This document shows, one piece after another, positions 1-64,000 of a stretch of 64,000 nt of DNA. Source of the DNA: Pyrinomonadaceae bacterium (GTDB taxonomy: Bacteria; Acidobacteriota; Blastocatellia; Pyrinomonadales; Pyrinomonadaceae); the NCBI GenBank assembly GCA_046313635.1, contig JBKBYA010000013.1, forward strand, positions 9,795 through 73,794, in the 5' to 3' direction. The notes under the pieces are model-generated. The model was not told the origin of the DNA. It worked only from the letters and a program-made list of their open reading frames with translations, and made no database searches. The position numbers were made by a program, and so were the translations under genes. How positions within the stretch are numbered: the first letter of the stretch is position 1; every line of letters begins with the position of its first letter.

Positions 1-567
1 GGCGGCGATGGTCTGCTGCTCGCTGTCGAGAAGGAAGATCGACGCACCGATCGACTCCCAGTAACGGACGGACCTTCGTTTTTTGAATGTCGCGTCCATC
101 TCCTCCACCCGCCAGAGACCGCGTTTGTCGATCCCTGCTACGCGATAGCACTGCTGCGGATTTGCCAGATAGCTTCGCGGAGCGTCCTTGCCGATGAACG
201 CCACGCCGACATGGTAAAGAGCCTCGCCTTCGGTATCCGACCTGTAGCAGTACTGTACAAGTCCCCAGATCCGATAGAGCTTTTTGTCCTGATCGTAGCT
301 TCTCATATGGGCCGGCATCGGGATCATCAACGCCAGCAAGCGGCCGGGCTCGCATGGTCGCGAGAGGTGAAACCCGGCGCCGTTGCTCGACAAACTTGTA
401 AGGGTCGTATTCTCGGTCCAGGAAATAACGGTTGACTCCTTTCCTTTGACTATCGCGGTCGCGTCGGTCGCGGGGGCTCGGTCGATCGTAGTTTTGATAG
501 GGGATTCTGACATAAGCGAGTGCTGCGCGTACGGCATGGGGGCCGCGCGGCCCTGAATGGTCTTCAT
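1..567 (-). CDS. PilZ-like domain protein, paralog of the next gene (leaves window at position 1)
   Basis: Own minus-strand translation (absent from ORF track because it runs off the window): MKTIQGRAAPMPYAQHSLMSESPIKTT..SLSSNGAGFHLSRPCEPGRLLALMIPMPAHMRSYDQDKKLYRIWGLVQYCYRSDTEGEALYHVGVAFIGKDAPRSY..KKRRSVRYWES. Colinear with the 564..1322 protein. ATG 565-567 overlaps the upstream TGA (ATGA). Confidence 0.6.
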   Translation of the reverse strand, partial: MKTIQGRAAPMPYAQHSLMSESPIKTTIDRAPATDATAIVKGKESTVISWTENTTLTSLSSNGAGFHLSRPCEPGRLLALMIPMPAHMRSYDQDKKLYRIWGLVQYCYRSDTEGEALYHVGVAFIGKDAPRSYLANPQQCYRVAGIDKRGLWRVEEMDATFKKRRSVRYWESIGASIFLLDSEQQTIAA

Positions 568-1322
568 TCTATTCCCTCGAGCGGAAAGAAATGGTCGATG
601 AATTCGAGATGCAGCCGAGGCAAACCGTCGGGCCCCGTCCTGCGCCCGCGCACGACCGAGATGATCTTTGTGCCGTGCCGTTCGCTGGTGACGCGAACGA
701 AGTTTCCGGCCTCGGCCCTGAGCGTCGTAAAGACCGCCGCTCCGCCGAGGCTTACATTCTCGGTGACCGTCGACTCGACGGCGACGACGTTGTTTTCCGG
801 ATCGAGCAGCTCGAGCGTCACGGCCTCGGGGATGAAGAGCCGCGTCTGGCGTCGGGCCTCTTTGGGAATGTTGTCTTGATCGATCGCCGACGGCGCGTCG
901 ACGATCTGCCAGAGGCCGCCCTCTTCGCGATGACTGATGTCGTAGAGGCGGGCCGGGTCCTCGATATAGCTCTGGGGCGGGTTCTTGCCGACGAACGCCA
1001 CACCGATAACGTAAGACCTTTCACCGTCGGGCGAGCGGACCGCGAAGCAGCGGCGAACAAGCGCCCACACCCGGTATTGCGGCTCCGAGTGATCAAAGCA
1101 CCTGAGCTGCCGGGGCATCGGCGTTGTGATCATCGCGAGCCGGCCGCGCTTGATCGGTCGCTTGAGCTGGAATCCGGCGCCGAAGGCCGATACGTCCGCG
1201 AGCCGCGTGATCTCCGTCCAGCTTGAGCTCGGATCGATCTTTACCTCGACGCGCGTCGGCAAGGGGAGTGTGACGCGCTGAATACGACGCTTGTCCTTTG
1301 GGCTAACAACATTTGAGGGCAT
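564..1322 (-). CDS. Tandem PilZ-domain protein (putative c-di-GMP receptor)
   Basis: Two RxxxR ... D/NxSxxG signatures (RRIQR..DVSAFG; RRQTR..NVSLGG). Start trimmed to MPSNVVSPKDKRR (ATG at 1320-1322) because the first 50 aa of the track ORF look non-coding. Confidence 0.7.
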   Translation of the reverse strand: MPSNVVSPKDKRRIQRVTLPLPTRVEVKIDPSSSWTEITRLADVSAFGAGFQLKRPIKRGRLAMITTPMPRQLRCFDHSEPQYRVWALVRRCFAVRSPDGERSYVIGVAFVGKNPPQSYIEDPARLYDISHREEGGLWQIVDAPSAIDQDNIPKEARRQTRLFIPEAVTLELLDPENNVVAVESTVTENVSLGGAAVFTTLRAEAGNFVRVTSERHGTKIISVVRGRRTGPDGLPRLHLEFIDHFFPLEGIE

Positions 1323-1560
1323 CGGAGTGGAACGGGGTCGATGACACTGGGGAACTCCTGCAATATCAAATTCTGGAAAATATTGATTTTGCGAGGACTT
1401 AGTAGGTGTTTTGCGGGTTGCGGCCCTGGGTCTGAGCCGGTAAAATAGAGAGTAGCATAAAGACCAGATCATTGGCCATTATTTTTTTTTCGCCGTCCCG
1501 TCTGACAGCCCCTGAAGCAGTCAAATAGAGCAGGTTTTTTAGAACAAGAAAGGTATAAGA

Positions 1561-4107
1561 ATGGATTCAACGTTAGAACGCAATCAAGTCAATATCGAAG
1601 ACGAGATGCGGCGATCGTATCTCGACTACGCGATGTCGGTCATCATCGGCCGCGCGCTGCCGGACGTGCGTGACGGGCTCAAGCCCGTGCACCGCCGCGT
1701 GCTGTGGGCGATGCACGAGCTCGGCAACACGCACAACAAGCCTTACAAAAAGAGCGCCCGCGTCGTCGGCGACGTGATCGGCAAATATCACCCTCACGGT
1801 GACACGGCCGTGTACGATACGGTCGTCCGGCTCGCGCAGGATTTCTCGATGCGGTACCCGCTCGTCGACGGGCAGGGAAACTTCGGCTCGATCGACGGCG
1901 ACAATGCCGCGGCGATGCGTTACACCGAGGTCCGCATGGCGAAGCTCACCAACGAGGTGCTCGCCGATATCGAAAAGGAGACCGTCGACTTTCAGCCGAA
2001 CTACGACGACTCGCTCTCTGAGCCGACCGTTCTGCCGACGCGAATTCCAAACCTTCTCGTTAACGGTTCGGAGGGCATCGCCGTCGGAATGGCGACCAAG
2101 ATACCCCCGCATAACCTGACCGAGATCGTGGACGCCACGATCGCGCTGCTCAAGGACCCCGAGATCTCGATCGACAAGCTGATCAAGATCGTTCCCGGGC
2201 CTGACTTTCCGACGGCGGGTTTTATTTACGGCCGCGAAGAGATCCATCGCGCGTATCGCGAGGGTCGCGGCGTCATCCAGATGCGGGCCAAAGCGGCGAT
2301 CGACCGCATCGGCCGCGGCGAGCGCGAACGCGACGCCGTCGTTGTCACAGAGATCCCGTATCAGGTCAACAAAGCTCGCCTTATCGAAAAGATCGCCGAA
2401 CTCGTCAACGAAAAAAAGCTCGACGGCATCTCGGAGATCCGCGACGAGTCAAATCGCGAGGGAATGCGCATCGTGATCGAGCTCAAACGCGACGCCGTGG
2501 CGCAGGTCGTGCTGAACAAGCTCTACAAGCTCACGCCGATGCAGGCCTCGTTCGGCATCATCAACATCGCGATCGTCGACGGCCAGCCGCGGCTCTTGAA
2601 CCTCAAGGACATGCTCGAGGCCTTTGTCGAGTTTCGCCGCGAGGTCGTCCGCCGCAGGACCGAATTCGACCTCCGCAAAGCCCAGGCCCGTGCACATATT
2701 TTGGAGGGTCTGAACAAGGCAATTGACGCTCTCGACTACATCATTCCGCTGATCCGCAATTCGCGTTCGGTGGACGAAGCGAGGACGTGGCTGACGGCGC
2801 AGAATTTCGGGTCGCTGACCGAGGTCAAGAACTGGCGCGGCATTGCGGGCAGCAAGACGCAGGAAGTATTTCTAAAAGACCTCCAAAAGGTGATCAGCTC
2901 GCTCGCCTTTACAGAGATCCAGGCACAGGCGATCCTCGACCTGCAGCTCCGCAGGCTCTCGGCCCTCGAGCGGCAAAAGATCCTCGACGAGTACGAGGCG
3001 ATCATCAAGTACATCGCCGAGCTCGAGAACATCCTCGCCAACGAGTCGGTCCTCCGTCAGGTGATCGTCGACGAGCTGCAAGAGGTGAAAAAGCAGTATG
3101 GCGACGAGCGTCGAACGCAGATCGTCGACGCCGGCGTCGAGCTCAAGATCGAAGACCTCATCCCGGACGAGGATGTCGCGATCACCGTCACCAAGGCGGG
3201 CTACATCAAGCGCACGCCGGTCTCGACCTACTCGCGTCAGGGCCGCGGCGGCAAAGGCCGGCTCGGTGCGACGGCGAAGAACGACGATTTTGTCGAGCAC
3301 ATCTTTGTCGCGTCGACGCACGCGTATCTGATGATCTTTACCGACGACGGCCAGGTGTACAAGATCAAGGTGCACGAGATACCCGAGGCCGCACCGGCCG
3401 CACGCGGCAAGGCGGTTGTCAACCTCATTCAGATCTCGTCCGAGAGGAAGCTCGTCGCGGTGATGCCCGTGCGCGACTTTACCGAGGAAGTTTATCTGAC
3501 GATGGTGACCAAGCAGGGCGTGATCAAAAAGACGGCGTTGAGCGAGTACCAGAACATCCGCTCGAACGGCATCAATGCCATCAACATCGACGAGGGCGAC
3601 GAGCTGCTCAATGTCATCCGCACCGACGGCAAGTGCCAGATCTTTATCGCGACGCGTGACGGTATGGCGGTAAAGTTCAACGAGTCGGACGTCCGCCCGA
3701 TGGGCCGCGTGGCCCGCGGCGTTCGCGGCGTGAACCTGCGAGGCGGCGACCAGGTCGTTTCGGTCTGCGCGGTCGATGCCGACGGCAAGCAAAAGATACT
3801 TTCCGTTTCTGAGAAAGGCTTTGGCAAGCAGACGCAGGTCTCGAGCTATCGGCTCACAAAGCGCGGCGGCGTCGGCGTCATCAATATGAAGACCACCGAA
3901 AAGACTGGCAAGGTCGTCTCGGCCTTCCCGGTGGTCGACGACAGCGAGATCATGATCATCACGCAGCAGGCGAAGCTCATCCGCCTCGGCGTCGATAAGA
4001 TCCGCGAAACAGGCCGCTCGGCCCAGGGCGTCACGCTGATCAAGACCGGCGAGGACGACCTCGTCACCAGCGCGACGCTGTTGGCTGAAGCAGAAGACGA
4101 AGAGTAA
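1561..4107 (+). CDS. gyrA: DNA gyrase subunit A
   Basis: 848 aa. N-terminal hallmarks: [18 protein letters not shown] region [11 protein letters not shown], active-site AAMRYTE. C-terminal beta-pinwheel repeats. Confidence 0.97.
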
Positions 4108-4124
4108 CCGGCAAAGCAGTAATG

Positions 4125-4163
4125 AAAACTAGCTGACAGCTAATAGCTGTCAGCTAGTTTTTT
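4125..4163. terminator. Bidirectional hairpin terminator between convergent gyrA and ruvB
   Basis: Perfect 17-bp stem aaaactagctgacagct / agctgtcagctagtttt with a 3-nt loop. A-run on one side and T-run on the other. Confidence 0.7.
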
Positions 4164-4182
4164 ATGCGCGATGTTCGACCTC

Positions 4183-5211
4183 TCATTCAAATAGAGGCGT
4201 AGCCTGCGCTGGCATGTTGAGGCCGAAGTGTTCGTAGGCCCGGCGTGTCGCCATTCGGCCGCGGGGCGTGCGGTTGAGAAAGCCGATCTGCATCAGATAG
4301 GGCTCGATGATCTCCTCGATCGAGTCCTTTTCTTCGTGGATAGACGCCGAGAGCGTGCCGAGACCGACCGGGCCGCCGTCGAATTTTTCGATGATCGTGA
4401 GCAGCATCTTGCGGTCCATCTCGTCGAGGCCGAACGTGTCGACCTCCATCCGGTCGAGCGCGGCTCGGGCGACCGGCTCGTCGATGTGGCCCTCATAATC
4501 GACCTCGGCAAAGTCGCGCACGCGGCGAAGCAGACGGTTCGCGATACGCGGCGTCCCGCGCGAGCGGCGTGCGATCTCGTGCGCTCCCGACTCGTCGATC
4601 GAGACGCCGAGAATGCCTGCCGAACGCTCGACGATCGTGCGGAGGTCTTCGATCTGGTAAAAGTCGAGATTGAAGACGATCCCGAATCTTCCGCGCAGCG
4701 GCGCCGTGATCATCCCGGGCCGCGTCGTCGCCCCGACGAGCGTGAACTTTGGCAGCTCAAGCTTGATCGAACGCGCGGCCGTGCCCTGGCCGATCATAAT
4801 GTCGAGGCTGTAATCCTCCATCGCCGGATAGAGGATCTCCTCGATCGCCGGGTTGAGACGATGGATCTCGTCGATAAAGAGCACGTCGCCCTCCTGCAGG
4901 TTGGTCAGGATGGCGGCGAGGTCGCCGGCCTTTTCGATGATCGGCCCGGCGGTCGATCTGAGCTCGGACGCCATCTCGTTGGCGACGATGTTTGACAGCG
5001 TCGTCTTGCCGACGCCGGGCGGGCCGGTCAGCAGGATGTGGTCGAGAGACTCACGGCGCTTGAGCGCGGCCTTCATAAAGACGCGGAGGTTCTCTTTGAT
5101 CTTTTTTTGCCCGATATACTCGGCCAGACGTGTCGGCCGCAGAGACAGCTCGAACTGTTTGTCCTCGTCGAGCACACCGCCGCGAACTTCTATGTTGGAA
5201 GAATTCTCCAT
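4183..5211 (-). CDS. ruvB: Holliday junction branch migration helicase RuvB
   Basis: Walker [16 protein letters not shown], RuvB C-terminal winged helix. Start trimmed to MENSSNIEV (cat at 5209-5211). Confidence 0.95.
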
Positions 5212-5215
5212 CGAA

Positions 5216-5980
5216 TCAGAACAATAATCCTTTGTGCCCCAGCGCCAAAATGTCCATCGATAATGCCACCGTGCAGTGCAGCACGAGGCCCATCCAGATA
5301 TTGCCGGTGCGGTAGCTGAGCCAGCCGAGGAATATGCCCGCGACGATCGCGGCAAATGCCTCCGGCATCGGCTTGCCGAGATGGATCATCGTGTAGGGCA
5401 CCGTCATCACAAAGACCGAGTAGACGCCGAGCGACCGCTTTAGGCTGTGGATTAAAAAACCTCTGAAAAAGAACTCAAGCCCGAAGAACTGCAAAAAGTA
5501 CATCAGCTCCCAAACCGCGAGCGTCCAGCCGATGTACGGGTCGCCGTTGTAGATCTTCAGGAACGGATATCGCGATGCAAAGCCCTCGGTCGTCGACATC
5601 CAGTAGACGAGCGGCAGCATGACCGCGACGCATTGCGCGAGCAGCGGCCAGAAGCCTGGTTCGATCCGCAGGCTGAGCCCGAGGTCCGCGAGTCGGCCGC
5701 GGAACATTCTACGGACGATCACGGCTGGCAAGCCGACGTAAAAGACCATCGTCACGGCGGCCCAATAGCCGAGCAGTCGAATATTGCTGGCGTGCGGCTC
5801 GAGTATCCACGCGGCCGCATGATCGAGCGCCGGGGCGAACTTTGCGGCTGCCTCGACAAAGTCGGCGTTCTTGAAATAAAAGATCGCCGTCAGCCCGAAA
5901 GCGGCGTAAACGAGAGCGATCACGGCGCGTCGATCGAGCAGCTCGATGTCGTCGCGTAGCTTTGCGATGAGTTCAAACAT
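5216..5980 (-). CDS. CPBP family intramembrane glutamic endopeptidase (CAAX protease-like)
   Basis: Polytopic membrane protein with EExxxR-like motif (GLEFFFRG) and downstream His motifs (IHLG, LHCT). Sits between ruvA and ruvB. Confidence 0.8.
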
Positions 5981-5995
5981 CGAACGAGCGGCAGA

Positions 5996-6613
5996 TCATT
6001 TTGCCAGCAGCTGCAGGCCGCGTCGGAGGAGCTTCTGGACCGAAACTTCGGTGCCGTCCTGCACCGCCTGCTTGAGAGCTTTTTCCGCCATGCTGCGCTG
6101 GTAGCCGAGATTGACGAGGGCCGAAAGCGCGTCGTCGAATACAGCATCCGCCGGCAGCTGAGAGCTCGCGGCGGAACCTGCCGCGACGGCGCGTGCGGCT
6201 CCCTCTGACAGCTCGCCGATCTTGTCGCGGAGCTCGATCACGAGCCGCTCGGCGGTCTTTTTGCCGACGCCCGGGATCGAGGTGATCCGTGCGAGGTCCT
6301 CCGTGCGGATGGCCAGGATCAGCTCGTCGGCACTCATTCCGGAGAGAAAAGCGATGCCCGACTTTGCGCCAATGCCCTGTACCGAGATGAGCTTGAGATA
6401 GAGCTCGCGCTCGCGGGCCGTCTTAAAACCGAAAAGCTGGATCGCATCTTCTCGAACGTGCGTGTAGATGCGCAGGCTCACGTCCGAACCGACGTCGCCG
6501 AGCTCGTAATAGGTCGAGAGCGGGACCGTGATCTCGTAGCCGACACCGCCGACATCGACGATCACGACATTTGCATATTTCTCGAGGAGCTTGCCTGACA
6601 GGGATCCGATCAT
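5996..6613 (-). CDS. ruvA: Holliday junction DNA helicase RuvA
   Basis: MIGSLSGKL..VDVGGVGYEI.. and HhH motifs (LISVQGIGAKSG, IPGVGKKTAERL). Start trimmed to ATG at 6611-6613. Confidence 0.93.
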   Translation of the reverse strand: MIGSLSGKLLEKYANVVIVDVGGVGYEITVPLSTYYELGDVGSDVSLRIYTHVREDAIQLFGFKTARERELYLKLISVQGIGAKSGIAFLSGMSADELILAIRTEDLARITSIPGVGKKTAERLVIELRDKIGELSEGAARAVAAGSAASSQLPADAVFDDALSALVNLGYQRSMAEKALKQAVQDGTEVSVQKLLRRGLQLLAK

Positions 6614-6888
6614 TGTTTCACGCGTGCAACACAATTGTAGAGTAAACCTCAGCGCGGGGCAAAGCATTCGACCCGGGTCACGCTTCGTCCGCTCCCGAGC
6701 GATCGCCGCTGACCGACCCGCACGGGGCTAGATCTTTCCCGAGCACCGAAATCCTTGGCCTCGGCGATAGAAACGAGTAATATGGGCTTACGGCTATTGC
6801 TTCTCGGTCGCAGGCACGATGCCCGCGGGCCGATCTGATCCGGTTGCGGCGGCGCAAGTCGTCTTAGAAGTTTTGAAAAGAGGTTTTT

Positions 6889-7212
6889 ATGCGTAATAGC
6901 GTTTTTGTTAAGCGGGTCTTGCCGTTCTTCCTAGCCCTTGCAGCAGGTCTGTACGTCGCAAGCTTCTTTGTGGACATAATGCCGCGATTCAATGCGAGCG
7001 ATCGCAGGATCGAGGGCTGCCGCGAGATGCAGCGACTGCGGATCGAGAATGACGAGCTGCGTCGCCAGAATCAGGACCTCCGCGACGAGGTCGATAGTTA
7101 CAGATTCAGCCGTCCGACGTCAGCGCATGGTGTGCCTCGGAGCGATTGGGGAACGTCGCGATTTGAAGTTCCGCCCCCGCCGACGGTGACGTCGCCGCGA
7201 ACCGTGAGATAG
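6889..7212 (+). CDS. Hypothetical membrane-anchored coiled-coil protein
   Basis: N-terminal TM helix (VLPFFLALAAGLYVASFFV) followed by a heptad-rich segment (MQRLRIENDELRRQNQDLRDEV). No family recognised. Confidence 0.4.
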   Translation: MRNSVFVKRVLPFFLALAAGLYVASFFVDIMPRFNASDRRIEGCREMQRLRIENDELRRQNQDLRDEVDSYRFSRPTSAHGVPRSDWGTSRFEVPPPPTVTSPRTVR

Positions 7213-7323
7213 CGGCACGCTGACCTTTCAAACTGGCCACGGATTAACCCGACCGTACGGTTGTGTTAATCTGTGGCTTCGTTTTTTGGTCCGCCCGACA
7301 TTCTGCCGTCGGCGGACGTTTCT

Positions 7324-8127
7324 ATGGACGAGTCTCAAGCCCGAAAAGAAATTGTCGAGATCGGCCGCCTGATGTACGAGCGGAGCTACGTCGTCTCGTC
7401 GGACGGCAACATCAGCGTGCGTCTTGACGATAATACCGTGCTCGCGACGCCGACGATGACCTGCAAGGGGCGAATGACCGAGAACTCGCTTGCGCTTACC
7501 GATATGGAAGGCAAGCCCCTGTCGGACAAACGGGCATCGTCCGAGCTGGCGATGCACCTCTTGATCTATCGCGAGCGGCCTGACGTCAAGGCGGTCTGTC
7601 ACGCTCACCCGCCGCACGGAACGGCTTTCGCCGTTGCCGGGCTGGCGATCGACAAGCCGATACTCTCCGAAGTGATCCTGACCCTGGGCTGCGTGCCGCT
7701 GACCGAGTACGGTACGCCTTCGACATCGGAGCTGACCGAGGCGATGAAGCCTTACGTTACGCATCACAACGCGCTCCTGATGGCCAATCACGGCGCGGTC
7801 GCGTACGGCGAAGACCTGTGGCAGGCTTGGGACCGTCTCGAGACGCTCGAGCACACCGCAAAGATCGCGATCCTCGCAAAGGCGCTCGGCGGTGCCAACG
7901 ACCTGCCGACCGATGCGATCGAAAAGCTGATCAGCATTCGCGAAAAGGCCGGTTATCTAAAAGAGAACGCCCGCTGCCAGGCCTGCGGCTACCTGCATAC
8001 GGCCGGCATCGCGTGCGACCTCGACGTCGAATATCCAGGAGCGGCGGGCTCCAACGGCGCGGCTAGAATTTCGTTCACGCGCGAAGAGCTGATCGAGCTT
8101 TTGAGCCAGGCGGCGCGATTGAGTTAA
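7324..8127 (+). CDS. Class II (FucA/RhaD-type) aldolase with C-terminal encapsulation-peptide-like extension
   Basis: Catalytic Glu context SSELAMHLLIY and Zn ligands HAHPPHG and MANHGAV. Extra ~65 aa tail with a Cys pair (CQACGYLHTAGIAC), ending in amphipathic helix FTREELIELLSQAARL. Start trimmed to MDESQARKEIVEIG. Confidence 0.85.
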   Translation: MDESQARKEIVEIGRLMYERSYVVSSDGNISVRLDDNTVLATPTMTCKGRMTENSLALTDMEGKPLSDKRASSELAMHLLIYRERPDVKAVCHAHPPHGTAFAVAGLAIDKPILSEVILTLGCVPLTEYGTPSTSELTEAMKPYVTHHNALLMANHGAVAYGEDLWQAWDRLETLEHTAKIAILAKALGGANDLPTDAIEKLISIREKAGYLKENARCQACGYLHTAGIACDLDVEYPGAAGSNGAARISFTREELIELLSQAARLS

Positions 8128-8178
8128 ACTGACTTCACTTCAAATCCCGTTTTTTAACGATTCAGGAGCAAAAACTAA

Positions 8179-8457
8179 ATGCAGGAAGCATTAGGAATGG
8201 TCGAGACCAAAGGTCTCGTGGCGATGATCGAGGCAGCCGACGCGATGGTCAAGGCCGCGAATGTGCAGCTCGTCGGTTACGAAAAGATCGGCGCCGGATT
8301 TGTCACAGCCATCGTTCGCGGTGACGTCGCCGCCGTCAAGGCCGCGACCGACGCCGGCGCCGCCGCCGCCCGCCGCGTCGGCGAGCTCGTCAGCGTACAC
8401 GTCATCCCGCGTCCGCACTCAAGCGTCGACGAGACACTGCCGGTCGTAATGAAATAG
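8179..8457 (+). CDS. Bacterial microcompartment shell protein, hexamer type (BMC-H)
   Basis: [55 protein letters not shown] is the canonical PduA/EutM/CcmK fold signature. Confidence 0.93.
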
Positions 8458-8530
8458 TGGTCAGTGATCCGTGGTCAGTGGTCAGAAATTTCTGATACTG
8501 ACCACCGACCGCTGACAACCGACCACTGAC
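8458..8530. repeat. Heptamer-array hairpin (unit TGGTCAG / CTGACCA)
   Basis: tggtcag tgatccg tggtcag tggtcag, then loop, then ctgaccaccgaccgctgacaaccgaccactgac. Fills the entire BMC-H / BMC-P gap. Confidence 0.75.
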
Positions 8531-8800
8531 ATGATCATCGGACGCATTTTAGGCACCGTCGTTTCGACGCAGAAGGACCCGCGGCTCAGCGGCAAGAAGC
8601 TGCTGATCGTAAAGCCCATTAACCTCGACGGCTCCGACCAGAGCGGATACGTCGTCGCGGTCGATACGGTCGGCGCGGGCTTTCATGAAAAGGTGATCGT
8701 CGTCGGCGGCTCGTCGGCACGCATGGCCGAGGGCAACAAGGATTGCCCGGTCGACTCCGCGATAATCGGCGTCATCGACACCATCGACTTCACTTCATAG
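8531..8800 (+). CDS. BMC vertex protein, pentamer type (BMC-P) 1
   Basis: MIIGRILGTVVSTQKDPRLSGKKLLIV..VAVDTVGAGFHEKVIVVGGSSAR..DSAIIGVID is the EutN/CcmL signature. Confidence 0.9.
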   Translation: MIIGRILGTVVSTQKDPRLSGKKLLIVKPINLDGSDQSGYVVAVDTVGAGFHEKVIVVGGSSARMAEGNKDCPVDSAIIGVIDTIDFTS

Positions 8801-8805
8801 ACCCC

Positions 8806-9087
8806 GTGCAAATTGCCCGCGTCATCGGAACCGTTGTCTCGACCGTCAAAAACGAAACGCTCGAGGGCCGAAAGTTCTTGATCGTCCAGACGCTCGACGC
8901 CGATCTCAAACCTAAGGGATCGCCGCAGGTCGCGCTCGACGCGGTCGGAGCCGGCATCGGCGAATTGGTCTTCTGGTGCCGAGGAAAGGAAGCATCGTTT
9001 CCGTTCAAGCGCGACGAGACGCCGACCGACTGCACTATCGTCGGGATCATCGACTCGGACGCGCACGTTTATAACGGCGAGGGATGA
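8806..9087 (+). CDS. BMC vertex protein, pentamer type (BMC-P) 2
   Basis: GTG start (VQIARVIGTVVSTVKNETLEGRKFLIV..DAVGAGIGELV..DCTIVGIID). The track ORF start at 8743 overlaps the previous gene and was trimmed. Confidence 0.85.
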   Translation: MQIARVIGTVVSTVKNETLEGRKFLIVQTLDADLKPKGSPQVALDAVGAGIGELVFWCRGKEASFPFKRDETPTDCTIVGIIDSDAHVYNGEG

Positions 9088-9262
9088 ATGGTAAGAGGCA
9101 AACTGTAAGCGGTAAATGTTAGGTCGCACGGCGTAAATGGTGAATCGTAAATCGTAAATGAATTGCTTACGGTCATACCAGGTAGTTGGAGTCAAAAATT
9201 TACCGTTTACCAGTTACCTCTTACCGTTCACCATTCACCACTGACACTTCACCGCTAAAGAG
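9088..9262. repeat. Heptamer-array hairpin (arm unit GGTAAAC/GGTGAAT, inner GTAAATC array), related to 58398..58875
   Basis: Left arm ggtaagaggcaaactgtaagcggtaaatg pairs with right arm atttaccgtttaccagttacctcttacc. The inner gtgaatcgtaaatcgtaaatgaattg is the reverse complement of the core of the 58.4-kb element. Confidence 0.75.
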
Positions 9263-9264
9263 AG

Positions 9265-9558
9265 ATGTTGATCGCCAGAGTCATCGGTAATGTCGTCGCG
9301 ACGCAGAAGAATCAGCGTTACGAGGGAACGCGCGTGATGCTCTGCCGGCAGATCACGCCCGAGGGCCAGGACATGGATTACACCTGCCTCGCGCTCGACT
9401 CGGTCAACGCCGGCGAAGGCGACATCGTCGTCATCGCGCAGGAAGGCTGGTCGGCATCGACCGCTTCGACCGGGCGGCCCGGAGCGGCGATCGACTCGGC
9501 GATCGTCGGTATGGTGGATTACATCGATCTGCTGGGGACCGATCTCTCCAGTGAATAG
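9265..9558 (+). CDS. BMC vertex protein, pentamer type (BMC-P) 3
   Basis: MLIARVIGNVVATQKNQRYEGTRVML..DSVNAGEGDIVVIAQ..DSAIVGMVD. Confidence 0.9.
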   Translation: MLIARVIGNVVATQKNQRYEGTRVMLCRQITPEGQDMDYTCLALDSVNAGEGDIVVIAQEGWSASTASTGRPGAAIDSAIVGMVDYIDLLGTDLSSE

Positions 9559-9621
9559 TTAGTAGTGGGTAGTTGTTAGTTAAGAAACCAACTACCCACT
9601 CTCCACTTTTAACTATTAACT
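9556..9621. repeat. Heptamer-array hairpin (unit AGTTAGT-like / AACTA-like)
   Basis: agttagt agtgggt agttgtt agttaag, then loop, then ccaactacccac..ttaactattaac. gtgggtagttg pairs with caactacccac. Confidence 0.65.
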
Positions 9622-9633
9622 GAAAAAACGTGT

Positions 9634-9993
9634 ATGGCTGACAGTATCGTCCTCCAGAAATCGATAAAGTTCGCCCTCAGGATCGTCGGTCTATACAAAT
9701 ATCTAACCGAGCAGAAACAGGAGTTCATCCTCTCCAAACAGGTTCTTCTTTCCGGAGCCTATATCGCCAAACACGTCAAAGCCGAGCTTCACGCACGCGG
9801 GCGAGACAGGTTCTCCGCGGACATGTTTGTCGCGATGCAAAAGGCTTTGGAGACAGAACTCTGGCTGCTGCTGCTGAAGGAGGCCGAATTTATCAGCTCG
9901 GACCAGTACGACTCGATGAACGCGGATTGCGTCGAGCTGATCAAGCTGACATCATCGATCTCTAAGACCTCATACGAAAATGAAACAGCGTGA
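9634..9993 (+). CDS. Four-helix-bundle protein (23S rRNA intervening-sequence protein / Avd-like family), divergent member
   Basis: 119 aa, all-helical, colinear with the clearer family member at 19150..19509 (..KFALRIVGLYKYL..LSKQVLLSGAYIA..ELWLLLLKEAEFIS..). Confidence 0.7.
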   Translation: MADSIVLQKSIKFALRIVGLYKYLTEQKQEFILSKQVLLSGAYIAKHVKAELHARGRDRFSADMFVAMQKALETELWLLLLKEAEFISSDQYDSMNADCVELIKLTSSISKTSYENETA

Positions 9994-10297
9994 ATCGCTC
10001 GCCGAAAAGATCGCCCAGCTTATCGAGTCAGAGAGGCCGCAGCCCGCTGACCTTGCGTCGATCTTTGCGAGCATCGAAAAATTGAATCATCGGCTCGACA
10101 AGCTCGAGTCCTCGCTTTCTCAGAATTCCGCAGCCCGCGTTTCCCATTCGGCGCATCCGAGCGTTGAGAGGTTCAATGTCGCCGAGGCGATCGCCGACGC
10201 TCTCTTCGACGCCAAGACAAAAGAAAAGGCCTGCACGTTCGAGCCGAACGCGAGGCCTTGCGATAACTGCGGGTTGTGCAGCTCCCGCGGATTCTAG
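9980..10297 (+). CDS. Hypothetical protein with amphipathic N-terminal helices and C-terminal Cys cluster
   Basis: Overlaps the previous gene by 14 nt (operonic). N-terminus ESLAEKIAQLIESE, C-terminus CTFEPNARPCDNCGLC (C-x9-C-x2-C-x2-C). No family recognised. Confidence 0.5.
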   Translation: MKQRESLAEKIAQLIESERPQPADLASIFASIEKLNHRLDKLESSLSQNSAARVSHSAHPSVERFNVAEAIADALFDAKTKEKACTFEPNARPCDNCGLCSSRGF

Positions 10298-10953
10298 CGA
10301 TCTGCCGGAGCGGCCGGCTGCGCGGGGGCAGCCGGTGCGGTCTGGTTTCTCCGCATTGCGTTCGGGTCGCCGATGTCGGGCGCCTGACGTGATGACGGGT
10401 CGGCCTGGAAGAACGGCTCTTCTTTGAATCCGAGCAGACCGGCCGTGAGCACCGCCGGGAAAGAATTTCTCGTCGTGTTGTAATCGGTCACCGCCGCGTT
10501 GTAATCGTCACGAGCGACCTTGATACGGTTCTCGGTGCCGGCCAGCTCGGTTTGCACGTTCATGAACGCCTCGGTCGAACGCAGCTGCGGATACGATTCC
10601 TGCAGGCTCAGTAGTCGGCCGAGAGTGCCGCCAAAACTGTTGTTTGCCTCGATGATCGCCTGGACCTGCTCGGGCGACCGTCCGCCTTCGGCCGCCGGCG
10701 GGGCTGACGTCGCGTTCAGCAGCCGTGAACGGGCCTCGGCGATCTGGCCAAAGACCTCCTGCTCCTGCACGCCTGCCATCTGCGCCGCCTTGACGAGATT
10801 GGGCACGAGATCGGCACGCCTCTGCAGTGCGCTCTCGACGTTGGCCCAGGCGCCGCGCACCTTCTGCTGCTTGGCCGTCAATTCGTTGTAACTGCAGCCG
10901 CTCAGGCCAAAGGCCGCAAGCATTACGATCGTTAACAAAAGAACTTTTTTCAT
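10294..10953 (-). CDS. LemA family lipoprotein
   Basis: Lipobox LSGC and the LemA core (VRGAWANVESALQRRADLVPNLV..AQ..LRSTEAFMNVQTELAGTENRI..AR..YN). Confidence 0.9.
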   Translation of the reverse strand: MKKVLLLTIVMLAAFGLSGCSYNELTAKQQKVRGAWANVESALQRRADLVPNLVKAAQMAGVQEQEVFGQIAEARSRLLNATSAPPAAEGGRSPEQVQAIIEANNSFGGTLGRLLSLQESYPQLRSTEAFMNVQTELAGTENRIKVARDDYNAAVTDYNTTRNSFPAVLTAGLLGFKEEPFFQADPSSRQAPDIGDPNAMRRNQTAPAAPAQPAAPADR

Positions 10954-11027
10954 AGCTTCACTCCTCTAAAGACTCCAAACAGATATCGTATCCAAAACCA
11001 AGTAACGAACGGGAGCAACTTACGGGA

Positions 11028-11753
11028 TCAAGCGGCGTCGAGACGGTCGACAGCGTCGATGACCGCCTCGATCTGCGTCATATATTCGCCAAACAATTCG
11101 TTTGCCTCAGACTCGGTCATTCGGTGATCGAGATTGTCGCCGCGGACGTTAAAGATCTTTTCAAATACCGTACCGTCGAGACCGAGCCGTTCGACGGCGA
11201 GGGCCACGACCTCGTGCTTTTTTACCGGCGGCCGCAGACCGTGCAGCAGCAGCACCGCGCGAAACAGTGTCGCAAAGCTCGCGAGACTGTCGGCCATCAG
11301 ATCCTGAAGTCCCTCGACAGACGCCGATGCCGGGATGTACTGCCGCCGGAGCAGCAGCAGCTTGCTCCGAAGCTCATACTCGGTCTGGTGTCGCAGGTTT
11401 GCGTCGGTGAGTTTGATGTCGGCAAGCAGGTCCGGGCCGTAGAGCACGCGACGCGCAGCCTCGATCTGGCGAAACTCGATCGGGAAGACATCGGCCGCAT
11501 TCTCGAGCTCGGACGCGGTGAAATAGATCGGCACCGGATGGCCGAGCTTCGCCCATTCGCGGACGGCGGCGTGAGCGTTTCTCAGATCGCTCGGCCCTAT
11601 CTGCCGCAGCACGACCAGCAGATTCTGCTCCGACGGCAGGCCGCCGTCGTCGCCCGCCGCGGCGGCCCCGTATAGGACGACCGAAACGAGGTTGCTGCCG
11701 TGCGTCGCCCGCAGATCTTCGATGAATGCCTGGTACTGTTGTCTCATCGTCAT
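11028..11753 (-). CDS. Hypothetical protein with degenerate nucleotidyltransferase-fold N-terminus
   Basis: VVLYGAAAAGD..SEQNLLVVL resembles the pol-beta NTase hG[GS]..DxD region, but the Ser and both Asp are substituted. Helical C-terminal half. Confidence 0.5.
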   Translation of the reverse strand: MTMRQQYQAFIEDLRATHGSNLVSVVLYGAAAAGDDGGLPSEQNLLVVLRQIGPSDLRNAHAAVREWAKLGHPVPIYFTASELENAADVFPIEFRQIEAARRVLYGPDLLADIKLTDANLRHQTEYELRSKLLLLRRQYIPASASVEGLQDLMADSLASFATLFRAVLLLHGLRPPVKKHEVVALAVERLGLDGTVFEKIFNVRGDNLDHRMTESEANELFGEYMTQIEAVIDAVDRLDAA

Positions 11754-11810
11754 CTCGTTCTAGTTGTGATCGTGATGTTCACCACCTGCCTGTCCACGGA
11801 TCACCGTCAA

Positions 11811-12725
11811 TTACCAGCTTCCGCCCGAGCCGCCGCCGCCGAAATCGCCTCCGCCGCCAAAGCCGCCAAAGCCTCCTCCTCCACCGCCGAAGCCGCCGCC
11901 GAAGCCTCCCCAATCGCTCGACGATCCGCCGCGCGACGAGGCCGCGTTCGCGATCATCGAGCCGATGATCCACGGAAGCACGTCGCCGCCGCCTCCGCCG
12001 CCCCAGCCCCCGCGTCCGCCGCGGCCGCCGCGCGACGACAGCATCACGATCAGGAGCAAGATCCCGATGCCGATGAAGCAGATCAGCCCGGAGCCGCTGC
12101 TGCGGATGCGAGCAGGCGTGCCGCTGCGGGGCGTCGGAGTCGGTGTCGCCGATGCGATGCCGCCGCGGCGCTCGTTGATCGTTCGGATGTAGGCGTCGAC
12201 AGTGTCGGCGATGCCTTTAGCGTAATTGCCTTTGCGGAACTCAGGCACGAGGTACTGCCGCTGAATGCTGCCGGCGAGCGCGTCAGGCAGCTCGTCCTCG
12301 AGATCGCGGCTGATCTGCGTGAAATACTTCCGGTCGTCGATCGCGACCAGAAGCAAAGCACTCGGGTTGTCGTCCTCTTGTGAACCGATCTTCCAGCCCC
12401 GGGCAACGGCAAGCGAATAATCGAAGATGTCGCGTTCGCCGGTCGTTCGAACCACGACGACGGCGATCTCGGTCGAGGGCGAAGAGGTGTCGCGAAAATT
12501 CTTCAGCTTCTCTTCGAGCTGCTGTTTGGTCGCGGCGTCGATCACGCCGGCGAAGTCATTGACGAATCCGGTCGGTGCGGGCAGCGGGGAAGTGTTGATC
12601 GAGAAGTCCTGCGAGCCTGACTGTTCGCCCTGCGCCAAAACGGCGATGCCCGCGGCGATCATCACGATCGACGCGAGCACACAAGCACGCAGCTTCACCG
12701 GGGCAGACATTCTAAACATCGGCAA
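11811..12725 (-). CDS. TPM-domain protein (YgcG-like) with Gly-rich C-terminal tail
   Basis: FVNDFAGVIDAATKQQLEEKL..EIAVVVV..ALLLVAIDDRKYFTQISRDLE is the TPM phosphatase-like domain, followed by a TM helix and GGGFGG low-complexity tail. Same strand as LemA. Confidence 0.85.
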   Translation of the reverse strand: MPMFRMSAPVKLRACVLASIVMIAAGIAVLAQGEQSGSQDFSINTSPLPAPTGFVNDFAGVIDAATKQQLEEKLKNFRDTSSPSTEIAVVVVRTTGERDIFDYSLAVARGWKIGSQEDDNPSALLLVAIDDRKYFTQISRDLEDELPDALAGSIQRQYLVPEFRKGNYAKGIADTVDAYIRTINERRGGIASATPTPTPRSGTPARIRSSGSGLICFIGIGILLLIVMLSSRGGRGGRGGWGGGGGGDVLPWIIGSMIANAASSRGGSSSDWGGFGGGFGGGGGGFGGFGGGGDFGGGGSGGSW

Positions 12726-12785
12726 TAAAATAATTTTGCCAGATATGGGTTGAATACGAAAGAAATGGTCCGGGCGTTCCGCGAG

Positions 12786-14588
<1,803 letters not shown>

Positions 14589-14594
14589 CGGTAG

Positions 14595-14676
14595 AAAGGA
14601 TAAAGGATGAAGGATGAAGGATAAAGGGAAGAGCGGCGATCGTGCGGCCGCGGTCCCTGATCCTTCATCCTTTAAG
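14595..14676. repeat. Heptamer-array hairpin (unit AAGGATG / CATCCTT) between SRP RNA and dnaX
   Basis: aaggata aaggatg aaggatg aaggata aaggga, then a 24-nt GC loop, then tccctgatccttcatcctttaag. Confidence 0.8.
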
Positions 14677-14682
14677 AAACTG

Positions 14683-14785
14683 GTGGCTTCAGACTTACCC
14701 GCAACACAGGCTGAAATCGCTACCGTTGCTCGATTCCTCGCCTAGCGGATTCACGACTCAAACCTTGTGCGGAGCCTGAAGCCGT
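14683..14785 (-). ncRNA. ffs: Signal recognition particle RNA (small/4.5S type)
   Basis: Minus strand: 5' ggcuucag pairs with 3' cugaagcc. Domain IV motif AGG-CGA-GGAA-UCG-AGCA-ACGGUAG (GGAA tetraloop plus AGCA). ffs immediately upstream of dnaX is a common synteny. Confidence 0.75.
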
Positions 14786-14791
14786 ATGTGA

Positions 14792-14869
14792 ATTTTGGAT
14801 TTTAGATTTTGGATTGTCGAAAAACGGTCGCTTACTTCAATCCGAAATCCGAAATCTAAAATCCAAAAT
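14792..14869. repeat. Heptamer-array hairpin (unit ATTTTGG / CCGAAAT) between tRNA-Ser and SRP RNA
   Basis: attttgg attttag attttgg attg, then loop, then caatccgaaatccgaaatctaaaatccaaaat. Confidence 0.8.
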
Positions 14870-14874
14870 CGATC

Positions 14875-14965
14875 TGGCGGAAAGGGTGGGATTCGAACCC
14901 ACGGTACCCTTTTGAGGTACACAGCATTTCCAGTGCTGCCAGTTCAACCACTCCTGCACCTTTCC
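14875..14965 (-). tRNA. tRNA-Ser (anticodon GGA), CCA encoded
   Basis: Minus strand GGAAAGGTGCAGGAGTGGTTGAACTGGCAGCACTGGAAATGCTG..long variable arm..GGGTTCGAATCCCACCCTTTCCGCCA. Anticodon loop CU-GGA-AA. Confidence 0.9.
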
Positions 14966-14966
14966 G

Positions 14967-15048
14967 GGAATTAAAAATTCCAAATTTCAAATTCCAAATT
15001 TAGGCTTGCCTCGATCAATCTGGAATTTGGAATTTGGAATCCTTAATC
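14967..15048. repeat. Heptamer-array hairpin (unit AAATTCC / GGAATTT) between the two tRNA-Ser genes
   Basis: aaattcc aaatttc aaattcc aaattta, then loop, then tggaatt tggaatt tggaatc. Same unit type as 24592..24636. Confidence 0.8.
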
Positions 15049-15053
15049 GATCG

Positions 15054-15144
<91 letters not shown>

Positions 15145-15200
15145 GCGCGAAGTGTTAATTCTAAGTGCCGCCTTCGGAATGCGCAAGTCACGATCAAAAA

Positions 15201-15365
15201 GTCAGAACCGCCCCGCGTAAGCGGGCGGGTCGAACCATCGGCGACTTATTTGTCGGGGAAATACGCGAGAGATCGCGAAAGCAAATTGGGCGAAAGAGCC
15301 CGCCCGCTTGCGCGGGTGGTTCTGACGGGCAAAAGAGCCCGCCCGCTTACGCGGGTGGTTCTGAC
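15201..15365. repeat. REP-like palindromic elements: three ~31-bp copies (one inverted, two tandem)
   Basis: gtcagaaccgccccgcGTAAgcgggcgggtc (15201-15231) is the reverse complement of gagcccgcccgcttgcgcgggtggttctgac (15296-15326) and gagcccgcccgcttacgcgggtggttctgac (15335-15365). Each has a CCCGC/GCGGG stem with a GNRA-type loop. Confidence 0.8.
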
Positions 15366-15826
15366 CGGCGTCTTGCTCTGAAAAACTCCTGCATCAGCGA
15401 GCGGCATTCTTCCTGCAGCACTCCGCCGCGGATCTCAAAGCGGTGATTCAACAGTTCGCTCGTTCCGATGCCGAAATGCGTGACCAGTCCGCCAAAGCGC
15501 TCGTCGGCAGCGCCGTAAACCACGCGTGCGACCCGCGCACCGACGAGAGCACCGGCGCACATTACGCACGGTTCGATGGTCGTGTAGAGCGTTGTGCCGG
15601 TGAGGCGATAGTTGCCGAGCTTGCGCGCGGCCTCGCGCAGGGCGAGGACCTCGGCGTGGGCGGTCGGGTCGCTCTCGGCGATCGTACGATTCGAGGCCGA
15701 TGCGAGCAACTCACCATTCTCGTCGACAACGCACGCTCCGACGGGCACCTCGTCGAGGTCGCGAGCCTCGCGTGCGCGTGCGAGGGCCTCGCGCATCCAG
15801 ATCTCGTCTTCGATCGTCTCGTGCAT
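15347..15826 (-). CDS. tadA: tRNA adenosine(34) deaminase
   Basis: HAEVLALREA and TIEPCVMCAGAL zinc motifs. Start trimmed to MHETIEDEIWM (cat 15824-15826). The last ~7 codons and the stop lie inside REP copy C. Confidence 0.9.
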   Translation of the reverse strand: MHETIEDEIWMREALARAREARDLDEVPVGACVVDENGELLASASNRTIAESDPTAHAEVLALREAARKLGNYRLTGTTLYTTIEPCVMCAGALVGARVARVVYGAADERFGGLVTHFGIGTSELLNHRFEIRGGVLQEECRSLMQEFFRARRRSEPPA

Positions 15827-15971
15827 CGGTCTGATTGTAACTCGCCGCCTTGCCCGCTCCAACGACGAGAACATTCGCGAATTCCTTGCATCTAAAGGCC
15901 TAGAATGTAAAATGGCGAGTGGCGGGCGGCAGCCCTGCGGAGCTGCCCGCCGTTCTTTGGACCCTATCATT

Positions 15972-16892
15972 ATGAAAGACGAGGTCAGACTCGGTTCCCC
16001 CTCGGTCGGCCAGGCGGTCGACGACGATATTCACACAACAAACGTGCCCGAGGCATTCCGTTCTTTTGCCGAGGAGGTCCGCCGCCGAAATCAAAAGGCC
16101 AAGTCCACCCCGCTTACCATTGCGCAAAAGCTGCAGCCCGCCGAATTCAATACCGCGATGGTCCACTTCTACCGCGGCGAGGTGCAGAGGTCAAACACCT
16201 GGCGCAACCGCCTCGATACAACGACCAACTGGGCCGTGATCACGGCGGGCGCGACGCTGTCGTTCGTTTTCAGCTCGCCGGGAAATCCGCATTTCGCCAT
16301 TCCGATCAACACGCTTTTGGTGGCCACCTTCCTGATGATGGAGGCGCGGCGCTACCGGTACTACGAGGTCTGGGCCAACCGTGTGCGCGTTGTCGAGACC
16401 GGCTACTTTGCGCCGATGCTGTCGCAGCGCACGGTGCCGCCCGATCAGGAATGGGCCGAGCACATCTCTGCCGATCTGGTCTCGCCGCACTTCACGATCA
16501 GCGAGTGGGAGGCGGTCGGCCGGCGTCTGCGGGCGAATTATCTCTGGATATTCCTGCTGCTCTCGCTGAGCTGGATGCTGAAGCTGTACATCCATCCCGA
16601 GCCGGCGGCGGACGTCGCGGAGTTTGTTCAGCGCGCAAAGATCGGGCTGCTCCCGGGCCCGGTCGTCTTTGCCGGCCTGATCGGATTCAATATGGCGATG
16701 TTCTTTATCGCGATGACGACGCGCAAGCTCAATCAGTCCTCGAGCGAGGTGCTCCCGATGGCCGACTTTGAATGGCATCCTTTCAAGCAGGTCTCGGACT
16801 GGGCCGAGAGCAGCCTCAAACGACGCAGCACCATCCGCCGCTCAAAAAAGGCCCGCAACCGCCTGCGGGCGATCCACAAGACAGAGGCGTGA
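15972..16892 (+). CDS. DUF2270-like membrane protein
   Basis: ..FYRGEVQRSNTWRNRLDTTTNWAVITAGATLSF..LMMEARRYRYYEVW.. The first ~120 codons of the track ORF are antisense to tadA and were trimmed. Start 15972 (MKDEV) or 15912 is uncertain. Confidence 0.65.
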   Translation: MKDEVRLGSPSVGQAVDDDIHTTNVPEAFRSFAEEVRRRNQKAKSTPLTIAQKLQPAEFNTAMVHFYRGEVQRSNTWRNRLDTTTNWAVITAGATLSFVFSSPGNPHFAIPINTLLVATFLMMEARRYRYYEVWANRVRVVETGYFAPMLSQRTVPPDQEWAEHISADLVSPHFTISEWEAVGRRLRANYLWIFLLLSLSWMLKLYIHPEPAADVAEFVQRAKIGLLPGPVVFAGLIGFNMAMFFIAMTTRKLNQSSSEVLPMADFEWHPFKQVSDWAESSLKRRSTIRRSKKARNRLRAIHKTEA

Positions 16893-17024
16893 CGGCCCTT
16901 CAAGCTCCGACGCCCGACACCGCGAGCAGAACGACGCCGGTTGTCGGGCATTCGACTTTGTATCGCGCGTGCTGATATTTTTTTTGCTGACCGAAAGATC
17001 TTTTTTGACAAGGAGAACCGACAA

Positions 17025-17315
17025 ATGCCGATCGAACTGGAAGACCGCGGGCAGGCGCTCGAGAACGAGTACTTTCGCCGCAAAGAGCAGGAACTGATCC
17101 AAAAAATGAAGCAGAAGCTCGAGGCCGAGTCGACGCGCAGCCTCGAGATAAAGTGCCCAAAGTGTGACGGCACGCTGCACGAGACCGACTTTGACGGCGT
17201 CAAGATCGACGTCTGCGGCGGCTGCTCGGGCGTCTGGCTCGACGCGGGCGAGCTGGCGCAGATCGCCGGCAAGGACGAGAAGGGATCGGGCTGGTTTGGG
17301 CGATTCTTTTCGTAG
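17025..17315 (+). CDS. Zinc-ribbon (zf-TFIIB-like) domain protein
   Basis: AGGAGA 9 nt upstream of the ATG. CPKCDG..x..CGGCSGVWLDAGEL matches the TFIIB-type Zn-ribbon family. Confidence 0.7.
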   Translation: MPIELEDRGQALENEYFRRKEQELIQKMKQKLEAESTRSLEIKCPKCDGTLHETDFDGVKIDVCGGCSGVWLDAGELAQIAGKDEKGSGWFGRFFS

Positions 17316-17336
17316 AGCGCCGAGACCTGGATCGAA

Positions 17337-17804
17337 ATGAAAAGCCGATATCTGCACGCGTCGATCGTGATAGCCGCAACCTTTGTGTTGACGGCAGCCG
17401 CACTCGCGCAGCAAAAGACGGTCGTCAGCGACAAGGCCGCGGCCGCGATGCTGCTCGGCCGGCACCGGCTGTCGCTGCAGTGGGTGAGCTGGGACCGCTT
17501 CGGCACGGCGACGGTGACCGATCGCGGCGGTGTCTATTTGCTCAAGGGCGAGCAGCGCGGACGCGGCCCGTCGCGCGGCGATCACTTGACGATCGACGGG
17601 CGGATCACGTCGATCTCGGCGAGAGAATTCAAGTTCGCCGGCAAGATCGTGACGCGTGTCAGCCATATCAACCGCGGCGAGCCGTGCGTGCGCGAGGGCG
17701 AATTCACGTTTCGCATCACCGGCAAGCGGCGGTACTGGCGTCTGCAGGAAATGGACAATCCGTGCGACGAGGCGACGGATTACGTGGACATTTACTTTAG
17801 ATAG
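17337..17804 (+). CDS. Hypothetical secreted protein
   Basis: Signal peptide (IVIAATFVLTAAALAQQ). No recognisable family. Followed by a hairpin. Confidence 0.5.
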   Translation: MKSRYLHASIVIAATFVLTAAALAQQKTVVSDKAAAAMLLGRHRLSLQWVSWDRFGTATVTDRGGVYLLKGEQRGRGPSRGDHLTIDGRITSISAREFKFAGKIVTRVSHINRGEPCVREGEFTFRITGKRRYWRLQEMDNPCDEATDYVDIYFR

Positions 17805-17807
17805 TTC

Positions 17808-17837
17808 GAGCGGGCCCGGCCCGCTCTTTGAGTTTTT
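17808..17837 (+). terminator. Possible intrinsic terminator
   Basis: gagcggg-cccgg-cccgctc stem-loop followed by tttgagttttt, directly before the next start codon. Confidence 0.45.
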
Positions 17838-19109
17838 ATGAAGACACTACTGGCGATCATCCTTACGCTCACGTGCTCGGCATTCGCTTTTTCGCAGACC
17901 GATCAGGCAAAGCGCGTCGCCGAGATCCAGGCCGCGCTGCAAAAGGCGAAACTCGACGGCTGGCTCTTTTACGATTTTCGCGGCAGCGACATTTTGATCC
18001 CGCGGATACTGCGCTCCGAGCGTATGAGCGGCTCGCGCCGCTGGTATTACTACGTCCCGGCGAGGGGCGAGCCGACCAAGGTCGTTCACGCGATCGAGCC
18101 CGAAAGGCTCGACGCGCTGCCGGGCAAAAAGCTTATCTATCGCGAGTGGCAGCTGATCAATTCAAATCTGAAGCAGGCGATCTTCGGCACCGCGAAGGGC
18201 AAGACGACCGCCCGCCGGCCGCGCGTCGCGATGCAGTACTCGCCAAACAACGACATCCCGTACATCTCGCGGGTGGACGCGGGCACGGTCGAGATGGTCC
18301 GCTCGCTCGGCGTCGACGTCGTCACGAGCGCCGATCTCGTTCAGCAGTTTGAGGCGGTCTGGACGCCCGAGCAGCTCGCGATGCACAACGAGGCCGCGGC
18401 GAAGATGCAGAAGATAATTCTCGAGACGTTTGCCGAGATCAAGCGGCGGATCAGCGACGATGTGCCGACAACCGAGATCGACATTCAGCAGTTCATGATG
18501 AAGCGCTACGGCGAGGTCGGCATGCAGCCGTCGCCGATGATCGTTGCCGTGAACGCAAACGCCGCCTCGCCGCATTACTTTCCGACAAAGGAGCGCAACT
18601 CGCCGATCCGCCGCGGCGACCTCGTGCTGATCGACACGGTCAGCAAACTCGCCAAGCCAAAAGCTCCGGCCGTCGATATGACCTGGGTCGGCTACGTCGG
18701 CGAGACCGTGCCGGAGGAATACACGCGGATCTGGAACATCGTCTATGAAGCGCAGCAGGCGGCGTTTAATTTTGTGCGCGATTCGTTTCGCGCCGGTAAG
18801 CCGATCCGCGGGGCCGACGTTGACGACGTCGCCCGCGGCATCATCCGCCGGGCCGGCTACGCGGACCGGTTCCTGCACCGCACCGGCCACTCGATCGGCG
18901 AAGAAGGTCACGGCAACGGCGCCAATATCGACAATCTCGAGACGCGCGACACGAGGATACTAATTCCCGGAACGGCATTCTCGATCGAGCCGGGGATCTA
19001 TCTCGAGGGCAAATTCGGCATCCGCTCGGAGATCGACGTGTACGTCAGCGACCGCGATGCCGTCATCACCGCGCCGCACCAGACCGAGATCATCGCGATA
19101 ATGAAATAG
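17838..19109 (+). CDS. M24 family metallopeptidase (Xaa-Pro aminopeptidase-like), secreted
   Basis: Signal peptide. Metal-ligand motifs DTV..D, HRTGHSIG, FSIEPGIY, SEID. Confidence 0.9.
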   Translation: MKTLLAIILTLTCSAFAFSQTDQAKRVAEIQAALQKAKLDGWLFYDFRGSDILIPRILRSERMSGSRRWYYYVPARGEPTKVVHAIEPERLDALPGKKLIYREWQLINSNLKQAIFGTAKGKTTARRPRVAMQYSPNNDIPYISRVDAGTVEMVRSLGVDVVTSADLVQQFEAVWTPEQLAMHNEAAAKMQKIILETFAEIKRRISDDVPTTEIDIQQFMMKRYGEVGMQPSPMIVAVNANAASPHYFPTKERNSPIRRGDLVLIDTVSKLAKPKAPAVDMTWVGYVGETVPEEYTRIWNIVYEAQQAAFNFVRDSFRAGKPIRGADVDDVARGIIRRAGYADRFLHRTGHSIGEEGHGNGANIDNLETRDTRILIPGTAFSIEPGIYLEGKFGIRSEIDVYVSDRDAVITAPHQTEIIAIMK

Positions 19110-19143
19110 CTGTCAGCGGTCAGCTTTCAGCGTTCGGCAGCGG
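19110..19143. repeat. Heptamer array (unit GGTCAGC), left flank of four-helix-bundle gene
   Basis: ctgtcagc ggtcagc tttcagc gttcggcagc. Complementary array at 19491..19528. Confidence 0.7.
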
Positions 19144-19149
19144 ATTGCT

Positions 19150-19509
19150 ATGAAAGACTTTAGGAAGTTAGCCGTTTGGCAGAAGTCCCATGAATTAGCT
19201 TTGGCGGTCTACTCGGTCACCGGCACTTTTCCGAGAGAAGAGATGTTTGGACTGACAAGCCAATTGAGACGTGCAACAGCGTCGATTCCTGCAAATATCG
19301 CGGAAGGTTGCGGTAAAGCGACGGATTCGGACTTTGCGCGTTTCCTTCAGATCGCGTTTGGTTCGGCGTGCGAAGTTGAATATCACTTAATCCTATCGCG
19401 GGATCTGCGGTACATCGGCGGAGAGAAATACGAGGAATTAAACACTGGCCTCGTCGAGATAAAGAGAATGCTCGCGTCGCTGATTTCCACGGTCAGGGCT
19501 GAACGCTGA
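19150..19509 (+). CDS. Four-helix-bundle protein (23S rRNA intervening-sequence protein / Avd-like family)
   Basis: KLAVWQKSHELALAVYSVTGTFPREEMFGLTSQLRRATASIPANIAEGCGK..FLQIAFGSACEVEYHLILSRDL is a textbook family signature. Confidence 0.9.
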   Translation: MKDFRKLAVWQKSHELALAVYSVTGTFPREEMFGLTSQLRRATASIPANIAEGCGKATDSDFARFLQIAFGSACEVEYHLILSRDLRYIGGEKYEELNTGLVEIKRMLASLISTVRAER

Positions 19510-19528
19510 CCGCTGAAGGCTGAGAGCT
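19491..19528. repeat. Heptamer array (unit GCTGACC), right flank; overlaps the last codons and stop of the four-helix-bundle gene
   Basis: ggtcagg gctgaac gctgacc gctgaag gctgaga gct. The TGA stop lies within the gctgacc unit. Confidence 0.7.
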
Positions 19529-19534
19529 TACACT

Positions 19535-20299
19535 ATGCTTAATTTTGCAGTCGAGACTGCCAGGGCCGCGGGCGGCCTGCTTCTGGAAAAGTTTGGCCGC
19601 ATCACGGCCGTCACTAAAAAGGGCGACATCAATCTTGTCACCGAGGCTGATCTCGCCTCTGAGGCGTTGATCATCGAGCGGATCAAATCGCACTTTCCGC
19701 GGCACTCGATCCTGGCAGAGGAATCGGGCGAGGCCGTCGTGGTCGGCGGCGACTCGCGTTGGAAGTGGATCATAGACCCGCTCGACGGGACGACCAATTT
19801 CGCGCACGGCTACCCGTGCTTTTGCGTCACGCTCGCGCTCGAGCACGACGGCGAGGTCGTGATCGGGGTGACGTACGACCCGACCCGAAACGAGCTCTTC
19901 ACGGCCGAGCGCGGTCAGGGAGCGAGCCTCAACTTCAAACCGATCCACGTCTCGACGACGCCGAAGCTGAGCGAATCGCTGGTGGTCACGGGCTTCCCGT
20001 ACGACTTCAAATCCCGAGAGAATTTTGCGCGGCATTTGACCGAGTTCATGCTCGGCTCTCGCGGCGTGCGGCGTGACGGCTCGGCGGCGATCGATATGGC
20101 GTATGTGGCGTGCGGCCGTTTTGACGGCTTTTGGGAAGAAGGCCTGAATCCGTGGGACGTCGCCGCCGGCGTGCTGATGATCGAGGAGGCCGGCGGCCGC
20201 GTCAGTAATTACGACGGTTCAAGGCTGAGCATCTACAAGCCCCCGATCTGCGCTTCGAACGGGCTTATACACGACGAGATGATCCGCATCCTCGCCTAG
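19535..20299 (+). CDS. Inositol monophosphatase family protein (SuhB-like)
   Basis: AEESG, WIIDPLDGTTNF and WDVAAG motifs. Confidence 0.9.
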   Translation: MLNFAVETARAAGGLLLEKFGRITAVTKKGDINLVTEADLASEALIIERIKSHFPRHSILAEESGEAVVVGGDSRWKWIIDPLDGTTNFAHGYPCFCVTLALEHDGEVVIGVTYDPTRNELFTAERGQGASLNFKPIHVSTTPKLSESLVVTGFPYDFKSRENFARHLTEFMLGSRGVRRDGSAAIDMAYVACGRFDGFWEEGLNPWDVAAGVLMIEEAGGRVSNYDGSRLSIYKPPICASNGLIHDEMIRILA

Positions 20300-22179
20300 C
20301 GGTAAAACGCTCCCGGCACCGGCGCTATGCCCGTCCACTGTGTCCCGCCGCGGTAACCGGCCGACGACTGCAGGATGTACCAGCCCGAATAATTCCCAAA
20401 CGACGCACGCTCGACGGCGATATCCGCTCGGCCGTCGCCGTCGTAATCCGCGACGACCGGCCGATCTCCGGGCACGCCCCAGGAGGCGTAGCTGACCGTC
20501 TGGTCCGAACTTCTCAGAACGAAAAAGTCAGGCTGAGCGGGATCGGCCGTCGCACGAAAAACGGCCGGGTCGGTCCGCCCGTCGCCGTCGTAGTCGGCCG
20601 GCACCGCGACATCGGTCGAGACGCCGAATGGAAATGCGAGATACGAATTGGTCCCACTCTGAAATACGTACCAGGCGCCCTCCGACGGCCGATACACCGC
20701 GATGTCGCCGATGCCGTCGCCGTCAAAGTCCATCATCAGCGGCTTGTCGCCCGATCGGCCGAACTGCTGCGCGTAGACCTGCCCCGAAAGGCTGCGGAGC
20801 TGCCACCACTCTCCGCCCGACGGACGAAAGATCGCGATATCGGCGCGCCCGTCGCCGTCGAAATCGTTCGGCACGGGAATGTCGCCATTCGCTCCGAACT
20901 GCAGTATCCGCGTCGTCGACGTCGCCGAATTCAGGATGTACCAGTCGCCGGTCGACGGCCGAAAGACGGCGACGTCCGTGCGGTTGTCACCGTCATAGTC
21001 CGCCGGAACGATAACGTCGGTCGGGAGTCCAAAGGCGACGAGCTGCAGCTGCGAGTCTGAGCTTCTCTCGATGTACCAGCCCTGATTCGAGAAGGATGAC
21101 AGGTCAGACTTGCCGTCGCCGTCAAAATCGAATTGGGCGCGAGCGACCCGCTGTATCGCGACGTCGTTGCCGTCGCCGCCGGCGTAGGTGATGCGAAACG
21201 CGGTGTTGAGCGGCCCCGCGAAAACCGAGCCTTCTGGAGCTCCTGCAAACGTGCCGCTGACCGCGTCGGTGCCGTCATTCCGAATGATCACGAACTGCGA
21301 TCCGACGGCCGGACGAAAGTTTGCCCACGGCAGCGGCGCGAGGCGGGAGCCGCCGAGGTTGACCGCGCCCGTGACATTCAGCTGATCGTGGCCGTTCGCG
21401 CCGGGCGCCGTACCGCCGATCTTGCAGACGTATGCGCCGTTTGGCGAGAGCGTAAGCCCGTTAGAGATATTCAGGATGCCGGTCGGCGACGTGAGAGTGC
21501 CCGCGCTGACGACGCCCTGCACGACGCTGACGGCGCCGACCGTCCCCGTGCCGCCAAAGCCGCTGAGGGCAAAGCTCGTCGGGGCCGTGCCGTTGACCGT
21601 GACCGAGCTCGACGGGATGTTAGCGTCGACGACAAAGATCCCGTCGTTGAGCGTGATCGGCCCGCTAAAGCTCGAGGCAGCGACGATCGCCGCGGCACCG
21701 GGGCCGAGCTTGGTGATCGCGCCGGTTCCGGAGATCAGCCCGATGCCCGTCGTTCCCGCGCCGTCGATGGCCAGAGGGAAGCTGCCGACCGACAGCACGA
21801 CCAGCGTGGCCGCCGCGCCCTGCCCGGTCGTAAAGGTCTGCGCCGCGCTCAGGGTGATCGCGAGATTGAAGGTCGAGGTGCCGGCCGCCACGTTCAATCC
21901 GGCCGTGAGCCTGATCGGGTTTCCGCCGAAGGTGTACGTACCGCCCTCGACCGTGATCGAGCGAAACGTGGTCAAGAAAAAGAAATTGTTGTTTGTCGCG
22001 AACTGCGCCGCCGCGGCCGGGAAGACGAGATCGTCATTCGCCGCCGGCGCGACGTCGCCGACCCAGTTGGCCGCGGTCTGCCAGTTGGCGTCGGCGCCGC
22101 CGCCGTCCCAGGTCCTTACGGCCGCTGCCGACGCTGAAGTGAAAACAAGAATCGCTACGATGGTGAGGAGTACTCGCAT
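20296..22179 (-). CDS. Secreted protein with autotransporter-associated beta-strand repeats and FG-GAP/VCBS repeats
   Basis: Signal peptide, TWDGGGADANWQTAANW start of PATR-type repeats, then six Ca-binding-like repeats (DFDGDGKSD, DYDGDNRTD, DFDGDGRAD, DFDGDGIGD, DYDGDGRTD, DYDGDGRAD). Confidence 0.8.
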   Translation of the reverse strand: MRVLLTIVAILVFTSASAAAVRTWDGGGADANWQTAANWVGDVAPAANDDLVFPAAAAQFATNNNFFFLTTFRSITVEGGTYTFGGNPIRLTAGLNVAAGTSTFNLAITLSAAQTFTTGQGAAATLVVLSVGSFPLAIDGAGTTGIGLISGTGAITKLGPGAAAIVAASSFSGPITLNDGIFVVDANIPSSSVTVNGTAPTSFALSGFGGTGTVGAVSVVQGVVSAGTLTSPTGILNISNGLTLSPNGAYVCKIGGTAPGANGHDQLNVTGAVNLGGSRLAPLPWANFRPAVGSQFVIIRNDGTDAVSGTFAGAPEGSVFAGPLNTAFRITYAGGDGNDVAIQRVARAQFDFDGDGKSDLSSFSNQGWYIERSSDSQLQLVAFGLPTDVIVPADYDGDNRTDVAVFRPSTGDWYILNSATSTTRILQFGANGDIPVPNDFDGDGRADIAIFRPSGGEWWQLRSLSGQVYAQQFGRSGDKPLMMDFDGDGIGDIAVYRPSEGAWYVFQSGTNSYLAFPFGVSTDVAVPADYDGDGRTDPAVFRATADPAQPDFFVLRSSDQTVSYASWGVPGDRPVVADYDGDGRADIAVERASFGNYSGWYILQSSAGYRGGTQWTGIAPVPGAFYR

Positions 22180-22324
22180 GCTGTATGGCCTCGATGTCGA
22201 TCGGTGAAGTTCGCGAGAAAGTTAGCATAGCCCGCACGGTTATCCAACATCGGCCGCGGCCGGCACGTCGCTTTTTCGCCCAAGGCCGCTGTGCTAACCT
22301 TTAACACTTGTAATTTCAATCCTT

Positions 22325-23188
22325 ATGGCGTGGTTTCGCAGGGACAAACCCAAGATCGAGGAGCAGGAAGTCGCCGACGGCGAGCGCACGGTCAAGACCG
22401 AGGGCATTTTCGTCAAGTGTCCGGAGTGCGAGAGTCCGCTCTACAAGCGCGAGCTGACCGAGTCGTTCGAGGTCTGCACGCATTGCTCGTATCACTTTCG
22501 CTACCCGGCAAAGCGGCGTCTCGAGATCCTTTTTGACGAAGGGAAGTTTACGGAGCTCGATACCGAGGTCACCTCGGCCGACCCGCTCGAGTTCGTCGAT
22601 TCAAAGCCGTATAAAGACCGTATCGAGCAGGCCAAGAAGTCTTCGGGTCTGCCCGAGGCGATCATCTCAGGCACCGGCACCGTCGGCGGACATCTGGTCT
22701 ACGCGGGCGCGATGGACATGGCCTTCATCGGCGGCTCGATGGGCTCGGCCGTCGGCGAAAAGATCACCCGCCAGATCGAACGCGCGATCGACAACAAAGG
22801 TGCGGTGATCATCTTTTCGGCCTCGGGCGGCGCACGAATGCAGGAAGGCACGCTGTCGCTGATGCAGATGGGCAAGGTCTCGGCCGCTCTCGCACGGCTT
22901 CATGAGAAGCGTCTGCCTTTTATATCTGTACTGACCGATCCGACGACCGGCGGCGTGACCGCGAGCTTCGCGATGCTCGGCGACGTCATCATTGGCGAAC
23001 CAAAAGCGCTGATCGGCTTTGCCGGCCCGCGCGTCATCGAGCAGACGATCCGTCAAAAACTGCCGAAAGGATTTCAGCGAAGCGAGTTCCTGCTCGAGCA
23101 CGGAATGATCGACATGGTCGTCGACCGCCGCGAGCTGCGCGATACGATAATTCGCCTGCTCGACTTTATGATGCGGGATAAATCGTAG
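22325..23188 (+). CDS. accD: Acetyl-CoA carboxylase carboxyltransferase subunit beta
   Basis: N-terminal Zn ribbon CPECESPLY..CTHCSYH and the CT-beta core (GGSMGSAVGEKI..GGARMQEG). Confidence 0.95.
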   Translation: MAWFRRDKPKIEEQEVADGERTVKTEGIFVKCPECESPLYKRELTESFEVCTHCSYHFRYPAKRRLEILFDEGKFTELDTEVTSADPLEFVDSKPYKDRIEQAKKSSGLPEAIISGTGTVGGHLVYAGAMDMAFIGGSMGSAVGEKITRQIERAIDNKGAVIIFSASGGARMQEGTLSLMQMGKVSAALARLHEKRLPFISVLTDPTTGGVTASFAMLGDVIIGEPKALIGFAGPRVIEQTIRQKLPKGFQRSEFLLEHGMIDMVVDRRELRDTIIRLLDFMMRDKS

Positions 23189-23283
23189 CTATCAGTTATT
23201 CCGAAGCAGAGCCATGATCTGCTCGCCCACTTCAACTATCGTCTCGGGCAGATCAACTGCCGTCGCCGAATGATCTCGCCGTC

Positions 23284-24588
23284 GTGAATTTCCGCGAGTC
23301 CCAATCGTATCTCTTCTCGCTCGGCAACGAAGTGTCGGCGATGAAGCTCGGCCTCGAGAGCATGCACGAGCTGCTCGCCGCACTCGGCAAACCTCAGCAA
23401 AATTACATCAAGGTTCAGGTCGCCGGCACCAACGGCAAAGGCTCGGTCTGCGCATTTCTGGGATCGATGTGCGTCGCCGCCCACGTTAAGGTCGGCGTCA
23501 CGACCTCACCGCATCTCGTCTCGGTCACGGAACGGGTACTGATCAACGGCGAGCCGATCGACGAGGACGAATTTGCCGAGTTTTCGACGCGAGTCCGCGA
23601 GGCATCAGAGGCGCTCGTTCGCGACGGCAGGCTCGAGACGGTCCCGACATATTTTGAGCAGGTAACCGCGATCGCTCTGCTGGCGTTTGCCGCTCACAAG
23701 GTCGAGCTCGCGATCCTCGAGACCGGTCTCGGCGGGCGACTCGACGCGACTACGGCCGCGAATGCCGAGATCGCCGCGATCACGCGGATCGACCTCGATC
23801 ATCAGGAATATCTCGGCGAGACGCTTCGGGAGATCGCCGGTGAAAAGGCGGCGATCATTCACCGCGACAGCCGCGTAGTCGTCGGCGAGCAGCAGCCCGA
23901 GGCGATGGCGGTCATTCTCGAGCGATGCCGCTCGCTGGGCGTCGAGCCGCGGCTTGCGTCAGACACGACAGCGACATTCGACGGCGAGACGGTCACATTT
24001 CGCGACGCCGATCTTGTGCTCTCGAATCTCCGCCTCGGCCTCGCCGGCGACCACCAGATCGAGAATGCAAAGATCGCGATCGGCCTCGCCCGTGAGATGA
24101 ATATTGAAGCGAAACATATCTCTCAAGGCCTCGCGTCTGCGCGACATCCTGGCCGTCTCGAGTGGATGACAACGAGCGACGGCGAATTCCTCCTCGACGG
24201 AGCGCACAATATCGGCGGAGCGGCGGCGTTGAGAGACTACATTCTTAAGTACCGGCCCGAACCGAGAATGACGCTCGTCTTTGGCTGCATGCGCGACAAG
24301 GACGTTCGCAAGATCGCGGCGCTGCTTTTCCCGCTGGCCGACGAGATCATCCTCACCGAGGCGAGCAATTCGCGCTCGATGCAGGCAGACGATCTTTACC
24401 GCATCGCGGCGGGGATAGTTCCCGCAGACGACTGCACGGCTGTCAAGCGACTTGCCGACGCGATCGACCTGGCCGTCAGATACTATCTCGGACGGCCCGA
24501 CGCGTCGCACCGTTTCATATGCGTCACCGGCTCGCTCTACCTCGTCGGCGAGGCAAAGAAGCTGCTGCGCAAGAGATCGGCGACTTGA
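23284..24588 (+). CDS. folC: Bifunctional folylpolyglutamate synthase / dihydrofolate synthase
   Basis: P-loop VAGTNGKGS and Mur-ligase middle and C-terminal domains. accD-folC synteny. GTG start assumed. Confidence 0.9.
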
Positions 24589-24591
24589 GAA

Positions 24592-24636
24592 CCCAAATTC
24601 AAAATTTGAAATCTGGAATTTGGAATCTAAAATTCC
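24592..24636. repeat. Heptamer-array hairpin (unit AAATTCA / GGAATTT) filling the folC-gpmA gap
   Basis: ccaaattcaaaattt, gaaat, ctggaatttggaatctaaaattcc. Confidence 0.65.
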
Positions 24637-24640
24637 TCAT

Positions 24641-25387
24641 ATGCACAAACTTGTACTTATCCGTCACGGCGAGAGCGAGTGGAACAAGGAGAATCGTTTC
24701 ACCGGTTGGAAGGACGTCGATCTCAGCGAAAAAGGACGAGAGGAGGCCCACGCCGCCGGGCGTCTGCTCAAGGCCGAGGGATTTACGTTTGACGAGGCAT
24801 ACGCGTCGGTGCTCAAGCGCGCGATCCGCACGATGTGGATCATCCTCGACGAGATGGACCTGATGTGGATACCGGAGACCAAATCGTGGCTGCTCAACGA
24901 GCGGCACTACGGTGCGCTTCAGGGCTTGAACAAAGCCGAGATGGCGGCTCAGTACGGTGAGGAGCAGGTACTCAAATGGCGGCGGAGCTTTGACATCCCG
25001 CCCGACCCGATGCCGGAGACCGATGAGCGCTGGCTGGGCAACGACCCGCGTTACGGCGACATCGAGCCGGACAAATTCCCCAGGACCGAATGTCTCAAGG
25101 ACACGGTCGCACGCGTCGTCCCGTACTATCAGTACGAGATCGAGCCCAAGATCAAGCAGGGAAAACGGATCCTCGTCGCCGCTCACGGCAACAGCCTGCG
25201 GGCGCTCGTCAAGCATCTCGACCACATTCCGGACGACGAGATCACCAGCCTCAACATTCCGACGGGCATCCCGCTCGTGTACGAGCTCGACGACAAACTG
25301 CAAAAGATAAACAGCTATTATCTCGGCGATCAGGAAGCGATCAAGGCCGCGCAGGAGGCGGTCGCGAATCAGGGAAAGGCGAAATAG
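24641..25387 (+). CDS. gpmA: 2,3-bisphosphoglycerate-dependent phosphoglycerate mutase
   Basis: [18 protein letters not shown] and [13 protein letters not shown] motifs. Start trimmed to [10 protein letters not shown] (ATG 24641). Confidence 0.95.
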
Positions 25388-25516
25388 GAACGCCACGATT
25401 TGCTACGCGCGACGGCCGAAATCGTGGATGAACTTTTAGGCTGCAGCCAAAATCAAAGGATCGGTCGACGAGCTATGTTTCTAGGCCGATCCTAAATTTT
25501 TTGGAGTACTGCAGAA

Positions 25517-26242
25517 ATGTTCAAGATCAGGAATTCTCTCGCCCTCACCGCGATAATTGTCGCTCTGGCGGGCGCGTCATTCGCGCAGACGACGCGGACG
25601 GCCCGCACGTCGGCGCGGCAGGCCTCGCTGTCGGATCTCGACATCTCGCGCGGCCTCAGAGCAGCGCTCGGCCAGGGCGTGCGAAACGCGGTCAGCGATC
25701 TCGGCCGCCGCAACGGCTTTCTCGACAACTCGCGCGTGCGCATTCCGCTGCCGCGTAACCTGCAGCGGACCGAACGGACGCTTCGCGCTCTCGGTCAGGG
25801 CCGCCGCGTTGACGAGTTTGTCGCGGCGATGAATCACGCGGCCGAAGAGGCCGTGCCGGTCGCGGCCGACATATTCTTTGACGCGATCATGCAGATGTCG
25901 TTCAGCGACGCGCGCAATATTTTGTTCAGCGGGCAGGACGACGCAGCGACGCAGTTCTTTCGCCGGACGAGCGAGCAAAGGCTGCGCGAGGAGTTTCGGC
26001 CGATCGTCGAGCGATTTACAGAGCAGGTCGGCGTCACGCAAAAGTACAAGCAGTTGATGGGACGCTACGGATTTCTCGGCCGTGCGGTCGGGCAGGATGC
26101 GTCGGATATCGACGGCTACGTCACCGAAAAGGCGCTCGACGGACTATTCCTGCTCGTCGCCGACGAGGAGCGACGCATTCGCCGCGACCCGATCGGGAGA
26201 ACGACGGCGATACTCAGGACGGTCTTCGGCGTGCTGAGATAA
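25517..26242 (+). CDS. DUF4197-like secreted protein
   Basis: Signal peptide plus the conserved pattern ..GLRAALGQGVRNAVSDLGRRNGFLDN..RIPLP.. ..YVTEKALDGLF... Confidence 0.75.
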   Translation: MFKIRNSLALTAIIVALAGASFAQTTRTARTSARQASLSDLDISRGLRAALGQGVRNAVSDLGRRNGFLDNSRVRIPLPRNLQRTERTLRALGQGRRVDEFVAAMNHAAEEAVPVAADIFFDAIMQMSFSDARNILFSGQDDAATQFFRRTSEQRLREEFRPIVERFTEQVGVTQKYKQLMGRYGFLGRAVGQDASDIDGYVTEKALDGLFLLVADEERRIRRDPIGRTTAILRTVFGVLR

Positions 26243-26345
26243 TTGATCGCCGCATCGCGAGCGCTGCAGCAACAGAGAAGTGAGAGGGAATCTGCGGATC
26301 GCATTTTCCTTTTCACTTTTCGACATTTAAACTCTGCTACTTTGT

Positions 26346-27290
26346 ATGCCCTGGCGTAAGGTCCTCTATTTTGCTCTCGTCGTCGTCTGTCTATCGCCGC
26401 TTGTCTCGCCGCCGGCCGCGCTTGCTCTCGGCCTCGCGCTCGCGCTGACGGTGGGCAATCCGTTCCCGGGGCCGACGCGCGAGACGACGCGCTATCTTTT
26501 GCGGATCTGCGTCGTTCTGCTGGGCTTTGGACTCAACCTGAATGACGTCTATCGAGCGGGCCGCGACGGCCTGCTCTTTACGATCGCGACGATCGCAGGC
26601 ACGCTGGTCCTGGGCTACATTCTCGGCCGCGCGCTGAAGGTCGGCGACAAGATCTCGACGCTGATCTCCTCGGGCACGGCGATCTGCGGCGGCAGCGCGA
26701 TCGCCGCGGTCGGGCCGGCGATCGAGGCCGACAGCGACGAGATGACCGTCTCGCTCGGCGCGGTATTTGTGCTCAACTCGATCGCGTTGTTCCTGTTTCC
26801 GGTCATCGGCGTCTCGCTCGGGCTCACGCAGGATCAGTTCGGGATCTGGGCCGCGATCGCGATACACGATACGAGCTCGGTCGTCGGCGCGGCCGCCGCC
26901 TACGGGCAGGAAGCCCTCGGCACGGCGACCGTCGTCAAGCTGACGCGGGCGCTGTGGATAGCACCGGTCGCGCTGTTCTTCGCATTTGTCTTTGGCCGCA
27001 GCGGCAATGGTGCCGCCGGCGGCCGGCGGGTCGAGGTGCCTTGGTTCATCTTCCTCTTTGTCGCCGCGACGGTCGCGCGCAGCTATGCGCCGAGCTTCGT
27101 CTTGCCGAGCCTCTTCGATTCGGTCGTCAATTTTGCAAAGGCAGGAATGACGCTGTGCCTCTTTTTTATCGGGGCCACGCTCTCGCGCGAGACGATCCGC
27201 AAGGTCGGAGCGCGTCCGCTGATTCAGGGCCTCGTGCTGTGGATCGCGATCTCCGTCGTCAGCCTTGCCGCGGTGCTGCGGCTGGTCTAA
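26346..27290 (+). CDS. YeiH/UPF0324 family putative sulfate exporter
   Basis: Polytopic membrane protein with SSGTAICGGSAIAA and WAAIAIHDTSSVVG motifs. Confidence 0.85.
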   Translation: MPWRKVLYFALVVVCLSPLVSPPAALALGLALALTVGNPFPGPTRETTRYLLRICVVLLGFGLNLNDVYRAGRDGLLFTIATIAGTLVLGYILGRALKVGDKISTLISSGTAICGGSAIAAVGPAIEADSDEMTVSLGAVFVLNSIALFLFPVIGVSLGLTQDQFGIWAAIAIHDTSSVVGAAAAYGQEALGTATVVKLTRALWIAPVALFFAFVFGRSGNGAAGGRRVEVPWFIFLFVAATVARSYAPSFVLPSLFDSVVNFAKAGMTLCLFFIGATLSRETIRKVGARPLIQGLVLWIAISVVSLAAVLRLV

Positions 27291-27336
27291 AAGTACAATT
27301 CGTGCCGCGAACTTGCGTCGGGTCTGCCGGCGTCTT

Positions 27337-28185
27337 TCAGGCCCGAGCGGTCCGCGTCCGAGCGGCCTGATCGTTGTCACTTGATTCGGCGTCCGAACCC
27401 GAGCGCATCGGCTCGCGTCCGGACGGCTGGCCTTCGTTGGTCACGATCCGACCGGTCTCCATCAGCATTTTGAATCGGCGAAGGTCGTCCTCGACCTGCA
27501 GGCCGGGCTCTTCGCCGAGCGCCCACGCGATCCATTCGCCGAGCTTGCCGCCGGGAGCCTCGTAGGTCAGATCGACGCGCACGAGCGTGCCGCGGTCGCC
27601 GCCCACCTCGCGAAAGTTCACTACGCCCGAATTGACGACGTCCGATCCCTCGAGAGATTTCCATCCGATGCGTTCGTTGGCGACATCGCTCGTCAATTCG
27701 GCGTCCCACTCGACCGACATTCCGAGCGGGGCCTTTGCCCTCCAGTGAGAGATCTTGCCGTCGCCGTCACGTACGCTGACCTTCTCAAGATGCTTCATAA
27801 AGCGCGGCAGATTCTCGAGCTCGCGCCAGTAGCCGTAGAGCTCGGCCGCGGGCTTTGCTATCAAGATCGAGCGGGTGACGTGCACCGGCCGCCCCAGCAG
27901 GCTGCGACCGTAGGGCGAACGCCGCGTGCCCTCGGCCTCACCGCCGCCGTGCGCGGTGTCGATGCCGGCCGCGTCGTAGAGGTGACAGTGGCCGGTCGAT
28001 CCGCGAAATAAGAGCACGCCGCCGAGAATGCCGAGCGCCGTTCCCAACACTCCCCCGCGGCTGATGCCGTACGCCAGCATCGCTCCGCCGCCGATCAGCG
28101 AAGCGACGCGCTCGGTGGTACCGACATTTATCGACAGGTCGGTAAAATGATCTAACCGGTTTTCGCTTTGTGTTTGGTGATGCAT
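27337..28185 (-). CDS. SRPBCC (cyclase/dehydrase) domain protein with N-terminal YgaP/DUF2892-like membrane segment
   Basis: ERVASLIGGGAMLAYGISRGG.. then AELYGYWRELENLPRFMKHL..WRAKAP..VEWDAE... Start trimmed to MHHQTQSENR (28183-28185). The upstream 186 codons of the track ORF look non-coding. Confidence 0.75.
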   Translation of the reverse strand: MHHQTQSENRLDHFTDLSINVGTTERVASLIGGGAMLAYGISRGGVLGTALGILGGVLLFRGSTGHCHLYDAAGIDTAHGGGEAEGTRRSPYGRSLLGRPVHVTRSILIAKPAAELYGYWRELENLPRFMKHLEKVSVRDGDGKISHWRAKAPLGMSVEWDAELTSDVANERIGWKSLEGSDVVNSGVVNFREVGGDRGTLVRVDLTYEAPGGKLGEWIAWALGEEPGLQVEDDLRRFKMLMETGRIVTNEGQPSGREPMRSGSDAESSDNDQAARTRTARA

Positions 28186-28344
28186 AAGAGACCTCGACCT
28201 GCCTGCCCCGGCGGGAGTACCGCTAACGGTACTCGTCCGTGTACCGACGAGAGACACTAGTTTCATTTGAAGGTGCCGTTGCGCAATAGGCGTGCCGCTC
28301 CGGCGGCGTAGAACCTGAACGCACGCGATTGCTATACTGCCGCT

Positions 28345-28593
28345 ATGGCAAGCGAAGACCCGGATGTCGTGGTCAAACTCAAGACCGAGCGGCGCGGTGT
28401 GCTCAACCCGCAGATCGTTCGCTGGATCGCATTCGTCGTGATCACGGTCTCGCTCGTCGCCTGCACCGTTCTCTGCATCCTCGCGATCTGGAAGTTCACA
28501 GAGTCGGACGCCGTCTGGCGCGCGATCGCGACCTTTATCGTCGTCAGCATCGCGACCGCGATATTTGCCCTCGTCAACGAAAAGCTCGGCTAA
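28345..28593 (+). CDS. Hypothetical small two-TM membrane protein
   Basis: 82 aa with two clear hydrophobic helices. Codon usage is consistent with the neighbours. Confidence 0.45.
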   Translation: MASEDPDVVVKLKTERRGVLNPQIVRWIAFVVITVSLVACTVLCILAIWKFTESDAVWRAIATFIVVSIATAIFALVNEKLG

Positions 28594-28594
28594 A

Positions 28595-28727
28595 GGAGCG
28601 CGGACATTCCTGTCCGCATAAGTGCGAAGCACGAAGAAACGCGCCGGAGAATGATCGAGTCGATCCTCCGGCGTACCTGTTCGCTCTCGGAGACGAACGC
28701 TCATGCGGACAGGAGTGTCCGCGCTCC
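28595..28727. repeat. MITE/REP-doublet-like element with 25-bp terminal inverted repeats
   Basis: ggagcgcggacattcctgtccgcat (28595-28619) versus the reverse complement of atgcggacaggagtgtccgcgctcc (28703-28727), 24/25 identical. Each arm is itself a GGACA-nnnn-TGTCC hairpin. The interior holds ccggag..ctccgg and gttcg..cgaac stems. Confidence 0.75.
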
Positions 28728-28807
28728 GTGCGGCCTCGCGCACCGTTCATTCGCTTTGCTAACATACTCGTTTCGACTATCGGCGAGATTCTTATCTGTA
28801 GTACGAG

Positions 28808-31714
<2,907 letters not shown>

Positions 31715-31756
31715 GCTGCTGCAAAAGTTAATTCGTTGAAACTACGATTCGTTATT

Positions 31757-31786
31757 CGGCCGGCGCTGCGAAGCCGGCCGTTTTTG
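31757..31786 (+). terminator. Intrinsic terminator after uvrA
   Basis: cggccggc-gctgcgaa-gccggccg followed by ttttt. Confidence 0.75.
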
Positions 31787-31836
31787 TCTCGTCGGCATAG
31801 CCATTGCAAAACTCGCGGTAAACGGAGGTTTATCGA

Positions 31837-32142
31837 ATGAGTAACGCAGAACAGAACCAGCAGAATCAAAAGGGCGCTCCGCAGGATACGGCGCAGATGC
31901 CGTCGAGCGGTAATTCGCCTTCGCCGACCGGCTCCACCGAGGGAACGGACGAATCGTCGCGCTCGCCCGAAGGCGGCGATCCCGAAAGTAAGGGCTCCTC
32001 GTCCGGAGCCGCGACGCAGACCGCGCCGGAGTCCGGCGAAAGCACGGCGTCGAATGTCTATAAGAACGACACAGGCGACCCGGGCCGCACGCCGGGATCG
32101 GCCGAGGGCGTCGAGGACTTTCAGAAGACGGGGAATGAGTGA
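31837..32142 (+). CDS. Hypothetical low-complexity acidic/Ser-Gly-rich protein
   Basis: 101 aa, predicted disordered. Only the ORF and GGAGG-like upstream context support it. Confidence 0.3.
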   Translation: MSNAEQNQQNQKGAPQDTAQMPSSGNSPSPTGSTEGTDESSRSPEGGDPESKGSSSGAATQTAPESGESTASNVYKNDTGDPGRTPGSAEGVEDFQKTGNE

Positions 32143-32223
32143 TCTGGTCGGTCAGAGGAAGTGAAGTTCTTCTCGTCGAGCGGAAAAGCTTTGCATTTCC
32201 GCTCGGCGAGATAACGGTCTCGA

Positions 32224-32976
32224 CTAACTACCGAGCATTATCGCGTCGAGCATTTCGCGGACGGCCTGCTCGAGGCCGACGAAGATCGCGCGGGAGATGA
32301 TGTGGTGGCCGATGTTGAATTCGGCGATCTCTGGCATCGCGGCGAGCGGGCCGATGTTGCGGGTCGTGAGGCCGTGGCCGGCAGCGACGACGAGGCCGCA
32401 ATTCTGGGCGTGAACGACGGCCTCGCGAATGCGGTCGATCTCGGCGGCGGCTTTACGCGAGCCTTCGCCGTGCGAAGCGCGAGAGCCTAACGTGAGCTCG
32501 GCGTATTCGGCGGTGCAGATCTCGATCTGCGCGGCCCCGGCGCGCTTTGCGGCGTCGATCTGGTCCGGCTCGGGGTCGATGAAGATGCTTACAAAAATGC
32601 CCGCGGCCTTGAGCCTTTCGACGGCGTGCTTGACCGTCTCAAAATTTCCGACCACATCGAGACCGCCCTCGGTCGTGACCTCGTTCGGACTCTCGGGCAC
32701 GAGCGAAACGGCATCGGGCTTGACGCGCGTCGCGATCTTGACCATCTCTTCCGTCGTCGCGTGCTCGACGTTTAGATAAGTGCTGACCGTGTCGCGCAGC
32801 AGCTCGATGTCGCGGTCCTGAATGTGGCGGCGGTCCTGCCTGAGGTGCACCGTGATGCCGTGCGCGCCGGCCTGCTCGCAAGCGACGGCCGCGGCGACGA
32901 CGCTCGGCTCGATGGTCTTGCGTGCCTGGCGAACGGTCGCGACGTGGTCGATATTCACATTCAGACGTGCGGGCAT
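32224..32976 (-). CDS. pdxJ: Pyridoxine 5'-phosphate synthase
   Basis: [39 protein letters not shown]. Confidence 0.95.
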
Positions 32977-33042
32977 TGGTCGATTCCTCGCTGAATTAAA
33001 TTAGTTTTCAAAATATAACACCATCGCTGGCGCGGTCGGACA

Positions 33043-33783
33043 TTAGGGCAGGCGGTAGCGGCCGTTGCGGGCGTTGCGGCGGATCTCGAGCAGCTCTGTG
33101 AACATCCGACGCGTGTCGCGAAAGACGCTGACCTTCGAGCCCTCGACGTTATTCCAGCGGACGGGGATCTCGCTCAGCCTCAGGCCGCGATACTTCGCGA
33201 CGAACAAAAACTCGACGTCGAAACCGAAGCGGTCGATCGTCATCATCGGCAGCAGGGGACGAAACTTCGTCATATCGAAAGCCTTGAATCCGCACTGCGT
33301 GTCGGCAAAATTCAGCCCGCTCATGGCGCGGATGACCAGGTTCATCACCTTGCCCCCCTGCTCGCGCCGCCACGGCTGGTGCGTGCCGATGAGGCTGCGG
33401 TCGAGAGCACGCGAGCCGAAGGCGACGTCGATCTCACCGCGGCGGATCGGGTCGACGAGCTTCGGCAGTTCTTCGATCGGCGTCGAAAGATCGGCGTCTG
33501 AAAACAGCGCGATGTCGGCCGACGCCGCCGCCAGTCCGGTGCGGACGGCGTGGCCCTTGCCGCGATTGACATCGTAGCGAATGACGCGCGAAGGAATGTC
33601 GTCATGCCCGGCAAAGATCGATCGTGCGACCTCGGCGGTGTCGTCCGACGAGCCGTCGTCCACGACGATAACCTCTGCGGCGACGCCGCTCGCCCCGATG
33701 TAATCGAGGATCTCGTCGAGCGGTCGGCCGATCCGCTCAGCCTCGTCAAAGGCGGGAATGACTATGGATACTGCCGGCTTCAT
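33043..33783 (-). CDS. Glycosyltransferase family 2 (polyprenyl-phosphate glycosyltransferase-like)
   Basis: VSIVIPAFDE..VVDDGSSDDT..FSDADLS..QCGFKAF. Confidence 0.9.
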   Translation of the reverse strand: MKPAVSIVIPAFDEAERIGRPLDEILDYIGASGVAAEVIVVDDGSSDDTAEVARSIFAGHDDIPSRVIRYDVNRGKGHAVRTGLAAASADIALFSDADLSTPIEELPKLVDPIRRGEIDVAFGSRALDRSLIGTHQPWRREQGGKVMNLVIRAMSGLNFADTQCGFKAFDMTKFRPLLPMMTIDRFGFDVEFLFVAKYRGLRLSEIPVRWNNVEGSKVSVFRDTRRMFTELLEIRRNARNGRYRLP

Positions 33784-33962
33784 CCAAACAAAAGGGAAAT
33801 GATAGAGCCTCGTTCGGCAAATGTAAATTTAGCGTTCGGCTGTCGCTCGAGCATTGCGAAAAGACGATCCGGAGCGATCCAAGTTCGACATTCGGACGGC
33901 AACGCCGCCTTCCTTTTTGGCCAACTAATATGTGCTATATTCGAATTTGCCGAAGGGGACCA

Positions 33963-35621
33963 ATGAACAAGAGATTTGGGATCATCGCACTCATCCTGGT
34001 GATCGGCGGCGGAGTCGTCGGCGGGCTGTTTGGCCGTTTGCCGCAGGCGACGTCGGCCGATAACAGCGTGACGCCGGCGAGAGTGATCGCAGACTACCGC
34101 GAGGCTCTCGACGTGATCGACAAGAATTATGTCGGGCCGGTCAGGCACGAGGAGATCACCGACAGCTCGATCCAGGGGATGCTCTTTGCGCTCGACCCGC
34201 ATTCGAGCTTTTTCACGCGTGACGAGCTGCGCAAGCTGATGGAGGAGCAAGCGTCCGAGTTTTACGGTATCGGCGTCTCGATCCTGCAGCATCACGACGG
34301 CGTTTATGTGCAGGCCGTGATCCCCAATACGCCGGCGCAGCGGGCCGGTCTCAGATACGGCGACCGCATCATCCGCGTCGACGGCAAGGACGCTCGCGAA
34401 TGGACGAGCGCCGAGGTCTCAAAGAACGTTCGCGGGCCCAAAGACACGCCGGTCAAAGTGACGGTCGAGCGAGCCGGGTCGAGCGCGCCCGTTGAGTACG
34501 AGATCGTCCGCGGAGGCGTGCCGCTGCCGTCTATCAGGAACTACTTTATGCTGCCGGACGGCGTCGGGTACATCGGATTGACCGGCGGGTTTCAGGAGAC
34601 CACGGCGGCCGAGCTCGACGACGCCGTCGCCGATCTCCGCAAGCGCGGAATGAAGAGTCTGCTGCTCGACCTTCGGGGCAATCCGGGCGGCATTCTCGAA
34701 CAGGCGATCGAGGTCGTCAGCCGCTTTATTCCCGAAAACAATGTTGTCGTCTCGGTCAAAGGCCGCACGAATTACGCTAAAGAGAGACAGCATCTCTCGC
34801 GCGGTGGTGCGACGATCGATACGCCTGTCGTAGTGCTGATCAACGGCGGTTCGGCTTCGGCGTCAGAGATCGTCGCCGGCGCTCTGCAGGACTACGGCCG
34901 CGGCCTGATCGTGGGCACCGAGTCATTTGGCAAGGGACTTGTGCAGCGCGTTTACCCGCTGCCGTACGGTACTGGGCTGACGCTGACGACGGCCAGATAT
35001 TACACGCCTTTTGGCCGAGCGCTGCAGCGCGACTATTCGGGCGGCTCGATCTACCAGTACTACATGCACGGCGACGAGCCCGAGTCGGAGGGCCAGCCGC
35101 AGAGCACGCCGCCGTCGGCACCGGCGCCGGCGGGCAGCCCCGTCGTCACGCCCGACGGCCGCAAGCTCTACAGCGGCCGCGGCATCGAGCCGGACGTTCG
35201 CATCCCGGGGCAGAATTTCAGCCAGCTGAGATCGCGTATCGCCGAGGCGTCGTTCTATTTTGTCCGTCAGCTCGTCGCGGGCCGCATCGCCGGTTTTGAG
35301 AATTACAAGGTCGACAAGCCGACCTACAAGACCGTGCTCTCGCCCGGCGAGCTCGCCGTCGGCGACAAGCTCCTCGAGGCCTTCAAGGCGTTTGCGGCGG
35401 CCGACAAGAGCCTCGGTCTTTCGGCCGAGAACGTGGCCGCGCAGCCCGATTACGCCCGGACGCGCATCAGGCAGGAGCTGGCCACCGCTAACTTCTCGAG
35501 CGAGGCCGGCGTGCAGGTGCTGCTCGAGAACGACCCGCAGATCATACGCGCCGTCGAGCTCGTACCGCAGGCGGCAAAGATGAATCAAAGCGTGGCCTAC
35601 AAACGCCCGAGCTCAAACTAG
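33963..35621 (+). CDS. S41 family C-terminal processing peptidase with PDZ domain
   Basis: PDZ (GIGVSIL..VIPNTPAQRAGLRYGDRIIRVDG), catalytic GGSASASEIVAGAL and ..FGKGLVQ... Start trimmed to MNKRFGIIAL. Confidence 0.9.
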   Translation: MNKRFGIIALILVIGGGVVGGLFGRLPQATSADNSVTPARVIADYREALDVIDKNYVGPVRHEEITDSSIQGMLFALDPHSSFFTRDELRKLMEEQASEFYGIGVSILQHHDGVYVQAVIPNTPAQRAGLRYGDRIIRVDGKDAREWTSAEVSKNVRGPKDTPVKVTVERAGSSAPVEYEIVRGGVPLPSIRNYFMLPDGVGYIGLTGGFQETTAAELDDAVADLRKRGMKSLLLDLRGNPGGILEQAIEVVSRFIPENNVVVSVKGRTNYAKERQHLSRGGATIDTPVVVLINGGSASASEIVAGALQDYGRGLIVGTESFGKGLVQRVYPLPYGTGLTLTTARYYTPFGRALQRDYSGGSIYQYYMHGDEPESEGQPQSTPPSAPAPAGSPVVTPDGRKLYSGRGIEPDVRIPGQNFSQLRSRIAEASFYFVRQLVAGRIAGFENYKVDKPTYKTVLSPGELAVGDKLLEAFKAFAAADKSLGLSAENVAAQPDYARTRIRQELATANFSSEAGVQVLLENDPQIIRAVELVPQAAKMNQSVAYKRPSSN

Positions 35622-35649
35622 CACAATACCGGCGGGCCGCGTCCAACTT

Positions 35650-35703
35650 GAGTCCGTGAGTCCATAAAGTAGAATAGTCCTTTACTTTGCGGACTCGTTT
35701 TTT
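35650..35703 (+). terminator. Intrinsic terminator after the S41 peptidase gene
   Basis: gagtccg..aaagta..tacttt..cggactc extended hairpin followed by gtttttt, ending at the pfkA start. Confidence 0.6.
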
Positions 35704-36813
35704 ATGTACAAGCAGATCGGCATTCTGACCGGCGGCGGTGACGCACCGGGGCTCAACGCGGTGATACGGGCCGTGGTGCGGACGGCTGTGCGCGAGTTTG
35801 GAATGAAGGTGGTCGGCATCGAGGACAGCTTTGAGGGCATCCTCGGCGAGCCTCACACGGTCAACCTCACGACGGCGTCGGTAAGCGGCATCCTGCCGCG
35901 CGGCGGTACCATCCTCGGCACGCGAAACCGCGGCAGCTTTGTCAAGATGGTCGACGGTCAGCCGGTGTTTCCCGAAATGCCGATCGGCGAGGCCCTCGCC
36001 AATCTCGACATTCTCGGCGTCGAGGCGCTGATCGTCGTCGGCGGCGAAGGCACGCTCGCGATCGCCGAGCAGTTTCACAAGCGCGGCTTCCCGGTGATCG
36101 GCGTGCCGAAAACGATCGATAACGATCTCGCGGCGACGGAACTCACGTTCGGATTCATGACCGCGATCGACATCGCGACCGAGGCGCTCGACCGGCTGCA
36201 CACGACCGCGGCCTCGCACGACCGCGTGATGATCCTCGAGGTGATGGGCCGGCACGCCGGCTGGATCGCGCTGCAGGCCGGGCTCGCCGGGAGCGCGGAC
36301 ATCATCCTGATCCCCGAGATCCCGTTCTCGTTCGAGTCGCTGATCAAAAAGGTCGAAGAACGCGAAAAGTCGGGCTCGCGTTTTACCAACATCGTCGTCG
36401 CCGAGGGCGCCATCGAGGTCGGAAAATCCGAGATCTATTTAGACGCGGGCCTCCGGCTCGGCGGCATCGGCGACTACGTCCGGCGCCGCGTCGAGGAGCT
36501 TACCGGCAAAGAGTCTCGCTGCGTGGTGCTCGGCCACCTTCAGCGCGGCGGCAGCCCGAACGCATTCGACCGGATGCTCGGCACAAGCTTTGGCACCTGC
36601 GCCGTGCGGGCCCTATCGGGCGGCGAGACCGGTAAAATGGTCGCTCTGCAGGCCGGACAGGTCATCACCGTGCCGCTGTCGGAAGCCTGCGCAAATCTCA
36701 AGACCGTGCCGGTCGAGGGTCAGCTCGTCAGGACGGCGCGCGACATCGGCATCTCGTTCGCGGCGCCGAACGAGGCCGACCTGCACGCCGCGCCGGCCAT
36801 CGGCGGAAGATAA
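35704..36813 (+). CDS. pfkA: 6-phosphofructokinase
   Basis: GILTGGGDAPGLNA, GGEGT, PKTIDNDL, MGRHAGW motifs. Confidence 0.92.
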   Translation: MYKQIGILTGGGDAPGLNAVIRAVVRTAVREFGMKVVGIEDSFEGILGEPHTVNLTTASVSGILPRGGTILGTRNRGSFVKMVDGQPVFPEMPIGEALANLDILGVEALIVVGGEGTLAIAEQFHKRGFPVIGVPKTIDNDLAATELTFGFMTAIDIATEALDRLHTTAASHDRVMILEVMGRHAGWIALQAGLAGSADIILIPEIPFSFESLIKKVEEREKSGSRFTNIVVAEGAIEVGKSEIYLDAGLRLGGIGDYVRRRVEELTGKESRCVVLGHLQRGGSPNAFDRMLGTSFGTCAVRALSGGETGKMVALQAGQVITVPLSEACANLKTVPVEGQLVRTARDIGISFAAPNEADLHAAPAIGGR

Positions 36814-36834
36814 GTTCAGCGTTTCATTTGTCCT

Positions 36835-37302
36835 ATGGAGGAAGTAAAAGCAAAACTGCAGGCCGAGCTGGCCTCGCTCGAAGAAGAGCTCCATCACAAG
36901 CTGCCGAAAGAGATCCAGAAGGCACGCGAATTCGGCGACCTGCGCGAGAACGCCGAGTACAAGGCCGCGCTCGAACGCCAGTCGATCGTGCAGGCCCGCA
37001 TCCGGCAGATCCACCTGCGGCTGAGCGAGGTCAAGTCGATCGATCTTTCAAAGATCCCGACCGACCGCATCGCCTACGGTTCGCGCGTCGTGCTGTACGA
37101 TCTGGATAAGGACGAAAAGGTCACGTACGAGCTCGTCACGTCTGAAGAGAGCGCTCCCGACAAGGGGTTGATCTCGACCGTCTCGCCTATCGGGCAGGCC
37201 CTGATGGGTAAAGAAGAGGGCGATACCGTGAAAGTAAAAACGCCGACCGGCTGGCGTAACTTCGAAGTTAGCCGGATCACCACGATCCACGAAAAGGAGT
37301 AA
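36835..37302 (+). CDS. greA: Transcription elongation factor GreA
   Basis: Coiled-coil N-terminus with GDLRENAEYKAA, plus C-terminal S..SPIGQALMGK..GD.V. Confidence 0.95.
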   Translation: MEEVKAKLQAELASLEEELHHKLPKEIQKAREFGDLRENAEYKAALERQSIVQARIRQIHLRLSEVKSIDLSKIPTDRIAYGSRVVLYDLDKDEKVTYELVTSEESAPDKGLISTVSPIGQALMGKEEGDTVKVKTPTGWRNFEVSRITTIHEKE

Positions 37303-37366
37303 GTACCGTCGGCGGCCGGTCGATCGCCGGCCGCTCTCTCACCGCCGGAGCTGAACGAGAACCGAG

Positions 37367-38002
37367 ATGCTGGGAGCAAGCATAGGCCGCGGTGCGATGA
37401 GCATCATCAACGCGATGGTGCGCGGGCTCGCGTCGGCGGGCGTACATCCGAATATCCTCACGTCGATCGGCGTGACGATCAATATCGGCTGCGGCGTGCT
37501 TTTCGGGCTGGGCGAATTTTTCTGGGCCGGCATCGTGCTGATCGTCGCGAATCTCTTTGACATGCTCGACGGCAGCGTCGCACGCCTGAGCGGCAACGTC
37601 ACCAAATTCGGCAGCTTCCTCGACTCGACGCTCGACCGCCTGTCGGATATGGTGGCGTTTGTCGGGATAATGATCTTTTACGCGGGCAATTCGCCGCAGC
37701 ACTCGCTGCTCAACGTCTTTCTCGCGGGCGTCGGACTGATGGCCTCGGTGCTGGTCAGTTACGCGACGGCGCGGTCGGAGGGACTGGGAGTAAAGGCGAA
37801 CGTCGGCTTTCTGCAGCGGCCCGAACGGGTCGTCCTGCTGATCATCGGAGCGCTGTCGACGTGGAACTGGGAGTCGCAGAGCTTCTTTGCCAACCGGATG
37901 CCGCAGGTGCTGTGGGTGCTCGCCGTCGGATCGGTCTGGACGCTGATCCACCGGATGTATTTTATCTGGAAGGAATTTGACAAGCTCGAGCCGCGGGCTT
38001 GA
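37367..38002 (+). CDS. CDP-alcohol phosphatidyltransferase family protein
   Basis: Signature DMLDGSVARLSGNVTKFGSFLDSTLDRLSD (D-x2-DG-x2-AR-x8-G-x3-D-x3-D). Confidence 0.85.
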   Translation: MLGASIGRGAMSIINAMVRGLASAGVHPNILTSIGVTINIGCGVLFGLGEFFWAGIVLIVANLFDMLDGSVARLSGNVTKFGSFLDSTLDRLSDMVAFVGIMIFYAGNSPQHSLLNVFLAGVGLMASVLVSYATARSEGLGVKANVGFLQRPERVVLLIIGALSTWNWESQSFFANRMPQVLWVLAVGSVWTLIHRMYFIWKEFDKLEPRA

Positions 38003-38011
38003 TGCGACGCC

Positions 38012-38446
38012 GTGCCGATGCTGGAACTGCTGATAAACTTTTGGTCCGCCCTGACGCTGCGTGACGTCTTGCTCGGCGTCGGATTGTTTTTGCTCTCGCT
38101 GGCGGCGAGCTTTGCGGCCATCGTTTTTGTGATGGTCAAGATACCGCCCGAGTATTTCAGCGTGCATCACCGGCGAGAATTCTTGCCGGGCAAGGTCTGG
38201 TACGTCCGCTACAGCGCGGTGATCGCAAAGAACGTTCTGGGAGCTTTCCTGATCGTGCTCGGGATACTGCTTTCGCTTCCCGGCGTGCCGGGGCAGGGGA
38301 TACTGACGATCCTGCTCGGGCTGATCATGCTCGACATTCCGGGCAAGCGGCCGCTCGAGGCCAAGATCATACAGCGGCCGGCGGTGCTCACGGCGGTCAA
38401 CAGGCTGCGGGCGCGTTACGGCAAGCCGCCGCTGATCATGGACTGA
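38012..38446 (+). CDS. Hypothetical membrane protein (PGPGW-like)
   Basis: TM hairpins. LPGVPGQGILTILLGL resembles the PGPGW family motif. Confidence 0.5.
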   Translation: MPMLELLINFWSALTLRDVLLGVGLFLLSLAASFAAIVFVMVKIPPEYFSVHHRREFLPGKVWYVRYSAVIAKNVLGAFLIVLGILLSLPGVPGQGILTILLGLIMLDIPGKRPLEAKIIQRPAVLTAVNRLRARYGKPPLIMD

Positions 38447-38455
38447 CGGATCGAT

Positions 38456-38740
38456 ATGTCTTTGTTCAAGAAGTTTCGGCGAAAGAGCGTGATGACCGAC
38501 GCGGATCGCCGCTCCCACCTTCGAGCGGTCGGGCGCATCACCGACGGCATCATCATCGACTGCGACGAGACGCCGAAGGGCGAGATCGTCTATTACGTCT
38601 ACACGCTCAACGGCGTCGACTTTGAATCGTCTGAACTGCTCAGCGAGGAGCAGCGCCGCGACCCGCTCAAGTACGCGCCCGGCGCAAAGGTGGGCGTGCG
38701 GTACGACCCGAAAAATCAGGGGAATTCGATGCTGGAGTGA
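38456..38740 (+). CDS. Hypothetical protein
   Basis: 94-aa ORF with tight spacing to the upstream genes. No family recognised. Confidence 0.4.
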   Translation: MSLFKKFRRKSVMTDADRRSHLRAVGRITDGIIIDCDETPKGEIVYYVYTLNGVDFESSELLSEEQRRDPLKYAPGAKVGVRYDPKNQGNSMLE

Positions 38741-38897
38741 GGGTTGGTTGTTTGTTCGTGGTTCGTTGATCGTGGTTCGTTGTTCGTTGTTCGTGGTTCG
38801 TTGTCAACCTGCGAACAATCAGCGATGAGCCACGACCGATTTACTACGAACAACAAACGACGATCAACGATCAACGATCGACGATCAACGAACAGCC
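38741..38897. repeat. Heptamer-array hairpin (unit GTTCGTT/GTTCGTG; complement CGATCAA/CGAACAA)
   Basis: gttcgtg gttcgtt gatcgtg gttcgtt gttcgtt gttcgtg gttcgtt, then loop, then ..cgaacaa caaacga cgatcaa cgatcaa cgatcga cgatcaa cgaacag. Confidence 0.8.
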
Positions 38898-38910
38898 CCG
38901 AACAAGTCCT

Positions 38911-40410
38911 ATGTTCAAAAAGATCCTTATCGCCAATCGCGGCGAGATCGCGTGCCGCGTGATCCGCGCCTGCCGCGAGATGGGCATCGCCGCGGTCGCT
39001 GTTTACTCCGATGCCGATCGTGACGCGCTGCACGTGCGGATGGCAGACGAGGCGTATCACATCGGCCCCGCCCCTTCGGCCGAGAGCTACCTCCGGGTCG
39101 AAAAGATCATCGCCGCCGCGAAACAGAGCGGGGCCGAGGCCATCCATCCCGGTTACGGTTTTTTGTCGGAGAATGCCGCATTTGTCCGCGCGGTCGAAGA
39201 GGCCGGGATAAAGTTCATCGGTCCGCCCGCCGAAGCGATGGAAAAGATGGGCGGCAAGATCTCGGCCCGCATCATCGCGATCGAGGCCGGCGTGCCCGTC
39301 GTGCCCGGCACGACCGAACCGCTCGGTTCGTTTGAAGAGGCAAAGAGCGTCGCGGCCGAGGTCGGCTATCCCGTTATGCTCAAGGCTGCGGCCGGCGGCG
39401 GCGGCAAAGGTATGAGGCTGGTCGCGTCGGAGGACGAGCTTCGCTCGGCTCTCGACACCGCGCGGTCGGAGGCGGCGTCGAGCTTTGGCGACAGCTCGGT
39501 CTACATCGAAAAGGCGGTCGTCAGGCCGCGGCACATCGAGATCCAGGTCTTTTCGGACGAGCACGGAAATCACGTGTATCTCGGCGAGCGCGAATGCTCG
39601 ATACAGCGAAGGCATCAGAAGGTGATCGAAGAAGCTCCGTCGCCGATAGACTCGGCCGAGCTCCGCGCCGCGATGGGCGAATGCGCCGTCAAGATCGCGC
39701 AGGCGGTCGGCTATGTCGGCGCGGGGACGGTCGAGTTTCTCGTCTCGGACGTTGACCGTTCATTATACTTTCTCGAGATGAATACTCGCCTGCAGGTCGA
39801 GCATCCCGTGACAGAGCTCGTTACGGGCATCGATCTGGTTCGCGAGCAGATCATGGTCGCGGCGGGTAAGGAGCTGTCGTTCAGGCAGGAGGACGTCAGA
39901 CTTAACGGTCATGCGATCGAGTGCCGGATCTACGCCGAGGACCCGGAGAATAACTTTTTGCCTTCGCCTGGCCGCATCGCACGTCTGAGGATCCCGCAGG
40001 GTCCGGGCGTTCGCGACGACGGCGGCGTCTATGAGGGAGCCGAGGTGTCGATCTTTTACGATCCGATGATCTCGAAATTTGCCGTCCATGGCCGCACACG
40101 GGCGGAGGCCGTCGAGCGAATGCGCCGGGCTCTGGCCGAATACGAGATCGGCGGGATCAAGACGACGCTGCCATTCTTTAGGCTGGTGATGGACGACGCA
40201 GAATTTGTCGCCGGCCAGATCGATACCGGTTTTATCCCGCGCTTTCTCGAGCGCATGAGGCTCGGACGGCCCTCGGGAGCGGCCGAGCTCGCCGACGTCG
40301 CGGTCCTGGCGGCGGCGCTCGCGACAACGAGAGCCTCGACCGACATGGATCAGCCCGTCGCTGCCACGAGAAGGCGTCTGAGCGAATGGGTCACGGCGAT
40401 CAGAACTTGA
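38911..40410 (+). CDS. accC: Biotin carboxylase (acetyl-CoA carboxylase subunit AccC-like)
   Basis: MFKKILIANRGEIA, ATP-grasp GGGGKGMR, EMNTRLQVEHPVTE. No accB next to it. Confidence 0.92.
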   Translation: MFKKILIANRGEIACRVIRACREMGIAAVAVYSDADRDALHVRMADEAYHIGPAPSAESYLRVEKIIAAAKQSGAEAIHPGYGFLSENAAFVRAVEEAGIKFIGPPAEAMEKMGGKISARIIAIEAGVPVVPGTTEPLGSFEEAKSVAAEVGYPVMLKAAAGGGGKGMRLVASEDELRSALDTARSEAASSFGDSSVYIEKAVVRPRHIEIQVFSDEHGNHVYLGERECSIQRRHQKVIEEAPSPIDSAELRAAMGECAVKIAQAVGYVGAGTVEFLVSDVDRSLYFLEMNTRLQVEHPVTELVTGIDLVREQIMVAAGKELSFRQEDVRLNGHAIECRIYAEDPENNFLPSPGRIARLRIPQGPGVRDDGGVYEGAEVSIFYDPMISKFAVHGRTRAEAVERMRRALAEYEIGGIKTTLPFFRLVMDDAEFVAGQIDTGFIPRFLERMRLGRPSGAAELADVAVLAAALATTRASTDMDQPVAATRRRLSEWVTAIRT

Positions 40411-40549
40411 CCCGCCGGGCGGCGGGATGTGTCGGGCCCGAAATGGATCTCGGCGTTCGCCGCGCCGAAAAATGGCTGACGCTGCGAACGCCGAGTTTCT
40501 GCCCGCTAAGATCAGAGTTTTTCTACCCCTGATCTATCGTCGTTCTTAT

Positions 40550-41485
40550 TTATCGTCCGCCGCCCGACGCGATGAAATCGACGTCCGATATACTCTCGCG
40601 CAAAGTGAAGCTCCTCTCCGGAGAAGCAAACTCATGCCCCTTGCTCGATACCGTCAAGACATAAAAGTCGTCGGTCATCACATCGTCGAACCGGTAGCTG
40701 CCGAAATTGTTGGTCACGGCGGAGCGCACCTCGCCCGTATTCATATTGCGAAGCGTCAGCCGCGCTCCTTCGATCGGCGAGCCGGCCTCGGTCCTCACCT
40801 GGCCGCCGATCGTCGCCGGGGCCGCCGTTACGCCCAACCCTGAATTTGTGAAGGTGCAGACGACGGTCTCGCCGGCCTGCAGATTGATGGTCGCCGGGCC
40901 GACCGAGTTGCGGGTGGAATCCTGCGTCATATTCTCGACGCAATCGACGTTGACCAACGTCCAGCCTCGCGGAGAGTTCGTTTCGGTGACGGTGAGGGTC
41001 GCAGTCATGCCCGGCGTCACGCTGAGAGTAGCGGACCGGAAGTCCTGGCCCGGCCCCGAATTGTCGTCGACCAGTGAAAAGGATGTGACGCCAAAATTTG
41101 GCGACGCCGAAAAGCCGAACGCGACCGTCGACGAACCCGTTCCGTCCGGAGTCACGACCTCCTTTCTGATCACGACCGTACTGCACTCGGGAGCACCTGA
41201 GTCACCCGTCGAGTCGGTCCTGCCAGCAAGTGCCTGACCTGCGTCAGAGGCCGCGCTACTTCCGCCGACAAAGAGGGAAGGATGGGTGTCGGTCGACCTG
41301 AGATGCGTCCAAAATGGGGCCGCTACGCGCGTATCCCATTTTAAGAAGCCCTTACTGTCAAGCCCCTCCTGCACCGCCGCTTGGCCGAACGCCAACGAGG
41401 CCCCAAAAAACAAAACCACGGCCAACGTCCCCAAACGCCCCGCGGTCAAACCTCCAAATGACAAATTAACGCGTGAAAGTAACAT
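40550..41485 (-). CDS. Secreted protein: prealbumin-like (SpaA/Cna-B-type) domain plus C-terminal carboxypeptidase-regulatory-like domain
   Basis: Signal peptide. ..TVTETNSPRGWTLVNVDCV..GETVVCTFTN.. then GGQVRTEAGSPIEGARLTLRNMNTGEVRSAVTNNFGSYRFDDV. The tail is shared with the 42039 and 44094 genes. Confidence 0.7.
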   Translation of the reverse strand: MLLSRVNLSFGGLTAGRLGTLAVVLFFGASLAFGQAAVQEGLDSKGFLKWDTRVAAPFWTHLRSTDTHPSLFVGGSSAASDAGQALAGRTDSTGDSGAPECSTVVIRKEVVTPDGTGSSTVAFGFSASPNFGVTSFSLVDDNSGPGQDFRSATLSVTPGMTATLTVTETNSPRGWTLVNVDCVENMTQDSTRNSVGPATINLQAGETVVCTFTNSGLGVTAAPATIGGQVRTEAGSPIEGARLTLRNMNTGEVRSAVTNNFGSYRFDDVMTDDFYVLTVSSKGHEFASPERSFTLRESISDVDFIASGGGR

Positions 41486-41759
41486 GTCTAACCCCCCAGT
41501 GTTCGATGAATTACCGATGACAGTTTCGGGCCGACCTTCGCGTCTGGATGATTCGCAGCTTCCTGCCCGACCTGACTCGTAGATTCACTATATCATCAAT
41601 AAAATCGACTTCCGAATATTTGGCTGAGTGAGGGTTCTTTGAGACTTTGCACATGAGCGGAAGCGGTACGGTTCCGACGGGGTCAGCATCCCTGACGCCA
41701 ACGGCGTGGGTGGGTACCAATGACAACATAAACGTAAACCTCGCCTAATTGTTACCAGT

Positions 41760-41963
41760 CTAAACGGAAGTTTTCGGGTCGATGAGAACTGGTCTGTGCG
41801 ATTCGCTTGGAGGAGCTCCTCCGAGCGAATAGTGCGGACGGCGATGGTTGTAGAAGTCTATCAATCGCGACGTCAGTCCTCGCACCTGGTCCAAACTGTC
41901 AAAGATGAACATATCGAGAATTTCCTGTCGATGTGAAAAGCCACCACCCCCGATCTGCGCCAA
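41760..41963 (-). pseudogene. Relic of a DDE (rve-type) transposase, C-terminal ~55 aa only
   Basis: ..FDSLDQVRGLTSRLIDFYNHRRPHYSLGGAPP.. matches the conserved end of the integrase-core domain (YN..RPH.sLgg..P). The catalytic region is absent. Confidence 0.6.
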
Positions 41964-41970
41964 AAAACAG

Positions 41971-42002
41971 AAAAAAATGAGGCCGCCTTTTCAGACAGCC
42001 TC
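41971..42002 (-). terminator. Intrinsic terminator after the 42039..43493 gene
   Basis: Minus strand: gaggctg-tctgaaaag-cggcctc followed by attttttt. Confidence 0.6.
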
Positions 42003-42038
42003 TTTCTGATCAAGCAGGATAGCTAGCCTGCGTTACTT

Positions 42039-43493
42039 TTAATTATCCGACTTAGGGATGCTTGAGCGAAAAAGCGGCGTAGCAGCATTTTCACCGTTTG
42101 CTATGAAGTTCACATCCGATACACTCTCGCGAAGTGTAAAAGTCTGAGTCGAGTTGAAGAACGTGTAACCCTTACTTGTGACGCTAAGATTGTATACATC
42201 GTCCGTCATTACATCCTGGAACGTGTACCGACCGAATGTATTCGATCGAGTGTAAAACGTCTCACCGGTCGACAGATTCGTCAGCGTGAGTAACGCACCA
42301 CGGATCGCAACTCCTTCACTCGTCATTACACTACCGGATATCTCCGCCGGAGCGGCCGTCGGAGTAAGGCGAGTGTTCTTGAAGATACACTCGGCTATGT
42401 TGCCCTCGAGCGGGTTGTACGTTACGGTCCGGGTATTAAAGTCCGTTGTAATCGTTCCAACAGCGCCCAAGCCTCCTGGGGAAATCGTACACGAAAGGTC
42501 CAATAGCGAGTAATTGAGCGGCTGGGGATTGTTTTCGGTCACCGTGTAGTTCACGCTAGATCCGAACGTCGTAATGTTATTGAACGTTGCGCTTCCGCCA
42601 GCCAACTCTGCGGGGTCGGTATCCATTAATGAAAACGCGGATGGAGTAAGCCCCGAGGTGGTGAACCCGAAGCTTACAAAATTGTTACTGTACGACAGAG
42701 GGCTAGCGTTGTACACGAGTTTCGTGATTCTAAGAACGGCTGGGTAGATCACCGCCGCGGCTGCCAGCGAACGGTCCTGATTTCCGCCCGAGCCATCCAG
42801 GTCGATCACTCGAGTGTGATAAGGAGAGCCGGAGATAGCGATTGCCGAGTTATTAACGCCCCAGTCAATTCGAGTAGCGATATGGCCACCCCAAGCCAGG
42901 ACAACAGTCGATTGCGTGGCATTGAATGTAATTGTTATGCGCGTCGAGCTGTCGCCGGCGTAGCTGCCTGTCAGCGTATATGCAGAAAGGCTGGTGATCG
43001 AACCGCCCCACATTGAGAAATTTCCTGCAATCGGGGTTACTCCGCCGCCCGTAACATTCGGATCAACTGGAATCGGGAAGTTAGTCGGAGACCCGCCGCA
43101 TGGGGCAACGCCGCTGCAGGGGTCACTGCCAATATTCACTGTCCGATCCCAGCTAGTAAGATAGTCGATCGCGTGTTTTCCGCTTTTGGTGGTATCCCAT
43201 CCGATCGTGAGTGAATGCGAGCCGAGGCTCAGGTTCGTCATCACGACGCGATACGGAATCGAGTCGCCCTCATAATACTTCGCCTGATTCGAATTTACGT
43301 TGCCGTTTTGCCATTGTGCGTTAAGACACGCCAGATCCCCATTAGATCCGTTTGCACATTGGTCAATGTCAGCTGCCGGATTGGGCATCAGCGATTGTGC
43401 AGATACGTCTGTGCCCGCAGCGGCCGCGAGAACCAAAATCGCTGAGGCGATCACCAATTTACTGAACAACATTTTTAACTGGGAAAACTTCAT
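42039..43493 (-). CDS. Secreted protein: unknown N-terminal beta-rich domain, prealbumin-like domain and C-terminal carboxypeptidase-regulatory-like domain
   Basis: AGGAGGGG SD and signal peptide. C-terminal 170 aa colinear with the 40550 protein (FGRYTFQDVMTDDVYNLSVTSKGYTF..FTLRESVSDVNFIA). GC visibly lower than the surroundings. Confidence 0.75.
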   Translation of the reverse strand: MKFSQLKMLFSKLVIASAILVLAAAAGTDVSAQSLMPNPAADIDQCANGSNGDLACLNAQWQNGNVNSNQAKYYEGDSIPYRVVMTNLSLGSHSLTIGWDTTKSGKHAIDYLTSWDRTVNIGSDPCSGVAPCGGSPTNFPIPVDPNVTGGGVTPIAGNFSMWGGSITSLSAYTLTGSYAGDSSTRITITFNATQSTVVLAWGGHIATRIDWGVNNSAIAISGSPYHTRVIDLDGSGGNQDRSLAAAAVIYPAVLRITKLVYNASPLSYSNNFVSFGFTTSGLTPSAFSLMDTDPAELAGGSATFNNITTFGSSVNYTVTENNPQPLNYSLLDLSCTISPGGLGAVGTITTDFNTRTVTYNPLEGNIAECIFKNTRLTPTAAPAEISGSVMTSEGVAIRGALLTLTNLSTGETFYTRSNTFGRYTFQDVMTDDVYNLSVTSKGYTFFNSTQTFTLRESVSDVNFIANGENAATPLFRSSIPKSDN

Positions 43494-44026
43494 TTTTAGC
43501 CCCTCCTAAGGTTGGCCCCGAAGCTACGAACATCTCGAGGGCAGTTTTTACAAAGAATTATCTAGTACGTCTCCACGCAAGCTCCCCCGGGTGCAGCGCT
43601 CGTAGATCGCGACCCGGGTTCGCAAATATGAATTGGAAGTGTGTCGAACTGTTTAACATACCCTTTCGAGTGGCGTCAAGACATTTCCTCGGGGGATTGA
43701 CGGTCCTCGCGAGGATCTCTCGAGCCCTCGGAAGCGGGCCGAATGCCCGAAAAGCTCTAAACGATTCGGAATGCCTATTCGCTGCATAAATCAAACAAAA
43801 GCAAACGTCTTAGCTTATTCGTGCAGCGAGCTGGTTAGTTCGTTTGACACAATATAGCACGAATCGAACGAAATTCCAGAAAAAAGCTCAGACCCCTAAA
43901 ACGGCTAATCCAAACGGCGGCTGCCCCGGCCCCCGACTTCGCGAAGGCGTGTTTTGCAGGGCGTTCACTTTTGATTTGTCACTCGGTAGAAAGAGCCAAT
44001 AGGCCAGGCTTCCAAGATTTGCGCGC

Positions 44027-44054
44027 AAAAAAAGGCAGGGCCGAAACCCTGCCT
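44027..44054 (-). terminator. Intrinsic terminator after the S8 peptidase gene
   Basis: Minus strand: aggcaggg-tttcgg-ccctgcct followed by ttttttt. Confidence 0.7.
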
Positions 44055-44093
44055 ATCACGCGGCATTCACCGCTCGTATTCAAACGACTGGTC

Positions 44094-46025
44094 TCATTCG
44101 CGATGCACGACGAAATCCATATCCGCGAGATCTTGGAGCAGCATGAAGGTCCTCGACTCGGTGATCGGCGTCCCCCGCTTCGACGGTAGAACCGACAGAA
44201 CGTAATATCGCGACACCGGAAGATCCTCGAAGGTGTAAAAGCCGAAGGAGTTTGAGATGCGGGTTACCGTCAGGCCCGTCTCCGTATCGAGAAGATTCAG
44301 GACCATACCCCGAACTCCCCGACCGTTCGCATCGACCACACGCCCGGTCACAAAGGCCGAAGCCGCCGTCGGAGCGAGAGGCTCGCTTGTGTAAGTGCAG
44401 AGAATGTCTGCTCCGGGCTGAGCCACGATCGACGCCGTCTTGTTAGCCAGATCAAGAGACGCGTCGGCCGCCGTCGTGGTGCCGTTCAATGTCTGCGTAC
44501 AGTCGATCGACGTCAGGCGGTAACCGTCAACCGGAGACTCGGTGACAATGATCGGATTCGAGCTGCCGAAGGCCTGCACGTTCGCATCTTGATAGGTCGT
44601 GTTGTCGACCAGTGTAAATGTCGCAGCGGCAAGACGTGTCGCACTAAAAGGGAAAGCCGCTGTCGATGAGGTGCTGGTGCTATTCTGTAGGCGCTTTTTG
44701 ACCGTTACGCGAGCGGAGCTTGGCGTCGGGCTGGGCGTCGGTGTGGCCGTCGGCGTCGGCGTCGGTGTCGCCGTCGGCGTCGGCGTCGGTGTGGCCGTCG
44801 GCGTCGGCGTCGGCGTCGGTGAGGTCGAGCTCAACCATGTATACAAAAGCAGATTGGGCGAGGCCGCATTGTTGGTGGTAAGCACACCGGTTGTCGCGGT
44901 GCTCCGAATGACCTGTGTAACTGTCGCAGCACTGGCAGTCGGATTTGCCGACAAGTAGATCGCCGCGGCACCGGCCACCATCGGAGCCGCCATAGACGAG
45001 CCGCCCAGCGTATTTGTAGCCGTATCGCTCGACGACCATGTGCTGATGATCTGGTGGCCGGGAGCAAAAAGGTCAACGCAGGATCCGTAATTCGAATAGA
45101 GTGCCCTAACGTCGTTGGGGTCGGAAGCTCCGACCGTGATGGCCGCCGGCGTGCGTGCAGGCGTGAAGTTGCACGCATCGTAGTTGCCGTTGCCGGACGC
45201 GACCGAATAGACGATTCCCGAGTTAATGGAGTTTGTAAGAGCGGTCTCGAGCGCCGGCGACGAACCCGCTGCAGCTACGCTGATATTTGCGACCGCAGGC
45301 CTGACGGCATTGGTCGTCACCCAGTTGATACCCGAGATCAAATTGGATATCTGGCCGTTGCCGTCGCACTGCATTACGCGCACGCCGTGAAGGTAGACGT
45401 TTTTTGCCACACCCCACGTAGCCGCGCCGATGGTTCCCGCGACGTGCGTGCCGTGACCGTTGCAGTCAAAACCATTTTGGCCGTCGCCGACAAAGTCGAC
45501 CGAAATGCTCGCGCGGCCACCAAACTCCACGTGCGTCGGCCGGATGCCCGTGTCGATCACGTAGGCGTGCACGCCCGCGCCGGCTGAGCTGTAGCTGTAC
45601 TGCGTATCGATCGGACGGTTGCGCTGGTCAACCCGATCGAGGTTCCATGGAGCTCCGGTTTGGGTGGCGGTGATCGAAATATAACCGTCCTCCTCGATCG
45701 ATCGGATGCTCGGATCGGCGGCCATTGCCTTGGCCTCCTCCGCTGACATCTCAGCGACAAATCCCTTGACGGCAGACGAAAAAACGGTCTTTACCGATCC
45801 GCCGTACAGCGAAACAAGGTAGAGACCTTGCGCCTCGACCTCCGGCTCGAGGGCCGCCGCTCCCGTTGTCTCCTCATCGAGAAGGATAATGTATCTATTT
45901 GGAACCGGTGATGCGGCGCGAACGACGTCGCTCTCTTTCTTTTGGGCTGAAGTCCCCGATGGGCCGATGGTCGCAATTCCGAGGACTGTGATGATAAATA
46001 CCGACAGGATCCAAAACTTTGTCAT
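44094..46025 (-). CDS. Secreted S8 (proteinase K/subtilisin-like) serine peptidase with I9 propeptide, Thr-Pro linker and the shared C-terminal tail
   Basis: Triad contexts YVIDTGI, NGHGTHVAGT, GGSSMAAPMVAG. TPTPTPTA linker, then prealbumin-like plus CarboxypepD_reg-like domains. Confidence 0.93.
   Translation of the reverse strand: MTKFWILSVFIITVLGIATIGPSGTSAQKKESDVVRAASPVPNRYIILLDEETTGAAALEPEVEAQGLYLVSLYGGSVKTVFSSAVKGFVAEMSAEEAKAMAADPSIRSIEEDGYISITATQTGAPWNLDRVDQRNRPIDTQYSYSSAGAGVHAYVIDTGIRPTHVEFGGRASISVDFVGDGQNGFDCNGHGTHVAGTIGAATWGVAKNVYLHGVRVMQCDGNGQISNLISGINWVTTNAVRPAVANISVAAAGSSPALETALTNSINSGIVYSVASGNGNYDACNFTPARTPAAITVGASDPNDVRALYSNYGSCVDLFAPGHQIISTWSSSDTATNTLGGSSMAAPMVAGAAAIYLSANPTASAATVTQVIRSTATTGVLTTNNAASPNLLLYTWLSSTSPTPTPTPTATPTPTPTATPTPTPTATPTPSPTPSSARVTVKKRLQNSTSTSSTAAFPFSATRLAAATFTLVDNTTYQDANVQAFGSSNPIIVTESPVDGYRLTSIDCTQTLNGTTTAADASLDLANKTASIVAQPGADILCTYTSEPLAPTAASAFVTGRVVDANGRGVRGMVLNLLDTETGLTVTRISNSFGFYTFEDLPVSRYYVLSVLPSKRGTPITESRTFMLLQDLADMDFVVHRE
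44727..44822. repeat. In-frame tandem repeat encoding the (TPTPTPTA)n linker of the S8 peptidase
   Basis: Iterated ggcgtcggcgtcggtgtggccgtc (24-bp period). Confidence 0.8.
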
Positions 46026-46258
46026 TTTTGACTTAACTCCGAGGAAGGTTTTTTAGAGAGGGGTTGGGAGTGCGAAGAGTTTTAGGGCGGATTTTGTCTC
46101 CCGTTTAACAAGGTACAACAAAGCCAAGCACGGGTCAACGGTTTTTCCGTTCAATTTGAGGCTTCTCTCGGTCAAACTGACCGATTCGCTGTCGGATTGG
46201 AATTTAGGCGGAGCGGACGATAAGATTTAAGCCGCGAAGGGAGGTCGCCGGCATTCAA

Positions 46259-46468
46259 ATGGAAGAACTCTTAATGGATTGCATTGGGAAGAGGATCGAC
46301 GTTTCGTGCTCGTCACCGGTAGTTTATCGCGGAGTGGCTGCGGAGATACGTTCGGGGCTGCTCGTGCTTAAGGGCGACGACGGCAATCCGGTTTACATCG
46401 CGATCGATAAGATATCGGCGGTGTACGAATGCAGCGACCATATATCACGTCCAGGCTTTATCGCGTGA
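46259..46468 (+). CDS. Hypothetical small protein (possible Sm-like beta-barrel)
   Basis: 69-aa ORF, pattern GKRIDV....VVYRGVAAEIRSGLLVLKGDDGNPVYIAIDKISAV. Followed by a perfect palindrome. Confidence 0.35.
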   Translation: MEELLMDCIGKRIDVSCSSPVVYRGVAAEIRSGLLVLKGDDGNPVYIAIDKISAVYECSDHISRPGFIA

Positions 46469-46494
46469 GCGTCGTCCGAACACGGAATGCAGAA

Positions 46495-46524
46495 AGAGCC
46501 CGCGTCGTGCACGACGCGGGCTCT
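46495..46524. terminator. Perfect 30-bp palindrome between convergent genes
   Basis: agagcccgcgtcgtg / cacgacgcgggctct. Confidence 0.55.
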
Positions 46525-46558
46525 CTATTTATCGCTTTAGGCTCAGTATCCGGTACGG

Positions 46559-47314
46559 CTACTTTGCAAGAGATTCCTCGATCGCCAGCTCGTTCGGCAC
46601 CGGCGACAGCCGGCGAAAGCCGACGATCCGGTTAGCCCAATATCCCTCAAATTTTGAGTACGTGATGCCCTTGCTTGACGAGGCGTGATAAAAACCGTCT
46701 TTGTCCGCGACGATGCCGACGTGTCCCAGACGGTTGAAGAAAACGAGAGTACCCAACTTAAACCGCTCATCGCCCTCGACCGGGACAGAAGCCTGCCAAA
46801 GGCTGCGTGCGCTCGAGCGTTCAAAGTCGATCCCGGCATCTCGGAAAACCGCCCAAACGAATCCCGAGCAGTCGTATCGATTCGGCCCGGTCGAGCCGTA
46901 GAGGTACGGAATGCCGAGCTTTGACGTGATCGACTGCAGCATTCTCGAGCTGACGTCATTGCCGTAGGCGGTGGCACGGCCCGCGAGCATGGTCGATACG
47001 TTCAGCGGTGAAGCGGAACCTGTCTTTTGAACGAGCGGCTTTTGGACGACGATCTCATTTGTCAGCGTCGGGCCCGCGGCCGAACGTTCGACATTTGTGG
47101 GCTGGGCTATGACCGGCTGGTTAACTGGGCGCGACGAAACGAGAGGCTGCGTACGTGCGGGTAGAGATGGTGTAACGGTCGGCTGATTGATCGGCCGGCT
47201 TGAGACCGGCCGTACGACTCGGTCGCGGGTTTGCGCCGTTGTGATCTCCACCGCGCCCGCGATCATAAAAACTGCACAGACCGCGAGACGAACGAACTTC
47301 TCAAATTTCATCAA
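46559..47314 (-). CDS. C40 family (NlpC/P60) peptidoglycan peptidase
   Basis: Signal anchor. GIPYLYGSTGPNRYDCSGFVWAVF ... GHVGIV ... YHASS (Cys-His-His). Confidence 0.9.
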   Translation of the reverse strand: MMKFEKFVRLAVCAVFMIAGAVEITTAQTRDRVVRPVSSRPINQPTVTPSLPARTQPLVSSRPVNQPVIAQPTNVERSAAGPTLTNEIVVQKPLVQKTGSASPLNVSTMLAGRATAYGNDVSSRMLQSITSKLGIPYLYGSTGPNRYDCSGFVWAVFRDAGIDFERSSARSLWQASVPVEGDERFKLGTLVFFNRLGHVGIVADKDGFYHASSSKGITYSKFEGYWANRIVGFRRLSPVPNELAIEESLAK

Positions 47315-47613
47315 GTAATAACTCCTTTTTAGTTTTGTCCGGCCGAAGTGAGGTTCGAGCTTATGAAGTATGCTCGTTCACAAAAAGAAAGCCGGTTCCC
47401 GCTTGTACTGTTTAATGACCCAGTTGTGTTTCTAGGGGTTGGTAGGCCAAACAAAGATTAGCAAAGCGCGGGCGACGCTGGCAAGTGAGATCTCCATTTT
47501 TTTGGAAATCATCAAAATTTTGGATGAAATTTGCCCTTGCAGCTATCTCGATCGAGTGCCGCGGGGGCGTGAGCGATATTGAAAGAGCTGAAAAAAAGCG
47601 CTGCTTCGGCCAT

Positions 47614-47653
47614 AAAAAAAGGCCCCGGATCGAAGCTCGACCCGAGGCCTTTT
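47614..47653 (-). terminator. Intrinsic terminator after the A-type Fe-S carrier gene
   Basis: Minus strand: ggcctcgggtcgagcttcgatccggggcc followed by ttttttt. Confidence 0.7.
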
Positions 47654-47674
47654 CAGTTGATTTGCCGTGACAGC

Positions 47675-48031
47675 TTAGGCCGAGAAAGAGGTTCCGCAGC
47701 CGCAGCCTCCTGTGGCGTTCGGATTCTCGAACGTAAAGCCCGAGCCCATCATGTTTGACGTGTAGTCGATAGTCACGCCGTTCAGGTACTGCGCCGAGAA
47801 CATATCGACAAAAAGCCTTATGCCCTGCTGATCGAGAATAAAGTCGCCCTGCCGCGAATCTTCCTCGATGTTGAGACTGTACTGGAAGCCGGAGCATCCG
47901 CCCGGCACGACGCGAACCCGCAGGCCGGCCGTCTCCGGGAGATCCTCTTCACCGGCCATGAATTTCTTTATCTCGACCGCCGCGTTCTCGGTCACATTCA
48001 ACTCAACTGTCGGGGCTGCAACTGCTGACAT
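47675..48031 (-). CDS. A-type iron-sulfur cluster carrier (HesB/IscA/ErpA family)
   Basis: ..GCSGFQYSL.. and C-terminal GCGCGTSF. AAGGAG SD before MSAVAAP. Confidence 0.9.
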   Translation of the reverse strand: MSAVAAPTVELNVTENAAVEIKKFMAGEEDLPETAGLRVRVVPGGCSGFQYSLNIEEDSRQGDFILDQQGIRLFVDMFSAQYLNGVTIDYTSNMMGSGFTFENPNATGGCGCGTSFSA

Positions 48032-48199
48032 CTTTTGTTTTCTCCTTTGCAAATGTGGGCCTCGGCCCTGACGGCCGAATCCTTACGATATTGTCAATAT
48101 TACACGAGGCCGAGCTGAATTAACAAGCTTGCAGATCGGCCCTCCGGAGCCGGTCTTTGTACCGCGGAGGGCATATCTGCGTGTCGACGTGACGAGCGG

Positions 48200-48560
48200 T
48201 CAATTGGGATTTTCGGTCAGCTTTTCGCGCCGCGTGACCCAGAGATCCTGATCACCCGAACCTCCCGGGCGAATCGACATAAAATACAGCTCGGTCCCGT
48301 CAAACGAAAGCGATGGGCCGCCATCGAGGGCACTGCTGTTCACGAGCGGTCCCAGGTTAGTGGGCGTGGACCAGGCGCATTCCGGCAGGTCGCCGACACA
48401 AGCTTTCTTCGAGGTGCACAGGTCTTGAAGACCGGTCGTGCCCGGCCGGTTTGAGTCAAAAAAGATCTCAAGCCCGTCTCGAATCCTGATCTTTGGCCTG
48501 ATGTCATTAGCCGTCGAGTTTAGCGATACGACGGGATAGGCGGGGCCGGCGGTCCCGTTC
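48200..48560 (-). pseudogene. 5'-truncated PD40 (TolB-like WD40-like beta-propeller) gene fragment
   Basis: Own translation: ..VVSLNSTANDIRPKIRIRDGLEIFFDSNRPGTTGLQDL..WSTPTNLGPLVNSSALDGGPSLSFDGTELYFMSIRPGGSGDQDLWVTRREKLTENPN*. In-frame TAG upstream and no start codon. Confidence 0.55.
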
Positions 48561-49065
48561 GATCGAATCGCGTTCGTCTCATCGCGGAGCGGTGTGTCCG
48601 ATTGTCTGTGCTTTTTTATCTACGGCACCGACCAACCGTTGATGGGCGGCGCGATCTGGGTGATGCCGACCTTTGGAGGCAGCCCGAGGAAGATCGTCGA
48701 CACGGGGACCTTTCCGTCCTGATCGCCCGACGGCTCCTCGCTGATCTTTACGAGAGGCCCTTGGTAGGGCCAAAGCATCTTTAAGGTCTCGGCAAATGGA
48801 GGCGAGCCCCAGGAGATAGCCGTAAACCTGAAAAAGGCCTCGCCGTTCATCGCCTATCCCAGTTATTCGCCCGACGGCGCCACTATCCTTTTCGAGGCGG
48901 CAAACAATATTTTTGTCGTACCCGCTGCGGGCGGCGATGCGACCCCGGTCGTCGAAGGAAAACATCCGGTCTGGAGTTCTGACGGAAACGCGATCTTTTA
49001 CACGAATGTCGAGGCAGGCAAGAACTACACGCTCTGGCAGCCGATATCTGGCTGCTGGCTTTGAA
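48540..49065 (+). pseudogene. 5'-truncated PD40 beta-propeller gene fragment with two in-frame stops
   Basis: Own translation: ..DRIAFVSSRSGVSD..FFIYGTDQPLMGGAIWVMPTFGGSPRKIVDTGTFPS*SPDGSSLIFTRGPW*GQSIFKVSANGGEPQEIAV..YSPDGATILFEA..PVWSSDGNAIFYT..*. TGA at 48720-48722, TAG at 48765-48767. Confidence 0.6.
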
Positions 49066-49224
49066 TCAATAGTCTCCGGAGGCCGCGGGCCTCGAGCGTG
49101 AAGCCACTGCAATAGAGATCACGACCCTCGACCTTGCGGCCGTGATGCAGCACGCGAGAGGCGATCTCCTTGTCGGGCGTTTCAAGTATCGACCCCCGTT
49201 TGCCGCCGGTCGCAAATAAATGTC

Positions 49225-50304
49225 TTACGCCCGGCGCATGACGACCAGCTCGGGCTTCATCGCTTCGATCGAGACCTGTCTTGCGACCTCCTCGGCGACC
49301 TTTCGGAATGCAGCGGCCTGGGGCGAATCGGGTGCCGAGACGACGACGGGCGAGCCTTTGTCGCCGCCTTCGCGGACCTCGATCCCGAGCGGCACCTCGC
49401 CGAGGAAGTTGAGGCCGTATTCGTCGGCCAGCTTTTGCCCGCCGCCTTTGCCAAAGATCTCGTACTTGTTGCCCGTGTCGGGCGCGATGAAGTACGACAT
49501 ATTCTCGATCACGCCGAGCACCGGCACATTCACCTGCTCAAACATCTTCACCGCACGCCGCACGTCCGAGAGCGAAACTTCCTGCGGCGTCGTCACAAGC
49601 ACCGAGCCCTGCACGGGCACGAGCTGCGCGAGCGAGAGCTGTACGTCGCCGGTCCCGGGCGGCATATCGACGATCAAGTAATCGAGTTCACCCCAATTCA
49701 CGTCCGTTAGGAATTGCCGCACCACGCCGTGCAGCATCGGGCCGCGGAGGATCATCGGCTTGTCGGGCGGCACGAGCACGGCCATCGAGATCATCTTCAC
49801 GCCGTGCGCCTCGATCGGCACGAGCTGGCCGTTGAGCACGTCGGGCTGGCCGTAGCCGGTACCGAGCATAAGCGGAACGTTCGGGCCGTAAACGTCGGCG
49901 TCCATCAGGCCGACCTTTGCACCGTCGAGCGCAAGCGCGACCGCGAGGTTGACGGCGACGGTCGATTTGCCGACGCCGCCTTTGCCGCTCGAGACGGCGA
50001 TGATGTTCTTGACGCCGGGAATGGCGACGTTGTTTGCGATGCCGCGTCCCTGCGGCACCTCGGCGTCCATCGTCACGTTCACGTTCGCGACGCCCGGCAG
50101 CACGCGGACGATCTCGCGGGCCATCCCTTCCATCTCGTCCTTGACCGGGCACGCCGGCGTCGTCAGCACGATGCGGAACGAGACGTCGCCGCCGTCGATC
50201 TTCAGGTCGCGGACGAAGCCGAGCGTGACGATATCCTTTCGCAGGTCGGGGTCGATGATCTGCTTAAGCGAATCCAATACGATCTCTTCTGATATTTGGC
50301 TCAT
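49225..50304 (-). CDS. apbC: Fe-S cluster carrier ATPase Mrp/ApbC (NBP35 family)
   Basis: N-terminal DUF59 (DPDLRKDIVTLGFV), deviant Walker A SGKGGVGKST, CPxC-like region. Start trimmed to MSQISEEIV. Confidence 0.93.
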   Translation of the reverse strand: MSQISEEIVLDSLKQIIDPDLRKDIVTLGFVRDLKIDGGDVSFRIVLTTPACPVKDEMEGMAREIVRVLPGVANVNVTMDAEVPQGRGIANNVAIPGVKNIIAVSSGKGGVGKSTVAVNLAVALALDGAKVGLMDADVYGPNVPLMLGTGYGQPDVLNGQLVPIEAHGVKMISMAVLVPPDKPMILRGPMLHGVVRQFLTDVNWGELDYLIVDMPPGTGDVQLSLAQLVPVQGSVLVTTPQEVSLSDVRRAVKMFEQVNVPVLGVIENMSYFIAPDTGNKYEIFGKGGGQKLADEYGLNFLGEVPLGIEVREGGDKGSPVVVSAPDSPQAAAFRKVAEEVARQVSIEAMKPELVVMRRA

Positions 50305-50424
50305 TACGGTTTGATAAACAGGCAAATTCGGAAAGTAGAATTCTACCAAACGGCGGTCGGATCATCGATCGCGGACGGGCGGCAAGTTGGCCTCGCAGGC
50401 CGCGGAATTCGATAATGGTCGTGA

Positions 50425-51039
50425 ATGAGCGCCTCACGATCCGAGCTTTTCCGAGAGTTTTACCTGCAGGCACAGGCGTGCCGCGTCTGCCCGGACCTTG
50501 CCGACAAGACCGCCGTTCTGAGCGAGCTTAACGGCAATCTCGCGCCGCGCGTCTTCTTTATCGGCGAGGCCCCGGGCCGGCAGGGGGCCGACCGCACGCG
50601 GCGGCCCTTCTACGGCGACAAGTCGGGCGCGAACTTTCAGCAGCTGCTCGACTCGATCGGGCTGAAGCGCGAAGACATCTTTATCACGAGTGCCGTGATG
50701 TGCAGCCCGCGTTCGGCGACCGACGCCAATCGCAGACCGACGCGCAGCGAGATCAAAAATTGCTCGACGCACCTTCGCCGCACGATCGAGCTCGTCGATC
50801 CGCCGCTGATCGCCACGCTCGGCAGCGTCGCGCTCGAGTCGCTCAAGCTGATCGAGCCGCACGACCTCACGCTCAAAATTCACGCAGGCACCGTCAACCG
50901 CTGGAACGGCCGCACGCTCGTTCCGCTCTATCACCCGAGCCCGCAGGTCATCGCATCGCAGCGCGGCCTCGCGCTGCAGCTCAAACACTTCGCGACGCTC
51001 GCTAGCTTGATCGATCCCTTCGGAATAACTGAGAACTGA
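50425..51039 (+). CDS. Uracil-DNA glycosylase superfamily protein (family 4-like)
   Basis: CRVCPDL.., FFIGEAPGRQG, ..LYHPSP... The last 6 codons and the stop lie in the left arm of a heptamer hairpin. Confidence 0.85.
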   Translation: MSASRSELFREFYLQAQACRVCPDLADKTAVLSELNGNLAPRVFFIGEAPGRQGADRTRRPFYGDKSGANFQQLLDSIGLKREDIFITSAVMCSPRSATDANRRPTRSEIKNCSTHLRRTIELVDPPLIATLGSVALESLKLIEPHDLTLKIHAGTVNRWNGRTLVPLYHPSPQVIASQRGLALQLKHFATLASLIDPFGITEN

Positions 51040-51088
51040 TAGCGAGAAGAAGTTGTCAGTTATCAGCTATCAGTTATCACTTATTCCG
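51021..51088. repeat. Heptamer-array hairpin (unit AACTGAT / CAGTTAT) overlapping the 3' end of the UDG gene
   Basis: cggaataactgagaactgatagc, then loop, then gtcagttat cagctat cagttat cacttattccg. The arms match at 21/23 positions. Confidence 0.8.
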
Positions 51089-51152
51089 AAAGTGTCCCGT
51101 TTTCATTTTCCCGACCCGGCAGAATAAACTGACAACAAGACAGCAGCGATAG

Positions 51153-52088
51153 ATGGAGCAGAATTTCACAGACGCTTACGACCGCATCCGCTCGGGCGGG
51201 TTGGGATTTATCCGGATGCCTCGCGGCATCGTTGCGGTGCACGGCAAAGAGGCCGTGCAGTTTCTCAACGGGCTGATCACCAACGACGTCGCAAAGCTCA
51301 ACGACGGCGACCAGATGCTCGCGGCCTTTCCGAATGCGCAGGGGCGACTGATCGCGGTCGTTCGAGTGGCGCGGATCGGCGATAGATTTATTTTTGAGAC
51401 CGAAGAAGCGACGCGCGAAAAGGTCTACAACAACCTGTTTCGTTTTACATTCGCGGGAGACTTCTTTGTCGAGGACCTGCACGAGAGCTATAGGTTCTTT
51501 TCGATCGCCGGTGAAATGACCGATGGAGCTTCGCTGCCTGAAGGGTCGATCGTCCTTGATTCACGGCTCGGCCGAGATGTTCTCGTGCCTGCGACAGAAG
51601 CGGAGAATTTTGTCGAAGATCTGCGTCGCATCGACGCGGTCGAGATCTCGCCCGAGCTTTACGAGACGCTGCGGATCGAGGCGGGCATTCCGCTTTACGG
51701 CGTCGATATGGACGAAACGACGATCGTGCCCGAGCTCGATCTTGACGGGATGATCTCTTATAACAAAGGCTGCTACATCGGTCAGGAGATCATCGCGCGG
51801 ATACACTTTCGCGGCCACGTGGCAAAGCAGTTGACCGGGATAGTTTTCGCATCGGCGCCCGGCCAACAGGCAGAAACACGACCGGTAGGGAGCGTGTCCC
51901 CAGAGGCGACCGAACTTGAAACAGCCGACGGAAAAAACGCCGGCCGGATCACATCGGTCACCTTTTCACCAAAGCTCGGCAAAACCGTCGCTCTGGCCTA
52001 CGTCCGCTACGACCATCTGGCCGAAGGCACTGAGTTGTACGCTAACGATCTGCCCGCAATCGTAAAGCCGCTGCCTTTCGTCAGCTAG
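51153..52088 (+). CDS. ygfZ: Folate-binding protein YgfZ (tRNA-modifying, GcvT-like)
   Basis: GcvT-like fold and signature KGCYIGQEIIARIHFRG. Confidence 0.85.
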   Translation: MEQNFTDAYDRIRSGGLGFIRMPRGIVAVHGKEAVQFLNGLITNDVAKLNDGDQMLAAFPNAQGRLIAVVRVARIGDRFIFETEEATREKVYNNLFRFTFAGDFFVEDLHESYRFFSIAGEMTDGASLPEGSIVLDSRLGRDVLVPATEAENFVEDLRRIDAVEISPELYETLRIEAGIPLYGVDMDETTIVPELDLDGMISYNKGCYIGQEIIARIHFRGHVAKQLTGIVFASAPGQQAETRPVGSVSPEATELETADGKNAGRITSVTFSPKLGKTVALAYVRYDHLAEGTELYANDLPAIVKPLPFVS

Positions 52089-52089
52089 A

Positions 52090-52365
52090 ATGAATGTCAA
52101 TCAAATCATTATGACCGACCGCGACATCGACCTGCCCAACGCCAAGCTCGCATACACGATCATCCAGTCTCTGCTCGAGGGCCACGAGGCGCTCAGCGAC
52201 CTGCTCGTCGTGATGTCGCACGCGCTCGACGAAGAGATGCTCAAAGCGCTGACCGGCACCGGCGAATGGCAGCGATATCTCGACTCAAAACGCGAGCTCG
52301 AACGCACGCACGCACAGATCGAAAAACTCACAGACGAACTGCGTCGATTAGATGCGGCGTCGTAA
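52090..52365 (+). CDS. Hypothetical helical protein
   Basis: 91-aa ORF starting 1 nt after the ygfZ stop. No family recognised. Confidence 0.4.
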   Translation: MNVNQIIMTDRDIDLPNAKLAYTIIQSLLEGHEALSDLLVVMSHALDEEMLKALTGTGEWQRYLDSKRELERTHAQIEKLTDELRRLDAAS

Positions 52366-52372
52366 CTGGAGC

Positions 52373-52410
52373 GTAATTATTGATTGAACAATTAGTAATT
52401 AGTAATTAAC
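52373..52410. repeat. Weak AT-rich heptamer-array hairpin (unit AGTAATT)
   Basis: gtaattattgattg, aa, caatt agtaatt agtaatt aac. Arm pairing is only approximate. Confidence 0.4.
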
Positions 52411-52417
52411 TATCGAA

Positions 52418-53443
52418 ATGCTCGACCTCATCATCATCGGCGCCGGCCCCGCGGGTATCTCGGCGGCTTTCGAAGCAAAGAAGCACGGACTCGAATACGT
52501 CGTTATCGAAAAGGGACTGATCGGCAATACGATCTACAACTATCCGGTCGGATTGACGGTCTTTTCGACGACGAACGAGCTCGAGTTTGCCGAGGGCGGC
52601 CTCAAGCCCGCGCGCGAAAAGCCGACGCGCGAAGAGCTGCTTTCGTATTACGTGCGCTTTGTACTCGACAATGAGTTGAATGTGCGGACCGAGGAGCGGG
52701 TCGTTCGGGTTGCAAGGATGTCAGAAGCGGAATTTCCCGCGGAGACGCAGAGACGCAAAGAACGATTCCGAGTTATTACCGACAAGGGCGAGTACACGGC
52801 GGCAAACGTTCTCTTCGCGATCGGCGCGATGGACCATCCGCGGCGACTGAACGTCCCGGGCGAAGATCTGCCGAAGGTGCACCATCAGTTTCGTGAGACC
52901 TACCCTTGGGTGCGAAAAAAGGCTTTGGTCGTCGGCGGCGGAAATTCAGCGGGCGAGGCCGCGCTGTTTCTCGCCGCGGAAGGCGCCGATGCGACGCTCG
53001 CCATCTTTCGTTCGGACTGGGAAAACACCGACCCCAAGCAGGGCTGCATCAAATACTGGGTCAAAGGCCCGCTCGAGAACGAGGTCAAAAAGCACTGCCT
53101 CAAACTCTTTTTTCTCGGCCGAGTCCTGGAGATACGCGAGCGCGAGGTCGAGCTCGAAAACGAGAGCGGCGAGCGCTGCACCGTCGAGAACGACGTTGTC
53201 TTTGTGCTGATCGGCTCTGACGCCGACCTGACGATGTTGAGAGATTTGGGCGTCGCGACCGAGCAGGGAAAGAACGGCGAAGTTCCGGTCTACGATGCCG
53301 AGACCTTTGAGACGAACGTGCCCGGAATCTATGTCGCGGGCCACTTCACAAATCAGCGGCATATCAAAGGCGCGATCGACGCCGGCAAGGCCATCGTCCC
53401 GCGGCTCGCGGCAAAGCTGAAGGGAATTGCCGCCGGCGAATGA
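52418..53443 (+). CDS. FAD/NAD(P)-dependent oxidoreductase, YpdA (putative bacillithiol-disulfide reductase)-like
   Basis: IIIGAGPAGISAA, second Rossmann VVGGGNSAGEAALFL, C-terminal GIYVAGH. Confidence 0.8.
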   Translation: MLDLIIIGAGPAGISAAFEAKKHGLEYVVIEKGLIGNTIYNYPVGLTVFSTTNELEFAEGGLKPAREKPTREELLSYYVRFVLDNELNVRTEERVVRVARMSEAEFPAETQRRKERFRVITDKGEYTAANVLFAIGAMDHPRRLNVPGEDLPKVHHQFRETYPWVRKKALVVGGGNSAGEAALFLAAEGADATLAIFRSDWENTDPKQGCIKYWVKGPLENEVKKHCLKLFFLGRVLEIREREVELENESGERCTVENDVVFVLIGSDADLTMLRDLGVATEQGKNGEVPVYDAETFETNVPGIYVAGHFTNQRHIKGAIDAGKAIVPRLAAKLKGIAAGE

Positions 53444-53463
53444 CCGGTGCATCTGTTTTATCT

Positions 53464-53491
53464 TTGACATCGAGCGCCGCTCAACTAAAAT
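53464..53491 (+). promoter_or_regulatory. Sigma70-type promoter of the lexA-like gene, implying a leaderless or near-leaderless mRNA
   Basis: TTGACA (53464-53469), 16-nt spacer, TAAAAT (53486-53491). The ATG at 53501 is only 9 nt past the -10 box and there is no SD. Confidence 0.5.
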
Positions 53492-53500
53492 GACTCCCGA

Positions 53501-54121
53501 ATGCACGCCCGAACTCGCCGACAGAAAGAGATACTCGACTTCATCACACGCTACATCAGCAAGCACGGTCACCGTCCGTCTTACCAGGTGATCGGCCGCG
53601 AAACGGGCATCAACGCAAAGTCCGGCGTGCACAAACACATCAAGGCGCTTGAGGAGCAGGGGCTGCTCGAGCGGCGGCGCGTGAATGGAACGTTTGACCT
53701 CGAGATCAAAACGGCGGCTGCCGGATCTGACAGCTTTTTTGAGATCCCGTGGCTCGATGTGCCGCTCAACGGCACGCGGCTCGAGGAATGGGAGCAGTTT
53801 CCGCTGATCGTGCCTTCGTTCATGTTTGCCGGCCGCGAGGCCGAGCGTTACTACGCCTACCGCGTCCGCGACAACGGCCTGTGCGAAAAGAACATTCTCG
53901 AGGACGACGTGATACTCGTCGAACGGCGTTCGCTCGTGCGCGACGGCGAATGCGCCGTTGCGGTCGTCGATCGCGAGACGACCGTCTTTCGCCGATACTA
54001 TCGGCGCGGCTCGCGCGTCGAGCTGCAGGCGTCGAATGACGACTTTGAGCCGATCGTCCGTTCGGCCGAGAAGGTCGACGTCAAGGGCATCTACCGCGCT
54101 CTGCTGCGGCCGGCGGGATAG
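53501..54121 (+). CDS. lexA: LexA-like repressor with degenerate S24 peptidase domain
   Basis: N-terminal winged HTH colinear with E. coli LexA (RRQKEILDFITRYISKHGHRPSYQVIG..HIKALEEQGLLE). The C-terminal domain aligns, but the Ser119 position is Gly (RVRDNGL) and the Lys156 position is Phe (TTVFRR). Confidence 0.85.
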   Translation: MHARTRRQKEILDFITRYISKHGHRPSYQVIGRETGINAKSGVHKHIKALEEQGLLERRRVNGTFDLEIKTAAAGSDSFFEIPWLDVPLNGTRLEEWEQFPLIVPSFMFAGREAERYYAYRVRDNGLCEKNILEDDVILVERRSLVRDGECAVAVVDRETTVFRRYYRRGSRVELQASNDDFEPIVRSAEKVDVKGIYRALLRPAG

Positions 54122-54218
54122 TCTCTCGCCGTTCGTTTTGTCGACGGCCGCCGCTCTTGCCGCAGCCGCACGGGCCTTTCATCATCGTTATCCGTCTCGC
54201 TTAGCGGAGGTTCAATTC

Positions 54219-54611
54219 ATGAGGATCGCGCTGCTGATCGTTCGCACGCTCACCGGGCTGCTGTTTATGTTCGCGTCATCGGTCTACTTTCTCGGCCTCA
54301 TTACGCCGCCGCCGATGGAGGGGCCGATCAAGACGTTCAATGAGGGGCTCGCGGCCGCCGGATACTTTCTGCCGCTGCTAAAGACGACCGAGCTCGTGGG
54401 CTCGATATTGCTCGTGTCGGGCCGGTTTGTCCCGCTGGCGCTCGTGGTGCTCGCGCCGGTCGTCGTCAACATTTTTATGGTGCACTTGGTTCTCGACCGG
54501 AGCGGGCTGCCCGTGGCGGTGTTTCTTGTCATCTCGTTTGCCTTCCTTGCGTACGGCTATCGCTCCGCCTTTCGCCCGCTGCTGACATCCCGATACGATG
54601 CGATGAATTAG
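54219..54611 (+). CDS. DoxX-like four-TM membrane protein
   Basis: GGAGG SD 9 nt upstream. 130 aa with four hydrophobic helices. The track ORF N-terminus (53958-) overlaps lexA and was trimmed. Confidence 0.55.
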   Translation: MRIALLIVRTLTGLLFMFASSVYFLGLITPPPMEGPIKTFNEGLAAAGYFLPLLKTTELVGSILLVSGRFVPLALVVLAPVVVNIFMVHLVLDRSGLPVAVFLVISFAFLAYGYRSAFRPLLTSRYDAMN

Positions 54612-54672
54612 GTCCGATCGCCGGCCATGCGAGTCGGTTGCGGGTCCAATCTATTTTCGCGATACTTTTTAT

Positions 54673-56112
54673 GTGACAAATTCACCGACCCCGAACGCGA
54701 GTTACAGTCTCACGCTGCGCGTCCGAATTCACAATAAGCCCGGCAAACTCGGCGAGATCACGACCGCCATCGGCAGGGCCGGCGGCGATATCGAGGGTAT
54801 CGATATCGTCAGCGTCGGCAAGGACTTTTTGATCCGCGACATCACCGTGAATGCGGCCAGCGAATCGCACGACCAACAGATCGTCGCGTCGCTCGACGAC
54901 ATCGACGGCGTCGAGGTCGTCAATGTCAGCGACCGCACATTCCTGATGCATCTCGGCGGCAAGATCGAGACCGTGTCGAAGATGCCGCTCAAGACGCGCT
55001 CGGACCTCTCGATGGCGTACACGCCCGGCGTCGCGCGTGTCTGCGAGGCGATCCGTAAAGATCCCGAAAAGGTCTTTAATCTCACCATCAAAAAGAACAC
55101 TGTCGCCGTCGTCTCGGACGGCACCGCCGTGCTCGGCCTCGGCGATATCGGCCCGGCGGCGGCGATGCCCGTGATGGAAGGCAAATGCCAGCTCTTTAAA
55201 GAATTCGGCGGCGTCGACGCCTTCCCGATCTGTCTCAGCACAAAAGATCCGCACGAGATCGTCCAGACCATCAAGCGGATCTCGGTCGCATTCGGCGGCA
55301 TCAATCTCGAGGACATCTCGGCGCCGCGGTGCTTCGAGATCGAGGAGCGTCTAAAGGAGGAGCTCGACATCCCGGTCTTTCACGACGATCAGCACGGCAC
55401 CGCCGTGGTCGTGCTCGCGGCGCTCATCAACGCACTCAAGATCGTCGGCAAAAAGATCGACGAGATCAAGGTCGTCGTCAACGGCGTCGGCGCCGCCGGC
55501 GTCGCCTGCTCAAAGATCGTGATGGCGGCCGGCGTCAAGAATATCGTCGGCTGCGACCAGACCGGCGCGCTCTACGAGGGCCGCACCGAGCATATGAACT
55601 GGGTCAAGGACTGGTACGCGCGAAACACCAACCCCGACCGCGAGACCGGCAGCATTCACGACGTGATCAAGGGGGCCGACGTGTTCTTTGGGCTCTCTGT
55701 GCCCGGCGTGATCGGCCAGGACGACCTCAAGGCGATGGCCAAGGACCCGATCGTGTTCGCGATGGCAAATCCGATCCCTGAGATAATGCCCGAGGACGCC
55801 GCCGGGCACGTCGCGGTGATGGCGACCGGGAGGTCGGACTACCCGAACCAGATCAACAACGTCCTTTGCTTTCCGGGCATTTTCCGCGGCGCGCTCAACT
55901 GCCGGGCCTCGCGCATCAACGAGGCGATGAAGCTCGCGGCCGCCCACGCTATCGCCGGCATCATCACCGACTCCGAGCTGCATCCCGATTACATTATCCC
56001 GTCCGTCTTTGATAAGCGTGTCGGCGAGGCCGTTGCCGACGGCGTCGAGGAGGCCGCGTACGCGTCGGGCGTCGCGCGGCGCGAGCGGACGACGACCGAA
56101 TCGGTGATCTGA
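54673..56112 (+). CDS. NAD(P)-dependent malic enzyme with N-terminal ACT domain
   Basis: ACT domain, then YTPGVA, VSDGTAVLGLGDIG, FGGINLEDI, FHDDQHGTA, NGVGAAG. Confidence 0.93.
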   Translation: MTNSPTPNASYSLTLRVRIHNKPGKLGEITTAIGRAGGDIEGIDIVSVGKDFLIRDITVNAASESHDQQIVASLDDIDGVEVVNVSDRTFLMHLGGKIETVSKMPLKTRSDLSMAYTPGVARVCEAIRKDPEKVFNLTIKKNTVAVVSDGTAVLGLGDIGPAAAMPVMEGKCQLFKEFGGVDAFPICLSTKDPHEIVQTIKRISVAFGGINLEDISAPRCFEIEERLKEELDIPVFHDDQHGTAVVVLAALINALKIVGKKIDEIKVVVNGVGAAGVACSKIVMAAGVKNIVGCDQTGALYEGRTEHMNWVKDWYARNTNPDRETGSIHDVIKGADVFFGLSVPGVIGQDDLKAMAKDPIVFAMANPIPEIMPEDAAGHVAVMATGRSDYPNQINNVLCFPGIFRGALNCRASRINEAMKLAAAHAIAGIITDSELHPDYIIPSVFDKRVGEAVADGVEEAAYASGVARRERTTTESVI

Positions 56113-56118
56113 ACACGC

Positions 56119-56146
56119 GGCGGCCGAACGAGGCCGCCTTTTTTTT
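56119..56146 (+). terminator. Intrinsic terminator after the malic enzyme gene
   Basis: ggcggcc-gaacga-ggccgcc followed by T8. Confidence 0.8.
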
Positions 56147-56160
56147 ACGCGTTTATCCCG

Positions 56161-56868
56161 TTGCGGCCGCTCGCGGGTCGAGTGTATCCTTCTCAGGAAC
56201 CAAGGCAGGGAACTTTGCTCAGACGACGTTTACAGCATCTATCGGTCGAGGAATTTGCCAATACGATCACGCACGGGTTTGGCCTCGTGTTGAGCGTGAT
56301 CGGATCTGTCATCCTCACCGCGATGGCCGTCTCTCGCGGCGGGACGGCTCTGATCGTGAGCTCGATCGTTTACGGCGTTTCGCTGCTCGTGCTCTACGCG
56401 GCGTCGACGGCGTATCACAGCGTGACGACACATGACCTCAAGCGCCGCCTGCAGATCGTCGATCACTGCTGCATCTACCTCCTGATCGCCGGGACGTACA
56501 CACCGTTTGGCGTGCTGGTGATCGGCGGTGAGCTCGGCCGCAACCTAATGATCGCCATCTGGGGATTAGCCGTCGTCGGGGTCGCGTCAAAGCTGATCTT
56601 CAAACATCGCTTCACCGCGGTCTCGGTCGTCTCGTACGTCCTGATGGGCTGGCTTGGCGCGTTTGGACTGCAGTCGCTGATCGACGCCCTCGGGATGACG
56701 GCCGCGGCGCTGGCGGTCGTCGGCGGCCTCGCGTACACCTTTGGCGTGATCTTTTTTGCCTGGCAGCGGCTGCCTCACAATCACGCGATCTTTCACGTCT
56801 TTGTGCTCGCCGGCAGCGTACTGCACTATCTCGCGGTGGTGATCTACGTCATTCCTTTGGCTCGCTGA
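56161..56868 (+). CDS. Hemolysin III / PAQR family membrane protein
   Basis: EEFANTITHG, DHCCIYLLIAGTYTPF, HAIFHVFVLAGSVLHY. TTG start is uncertain. Confidence 0.85.
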   Translation: MRPLAGRVYPSQEPRQGTLLRRRLQHLSVEEFANTITHGFGLVLSVIGSVILTAMAVSRGGTALIVSSIVYGVSLLVLYAASTAYHSVTTHDLKRRLQIVDHCCIYLLIAGTYTPFGVLVIGGELGRNLMIAIWGLAVVGVASKLIFKHRFTAVSVVSYVLMGWLGAFGLQSLIDALGMTAAALAVVGGLAYTFGVIFFAWQRLPHNHAIFHVFVLAGSVLHYLAVVIYVIPLAR

Positions 56869-56972
56869 TCGCGAGTCAGATCCCGAATTCATATTTTGCA
56901 ATGGCGGCTTGCCGCCCGACGCGTCGCTTTCGCTGTTTTGTCGACGCCGCTTTCGTCCGCGATACTTTGGTG

Positions 56973-57704
56973 ATGACGTACGAGGTAAAGGTCGGCACAT
57001 GCGGGTTTGGCCGCGCAAAAAAGGACGAGTACGCGCGGCGTCTGCCGACGGTCGAGATCCAGCACACGTTCTATAAGCCGCCGCAGATCAAGACGCTCGA
57101 GCGCTGGCGGGCCGAGATGCCGGCGGAGTTTGAGTTCACGCTCAAGGCGTGGCAGTTCATCACGCACGAGGCCGGCAGCCCGACCTACCGGCGTCTTAAG
57201 CGGCCGCTCACCGAAAAAGAAGAGAAGGAGGCCGGTGCCTTCAAACCGACCGACACCGTGATGGAAGCGTGGCAGGTCACGCTCGATTCGGCGCGGGCCC
57301 TGAAGGCGCGAACGATACTTTTTCAGTGCCCGGCAAAGTTCAAACAGACGCCGGAGAACATCAAGAACCTTCGCAAGTTCTTCAAGACGATCGCCCGCGA
57401 GGATATGAATTTCGTCTGGGAGCCGCGCGGCACGACGTGGGACGACAAGACCGTCAAAACGATCTGCGACGACCTCGGCCTATGGCACTGCGTCGATCCT
57501 TTCAAGGCTCGCACCGTCACGTCCGACCGGTGCTACTACCGCCTCCACGGCATCGGCGGCTGGCGATACAAGTACGAAGAAGGCGAACTCGACGAGCTCG
57601 TTTCGCTGCTGCCCGAAGACAAATTGGCCTACGTCGTCTTTAACAACAACGAGATGTTTGAGGACGCGATGCGGTTCAAGAGGATCGTCGAGTCGGCGGC
57701 CTAG
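56973..57704 (+). CDS. DUF72 family protein
   Basis: VGTCGFGR..LPTVEIQHTFYKPP..W....P.EFEFTLKAWQFITH. Start trimmed to MTYEVKVG. Confidence 0.85.
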   Translation: MTYEVKVGTCGFGRAKKDEYARRLPTVEIQHTFYKPPQIKTLERWRAEMPAEFEFTLKAWQFITHEAGSPTYRRLKRPLTEKEEKEAGAFKPTDTVMEAWQVTLDSARALKARTILFQCPAKFKQTPENIKNLRKFFKTIAREDMNFVWEPRGTTWDDKTVKTICDDLGLWHCVDPFKARTVTSDRCYYRLHGIGGWRYKYEEGELDELVSLLPEDKLAYVVFNNNEMFEDAMRFKRIVESAA

Positions 57705-57713
57705 CAAGATCGA

Positions 57714-58397
57714 TCAGGCGACAAACTTATAGCCAAAACCGTGCACCGTCTGAATGTACCGCGGGCGTCGCGGATTGACCTCCAGCTTTTGCCTGAGCCA
57801 TGCGATGTGGACGTCGACGGTGCGCGTCGTAGGCGTCGCGTCGTATCCCCAGACGGCGTCGAGCAGCTGGTCGCGCGAGTGGACGACGTTTGGATTTTCG
57901 ACGAGGTACTGCAGGAGCTTGAATTCGAGCGCCGACATCTCGACCGCTGAGCCGTTTCGCACGACCTCGGCCCTTCGAAGGTCGATCGCGACGTCGCCAA
58001 ATCTAAAGACATTGGTCGAGCGGCCTTTCCCCGCAGAAGGAGCGCGCCGCAGCAGCGCCTCGACGCGGGCCAGCAGCTCCATCACTTCGAAAGGCTTCGT
58101 AAGATAATCGTCCGCGCCGAGCTTTAGGCCTAAGACCTTATCGATGGTCTCGCCCTTTGCCGTGAGCATCAGGATCGGCGTCGCGACGCCCGCCGCGCGC
58201 AGATCGCGGCAGACGTCGTACCCGTTCTTTTTCGGCAGCATCACGTCGAGGATGATCAGGTCGTGCCCGCCGCCGAGCGCGAGCTCGTAACCCGTCAGCC
58301 CGTCCTCGGCGCTCAAAACCTCAAACCCCTCACTCCGCAGCCGATCGGTCAGCGTCAGTATCAGGCCCTGTTCATCTTCGACGAGAAGGATCTTCAT
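57714..58397 (-). CDS. OmpR/PhoB-family response regulator
   Basis: MKILLVEDE..DLIILDVMLP..LTAK.. receiver domain plus winged-helix output (..VHIAWLRQKLE..IQTVHGFGYKF). Confidence 0.93.
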   Translation of the reverse strand: MKILLVEDEQGLILTLTDRLRSEGFEVLSAEDGLTGYELALGGGHDLIILDVMLPKKNGYDVCRDLRAAGVATPILMLTAKGETIDKVLGLKLGADDYLTKPFEVMELLARVEALLRRAPSAGKGRSTNVFRFGDVAIDLRRAEVVRNGSAVEMSALEFKLLQYLVENPNVVHSRDQLLDAVWGYDATPTTRTVDVHIAWLRQKLEVNPRRPRYIQTVHGFGYKFVA

Positions 58398-58875
58398 TCG
58401 TTAGTGGTGAAGCGTGAAGCGTGAAGTGTGAACGGTGAATGGTGAGTGGTGAACGGTGAACGGTAAACGGTAAATGGTGAACGGTGAACGGTAAACGGTA
58501 AACGGTAAACGGTAAACGGTAAGCGGTAAACGGTAAATGGTGAACGGTGAACGGTAAATGGTGAACGGTGAACGGTAAACGGTAAGTGGTAAATGAAGGA
58601 TGCCATTCACAATTCACGATTTACGAGTCACGATTCACTATCCGCTCAAGTCTGTCCATTCACCATTTACCATTTACCGCTTACCGTTTATGAACGGTGA
58701 ACGGTGAACGGTAAACGGTAAGTGGTAAATGAAGGATGCCATTCACAATTCACGATTTACGATTTACGAGTCACGATCCGCTCAAAGCTGTCCATTTACC
58801 ATTTACCATTTACCACTTACCGTTTACCACTCACCACTTACCGTTTACCACTCACCACTCACCCTTCACCGTTAA
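58398..58875. repeat. Duplicated composite heptamer-array element (arms GGTGAAC/GGTAAAC, conserved ~65-nt core) between the kinase and regulator genes
   Basis: Unit 1: ~190-nt GGT[A/G]AAC array, core aaggatgccattcacaattcacgatttacgagtcacgat..ccgctcaa..ctgtcc, then a 33-nt GTTTACC-type array. Unit 2 (58690-58875): 40-nt array, the same core, then an 80-nt complementary array. 58470-58530 holds six near-perfect cggtaaa heptamers. Confidence 0.9.
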
Positions 58876-60700
58876 CCACGGGTAGCTCTATCGTAAACCT
58901 GCTTCCGCGCCCCGATCCGCTTTCGGCGGTGACGCGGCCGCCGTGGGCTTCGGCGATCTGTTTTACGAGCGAGAGGCCGAGGCCGCTGCCGTGGATCTGC
59001 GCGTCGACGACCGTTCTTGACCTGTAAAAAGGCTCGAATACATGTTTCAGATCAGCGCTCGATATGCCGATCCCGCGGTCTTCGACGACGATCTTCACCG
59101 TGCCGCCGCCGTTCGCCGCCGAGACCCTGATCCATCTTTGCCCGTTGGCGTACTTGACCGAGTTCGCGATGAGGTTTTGGATCGCCCTATTCAATGCCGC
59201 CTCGTCGGCCGAGACCGACGGCAGCGCCGGCGGGATGTCGGTCTCGACCGCAAAGCCCTCAGACTCGAGCAGCGGACGGCTGTCGTCGACGGCCCGTGCG
59301 ACAAGCGACGCGATGTCGACCGGGCGAAAGTTGTACTTCTGCCGGCCCGAATTTGCCCCGGCAAATTCGAGTATCTGCTCGACCATCGCCGAAAGTTTTT
59401 TACCCTCGCCCTTGATCAGCCGGCCGTAACGCGCGACCTGTGATCCGTCTTTTGCGACGCCGTCGGCGAGATTTTCGCCGGCGGAGTAGATCACCGCGAG
59501 CGGCGTGCGGAACTCGTGCGAGACGCTCGAGACAAAATCGACCTGCCGCTGGGCGAAAAGCCTCGCCCGCGCAGACGAGACGATGATCCCCGCGACCGCC
59601 GCGCCGAGCAGAGCGAGAATGCCAAATCCGACACCAAGATTTCGCCATTCGGTCTTCGCCACCGACGCGGCGACCGAACCGTCGCGGTGCCGCGCAGTGA
59701 GCGTCCACGGCGGCGGCTCGCCCGTTCTCGTTCGGGTCGCGATCATCGACGCTCTCGCCGGACCGTTCTGCTTCATCTCGACGGTCACCTGGCCGGTCTT
59801 TGCAACGCGCTTTTCGATCTGGCTGAACGAGTGCGTTTCGAGCCGCGAATCAAAAACTACGGTGCCCGGCCTTTTATCGCCGCCGCCGATCGACGAGAGC
59901 ACGTCGCGATTAGAAAAGAGAATGAAGTTCTCCGCCGACAGATCGAAGAGCCTCGCCCGCGCATCGCCGTCGCCGGCTGCTGCGTCGACCGGCACAGATC
60001 GATATTCGCTGCGGCCCGCGCCGTCGTCGACCGATATCGCAAACTCGCCGTCGCCAAAATGCCGGTCGGTGAGATCCGGCAGCAGGCGTCCGGTGATGGT
60101 CGACTTGTCGAGGCGGATCGCGAGATAGCCGACGGTCTTTGGTCTGGGGAGGGGCGGCGACGCTTCGTCGCCGCGCGTGCGGCGGATAAAGATGCGCTCG
60201 ATCTTTGGCGGAGCCTCGCTGATCGGCAGCACGAGCGTCGAGATGTCGGCGAGGACCGGCGTGAACGTATCGCCCGCGCCGATGCGCGAGCGCAGCGTGC
60301 GAAGCTCGTCGTTCCACGCTGCCTGCTCAAACCGGGCGCCGTCGGCGCCGCTGTGAACGAGAGGTTCGGCATCTTCGCTTTCGGCGTCGAAATATACAAA
60401 GCCCGCGACGAGCGTCGGGTACTGCGTCTTCGACCGCCAGTAGGCCAGTCGCTCGTTGAACTCGCTCCAGTCGCGGTCTCGCCACGACAGCGCGTCGGTC
60501 TGAAAGTTGAAATACGCGCCCTGCATCTCGCGATTGAAATCGCTCGCAAATCGCGTCGTCGCTTCGTGCACGCGCCGCTGCATCTTTTCGGCCTCGCTCG
60601 CGCTGATCTGCCGCTGCCAGCGGAACTGCAGCGCGCCGAGCAGCAACAGCAGTCCGACGAGCGCGGCAAAGAGCAGGATTGTCGAGAGCGATCGCTTCAT
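58859..60700 (-). CDS. Sensor histidine kinase (HisKA + HATPase_c)
   Basis: H-box FVSSVSHEFRTPL, N-box NLIANSVKY, G-boxes DRGIGI and GSGLGLS. Start trimmed to MKRSLSTILL. The last 6 codons (VVNGEG) and the stop derive from the repeat. Confidence 0.9.
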   Translation of the reverse strand: MKRSLSTILLFAALVGLLLLLGALQFRWQRQISASEAEKMQRRVHEATTRFASDFNREMQGAYFNFQTDALSWRDRDWSEFNERLAYWRSKTQYPTLVAGFVYFDAESEDAEPLVHSGADGARFEQAAWNDELRTLRSRIGAGDTFTPVLADISTLVLPISEAPPKIERIFIRRTRGDEASPPLPRPKTVGYLAIRLDKSTITGRLLPDLTDRHFGDGEFAISVDDGAGRSEYRSVPVDAAAGDGDARARLFDLSAENFILFSNRDVLSSIGGGDKRPGTVVFDSRLETHSFSQIEKRVAKTGQVTVEMKQNGPARASMIATRTRTGEPPPWTLTARHRDGSVAASVAKTEWRNLGVGFGILALLGAAVAGIIVSSARARLFAQRQVDFVSSVSHEFRTPLAVIYSAGENLADGVAKDGSQVARYGRLIKGEGKKLSAMVEQILEFAGANSGRQKYNFRPVDIASLVARAVDDSRPLLESEGFAVETDIPPALPSVSADEAALNRAIQNLIANSVKYANGQRWIRVSAANGGGTVKIVVEDRGIGISSADLKHVFEPFYRSRTVVDAQIHGSGLGLSLVKQIAEAHGGRVTAESGSGRGSRFTIELPVVNGEG

Positions 60701-60887
60701 TTCAAAAGCGCGAAGCACGCGCGGCCTCTCGTGGCCCATTGTCCACTCTGCACTTTTCGGTGTCCACTGCTTTTCGGCACTTTTTACATCCTTAACAATT
60801 TCTTTGCCTGGTCTTAACCACACGTTGGTCAGGCGGTGAAATAATCGGTACCGTCAGAAAACCATTCGACGGCTTGGGAGGCAATTT

Positions 60888-61982
60888 ATGAGACGATTCA
60901 TCACTTCAGTTTTATGCGTATCGGTCTTCTTCATCGGGCTCGGCGCCCTGGTAGAGAAGGCAGGGGCCGCGTTTCGCTCGGACGAGAAGGCGCTCGCCAT
61001 TATCGCCGCGGCACGCAAGGCGATCGGCGGCGACGCGGCGATCAACAACATTCGCAGCCTGCGCGTCAGAGGCAGCACGGTCAAGATCCTGAAGATCGGC
61101 GGCGAAGAAAAAAGCATTGCCGGCGAGACCGAGATCGCGATGCAGCTGCCCGACAAATTTTCCAAGATCGTTAAGCTCGGCAGCGGCGGAGAAGATCGGC
61201 CCGGCGACGCGAGCATCGACGTGCTGGTCACCAGCGACCGGCCGAGCGGCGTCGGACCGCATAAGGTAACGATCAAAAAAGGCGAAGGCGGCCAGGAGAT
61301 CGCGGTCAAAAGGTCGGATGCCGACGTAAAGGAGATCGAGACCGCCGACGGCGGGCGAGTCATCGTTCGCAGTATCTCGAAGGACGGCGAGCCGGCAAGA
61401 TCACGATCCGGTGATGGAGCCAAGGTGTTTGTCGACAAGCGTGTCGGTGACGCCGGCCGCCCGGGGCCGCGGCAAGACGAGTTTGCCCGGACGCTGCTCG
61501 CACTGCTGCTCTCGACGCCGGGCGACGCCGCGGCGAATTTCACGTTTGGCGGTGAACATCAGATCGACGGCCGACAATGTAATATGATCGTTGCCGACCT
61601 CGGCTCGTCGAGCGTGCGGCTGTACCTCGATCGCGACTCAAACCTCCCGGTGATGGTCGCTTACACGGCGGTCGAGCCGCAGGTCGTCTTTTTCCGAAAG
61701 GAGGCCCCGGCCGGCCGGGCGTTGGGCGAAAAGAAGGACGTCGTGACCTTTGACCGCAAGGCCGACGCGAGCACTACGGCGGTCGAATACCAGGTCCGCT
61801 TCTCAGACTACCGTTCGGTCGACGGCGTGCAGCTCCCGTACAAGTGGGTGACGACCGTCAACGGTGCGGCAGGTGAGACATTTGACGTCGCGTCGTACGA
61901 GGTCAATCCCGCGAATATCGCCGACGCGTTCGGCAAGCAGCGGATATTTGTTCGCGAGGCCAAGCCGGACCAGAACAAGTGA
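60888..61982 (+). CDS. Hypothetical secreted protein
   Basis: Signal peptide, 364 aa, divergent from the kinase operon. No family recognised. Confidence 0.5.
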   Translation: MRRFITSVLCVSVFFIGLGALVEKAGAAFRSDEKALAIIAAARKAIGGDAAINNIRSLRVRGSTVKILKIGGEEKSIAGETEIAMQLPDKFSKIVKLGSGGEDRPGDASIDVLVTSDRPSGVGPHKVTIKKGEGGQEIAVKRSDADVKEIETADGGRVIVRSISKDGEPARSRSGDGAKVFVDKRVGDAGRPGPRQDEFARTLLALLLSTPGDAAANFTFGGEHQIDGRQCNMIVADLGSSSVRLYLDRDSNLPVMVAYTAVEPQVVFFRKEAPAGRALGEKKDVVTFDRKADASTTAVEYQVRFSDYRSVDGVQLPYKWVTTVNGAAGETFDVASYEVNPANIADAFGKQRIFVREAKPDQNK

Positions 61983-61994
61983 TCCCCGTTCGAA

Positions 61995-62027
61995 GGGCGG
62001 GCGAGGCGGGGCGACCCGCCTTTTTTT
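61995..62027 (+). terminator. Intrinsic terminator
   Basis: gggcggg-cgaggcggggcga-cccgcc followed by T7. Confidence 0.75.
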
Positions 62028-62167
62028 CGTTTACGCGACGGCCTTGCCGGCCCGCACCTTCGCGGCACACGCATCCCGCCCGCAGACCATCAAAACCGGC
62101 GAATTTGTTATAATTTACGCTCCGGAGGAAGGTCAGTATCAGCAATATCCACGGCTTCACAAAAGGG

Positions 62168-63910
62168 TTGAAGCAAAACCAGCTCAAGCGCATCGAACGC
62201 CTCGCCACGCGGCGCGTCGCTCCCGATCAGATCATTTCACCCGAGCTTGCACGGCAGATGACCGAGATCTCGCACGAGACCAATCGGCAGGTCGGCGTAC
62301 TGCTCAATCGCAAGGGCCAGGTCGAGTACGTTATGGTCGGCACAGCGAAGCAGATCGAGATGCCCGACTTTGGCCGCGCCCGCGTGTCGGCCGACCGCTT
62401 CCGCGGACTCCGATGCGTTCACACGCACCTGCTCGGCGAAAAGCTCACGCAGGACGACCTCACCGACCTCGCCCTGCTGCGCCTCGACCTGATGTCGATC
62501 ATCCAGGTCGATAGATCAAACGGCCTGCCCGGTCTCGTCCACTCGGCGCACCTCGTACCGGCCCAGCCGGGTTCCGAGTTCGGGGTTCAGCGTTCCGGGG
62601 CGAACGGGCACTCTGAACTCGAAACCCCGAACTCTGAACTGCGAGGCTCTGACTCGCTCCCGTACGAATTCCTCGAGCCCGCGATCCCGGCCCATCTCGA
62701 GACCGACTTTCTCTCGCTGATCAACTCGCTCGAGGACGAGATGGCACGCGTCCGCCAAACGGCGCGCAGCCGGCAGGCAAACCGCGACCGGGCGATCCTG
62801 ATCAGCGTCACGACCGGCAGCACGGACGATGCCGCGGAGTCGCTCGCGGAGCTCGAGGAGCTCGCCGCGTCGGCGGGCGTCTTTGTCCTCGACAAGATCA
62901 TCCAGCGCCGCCCGCAGATCGATCCGCGAACCGTGCTCGGCCGCGGCAAGCTCGACGAGCTGCTCATCCGCTCGATGCGGCTCGGCGCGGATATGATCAT
63001 CTTTGACGCCGAGCTCGGCCCGGCGCAGGTGCGTTCGCTCTCGGAGGCGACCGAGCTCAAGGTCATCGACCGTCCGCAGCTCATCCTCGACATCTTTGCG
63101 CAGCGCGCGCAGAGCCGCGAGGGCAAGCTGCAGGTCGAGCTGGCGCAGCTCAAGTATCTTTTGCCCCGGCTGGTCGTCGGACAAAACTCCGCATTCTCGC
63201 GGCTTGCCGGCGGCATCGGCGGACGCGGGCCCGGCGAGACCAAGCTCGAGACAGACCGGCGCCGAGTGCGCGACCGCATCTCGCAATTGGAACGCGCCGT
63301 CGACGACCTCGGCCGCCAGCGGCAGGAGCGCCGCAAGAACCGCGTTCAAAAGCACCTGCCGATCATCTCGCTCGTCGGCTACACCAACGCCGGAAAATCG
63401 ACCCTGCTCAACGCGCTCACGCAATCGGACGTTTACGCCGAGCAGAAGATGTTCGCGACGCTCGACCCGACGTCGCGCCGACTGCGTCTGCCGTACGAGC
63501 AGGAGGTCATCATCAACGACACGGTCGGCTTCATTCGCGATCTGCCCGCAGCACTCGTCTCGGCGTTTCGCGCGACGCTCGAGGAGATCGCCGACAGCGA
63601 CCTGCTGGTTCACGTCGTCGACGCGTCAAATCCGCGCGTCGAGCAGCAGATCGGATCGGTCGAGGGCATTCTCAAGGAACTCTCTCTCGACCGCATTCCG
63701 CAGGTGCTCGTGCTGAACAAGTCAGACCTCATCGCGGCCGACGATCTCGACGCGCTGCGGCGCAGGGTGATGCTTGACAGGAGTGCGGAATGCGTGGCAA
63801 TTTCAGCTATCCGCCGGGATACCCTCCGTCCGCTGGTGGAAGCGATGGCAGTCAGGATAGGCATGTTCTCGGTACCGAGCGACGAGGTCGCGGCGGCCGG
63901 CAATCTTTAG
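62168..63910 (+). CDS. hflX: GTPase HflX (long form with ~190-aa N-terminal extension)
   Basis: HflX N-domain (..LILDIFAQRAQSREGKLQVELAQLKYLLPRL) and G-domain (GYTNAGKST, DTVGF, NKSD). TTG start assumed. Confidence 0.92.
   Translation: MKQNQLKRIERLATRRVAPDQIISPELARQMTEISHETNRQVGVLLNRKGQVEYVMVGTAKQIEMPDFGRARVSADRFRGLRCVHTHLLGEKLTQDDLTDLALLRLDLMSIIQVDRSNGLPGLVHSAHLVPAQPGSEFGVQRSGANGHSELETPNSELRGSDSLPYEFLEPAIPAHLETDFLSLINSLEDEMARVRQTARSRQANRDRAILISVTTGSTDDAAESLAELEELAASAGVFVLDKIIQRRPQIDPRTVLGRGKLDELLIRSMRLGADMIIFDAELGPAQVRSLSEATELKVIDRPQLILDIFAQRAQSREGKLQVELAQLKYLLPRLVVGQNSAFSRLAGGIGGRGPGETKLETDRRRVRDRISQLERAVDDLGRQRQERRKNRVQKHLPIISLVGYTNAGKSTLLNALTQSDVYAEQKMFATLDPTSRRLRLPYEQEVIINDTVGFIRDLPAALVSAFRATLEEIADSDLLVHVVDASNPRVEQQIGSVEGILKELSLDRIPQVLVLNKSDLIAADDLDALRRRVMLDRSAECVAISAIRRDTLRPLVEAMAVRIGMFSVPSDEVAAAGNL
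62568..62646. repeat. Heptamer-array hairpin embedded IN FRAME in hflX
   Basis: gggttcc gagttcg gggttca gcgttcc, then loop ggggcgaacgggcac, then tctgaac tcgaaac cccgaac tctgaac. gagttcggggtt pairs with aaccccgaactc. Encodes PGSEFGVQRSGANGHSELETPNSELRGS. Confidence 0.8.
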
Positions 63911-64000
63911 ACTTCGCTGCCGGCACGCGGATTCCATCAGATGGCAAAGCGAATCAGAGAGCTGAGATCTCCCGCCGCAAGATGGCGGCAGCAGTTGACG

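Follow-up and report, generated by a model that had tools for sequence, protein, structure and literature searches.

The spacers of a Pyrinomonadaceae MAG (Acidobacteriota, soil) are punctuated by hairpins whose arms are tandem 7-nt units, and the question raised by this locus is what these elements are, how they came to lie at gene boundaries and which known repeats they resemble. The window analysed here is a stretch of 64,000 nt from this genome, and the features discussed are collected in Table 1.

Heptamer Arrays and Their Folding

Tandem Repeats Finder detected period-7 arrays at nearly all the coordinates listed in an initial annotation of the window. A periodicity scan over periods 2–15 returned nine long period-7 runs, 528 nt in total, and five runs of period 14, which are the period-7 arrays again, while periods that are not multiples of 7 gave at most one run each. 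No long period-7 run was found by the same scan in 20 dinucleotide shuffles of the window, so the enrichment check proposed in the initial annotation was positive on this stretch. Counting as an inverted pair any array with a complementary array within 150 nt, eight pairs were obtained at period 7, against 0, 1, 0, 0 and 0 at periods 5, 6, 8, 9 and 10. Nearly all the strong intergenic inverted repeats of the window have period-7 arms.

Ten of the 12 sites tested by RNA folding were far more stable than their shuffles (z −4.3 to −7.3, with none of 200 shuffles as stable), showing that the arms pair much better than shuffled sequence; the ranges folded with success were 4120–4170, 8452–8535, 9084–9232, 9545–9626, 14590–14680, 14786–14874, 14966–15054, 38745–38894, 51015–51095 and 62560–62648. 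The array at 24588–24642 is real, though its hairpin was not significant (z −0.95), and 52366–52417 holds merely 2.7 copies (z −1.8). The palindrome at 4124–4162, though it folds well, has just two units per arm; it is a marginal member and resembles a terminator of the A-tract/stem/T-tract kind. Loops measure 8 to 114 nt; at 19107–19142/19491–19530, however, the arms are parted by a 360-nt gene in place of a short loop. The large arrays of the window are built of higher-order units of 14, 21, 28 and 136 nt, and the Logan contig L001 terminates at the array at 58403–58879.

Two hairpins (8455–8531 and 9085–9240) are matched base for base in L170, which was assembled independently from a different sample, and therefore the hairpins are not assembly artefacts. 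Folding of the sense and antisense strands was equal (18 versus 19 cases, p = 0.47), with 87 versus 72 G-U pairs. Because both strands fold alike, no wobble signature points to selection on a single RNA strand, and upkeep of the arms at the DNA level fits equally well. Overall, a real family of heptamer hairpins was confirmed, defined by architecture and a period of 7, without a common sequence.

Table 1. Heptamer elements and IVP genes of the window, with units, surroundings and folding z-scores.
Feature	Start	End	Strand	Units	Surroundings and remarks	z
Short palindrome	4124	4162	+	AAAACTAGCTGACAGCTAA-T-AGCTGTCAGCTAGTTTT; two 7-nt units per arm	A-tract and T-tract at flanks, convergent genes on either side; −27.7 kcal/mol	−6.9
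Hairpin	8455	8531	+	(A/C)GTGGTC plus complement	fills spacer from BMC-H gene to first EutN gene	−6.7
Nested hairpin	9085	9240	+	outer arms GGTAAGA/GGCAAAC/TGTAAGC/GGTAAAT with ATTTACC/GTTTACC etc.	between two EutN genes; 80-nt loop holds inner CGTAAAT array	−7.3
Hairpin	9549	9622	+	AGTTAGT, AGTGGGT, AGTTGTT	between third EutN gene, whose stop codon is overlapped, and IVP gene	−5.2
IVP gene, four-helix bundle	9634	9993	+		PF05635 23S_rRNA_IVP, TIGR02436	
Hairpin	14595	14675	-	AAAGGAT/ATCCTTT	SRP RNA 3′ end to dnaX start codon	−6.9
Hairpin	14789	14872	-	GATTTTG/CAAAATC	tRNA-Ser(gga) to SRP RNA spacer	−6.0
Hairpin	14970	15047	-	GGAATTT/AAATTCC	tRNA-Ser(cga) to tRNA-Ser(gga) spacer	−5.5
5′ arm	19107	19142	+	AGCTGTC, AGCGGTC, AGCTTTC, AGCGTTC	begins at M24 peptidase stop codon	
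IVP gene, four-helix bundle	19150	19509	+		PF05635/TIGR02436, Avd-like; in heptamer stem loop	
3′ arm	19491	19530	+	GCTGAAC, GCTGACC, GCTGAAG, GCTGAGA	covers last IVP codons and stop codon; next start codon 5 nt on	
Degenerate array	24592	24640	+	AAATTTG/GGAATTT	fills spacer upstream of gpmA	
Long hairpin	38747	38894	+	GTTCGTT, GTTCGTG with ACGAACA, ACGATCA	DUF3592 gene to biotin carboxylase gene; arms 44–51 nt	−6.2
Hairpin, TAACTGA-type	51019	51090	+	GGAATAACTGAGAACTGATAGC with CAGTTAT, CAGCTAT, CAGTTAT	overlaps upstream ORF end	−5.5
Short AT-rich array, partial complement	52373	52410	+	AATTAGT	weak member	−1.8
Compound element	58403	58879	-	about 25 GGTGAAC/GGTAAAC copies plus complementary CCATTTA/CCACTCA arrays; second unit type ATTCACG	histidine kinase stop codon to response regulator start codon; 28-nt higher-order units, 136-nt duplication	
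GC-rich hairpin	62567	62640	+	GGGTTCC, GAGTTCG, GGGTTCA with CTGAACT, CGAAACC, CCGAACT	upstream of probable true hflX start	−4.3

Position Relative to Genes

The upstream stop codon lies at, or a few nt before, the start of the hairpin, and the next start codon usually follows within about 35 nt, often within about 10 nt (63 nt at 51019–51090), or else the hairpin ends beside an RNA gene. At 8455–8531 pairing begins with the stop codon TAG itself, and the ATG lies 2 nt past the stem. Since the hairpins extend from the stop codon and mostly reach to near the start codon, no room is left for a promoter or a Shine-Dalgarno site. Hairpins occupy 12–13 of the 39 co-directional gaps and none of the seven divergent gaps of the window, a preference that is not statistically significant (p = 0.25), and the long non-coding gaps at 40–49 kb contain none. 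No transposase, RAYT or integrase was found beside hairpins in the annotated parts of the window. Start triplets are rare (0.025 versus 0.086 per position) in the arm bordering the start codon downstream, and stop triplets are common (0.091 versus 0.030) in the arm that follows the stop codon upstream, with a handedness independent of which strand is transcribed. This bias is an automatic result of G richness in one arm and C richness in the other and does not count as separate evidence.

Conservation and Unit Vocabulary

Related genomes carry hairpins in the matching spacers of the microcompartment operon. The hairpin at 8455–8531 is kept in L171, L172 and L174, and that at 9549–9622 in four genomes; the comparison of orthologous spacers suggested by the initial annotation, with just four sequences for each hairpin, revealed compensatory changes at 6 of 25 and at 3 of 25 pairs, respectively. 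The unit family is kept in this operon while the sequence drifts gradually with compensatory changes, which fits vertical descent under structural constraint.

Hairpins were also observed in other genera in the matching tRNA-Ser/tRNA-Ser/SRP RNA/dnaX spacers, those of the orthologous SRP RNA–dnaX spacers being built of other units. Hairpin position is conserved from genus to genus, with both arms changing together. The 32 Blastocatellia dnaX loci have 1.47 inverted period-7 pairs per 10 kb, versus 0.09 in 48 loci from other taxa, and the architecture is shown to be lineage-wide in Pyrinomonadaceae/Blastocatellia. Several relatives have an empty spacer of 30–45 nt or an ordinary terminator (as in L014) between SRP RNA and dnaX in place of the hairpin; judged by such empty sites in related species, the hairpins are dispensable. 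A run of 4–7 T follows the heptamer hairpin in 5 of about 15 SRP RNA–dnaX spacers (L018, L019, L020, L021 and L025), and no target-site duplications were evident at the hairpin junctions compared among relatives. The unit of the array at 24592–24640 was also found at the orthologous site in L005.

The units had been described as locus-specific, and this was not borne out. Only 82 distinct units were counted at 128 array loci, compared with about 119 expected by chance, and identical units recur at non-orthologous loci, in other genomes and in other phyla, so that a limited vocabulary is reused across all three levels. The related proposal of in-situ generation or concerted evolution of the arms finds some support in the compensatory arm changes, but, given the empty sites and the co-divergence of arrays with their cargo gene, whole modules are at least as likely to have been inherited or moved as the arrays are to have arisen purely in situ.

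Association with IVP Genes

Both PF05635 genes of the window adjoin or sit in heptamer hairpins. The arms at 19107–19142 and 19491–19530 form a long-range stem around the 360-nt gene (duplex −51.6 kcal/mol, z −6.3), and in the tRNA-Ser to SRP RNA spacer an IVP gene occupies the hairpin loop in L005, whereas the hairpin there is ORF-less in the window and in L002. In Pyrinomonadaceae the microcompartment operon ends in a syntenic counterpart of the gene at 9634–9993; the gene at 19150–19509 is syntenic upstream of an inositol monophosphatase gene in L002 and L005. These syntenic IVP genes seem to have been passed on by vertical inheritance. The IVP is a 119-aa helical bundle that, to our knowledge, has no known catalytic activity, and PADLOC gave no match for it. 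The sequence-only initial annotation had overlooked the tie of the hairpins to the PF05635 genes at 9634–9993 and 19150–19509. Most hairpins of the window lie 10–40 kb from any IVP gene, so the link to an IVP cargo may be historical rather than functional.

Outside the window, 76 metagenomic IVP loci, all of a single IVP clade, had a period-7 array at the 3′ end in 66 cases, at the 5′ end in 51 and at both ends in 46, with an array density of 7.48 per kb beside the gene versus 0.20 per kb in the rest of these loci. A search of 72,556 plasmids for IVP matched 25 records, 22 of them cyanobacterial, and inverted heptamer arrays bracket the gene in 14 of the 16 plasmid loci fetched, one of them in Azospirillum. 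Heptamer stems were thus shown to bracket PF05635 genes in Acidobacteriota, Chloroflexota, Cyanobacteriota and an alphaproteobacterium. Protein distance and unit distance are correlated (Mantel r = 0.60, reached by none of 2000 permutations), a value somewhat inflated by the overlap of the 3′ arm with the final codons of the IVP gene; the flanking unit co-diverges with the PF05635 protein. Two small cyanobacterial plasmids have the unit of the local IVP in most of their heptamer arrays; those of pANA02 lie within about 1.2 kb of the gene, and one on the Geminocystis plasmid is 2.7 kb off. The IVPs are mostly basic (median pI 9.1). IVP genes have also been located within cas operons (PMC3936711). 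Literature searches found no paper that links PF05635 with STRR heptamers.

Comparison with Known Systems

The window unit GTGGTCA is one base away from the STRR2 unit TTGGTCA. The cyanobacterial STRR repeats share with the window elements tandem 7-nt units, an intergenic position within operons, hairpin capability and variation between strains, and roles in transcript stability or translational coupling have been suggested for them (PMC2670836). The initial annotation held that STRRs were not described as obligate inverted pairs, but STRR heptamer hairpins in cyanobacterial operons are already published, namely between the co-transcribed hupS and hupL (PMC2670836). In the plasmid loci fetched, cyanobacterial IVP genes, too, are bracketed by such heptamer arrays. 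The differences are the host, a cyanobacterium there and an acidobacterium here, the far greater number of unit types in the window family, and the fact that its arrays are nearly all inverted pairs filling the gap from stop to start.

In the 23S rRNA IVSs of Coxiella and Leptospira, complementary termini make a stem with the S23p/IVP ORF in its loop, an anatomy matched by 19107–19530 and by the elements of L005, L043 and the plasmids. The Coxiella IVS carries GACAGAT tandem heptamers in 2–3 copies directly upstream of the ORF start, copy number varies among strains, and RNase III cleaves the stem at the first heptamer repeat (PMC4990558). The IVSs differ in residing in 23S rRNA helices, whereas the window elements occupy mRNA, tRNA and SRP RNA spacers, are mostly ORF-less and have arms of up to 25 units; moreover, cleavage is experimental for Coxiella and putative for the window elements.

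The TAACTGA repeats of marine Beggiatoaceae, some Cyanobacteria and Bacteroidetes (MacGregor 2015) also stop just a few nt short of start codons, lie in spacers that lack a canonical ribosome-binding site and are patchily spread over phyla (PMC4679880), and their unit makes the arms of the hairpin at 51019–51090; however, they are direct repeats of one unit, with one inverted case in 170 sets, whereas the window has inverted pairs of many units. REP/REPIN elements and RAYTs resemble the window family in that the repeats are short, lie between genes, form hairpins and abound in some lineages, with a cognate gene between inverted copies, and roles in mRNA stability and termination have been proposed for REPs (PMC3733652). 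Nevertheless, a REP has a fixed sequence of 20–40 bp headed by GTAG or CGTC and is no tandem array, and the RAYT is a Y1 transposase where the window has a four-helix bundle gene; the window shows neither of these REP/RAYT features.

Origin and Possible Function

We suggest, with about as much confidence as doubt, that the window hairpins are dispersed stem-loops of the IVS/STRR type in transcribed spacers, probably RNase III substrates, which have grown by slippage. Such an element would be a spacer insert with complementary degenerate heptamer arms inside a transcription unit, placed between a stop codon and the next start codon or between the tRNA, SRP RNA and mRNA segments of a precursor. 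Co-transcribed with the operon, it would form 20–45 bp of double-stranded RNA that RNase III might cut, by analogy with the Coxiella S23p IVS; cleavage, or a looping-out that joins stop and start at the stem base, would render the insert harmless to the operon. The hairpins may serve to separate tRNA, SRP RNA and dnaX, to uncouple cistron stabilities and sometimes to terminate transcription. Slipped-strand mispairing of the 7-nt units would lengthen and shorten the arrays, and because the arms are tandem repeats the stem would still pair after slippage of either arm, so that the arms drift together. The element that in other places holds an IVP gene in its loop would then occur, in the ORF-less hairpins, without its cargo.

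Selfish repeats at the DNA level, resembling REPINs or MITEs, seem an unlikely alternative, in which non-autonomous copies are mobilised, copied or maintained as DNA by a dedicated protein, possibly a unit-recognising IVP paralogue, or by gene conversion, with operon spacers as the least harmful sites and RNA structure as a by-product. The variable presence of hairpins among relatives, some with wholly different units in the same spacer, would fit such repeats, as would the shared vocabulary, the folding without strand asymmetry, the interruption of short-read contigs by arrays, and the RAYT-like setting of the IVP between inverted copies of its own unit, which co-diverges with the protein and dominates the arrays of the two small plasmids. 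Opposed to this are the missing transposase, RAYT or integrase beside the annotated hairpins, an IVP with neither known catalysis nor a PADLOC match, junctions without evident target-site duplications, and the gradual compensatory drift in the microcompartment operon and the seemingly vertical inheritance of syntenic IVP genes.

Quite improbable, in our view, is that the arrays bind a protein with affinity for single-stranded or duplex RNA (such as cold-shock proteins, ribosomal protein S1 or the pentameric IVP), one heptamer per monomer, whose competition with the hairpin tunes downstream translation initiation or coupling, or mRNA stability. The start codons lacking a Shine-Dalgarno site, the stop codon paired at the stem base, the basic IVPs and the TAACTGA unit at 51019–51090 are consistent with it, and MacGregor proposed S1, Csp or CsrA on TAACTGA repeats 1 nt before start codons, citing one heptamer per CspB monomer (PMC4679880). 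The same hairpins, however, lie between tRNA and SRP RNA genes, where nothing is translated, some relatives have no hairpin in the same spacer, and the diversity of the units is too great for any one sequence-specific binder; the start-poor and stop-rich arms, which might speak for it, are automatic from their G-rich and C-rich composition.

Still less probable is a neutral, lineage-specific mutation bias, with 7-nt polymerase slippage and quasi-palindrome template switching inflating functionless short non-coding palindromes. In many prokaryotic genomes heptanucleotides are the most abundant of the longer simple repeats, and polymerase slippage has already been proposed as an explanation (summarised in PMC4679880); the higher-order units typical of slippage or unequal exchange, the varying repeat number among Coxiella strains, the equal folding of both strands and the dispensability of hairpins at orthologous sites agree with it. 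Against it, the excess is of complementary pairs and not of isolated direct arrays, compensatory changes preserve position and pairing from genus to genus, each hairpin is an exact fit for the interval from stop to start codon, the 40–49 kb gaps lack hairpins, and in several phyla the arrays show a close and specific association with a single gene family.

Rho-independent terminators or attenuators made of repeats are very improbable despite the A-tract/stem/T-tract between convergent genes at 4124–4162, the T runs after 5 of about 15 hairpins of relatives and the ordinary terminator of L014, since most hairpins lack a T-tract, their loops reach 114 nt, a terminator scan at 4000–20000 flagged none of them and, with the downstream genes beginning 0–25 nt past the stem and no promoter space left, efficient termination would shut off dnaX, gpmA and the shell-protein genes, among others.

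For the preferred reading of dispersed IVS/STRR-type stem-loops, much is already known: STRR hairpins in cyanobacterial operons (PMC2670836) and the heptamer-bearing, RNase III-cut IVS of Coxiella (PMC4990558). The new lead is the tie of heptamer hairpins to PF05635 IVP genes, in the window and in several phyla.

Period-7 Arrays and Their Folding

The initial annotation of the window had described at least 14 locus-specific heptamer hairpins at gene boundaries, and its observation holds good: the period-7 arrays and their paired complementary arms are real. Tandem Repeats Finder located the period-7 arrays listed in the table below, and a periodicity scan of the window returned nine long runs of period 7 and five of period 14, with 0–1 for periods that are not multiples of 7 and zero in dinucleotide shuffles of the window. 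Arrays with a complementary partner within ≤150 nt were found as eight pairs for period 7, against 0, 1, 0, 0 and 0 pairs for periods 5, 6, 8, 9 and 10; this is the decisive statistic, and the initial annotation had proposed it as a check. Arm pairing also exceeded that of shuffled sequence, as anticipated, at 10 of 12 sites (z from −4.3 to −7.3), and three members are marginal. Two hairpins were base-identical in an independently assembled contig from another sample (L170), which rules out an assembly artefact; this contig is identical to the window and yielded no unit-number polymorphism in close relatives. The short-read Logan contig L001 stops at the heptamer array 5′ of the response regulator gene. 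No database record was found for the protein encoded at 38456–38740.

Coordinates of arrays, hairpins, genes and other repeats in the window and at loci of other genomes (L-numbers)
Feature	Locus	Position (nt)	Strand	Remark
Hairpin	window	4124–4162		marginal; palindrome with only two units
Period-7 array	window	8456–8485		unit GTGGTCA
Period-7 array	window	9132/9199		
Hairpin	window	9549–9622		
PF05635 gene	window	9634–9993	+	directly 3′ of hairpin 9549–9622
105-aa ORF	window	9980–10297		overlaps end of gene 9634–9993
Period-7 array	window	14595		
Period-7 array	window	14792/14839		
Period-7 array	window	14975/15017		
39-nt direct repeat	window	15197–15370		GC-rich, 2.1 copies, GGGCAAAAGAGCCCGCCCGCTTACGCGGGTGGTTCTGAC
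Inverted copy of its palindromic core	window	15212–15229		
Stem	window	19107–19142/19491–19530		duplex −51.6 kcal/mol, z −6.3
PF05635 gene	window	19150–19509	+	in loop of this stem
Period-7 array	window	19498		
Hairpin	window	24588–24642		marginal; folding z −0.95
Period-7 array	window	24602		
Inverted repeat, 25 nt	window	28595–28727		GGAGCGCGGACATTCCTGTCCGCAT, 83 nt between arms, inside ORF 27337–28743
Period-7 array	window	38754/38860		
GGCGTC ×16 or 24-mer ×3.3	window	44722–44819		in subtilase gene 44094–46025 (−)
Hairpin	window	51019–51090		arms of unit TAACTGA
Period-7 array	window	51051		
Hairpin	window	52366–52417		marginal; folding z −1.8
Period-7 array	window	52390		
Period-7 arrays	window	58406–58870		
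HflX ORF	window	62168–63910		Pfam domains from residue 224 onward only
Hairpin	window	62567–62640		
Period-7 array	window	62567/62610		
Hairpin with PF05635 gene in loop	L005	6320–6810		tRNA-Ser-to-SRP RNA spacer
Hairpins	L047	2786–2958, 6446–6678		Terriglobia
Hairpin	L067	841–926		Nitrospirota
Direct arrays	L085	2867–2985		Fibrobacter succinogenes
Direct arrays	L086	2903–2985		Fibrobacter succinogenes
PF05635 gene and arrays	L176	167–863		Pseudanabaena galeata plasmid
TTGGTAA ×3	L191	10106–10131		Anabaena sp. 90 plasmid pANA02

Three other repeats were noticed in the window. The 39-nt direct repeat, upstream of tRNA-Ser(cga), belongs to a non-heptamer family, the GGCGTC repeat is part of a coding sequence and has no relation to the hairpins, and the arms of the 25-nt inverted repeat have no period-7 structure.

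Position of the Hairpins

Within a bacterial-microcompartment operon (BMC-H, three EutN genes) the hairpins stand between genes; on the minus strand they separate tRNA-Ser(cga), tRNA-Ser(gga), SRP RNA and dnaX, and others lie in further co-directional gaps of the window. Of the 39 co-directional gaps 12–13 hold a hairpin, as does 1 of the 4 convergent gaps, and the 7 divergent gaps hold none; this preference is not significant alone in this window. The window contains no rRNA, and the elements stand between protein, tRNA and SRP RNA genes. The hairpins begin at the upstream stop codon or a few bases from it, and in four genomes the stem of the BMC-H/EutN spacer opens with the paired stop triplet TAG. 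From the hairpin end to the next start codon there are usually ≤~35 nt and often ≤~10 nt (63 nt for 51019–51090), so that little room is left for a promoter or a ribosome-binding site. The true start codon of hflX probably lies after hairpin 62567–62640, in which case a gene caller would extend the gene across the hairpin. Heptamer hairpins are absent from 40400–49200 although non-coding DNA is plentiful there; this stretch has a lower GC content (0.55–0.57), unusually long gaps of 533–681 nt, and proteins with CarboxypepD_reg, SpaA-like, subtilase and NlpC/P60 domains.

As a group, the hairpins do not show the compact GC-rich stem, short loop and U-tract of Rho-independent terminators. A terminator scan of 4000–20000 flagged none of the hairpins there, and most hairpins have no T-tract, T-runs being confined to 4124–4162 and five of ~15 orthologous SRP RNA-to-dnaX hairpins; T-tracts were read manually, automated scoring past the outermost predicted pair being confounded by flank pairing. 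CRISPR arrays consist of direct repeats of 24–48 nt with unique spacers, whereas the units here are 7 nt long, contiguous and paired with an inverted array.

The sense and antisense strands fold equally well, which gives no support for an RNA-specific constraint, and G-U wobble asymmetry as a sign of selection on the transcribed strand was rejected on this ground. The 5′ arm is the G-rich one in 31 of 37 hairpins (p = 4e-5), and its partner arm is C-rich. This is not a polarity relative to transcription: the A-loop-rc(A) arm order is the same on both strands, so the handedness is intrinsic and does not reveal the transcribed strand. As a consequence, few start triplets occur in the arm beside the downstream start, and many stop triplets in the arm beside the upstream stop. 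A reading in terms of RNA function is tempered by this equal folding and by the absence of the element at the same site in some relatives.

Comparison with Related Genomes and Diversity of Units

A dnaX scan of species-representative genomes gave 80 loci, 32 from Blastocatellia and 48 from other taxa. The tRNA-Ser/tRNA-Ser/SRP RNA/dnaX order is conserved in Blastocatellia, and inverted period-7 pairs, which occur lineage-wide, have a density of 1.47 per 10 kb at the 32 Blastocatellia loci, compared with 0.09 per 10 kb at the 48 others. The SRP RNA-to-dnaX spacer of ~100 nt carries a heptamer hairpin in ~15 species with varying unit (AAAGGAT in the window; GTGATGA, GTGACAG, GGTGAAT, CGTAAAT and ACTCAGC in others), and presence differs between species: elsewhere the site holds an empty spacer of 30–45 nt or an ordinary terminator, indicating that the element is dispensable and turns over. 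The relative L002 has a direct AAAGGAT array directly 5′ of dnaX, where no inverted partner was detected, with the SRP RNA ~2 kb distant. Positional conservation with co-varying arms was seen in the microcompartment operon, in which hairpins occupy the same two spacers in four genomes while the unit family drifts gradually; RNAalifold found the expected compensatory changes, six among 25 pairs in one spacer and three among 25 in the other. The tRNA-Ser-to-SRP RNA spacers of relatives reach 600–2300 nt and contain long ORFs recurring across species, ordinary-looking when judged by eye (a membrane protein, a secreted protein, a TPR protein), and an HMM scan of these long spacers found no PF05635.

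Sporadic hairpins in Terriglobia and Nitrospirota (L047 and L067), one of them between SRP RNA and dnaX, show that the phenomenon is not strictly limited to a single class. Two Fibrobacter succinogenes loci (L085, L086) have C-rich direct heptamer arrays just 5′ of dnaX, with units CTACTGC/CTACTTC and then AACCACC and without an inverted partner.

The interpretation in the initial annotation stood only in part, as the units proved not to be locus-specific. Exact canonical-unit counts gave 82 distinct units in 128 array loci, against ~119 expected under a composition-matched null, and several units (AATCGGC/AATTGCC, AAAGGAT, AAAATCC and AAATGGT) are shared between non-orthologous loci and between genomes. 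Clustering by single linkage with one mismatch allowed was uninformative, as it chained everything into one cluster.

PF05635 Genes within Heptamer Stems

Both PF05635/TIGR02436 genes of the window, coding for the "23S rRNA IVS protein" (S23p; IVP below), are tied to hairpins, a link that the initial annotation had missed. The IVP is a four-helix bundle and a relative of Avd of diversity-generating retroelements. The 19150-type gene is syntenic in two other Acidobacteriota genomes (one a MAG labelled Chloracidobacterium sp., the other a second MAG of Pyrinomonadaceae) and has a homologue in another gene neighbourhood of an Anaerolineales genome; inverted arrays of the AGCNNTC type flank the gene in all three. 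In the relative L005 an IVP gene occupies the loop of the tRNA-Ser-to-SRP RNA spacer hairpin, which is ORF-less in the window and in L002, and a further IVP (L043) is bracketed by heptamer arrays.

Among 76 metagenomic IVP homologues with both flanks, an array covers the 3′ end in 66, lies upstream in 51 and does both in 46; array density is 7.48 per kb beside the gene versus 0.20 per kb elsewhere in these loci. No additional IVP paralogues were found in the flanks of 80 metagenomic loci. Most IVP homologues were on contigs of ~1 kb which, together with the end of L001, suggests that arrays routinely break metagenome assemblies. A search of 72,556 plasmids yielded 25 records with IVP homologues, 22 of them cyanobacterial. 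Sixteen plasmid loci were fetched: inverted heptamer arrays bracket 14 of them (CAGGAGT, GACAGGT, GGGTGTA, AAGGGAA, GCAGAAG, GTAGGGA, AGCTAAA; GACGGAT in Azospirillum), and the other two have arrays of period ~8 nt. Several plasmid IVP genes lie inside cas operons, as already noted for such genes (PMC3936711), and PADLOC gave no match to the IVP as a defence-system member. Protein divergence and 3′-arm unit divergence go together over 86 loci (Mantel r = 0.60, 0 of 2000 permutations), the arm overlapping the last codons of the gene. Stems of heptamer arrays enclose an IVP gene in at least four phyla. That such stems are the characteristic setting of PF05635 genes is apparently unreported: a literature search found no paper linking heptamer arrays to these genes in general, and no description of such hairpins in Acidobacteria.

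The 105-aa ORF that overlaps the first window IVP has no Pfam or NCBIfam match. Three microcompartment-operon relatives (L171, L172, L174) have an ORF of 86–104 aa in the same overlapping arrangement, a likeness that is positional and not by alignment; the window ORF is a possible partner for IVPs of this clade. On plasmid pANA02, the TTGGTAA array lies between avd and the reverse transcriptase of a diversity-generating retroelement, and all other heptamer arrays have the local IVP unit GACAGGT, ≤~1.2 kb from the IVP in a cas operon. On the Pseudanabaena galeata plasmid, the IVP sits between cas6 and cas4 with flanking arrays >100 nt in direct orientation (~16 AAAGCTA upstream, AAAGCCA repeats downstream) and shorter inverted arrays farther upstream, an extreme expansion of the heptamer-bracketed IVP theme.

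Relation to Known Repeat Systems

The canonical units of the short tandemly repeated repetitive (STRR) heptamers of cyanobacteria are CCCCAGT, TTGGTCA and CAACAGT (STRR1–3); GTGGTCA is ≤1 mismatch from STRR2, and every other window unit differs from these three. STRRs and the window arrays, which are specific to period 7, have the heptanucleotide tandem unit in common. They also share the operon-internal intergenic position and hairpin potential by which STRRs are defined (PMC2670836), whereas STRRs belong to (heterocystous) cyanobacteria and the window to a Pyrinomonadaceae MAG (Acidobacteriota, Blastocatellia). Since 7-bp STRR repeats form hupS-hupL hairpins in several filamentous cyanobacteria, with no known function (PMC2670836), the presence of heptamer hairpins within an operon is in itself no novelty.

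The extended stem of complementary termini is shared with the intervening sequences (IVSs) of 23S rRNA, which sit in helix 9, 25 or 45, whereas the window elements lie outside rRNA. The PF05635/S23p ORF in the IVS loop is matched at 19107–19530, in L005, in L043 and at the 14 bracketed plasmid loci; the remaining hairpins of the window lack an ORF, which is also true of many published IVSs. The Coxiella IVS has an S23p ORF, a 28-bp terminal stem and 2–3 GACAGAT repeats before the ORF start codon, differing in number between strains, and RNase III cuts it in the stem, at the first of these repeats (PMC4990558); tandem heptamers upstream of the start codon are matched at the IVP loci here.

REP/REPIN elements share one palindrome of 20–40 bp with a GTAG or CGTC head and flank a Y1-transposase (RAYT) gene, whereas the arms here are arrays with ~82 units in 128 loci and the flanked gene encodes a four-helix bundle; no transposase appeared among the scanned ORFs of the window, part of which was annotated. 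In Beggiatoaceae, cyanobacteria and Bacteroidetes, direct TAACTGA repeats stop immediately short of start codons, and heptanucleotide repeats are generally in excess in prokaryotes (PMC4679880). The same unit forms the arms of 51019–51090, and the Fibrobacter direct arrays are nearer to these repeats than to the hairpins. Overall, the element is best filed as an STRR/IVS-type heptamer-stem hairpin, in Acidobacteriota and outside rRNA.

Proposed Working and Significance

The elements would be transcribed within their operons, where stems of 20–45 bp would be generic RNase III substrates, by analogy with a Coxiella experiment, and cleavage would render the insert harmless to the operon. Alternatively, looping-out could join the stop and start codons at the stem base, with the same harmless outcome. 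We infer RNase III processing or coupling as the function. Cutting between tRNA, SRP RNA and dnaX may be useful, and termination may be the role of the minority that carry T-tracts. The arrays would grow by slippage, as supported by higher-order units of 14, 21, 28 and 136 nt and by differences between Coxiella strains; slippage in either arm leaves a tandem-repeat stem still able to pair, a property that may explain the persistence of the design.

A wider reading, which we consider rather improbable, is that PF05635 proteins, which form Avd-like pentamers, are specific partners of heptamer arrays, each paralogue recognising the stems of its own unit and helping to propagate, protect or process them; S23p IVSs, STRRs and the acidobacterial hairpins would then be one cross-phylum system with autonomous (ORF-bearing) and non-autonomous (ORF-less) members. 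Its logic would be comparable to that of RAYT/REPIN, but it would act in transcribed spacers via a non-transposase protein.

STRR heptamers have been cyanobacterial fingerprinting targets since 1990, and we know of no function for them; to our knowledge, rRNA IVSs and S23p ORFs have stayed unexplained for >30 years, and PF05635, a large family with solved structures, has no role assigned. In practice, the arrays break short-read assemblies, conceal true start codons, as is probable for hflX, and risk being taken for terminators or CRISPR-like repeats. The present data tie STRRs, rRNA IVSs with S23p ORFs, and PF05635 together through IVP genes inside heptamer stems, the co-divergence of unit and protein, and ORF-less copies at stop-to-start junctions and in tRNA/SRP RNA spacers throughout a widespread soil lineage, and they offer a testable model of RNase III-processed spacer elements whose protein cargo would be optional.

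Follow-up and report, generated by a model that had tools for sequence, protein, structure and literature searches.

The region 7324–10297 of the window, that is, of the whole 64-kb stretch of DNA analyzed, very probably constitutes, judging from its gene content, a main locus of the ACI type of bacterial microcompartment (BMC), which is already catalogued in Acidobacteria. The DNA comes from a hot-spring metagenome, and its host is a Pyrinomonadaceae-like acidobacterium. The locus is a further conserved copy of the catalogued type, in a reduced form, as the hydroxyacid dehydrogenase was not found in cis.

Assignment to the ACI Type

The ACI type was described by Sutter, Melnicki, Schulz, Woyke, and Kerfeld (2021; PMC8217296), with 125 loci. 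It is restricted to Acidobacteria from soil and hot springs, mainly subdivisions 4 and 6 and including the class Blastocatellia, and a Blastocatellia BMC-P carries the label "ACI (main)" in the catalogue tree (PMC8217296). According to this catalogue, the main locus encodes a PF00596 aldolase whose C-terminus bears an encapsulation peptide, an adjacent BMC-P triplet drawn from three clades (green, grey, and orange), at least one typical BMC-H, and a short cargo protein that has its encapsulation peptide at the N-terminus and, at the C-terminus, conserved cysteines, of which three are mentioned. It also holds a hydroxyacid dehydrogenase (PF00389/PF02826) and further uncharacterized proteins, one of them with three conserved histidines (PMC8217296). 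The AldDh, with an encapsulation peptide near its C-terminus, sits in "most" genomes on a satellite locus, defined as a distal locus without the defining pair of BMC-H plus BMC-P (PMC8217296). No experimental study of ACI turned up in the literature.

An earlier note on this DNA had suggested a comparison with published BMC catalogues, and the ACI entry matched item by item, apart from the hydroxyacid dehydrogenase and the histidine protein. The window shares with ACI the phylum, a PF00596 aldolase with an encapsulation-peptide-like tail, the BMC-P triplet, one BMC-H, a cysteine protein with an N-terminal encapsulation-peptide-like helix, and the lack of an AldDh in the main locus. It differs in that neither the hydroxyacid dehydrogenase nor the His-rich protein was found in the window, or within 10 kb in the relatives, in that the cysteine protein has four conserved cysteines where the catalogue mentions three, and in that a four-helix-bundle gene is inserted. 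The recognition of a microcompartment locus by the earlier note was borne out by Pfam, which identifies the aldolase, the BMC-H, and the three BMC-P on a single + strand run. One of its proposals, a satellite shell locus, does not hold: BMC-H and three BMC-P lie together, which does not agree with the definition of a satellite and makes this a main locus by that of the catalogue. The features are as follows.

6889..7212, + strand: TM/coiled-coil ORF, 107 aa (transmembrane helix at the N-terminus, coiled coil, Pro-rich end)
7237..7289, + strand: leader stem-loop, arms CCACGGATTAAC (7237–7248) and GTTAATCTGTGG (7265–7276), 16-nt spacer, T-rich tract
7324..8127, + strand: class II (Zn) aldolase-superfamily enzyme, 267 aa (PF00596, E 4.5e-48)
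8164..8168, + strand: Shine-Dalgarno AGGAG, 10 nt upstream of the BMC-H start codon, the only strong one of the operon
8179..8457, + strand: BMC-H, hexameric facet shell protein, 92 aa (PF00936, E 8e-31)
8455..8528, + strand: heptamer-array hairpin (AGTGGTC and complement), MFE −39.8 kcal/mol, z −7.2
8531..8800, + strand: BMC-P paralog 1 (P1), pentameric vertex protein, 89 aa (PF03319, E 2.2e-30)
8806..9087, + strand: BMC-P paralog 2 (P2), 93 aa, GTG start (PF03319, E 1.7e-30)
9132..9232, + strand: two imperfect heptamer arrays, CGTAAAT ×4 and TTTACCG ×5, in the 177-nt P2–P3 gap
9265..9558, + strand: BMC-P paralog 3 (P3), 97 aa, more divergent than P1 and P2 (PF03319, E 1.1e-20)
9556..9622, + strand: P3/four-helix-bundle hairpin, MFE −22.1 kcal/mol, z −3.1
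9634..9993, + strand: four-helix-bundle protein of the 23S rRNA IVS protein family (PF05635, E 1.8e-14; TIGR02436)
9980..10297, + strand: CysEP, putative short ACI cargo or accessory protein, 105 aa (conserved motif, synteny)

Shell Proteins

BMC-H scores above the EutM equivalog cut-off (141.9 vs. 133 bits), matches the PduA, EutM, and HO-5815 structures with E values of 1e-36 to 1e-39, and shows the edge lysine (DAMVK) and the PRPH motif that are usual in a typical BMC-H. The three adjacent PF03319 genes form the triplet of the ACI type and are told apart by their identity and position: the paralogs are 35–40% identical to one another, whereas identity to positional orthologs reaches about 91% for P1 and about 88% for both P2 and P3. 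These three paralogs are ancient. P1 matches CcmL and the BMC-P of the HO microcompartment (E 1e-19 to 1e-20). The start of P2, 5 nt past the P1 stop codon, was inferred from the MQIARVIG of its orthologs. The 1:3 hexamer to pentamer ratio, previously regarded as odd, is a known gene pattern and is no guide to stoichiometry.

The Aldolase-Family Enzyme

The ATG at 7324 fits the 266- to 267-aa length of the homologs. Glu74, His93, His95, and His156 are invariant, and in an alignment the closest solved structure has identical residues at these positions; the catalytic Glu and the Zn ligands are intact, as had been noted. The Pfam domain stops at residue 182. The tail beyond it contains an invariant Cys218-x2-Cys221-x3-His225-x5-Cys231 motif (nt 7975–8016), followed by a variable linker and, at its terminus, the amphipathic helix FTREELIELLSQAARL (residues 251–266, nt 8074–8121). 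This segment is among the top hydrophobic-moment windows of the protein, residues 253–264 are predicted to be helical in a model that is otherwise poor, and F251, R253, E255–I257, L259, and L260 are conserved. Both the hydrophobic moment and the conserved positions agree with the previous description of this C-terminal helix, which by these features is encapsulation-peptide-like.

The Cysteine Protein and the Four-Helix-Bundle Gene

CysEP begins with an amphipathic helix, SLAEKIAQLIES, followed by a second long helix, and AF2 places helices at residues 7–17, 22–53, and 60–81. Its C-terminus carries the invariant motif HPS...EKAC-x8-PCDxC-x2-C-SRGF with four cysteines (C-x8-C-x2-C-x2-C). It has no Pfam or NCBIfam match. 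We identified more than 5,400 homologs, and 175 clusters at 50% identity, all of 44–212 aa; relatives occur in at least 582 species genomes. On the strength of its motifs and position, we take this ORF to be the short, encapsulation-peptide-bearing cargo protein of the ACI type. It had been listed as a mere Cys-rich neighbor; its gene lies beside P3 in all 90 orthologous loci and is a conserved member of the locus.

In the window, the four-helix-bundle gene, whose product matches TIGR02436 with 57 bits (cut-off 24), separates P3 from CysEP. This gene occupies the P3/CysEP junction in only 15 of the 90 orthologous loci, and P3 and CysEP abut in 66. It is thus an insertion into the operon and no microcompartment component; the earlier note had correctly recorded it as a neighbor but missed its status as an insertion.

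Conservation of the Locus

The closest homologs, with 83–91% identity, are named Pyrinomonadaceae, Pyrinomonadales, Blastocatellia, Chloracidobacterium, Acidobacteria, or Acidobacteriota, and the names of these homologs and of the syntenic loci place the host in the Acidobacteria. In about 90 Pyrinomonadaceae/Blastocatellia loci, the order TM-ORF, aldolase, BMC-H, P1, P2, P3, CysEP is kept between ruvA and LemA. Median identity is 98% for BMC-H (81 loci) and 88–91% for P1–P3, against 71% for ruvA. These values reflect strong purifying selection on the shell genes.

The TM-ORF (6889–7212) has positional homologs at 32–49% identity in relatives, and a conserved stem-loop stands between it and the operon. 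It has no Pfam or NCBIfam match. In the window, it is the sole candidate for the three-histidine protein of the catalogue, and its alignment with these homologs reveals no His pattern that is conserved. We regard it as a conserved neighbor on the upstream side, with uncertain membership of the organelle locus. Some relatives have a different small ORF before the aldolase, which the window lacks.

Expression Signals

The leader stem-loop is found once per locus, always ahead of the first gene of the aldolase operon, and its arms give two matches in the window (0.07 expected). Among 42 aligned loci, 98.6% of the cells of its 15-bp stem are paired; many of the pairs are G-U, and these work on the + strand only. 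The element has no Rfam match. At the head of the operon, it is a candidate for a terminator/attenuator or an operator.

A Shine-Dalgarno core precedes BMC-H in 81 of 81 loci. The corresponding counts are 0/82 for P1, 5/82 for P2, 7/89 for P3, 1/70 for the aldolase, and 1/33 for CysEP. The gap between the aldolase and BMC-H genes, which holds the ribosome-binding site, is unstructured (z +0.3), whereas the hairpin 8455–8528 begins at the stop codon of BMC-H and stops 2 nt short of the P1 start codon. A hairpin with z ≤ −3 occurs at this junction in 59 of 74 loci, with a different heptamer each time. Shell stoichiometry is probably set at the level of expression: only BMC-H has a strong Shine-Dalgarno, in an unstructured leader, the BMC-P genes have none, and a stable hairpin has the P1 start codon at its base. 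The proposal that the hairpins could set differential expression of the shell components is thus plausible. However, a heptamer hairpin does not occupy every gap, as had been claimed, but three of five: BMC-H/P1, P2/P3, and P3/four-helix bundle. The P2–P3 arrays form a weak imperfect hairpin (z only −1.4 for the fold of 9100–9245), and the P1/P2 gap is 5 nt long. About 30 period-7 arrays occur throughout the 64-kb window, also around the SRP RNA and tRNA genes; the heptamer hairpins are not specific to the shell operon.

Partner Enzymes and a Proposed Mechanism

Among the window ORFs of at least 200 aa, none corresponds to PF00171, PF06130, PF00389/PF02826, acetate kinase, or BMC-T, which extends to the whole window the previous observation that AldDh, PTAC, acetate kinase, and BMC-T are missing nearby. 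Likewise, AldDh, PTAC, and hydroxyacid dehydrogenase were not found in the 10 kb around about 90 orthologous loci. For the hydroxyacid dehydrogenase, the Pfam tables of 10 syntenic loci contained none, and tblastn gave no match in 90 loci, a weak test given the approximate LdhA query. A search with BMC-H homologs, a CysEP domain-fusion test, and a scan for the leader element did not detect an AldDh satellite for this genome or this locus family. As the locus belongs to the ACI type, the lack of partner enzymes in cis is normal. The usual metabolosome core is indeed absent in cis, as the earlier note had stated.

By this scheme, BMC-H would tile the facets and BMC-P would cap the vertices, and the aldolase and the cysteine protein may be drawn into the shell through their amphipathic helices. 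The enzyme would split a phosphorylated keto-sugar or 3-oxo-acid into DHAP and a reactive product. By analogy with what the catalogue reports for ACI, this product might be handled by an encapsulation-peptide-tagged AldDh encoded on a distant satellite locus.

Alternative Readings and Comparison with Other Microcompartments

The "aldolase" might be a 3-oxo-tetronate-4-phosphate decarboxylase resembling OtnC/YgbL, or else a related superfamily member that is no aldolase, in which case the pathway would be four-carbon acid-sugar catabolism or another DHAP-forming reaction and not fuculose/rhamnulose phosphate cleavage. Its best NCBIfam match is NF043034 OxoTetrPhDc (151.5 bits), ahead of the FucA models NF040649 (111.7 bits, cut-off 250) and TIGR01086 (67.8 bits, cut-off 400), and its best PDB match is 6voq, which like 6vop reaches E 3e-30 at about 35% identity, against 1e-16 to 5e-21 for FucA entries. 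The label "FucA-type" given previously is therefore not retained, as the top-scoring model and structures are OtnC/YgbL-like and the enzyme stays below every equivalog cut-off. The OtnC/YgbL reading is nevertheless rather unlikely: the NF043034 score is well under the cut-off of 250, the catalogue places the ACI aldolase nearest those of HO and MIC3 (PMC8217296), and an AldDh partner implies an aldehyde product. OtnC/YgbL-like enzymes and FucA share with the window enzyme the fold family and the conserved Glu and three His, but only about 35% identity, and they lack the 60-aa tail with its Cys3His motif and putative targeting helix. Absence of AldDh, PTAC, and hydroxyacid dehydrogenase from the 64-kb window and within 10 kb in about 90 loci would also fit an autonomous minimal compartment in Pyrinomonadaceae, with nothing beyond the shell, the aldolase-family enzyme, and the Cys4 protein, which without an AldDh partner would be no metabolosome in the usual sense. 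The ACI satellite is reported in "most", not all, genomes (PMC8217296), and both cargo candidates have conserved metal-type motifs. We consider such a compartment improbable, because ACI main loci as a rule have no AldDh in cis; the catalogue locates it elsewhere. We give little credence, too, to its extended form, a self-contained ACI organelle of Pyrinomonadaceae that would comprise, besides one hexamer and three pentamers, an OtnC-like class II aldolase-family enzyme carrying the Cys3His tail and a Cys4 metalloprotein, but no AldDh, and in which Shine-Dalgarno and hairpin signals would set the shell ratio and a lineage-specific leader stem-loop would govern expression; if true, its chemistry would lie outside the aldehyde-oxidizing metabolosome paradigm.

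The HO microcompartment of Haliangium ochraceum, a structural model shell, resembles the ACI locus by its BMC-P triplet and by an aldolase type reported as most similar, and its shell structures 5djb/5v74 match the window BMC-H and BMC-P (E 1e-36 and 7e-19). It differs by the presence of BMC-T proteins and AldDh within the locus and by its myxobacterial host. The PVM metabolosome shares with the window a class II aldolase as signature enzyme and a BMC-P triplet, a combination that the earlier note had taken as a PVM hallmark and that would suggest a fragment of a PVM or PVM-like fucose/rhamnose metabolosome, satellite to a complete PVM locus elsewhere. The triplet, however, is also found in the HO, ACI, and FRAG types (PMC8217296). 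PVM loci of Planctomycetes and Verrucomicrobia combine AldDh, PTAC, acetate kinase, and more shell types and lack the cysteine protein bearing an encapsulation peptide, an ACI feature; moreover, the ACI aldolase is reported to be closer to that of HO/MIC3 than to that of PVM. BMC-H and BMC-P in one locus define a main locus, and a PVM fragment is very improbable. PVM or PVM-like identity was rejected, as the window contains no AldDh, PTAC, or acetate kinase among its ORFs of at least 200 aa and the host lineage is Acidobacteria, not Planctomycetes or Verrucomicrobia or the gut taxa in which PVM-like loci occur. An unrelated gene inserted in the operon and partner enzymes missing in cis could also mark a decaying, functionless relic. 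This is scarcely credible: all six genes are intact, conservation of the shell proteins in about 90 species exceeds that of the housekeeping genes on the flanks, and the relatives of CysEP extend to the 582 or more species genomes mentioned above.

The Locus Is a Reduced ACI Microcompartment

ORF listing combined with Pfam and NCBIfam scans of the window, DNA that originates from a hot-springs metagenome, placed the aldolase and shell genes in a single plus-strand run, as the earlier note had described.

Components of the locus (window coordinates)
7237–7289, + strand: leader element directly 5' of the operon, with sequence-conserved arms, a variable loop, and a T-rich tract
7324–8127, + strand: class II aldolase-family protein (PF00596); the ATG at 7324 fits homologues of 266–267 aa
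8179–8457, + strand: hexamer shell protein BMC-H (PF00936)
8531–8800, + strand: pentamer shell protein BMC-P, paralog P1 (PF03319)
8806–9087, + strand: BMC-P, paralog P2 (PF03319); GTG start, 5 nt past the P1 stop codon
9265–9558, + strand: BMC-P, paralog P3 (PF03319)
9634–9993, + strand: four-helix-bundle gene (PF05635/TIGR02436)
9980–10297, + strand: CysEP, a Cys-rich ORF of 105 aa with no family match
10294–10953, strand opposite to the operon: LemA

The four-helix-bundle gene and the CysEP start overlap by 14 nt. Among the window ORFs of at least 200 aa, the Pfam and NCBIfam scans revealed no AldDh, PTAC, acetate kinase, 2-hydroxyacid dehydrogenase, or BMC-T, confirming that the usual core enzymes are absent near the locus.

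The Acidobacteria-type class that the note had envisaged exists in the published catalogue of BMC loci as the ACI type. It comprises 125 loci, exclusively from Acidobacteria, and combines one typical BMC-H, a BMC-P triplet whose genes are adjacent in nearly every case, a PF00596 aldolase bearing an encapsulation peptide (EP) at its C-terminus, and a very short protein with an EP at the N-terminus and conserved cysteines at the C-terminus; more unknown proteins and a hydroxyacid dehydrogenase are also included (Sutter et al. 2021, PMC8217296). All these shell and EP signatures are shared by the window locus, but the hydroxyacid dehydrogenase of ACI is absent in cis. The region is thus a reduced member of this already known type. 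In the catalogue tree file, one Blastocatellia BMC-P is labeled "ACI (main)" (PMC8217296). The absent core, the BMC-P triplet, and the 1:3 hexamer to pentamer gene ratio had been taken as oddities; each is expected, because the locus matches the catalogued ACI features. Loci mostly carry one BMC-P or a triplet, and triplets occur in the HO, PVM, ACI, and FRAG types (PMC8217296). Neither the PVM frame nor the term "satellite" applies to this locus. The earlier observation was largely right and its interpretation right in part only. An aldolase and a BMC-P triplet with "missing core enzymes" in an acidobacterial genome represent the normal ACI layout and no anomaly.

Putative Cargo Proteins

In the aldolase-family protein, Glu74, His93, His95, and His156 do not vary and line up with identical residues in the nearest solved structure, in agreement with the intact catalytic Glu and Zn ligands reported previously. 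The "FucA-type" label did not hold. The top NCBIfam model is 3-oxo-tetronate-4-phosphate decarboxylase (151 bits versus a cut-off of 250), and the FucA models score only 68–112 bits versus cut-offs of 250–400. Likewise, the top PDB matches are 6voq, which we take to be YgbL of Klebsiella, and 6vop, both deposited as "Aldolase" (E 3e-30, ~35% identity across 182 residues), and the FucA entries reach E values of 1e-16 to 5e-21. Judged by these model and structure scores, "class II aldolase superfamily" is the safe label. The C-terminal extension ends, as proposed, in a conserved helix (F251–L266), which follows an invariant C218-x2-C221-x3-H225-x5-C231 motif and a variable linker. The AlphaFold model has a mean pLDDT of 45 because the alignment is shallow.

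CysEP had been listed as a mere neighbour; the features of its homologues and its synteny place it within the locus. The homologues have an N-terminal amphipathic helix, LAEKIAxLLE, followed by a second long helix. Their C-terminus, HPS..F..EA..D....EKAC-x8-PCDxC-x2-C-SRGF, is invariant and contains four cysteines. In a 90%-identity database, the family numbers over 5,400 members, all of them about 100 aa long and lacking any Pfam domain. An exhaustive profile search of 50%-identity representatives yielded 175 clusters, all of 44–212 aa, in each of which the conserved module forms the C-terminus and is in no case joined to a large enzyme. A profile scan of genomes found relatives in at least 582 species genomes, of which the top 80 all belong to Pyrinomonadaceae, Pyrinomonadales, Blastocatellia, Chloracidobacterium, or Acidobacteriota MAGs. 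ACI compartments are widespread among soil and hot-spring Acidobacteria. AlphaFold predicts helices at residues 7–17, 22–53, and 60–81 and an unstructured Cys tail (mean pLDDT 69), and such disorder would be compatible with metal-dependent folding. Metal binding may matter in ACI according to the catalogue (PMC8217296), a remark that the Cys3His tail of the aldolase and the Cys4 protein support. A test of whether the C-terminal domain of CysEP corresponds to the small domain that trails the EP in the ACI AldDh was negative: the best 150 hits measure 44–212 aa and include no fusion.

Conservation and Insertions

An exact-match look-up of BMC-H retrieved ten syntenic metagenome or MAG loci, and tblastn extended the comparison to about 90 loci. 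Their order is ruvB, Rce1, ruvA (minus strand), an optional Rex, and a TM/coiled-coil ORF upstream; aldolase, BMC-H, P1, P2, P3, and CysEP in the core; and LemA, an unknown gene, TPM, and dnaX (minus strand) downstream. Over these loci, the median identity of orthologues to the window gene is 98% for BMC-H, 91% for P1, 88% for P2, 88% for P3, 83% for the aldolase, 74% for LemA, 71% for ruvA, and 55% for CysEP. The pairwise identity of P1, P2, and P3 is only 35–40%, as against 88–91% to their orthologues, so they are ancient paralogs, each under strong constraint. A relic is contradicted by this constraint; the locus is functional.

Unrelated genes occupy the same operon junctions and differ between species.

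Operon junctions in the orthologous loci of relatives (L001–L090)
Aldolase/BMC-H: uninterrupted in 66/77; Uma2 and/or Band_7 in 8, further insertions in 3 (window equivalent 8128–8178)
BMC-H/P1: uninterrupted in 83/83; no inserts
P1/P2: uninterrupted in 32/79; DoxX in 26, DUF2059 in 4, both in 2, a 1-kb secreted TPR/CarboxypepD_reg protein in 15 (window equivalent 8801–8805)
P2/P3: uninterrupted in 81/83; further insertions in 2
P3/CysEP: uninterrupted in 66/90; four-helix-bundle gene in 15, other insertions in 9 (window equivalent 9559–9979)

The window operon is therefore the bare core with a single four-helix-bundle insertion. [quoted passage not shown] A second window ORF (19150–19509), directly followed by a heptamer array (19498–19523), has a translation resembling the TIGR02436 four-helix-bundle protein, and several relatives (L014, L031, L055, and L070) have more copies close to dnaX.

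Other features were observed around these loci. A Rex-type redox-sensing regulator (PF06971 + PF02629), possibly a regulator of the organelle, occurs between ruvA and the TM/coiled-coil ORF in L001, L002, L003, L005–L008, and many of L011–L090; it is absent from the window. At 4876–6198 of L005, ruvB is interrupted by an intein that carries a LAGLIDADG endonuclease domain. At 54673–56112, the window encodes a malic enzyme whose N-terminus carries an ACT domain; an ACT-domain HMM is common to the ACI and MIC3 loci of the catalogue (PMC8217296).

A Proposed Mechanism

By inference from the family, the shell would be built of BMC-H and BMC-P, and the aldolase-family enzyme and the Cys protein would be packaged through their helices. 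Cleavage by the enzyme would give DHAP and a reactive product, and a distal AldDh would complete the pathway. A homology search for satellite hexamers, run with BMC-H, returned among the matches listed only main-locus orthologues of at least 88% identity, and EutE and LdhA probes, a weak test, had no tblastn match in the 90 loci. The alternative is an autonomous minimal compartment working without AldDh; the catalogue places the ACI AldDh on a satellite locus (PMC8217296), and we consider autonomy improbable. Completion by a distal AldDh is the reading that we retain.

Literature searches found no experimental studies of ACI compartments. With six genes making up the shell-plus-cargo operon within 3 kb, the Pyrinomonadaceae locus is, to our knowledge, about the smallest complete operon of this kind. 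It is consequently a handy candidate for reconstitution, for tests of the role of the BMC-P triplet, and for shell engineering.

Hairpins and Translation Signals

The claim of a hairpin in every gap was correct for three of the gaps. Inverted heptamer arrays form a stable hairpin between BMC-H and P1 (−39.8 kcal/mol, z −7.2) and another between P3 and the four-helix-bundle gene (z −3.1), and the P2/P3 hairpin is imperfect (z −1.4), whereas the aldolase/BMC-H gap is unstructured. Similar hairpins made of other heptamers occur window-wide (e.g., 14785–14875, within 14595–15040; 38750–38897; and 62560–62645), as does a long array of ~470 nt (58406–58879). More of them separate the SRP RNA from two tRNA genes, and the heptamer varies from site to site. 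Heptamer hairpins are a genome-wide intergenic feature, and their specificity to the shell operon is excluded because the same kind is present across the window. Another repeat, a 39-nt unit in 2.1 copies (93% match), adjoins a tRNA gene at 15288–15369.

The BMC-H/P1 gap measures at least 40 nt in 74/81 loci, and 59 of these 74 have a hairpin with z ≤ −3, whose heptamer differs from lineage to lineage; for the aldolase/BMC-H gap this holds in 1/63 loci. In the window, the P1 start codon lies 2 nt beyond the end of the 3' arm. A Shine–Dalgarno core precedes BMC-H in all 81 loci; the counts are 0/82 for P1, 5/82 for P2, 7/89 for P3, 1/70 for the aldolase, and 1/33 for CysEP. These signals suggest, as a refinement of the earlier idea of differential shell-gene expression, that the operon may be built to translate the facet protein at a high and the vertex proteins at a low level. 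Scans with consensus promoters and terminators gave nothing exceeding chance. The Shine–Dalgarno core on BMC-H alone, the hairpin whose position behind BMC-H is conserved, and the leader stem-loop with its conserved sequence go beyond the catalogue as testable regulatory hypotheses.

A Conserved Leader Stem-Loop

The consensus of the leader is CCACAG(R)TTAA(Y), 16–17 nt, GTTAATCTGTGG, and a T-rich tract. Its arms in the window are CCACAGRTTAAY and GTTAATCTGTGG, and it is also found in L002–L090 upstream of the aldolase operon. In 42 aligned loci, 98.6% of the cells of the 15-bp stem are paired, and two pairs show double changes. As G-U pairs are frequent, the pairing is specific to the plus strand. 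Each locus has one leader, which always lies past the TM/coiled-coil ORF and ahead of the operon's first gene, even where another small gene precedes the aldolase. In most loci the right arm is 9–15 nt upstream of the ATG; in the window this distance is 47 nt. The element has no match in Rfam. It could terminate the upstream gene, act as an attenuator, or be an operator that overlaps an extended −10-like TGtGTTAAT.

A metagenome scan with the leader gave 120 stretches, with the aldolase directly downstream in 100 and truncated main loci in 8; neither a second regulon member nor AldDh was found among them. The remaining 12 are unrelated AT-rich contexts with longer perfect palindromes. In such contigs (L108, L119, L127, L150, L172, L173, L187, and others), identical 12-nt arms belong to palindromes of the form CCACAGATTAACAGATT...AATCTGTTAATCTGTGG located between unrelated genes.

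What the first reader, a model, noticed from the sequence alone, without database searches (positions are those of the whole stretch)
58398..58875. Duplicated ~480-bp composite repeat wedged between a histidine kinase and its response regulator, with a relative in the BMC operon
The HK stop (58859) and the RR start (58397) are separated by two tandem copies of an element: a GGT[A/G]AAC heptamer array, a ~65-nt core (aaggatgccattcacaattcacgatttacga[g]tcacgat..ccgctcaa.gctgtcc), then a GTTTACC-type array. Arm lengths are very unequal (about 190, 33, 40 and 80 nt), so the outer and inner arms can pair to give a nested or cruciform fold. The 9088..9262 element between two BMC-P genes shares the arm unit, the CAATTCA junction and the CGATTTA core array (about 26/29 matches with one 3-nt gap, in inverted orientation). 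This is therefore a repeat family that has spread, unlike most of the other hairpins. The near-perfect (CGGTAAA)6 run is a classic slippage substrate. Copy-number change would alter HK-RR spacing and coupling, and the HK C-terminus (VVNGEG*) is encoded by the array.
Basis: seen in the sequence. Interest (0 to 1): 0.65.

Follow-up and report, generated by a model that had tools for sequence, protein, structure and literature searches.

The report
Overgrown heptamer-repeat hairpin between kinase and regulator
The 461-base gap between a sensor kinase gene and its response regulator gene is filled by a giant hairpin built from 7-base repeats whose tip was duplicated once; it is the largest example of a hairpin type common in this acidobacterial lineage, and it looks grown in place rather than mobile or a switch.

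Summary
The spacer between the HK stop (58859) and the RR start (58397) is almost entirely period-7 arrays. A 136-bp block (inner arm, ~60-nt core, inner arm) is present twice in tandem at 93% identity. The arms measure 193, 35, 41 and 88 nt. The sense RNA folds into a nested, branched hairpin (-242 kcal/mol, z -15.8).

Half of the "core" is itself a heptamer array (CGTRAAT). Similarity to the 9088-9262 element is confined to the arrays; the non-repeat spacer and loop segments differ in length and sequence.

The window comes from a Pyrinomonadaceae-like acidobacterium and carries about ten other hairpins with heptamer-repeat arms. In 63 orthologous HK|RR junctions the spacer ranges from a 4-nt overlap to 279 nt (median 33). 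Half of the long spacers are hairpins with 7-9-nt periodic arms whose units differ between lineages. The closest relative has a small hairpin of the same unit family at this site.

This favours growth in place by replication slippage plus one tip duplication. It does not favour transposition or a dedicated phase switch. No strand-specific RNA signal was found. Unit copy number is uncertain: short-read unitig depths hint at more than two blocks.

Precedents exist (Nostoc trnL-intron P6b hairpin, Geobacter paired tandem-repeat sites).

The parts
57714..58397 (-). OmpR-type response regulator gene, downstream cistron
   Evidence: ORF of 227 aa starting MKILLVEDE. Pfam Response_reg and Trans_reg_C.
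58403..58595 (.). RR-side outer arm. On the + strand it is a GGTGAAC/GGTAAAC/GGTAAAT array of about 27 units with a 28-nt higher-order period. In the transcript it is the 3' arm, (GTTYACC)n, and is open in all three frames.
   Evidence: TRF period 7 x25.4 and period 28 x6.1. Three overlapping - strand ORFs cross it.
58596..58655 (.). Core copy 1: loop AAGGATGC (58596-58603), degenerate heptamer array CCATTCA CAATTCA CGATTTA CGAGTCA CGATTCA CT (58603-58639), non-repeat spacer ATCCGCTCAAGTCTGT (58640-58655).
   Evidence: (TRF 58605-58638, ATTCACG x4.9).
58656..58690 (.). Inner arm, CCATTYA/CCGYTTA type, 35 nt. It is 94% complementary to 58513-58547.
   Evidence: (pair I24).
58691..58731 (.). Inner arm, GGTGAAC/GGTAAAC type, 41 nt. 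It is the start of tandem copy 2 and is 87% complementary to 58807-58845.
   Evidence: (pair I22).
58732..58791 (.). Core copy 2: the same loop, array and spacer. It has one extra ATTTACG unit, lacks the ATTCACT unit of copy 1, and has 2 substitutions in the spacer.
58792..58879 (.). HK-side outer arm. On the + strand it is a CCATTTA/CCACTTA/CCGTTTA/CCACTCA array with a 21-nt higher-order period. In the transcript it is the 5' arm, (GGTRART)n, with stop codons in all three frames. Its last 21 nt encode the HK tail VVNGEG and the stop codon.
   Evidence: TRF period 21 x3.8 and period 7. Translation.
58557..58826 (.). Tandem duplication of a 136-bp block that spans the hairpin tip: inner part of one arm, core, inner part of the other arm.
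   Evidence: TRF 136 x2.0 at 93%. Family D3. Alignment. Junction confirmed by unitigs from two metagenomes.
58859..60700 (-). Histidine kinase gene, upstream cistron. The database version is 613 aa; the longest ORF runs to 60823.
   Evidence: Pfam HisKA and HATPase_c. P0001 is 613 aa and 100% identical.
9073..9254 (+). Related heptamer hairpin between BMC-P2 and BMC-P3. Parts: arm AACGGCG..GGTAAAT (9073-9118), spacer (9119-9131), CGTAAAT array (9132-9165), loop (9166-9197), arm ATTTACC..CTTCACC (9198-9254). It has the same arm and array unit families and the same orientation relative to transcription. Its upstream ORF also ends in NGEG*.
   Evidence: The element is absent from the orthologous spacer of L074 and L016.

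Best explanation
This is a non-mobile, self-complementary array of degenerate 7-nt repeats that grew in place in the HK->RR intercistronic spacer of a Pyrinomonadaceae-like acidobacterium.

Proposed origin (inferred):
1. It began as a small hairpin, like the one still present at this junction in the closest relative.
2. Each arm then expanded by replication slippage, in units of 7 nt and in blocks of 21 or 28 nt.
3. One tandem duplication copied a 136-bp block across the hairpin tip. This produced the present order: long arm, core, short arm, short arm, core, long arm.

Because the arms are periodic, they still pair in any register. Unit gains and losses on one arm are therefore tolerated, and the arms can become very unequal.

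Consequences (inferred): the element is transcribed as part of the HK-RR mRNA, where it must form a very stable branched duplex. That separates the HK stop from the RR start by 461 nt of structure and replaces the ATGA-type coupling seen in many relatives. I see no evidence that this fold is itself under selection.

Shown: the anatomy, the fold potential, the lineage-specific gain, the diversity of units at orthologous sites, and unit-level differences between copies and between arms. Inferred: the slippage mechanism, transcription, and the effect on expression.
For: Anatomy and fold:
- Anatomy.
- Sense RNA folds at -242 kcal/mol, z -15.8. The 88-nt arm pairs with the distal part of the 193-nt arm, and two branches form from the duplicated block.
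- The DNA strand folds at -118 kcal/mol, z -11.6.

The class is genome-wide:
- About 10 other hairpins in the window have arms that are tandem heptamers with locus-specific units.
- They sit exactly between stop and start codons or between RNA genes.

The element is a lineage-specific gain:
- In 63 distinct orthologous HK|RR junctions, 23 have spacers of 10 nt or less, many being 4-nt ATGA overlaps. The median is 33 nt and the maximum 279 nt. The window has 461 nt.
- 15 of the 30 spacers longer than 45 nt fold at z<-3, with arms periodic at 7-9 nt and different units in different lineages.
- The closest relative (69% aa identity, same synteny) has a 58-nt spacer containing AATAAACAGTAAGG...CTTATTGTTCACCG. 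These look like the same unit family as the window's arms, by eye.
- The BMC-H|P1 and P2|P3 hairpins are absent from the orthologous operons of L074 and L016.

Signs of slippage:
- The two copies differ by whole-unit changes.
- The outer arms have different higher-order periods, 28 versus 21 nt.
- Outer arms are 76-82% complementary; inner arms are 87-94%.
- Relatives show one-arm unit indels and loss of a whole arm (L169; L184 versus L146).
- An unbiased census finds many different heptamer units and no dominant one.

Background from the literature:
- Heptanucleotide repeats are the commonest long SSR class in many bacteria and have been ascribed to polymerase slippage (Mrazek et al. 2007, as summarised in PMC4679880).
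- In the Nostoc trnL intron, the P6b hairpin is made of degenerate heptanucleotide repeats that vary by copy number and by inserted non-repeat pieces (PMC3488679).
Against: - The 9088-9262 element shares the arm unit, the inner CGTAAAT array, the order arm-spacer-array-loop-arm, the orientation relative to transcription and the NGEG* tail. That much agreement is more than independent growth easily predicts.
- An X1 contig of 16.9 kb at the same depth as the window's genome ends in a third hairpin with the same arm units.
- How a hairpin first arises in a 4-nt gene overlap is not explained.
- In this one element the sense strand has 25 G.U pairs against 12 on the antisense strand. This could hint at RNA-level constraint.
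- No read-level data show slippage directly.
Confidence: 0.6

Rival explanations
1. It is a selected intercistronic RNA element. The long duplex would be an RNase III or other processing site, a stabiliser, or an attenuator that sets the HK:RR ratio after co-transcription.
For: - The fold is extremely stable.
- Hairpins of this class sit precisely between cistrons and between tRNA, SRP RNA and dnaX genes. They leave about 8-12 nt free before the start codon.
- In this element, sense G.U pairs (25) exceed antisense (12), and the sense MFE is 21 kcal/mol lower.
- From general knowledge: long dsRNA is an RNase III substrate, and REP, ERIC and Correia repeats affect mRNA fate.
Against: - Across 15 orthologous hairpins, G.U pairs are 30 sense against 30 antisense. 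The sense strand is the more stable in only 8 of 15.
- A third of orthologous junctions have no spacer at all, so the structure is dispensable.
- There is no U-tract terminator.
- No RNA data are available.
Confidence: 0.15
2. It is a mobile, MITE-like composite element that inserted at both the HK|RR and the BMC-P2|P3 junctions and elsewhere, bringing its own stop codon.
For: - The two loci share unit families, internal order, orientation relative to transcription and the NGEG* ORF tail.
- Further contigs in X1 carry the same arm units and then run into unrelated flanks.
- Hairpins appear at junctions that are only 1-20 nt in relatives.
Against: - The non-repeat spacer and loop of the two loci differ in length (13 vs 16 nt; 32 vs ~8 nt) and are not brought into register by alignment.
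- The exact core occurs only as the tandem pair in the window and not at all in JGI metagenome contigs.
- No terminal inverted repeats distinct from the arrays and no target-site duplication are visible.
- The closest relative has a small hairpin of the same unit family at the same site.
- Orthologous sites carry many different units.
- No transposase lies nearby.
Confidence: 0.1
3. It is a phase-variable or contingency locus. Changes in unit number would switch or tune RR expression or the HK C-terminus.
For: - There are near-perfect runs, 4 identical GGTAAAC units in a row.
- The two copies differ by whole units.
- X1 unitig depths are non-integer multiples of the 18x flanks: 44.4x, 28.5x and 80.7x. 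This is compatible with copy-number heterogeneity.
Against: - No promoter-like site lies in the spacer.
- A 7-nt change cannot frameshift the RR. In HK it alters at most the last six residues, because the array has stops in all frames.
- The arrays are only 86% regular, which slows slippage.
- A 151-nt stretch is identical in a second strain from another habitat.
- The organism is a free-living environmental bacterium.
- The depth excess may be GC bias, since the arrays are 42-47% GC against 60% for the window.
Confidence: 0.07
4. The paired arrays are DNA binding sites for an abundant protein, as proposed for the paired tandem 7-9-nt repeats of Geobacter metallireducens (IHF/HU-type or an unidentified global regulator), or binding sites for a heptamer-binding cold-shock protein on RNA.
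For: - The architecture matches the Geobacter 'paired sites on opposite strands', which include one between proB and proA (PMC2700814).
- CspB binds heptamer repeats, one protein per unit (as reviewed in PMC4679880).
- The lack of strand asymmetry fits a DNA-level role.
Against: - Units differ from locus to locus. A single binding protein would not recognise them all.
- The idea is untested even in Geobacter.
Confidence: 0.08

Closest known systems
P6b stem-loop of the Nostoc tRNA-Leu(UAA) group I intron (Costa et al. 2002; described in PMC3488679)
   Same: The hairpin arms are degenerate heptanucleotide repeats that pair with each other. Length differences arise from repeat copy number and from inserted pieces that do not follow the repeat motif. 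It is transcribed.
   Different: That element lies inside a group I intron of a cyanobacterium and is tens of nucleotides long. This one lies between two protein genes of an acidobacterium, is 461 nt long, has very unequal arms and carries a duplicated tip.
Paired tandem hepta-/octa-/nonanucleotide repeat sites of Geobacter metallireducens, classes 1-3 (PMC2700814)
   Same: There are 3-5 tandem 7-9-nt units on one strand and the same on the opposite strand a variable distance away. They are intergenic, including between genes of one operon (proBA).
   Different: In Geobacter each class has one consensus present at 8-24 loci and was read as a regulator binding site. Here units are mostly locus-specific, arrays are far longer, and comparative data point to growth in place.
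Long simple sequence repeats of 5-11 nt (Mrazek et al. 2007), cyanobacterial heptanucleotide arrays, and TAACTGA repeats of Beggiatoaceae (PMC4679880)
   Same: The period is 7 and the location intergenic. The arrays often abut start or stop codons. The forward orientation gives stop codons in all three frames, so the array can only overlap the last few codons of a gene. One window hairpin (51020-51090) even uses a rotation of TAACTGA.
   Different: Those are direct arrays; only one inverted set was found among 170 in the Beggiatoa genome. Here the arrays come as inverted pairs that form hairpins.
REP/BIME, ERIC and Correia-type intergenic palindromic repeats
   Same: They are extragenic palindromes co-transcribed within operons, with possible effects on mRNA processing and stability.
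   Different: Those are multi-copy families with a conserved sequence, and REPs are linked to a RAYT transposase. This element has no conserved family sequence outside its repeat units, and its stems are periodic.

Membership tests
Heptanucleotide-repeat hairpin (Nostoc trnL P6b type) | Both arms are made of degenerate heptanucleotide repeats that pair with each other | tested here: met
   TRF period-7 arrays on both sides. Inverted pairs at 76-94% complementarity. Fold.
Heptanucleotide-repeat hairpin (Nostoc trnL P6b type) | Variants differ by repeat copy number and by inserted non-repeat pieces | tested here: met
   The two tandem copies differ by whole units. 16-nt non-repeat spacers lie inside the hairpin. 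Relatives differ in unit number per arm. Variation between strains of this species was not resolvable.
Heptanucleotide-repeat hairpin (Nostoc trnL P6b type) | Located in the P6b region of a group I intron | tested here: not met
   It lies between the HK and RR genes. Rfam finds no intron or any other family here.
Long SSR (unit 5-11 nt) | Tandem array longer than expected by chance | tested here: met
   25.4 units at 86%. Period-7 signal is 222 windows against 21 or fewer for other periods.
MITE / small mobile element | Several dispersed copies that share the whole sequence, including non-repeat parts | tested here: not met
   The core 29-mer occurs only as the tandem pair. The core 22-mer gives 0 hits in JGI metagenome contigs. 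The spacer and loop at 9088-9262 differ in length and are not aligned in register with those at 58.6 kb. The complete genome was not available.
MITE / small mobile element | Defined termini with target-site duplication | tested here: inconclusive
   By eye, comparison with empty orthologous sites shows no duplicated flank at 8456-8531, 9073-9254 or 58398-58879. The periodic ends would hide a short duplication.
Phase-variable contingency locus | Repeat tract placed so that unit changes shift a reading frame or promoter spacing | tested here: not met
   The tract lies between the stop and start codons. Only the last six HK codons are inside it. No promoter-like site lies in the spacer.
Phase-variable contingency locus | Length heterogeneity within a population or among strains | tested here: inconclusive
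   Only k=31 unitigs are available. Depths are 44.4x, 28.5x and 80.7x against 18x for the flanks. The X2 strain is identical over 58665-58815.
Intrinsic terminator | GC-rich stem followed by a U-tract | tested here: not met
   No terminator-like site on the - strand in 58398-58879. The stem is AT-rich and is followed by ACTAACGAATG.
REP/BIME | Palindrome of 20-40 bp with a conserved family sequence in high copy number | tested here: not met
   The arms are 35-193 nt and periodic, and units differ between loci. Presence of a RAYT gene was not testable without the genome.
Geobacter-type paired tandem-repeat sites | Inverted pair of 3-5 tandem 7-9-nt units, with the same consensus at many loci | tested here: inconclusive
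   The inverted-pair architecture is met. The same unit family is seen at 2 loci in the window and at least 1 more contig in X1. Most loci have their own unit.

The most novel reading that the evidence does not exclude
Pyrinomonadaceae, and similar hairpins seen in Lentisphaerae, Bacteroidota and Verrucomicrobiota contigs, may possess an active and possibly enzyme-assisted process. It would seed and extend periodic-arm hairpins specifically at gene junctions. The resulting register-tolerant duplexes would be used as tunable intercistronic spacers, for example to replace ATGA coupling between a kinase and its regulator. Unit number would act as a heritable dial on relative expression.
Probability: 0.12. 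Interest if true: 0.7.

Novelty: new member of a known kind. Interest (0 to 1): 0.4.

Why it matters
For this locus, the result removes the idea of a new mobile or phase-variable element. It also flags a stretch whose exact length a short-read assembly cannot guarantee.

More broadly, the same operon junction in one bacterial family has gained hairpins with 7-9-nt periodic arms many times, each with its own unit, in spacers from about 48 to 163 nt, with 461 nt in this window. This gives a natural series for studying three questions:
- how tandem-repeat palindromes are born and grow;
- why 7 nt is favoured;
- how much intercistronic structure a two-component operon tolerates.

If these hairpins affect mRNA processing, they would be a widespread and unannotated layer of operon regulation in Acidobacteriota.

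Tried and rejected
- Rfam, gathering thresholds on the whole window and E-value mode on 58300-58950: only tRNA and SRP RNA, plus sub-threshold generic miRNA-hairpin matches.
- Genome-collection scan with a degenerate core pattern. It returned 106 loci, but these were unrelated ATTYACG arrays (Pyrinomonadaceae hairpins and a dispersed repeat in Akkermansia). The pattern therefore measures a unit, not a family. The window's own genome was not among the loci.
- JGI metagenome scan with the specific core 22-mer: 0 hits.
- Plasmid collection: one weak hit to arrays in a Planktothrix plasmid.
- Exact look-up of the window's HK (P0001): not on record. The RR look-up gave only a 3.1-kb Logan contig that ends inside the array.
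- RNA runs: none available, so co-transcription could not be tested.
- Promoter and terminator scan: nothing in the spacer.
- G.U strand-asymmetry test for RNA-level selection: 25 vs 12 at this locus and 54 vs 33 over the window's hairpins. These counts are not independent events. The result was 30 vs 30 in 15 orthologous hairpins, so it was rejected as evidence.
- The idea that the stop-rich arm always comes first in the transcript: true for the two GGTRAAC loci but, by eye, not for relatives' hairpins.
- The idea that the shared NGEG* tail shows protein-level selection: it follows from the same unit being read in the same frame (1 chance in 3), so it is not persuasive.
- A 70-aa ORF (58394..58606, -) starts at an ATG in the core-1 loop, and its TGA overlaps the RR ATG. 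All three frames are open across this arm, so this is probably chance.

Full report
**What is there.**
On the - strand, a histidine kinase gene is followed by an OmpR-type response regulator gene. The HK ORF is 58859..60823 and the database version is 613 aa; it has HisKA and HATPase_c domains. The RR is 57714..58397. The 461 nt between them, plus the last 21 nt of HK, are almost pure period-7 sequence.

Read on the + strand, the order is:
- a 193-nt array of GGTGAAC/GGTAAAC/GGTAAAT (58403-58595);
- a ~60-nt core (58596-58655);
- a 35-nt arm of the complementary type (58656-58690);
- a 41-nt arm of the first type (58691-58731);
- a second core (58732-58791);
- an 88-nt arm of the complementary type (58792-58879).

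TRF and the repeat finder both report a 136-bp unit present twice at 93%. A 29-nt core string is found exactly twice, against none expected.

Two refinements are needed. The duplicated unit is 136 bp. More than half of each core is itself a degenerate heptamer array (ATTCACG/ATTTACG), flanked by an 8-nt loop and a 16-nt non-repeat spacer.

**Is the sequence trustworthy?**
Logan unitigs from a hot-spring metagenome (X1, flanks at 18x) confirm the junctions core1-arm-arm (58597-58725) and core2-outer arm (58733-58820). A groundwater strain (X2) is identical over 58665-58815. No unitig covers 58506-58523, so the length of the most regular run is unconfirmed.

Unitig depths are 44.4x for the core-1 block, 28.5x for the core-2 block and 80.7x for the part shared by both. 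The true locus may therefore hold more than two blocks, or vary in the population, or simply be over-covered because it is AT-rich. This remains open.

**Fold.**
The sense RNA (58385-58895, - strand) folds at -242 kcal/mol (z -15.8). The 88-nt 5' arm pairs with the distal part of the 193-nt 3' arm, and two branch hairpins come from the duplicated block. The DNA strand folds at -118 kcal/mol (z -11.6).

The layout is what a single tandem duplication of a 136-bp segment spanning the tip of one long hairpin would give. The unequal arms largely balance once all forward-type segments are summed: 88+35 plus two ~37-nt inner arrays, against 41+193.

**Context: a genome-wide class.**
The window has about ten further hairpins whose two arms are tandem heptamers, each with its own unit:
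- AGTGGTC at 8456-8531;
- AAGGATG, ATTTTGG and AAATTCC between dnaX, SRP RNA and two tRNAs at 14588-15040;
- GTTCGTG at 38752-38898;
- AGTTATC at 51020-51090;
- a GC-rich one at 62567-62640;
- the gyrA terminator at 4124-4165.

Period 7 dominates all other periods. These hairpins fill the space between a stop codon and the next start codon or RNA gene.

**Who is it?**
HK homologues carry the names Pyrinomonadaceae, Acidobacteria and Chloracidobacterium; the best non-self hit is 69% identical. Three Pyrinomonadaceae MAG contigs carry the orthologous microcompartment operon at 70-77% nucleotide identity. The window is thus from a Pyrinomonadaceae-like acidobacterium found in hot-spring and groundwater metagenomes.

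**Comparative test at the same junction.**
I collected 63 distinct orthologous HK|RR junctions.
- 23 have 10 nt or less, many being ATGA overlaps.
- The median spacer is 33 nt and the maximum 279 nt. The window's 461 nt is the largest.
- Of the 30 spacers over 45 nt, 15 fold far better than shuffles (z<-3).
- Their arms are periodic at 7, 8 or 9 nt, with units that differ by lineage: CACAGAG.., CGCAGAGA, GAAAAGT, GATAAAT, TTTCGTG.
- Related loci show one-arm unit gains (L169) and loss of a whole arm (L184 versus L146).
- The closest relative (L108, same synteny with DUF72) has a 58-nt spacer with a small hairpin, AATAAACAGTAAGG...CTTATTGTTCACCG. By eye this is the same unit family as the window's arms.

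In the microcompartment operon, the window's hairpins at BMC-H|P1 and P2|P3 are missing from the orthologous spacers of L074 and L016, which are about 1-20 nt. L077 lacks the H|P1 hairpin too, but it has a CGTGAAT hairpin at a different junction (P1|P2) and a 341-nt non-periodic palindrome at P2|P3.

So hairpins of this kind are gained repeatedly, at different junctions and with different units. An unbiased census of about 440 kb finds many units and no dominant one.

**The claimed relative at 9088-9262.**
It does share several features with the HK|RR element:
- the arm unit (GGTAARN / NYTTACC);
- an inner CGTAAAT array;
- the order arm-spacer-array-loop-arm;
- the orientation relative to transcription;
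- an upstream ORF ending in NGEG*.

A global alignment, however, matches only the arrays. The non-repeat spacer (13 vs 16 nt) and the loop (32 vs ~8 nt) differ in length and are not placed in register.

A degenerate version of the shared core string hits 106 loci in public genomes. These are CGTRAAT/ATTYACG hairpins with unrelated loops in many Pyrinomonadaceae MAGs, arrays in other phyla, and a separate dispersed repeat in rabbit-gut Akkermansia. The specific core 22-mer has no hit in JGI metagenome contigs.

The NGEG* tail is what the unit AACGGTGAAGGGTGA gives in one of three frames. I read the two loci as the same unit family, possibly linked by recombination between arrays. I do not read them as copies of a mobile element. 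A 16.9-kb X1 contig at the genome's depth ends in a third hairpin with these arm units, so a modest family of arrays does exist.

**Mechanism.**
The evidence fits growth in place:
- unit-sized differences between the two blocks;
- different higher-order periods in the two outer arms, 28 and 21 nt, so each arm expanded on its own;
- lower complementarity of the outer arms (76-82%) than the inner arms (87-94%).

Periodic arms pair in any register, so one-sided changes do not destroy the hairpin. Polymerase slippage as the source of heptanucleotide repeats is an established proposal (Mrazek et al. 2007, as summarised in PMC4679880). How the second arm is kept similar is inference; template switching within quasi-palindromes is the obvious candidate.

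**Function.**
The element must be transcribed if HK and RR share a promoter. No promoter-like or terminator-like site lies in the spacer, but no RNA data exist.

The 5' arm carries stop codons in all frames and supplies the HK stop. The 3' arm ends 8-12 nt before the RR start, as in relatives.

A test for sense-strand RNA selection gave 25 G.U pairs sense against 12 antisense at this locus. Across 15 orthologous hairpins it gave 30 against 30. One third of orthologous junctions have no spacer.

I therefore treat any role in processing, stability or HK:RR balance as a consequence and not a demonstrated function.

**What is known.**
The closest precedents are:
- the P6b stem-loop of the Nostoc trnL intron, a hairpin of degenerate heptanucleotide repeats that varies by copy number and inserted pieces (PMC3488679);
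- the paired tandem 7-9-nt repeat sites of Geobacter metallireducens, including one between proB and proA, read there as regulator binding sites (PMC2700814).

Direct heptamer arrays (TAACTGA repeats, long SSRs) share the period and the stop-in-all-frames property.

This locus is a new and extreme member of that kind, in a phylum where I found no description of it. It is not a new kind.

**Verdict.**
It is most likely an in-place expanded heptamer-repeat palindrome with a duplicated tip (confidence 0.6). Interest is moderate (0.4), mainly for the family-wide pattern of repeated hairpin birth at one operon junction.

Noticed in passing
window 14588-15144: Two tRNA genes, the SRP RNA gene and dnaX (all on the - strand) are each separated by a heptamer-arm hairpin with a different unit (AAATTCC, ATTTTGG, AAGGATG). 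The last hairpin ends at the dnaX start codon.
   Followed up: partly
window 8456-8531: A 74-nt hairpin with AGTGGTC/GACCACY arms sits exactly between the BMC-H stop (TAG) and the BMC-P1 start. Three Pyrinomonadaceae relatives have only 1-2 nt there.
   Followed up: yes
window 51020-51090: The arms of this hairpin use AGTTATC. This is a rotation and complement of TAACTGA, the heptamer described as abundant direct repeats in Beggiatoaceae, cyanobacteria and some Bacteroidetes.
   Followed up: no
window 4124-4165: A perfect palindrome with AGCTNNN periodicity followed by a T-run lies right after gyrA. It has ordinary intrinsic-terminator shape but also a 7-nt period.
   Followed up: partly
window 58394-58606 (-): A 70-aa ORF starts at an ATG in the loop of core copy 1 and reads through the whole 193-nt arm. 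Its TGA overlaps the RR ATG (ATGA). All three frames are open across this arm, so this is probably chance.
   Followed up: partly
window 9070-9087 and 58859-58879: Two unrelated proteins (BMC-P2 and the histidine kinase) both end in NGEG*, encoded by the first units of the same heptamer array family. Relatives end ..AHVNRG* and ..ELPVA*.
   Followed up: yes
L002-L105 (rabbit-gut Akkermansia MAG contigs): A multi-copy dispersed element with a conserved ~35-nt head (cacatccgtcccaagaaaaagcgatcccaacacg) is followed by CAATTCA and a variable number (about 2-8) of ATTTACG units. It occurs at dozens of loci in three MAGs.
   Followed up: no
L016 2790-3101; also L074 and L077: The motif CTAACAGTCAATTCACTATTTACGATTTACGATTCACTATTTAC occurs upstream of BMC-H in Pyrinomonadaceae MAGs. 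In L016 it forms an inverted pair about 290 nt apart, a possible operator pair. It is absent from the window's equivalent region (8128-8178).
   Followed up: no
L077 2025-2365: A 341-nt spacer with a long, near-perfect, non-periodic palindrome lies between BMC-P2 and BMC-P3 in one relative. A CGTGAAT heptamer hairpin lies between P1 and P2 in the same contig.
   Followed up: partly
run X3 (organism A), laid on window 58410-58868: There is an enormous word depth (up to about 1.8e8) of GGTAAAC-like repeats in an unrelated sequencing run. This is apparently a satellite of another organism and explains that run's 6% word share.
   Followed up: no
window 15288-15369 and 44722-44819: A 39-nt unit repeated 2.1 times (93%) lies next to the tRNA cluster. 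A GGCGTC/24-nt repeat lies inside the ORF 44094-46025(-).
   Followed up: no
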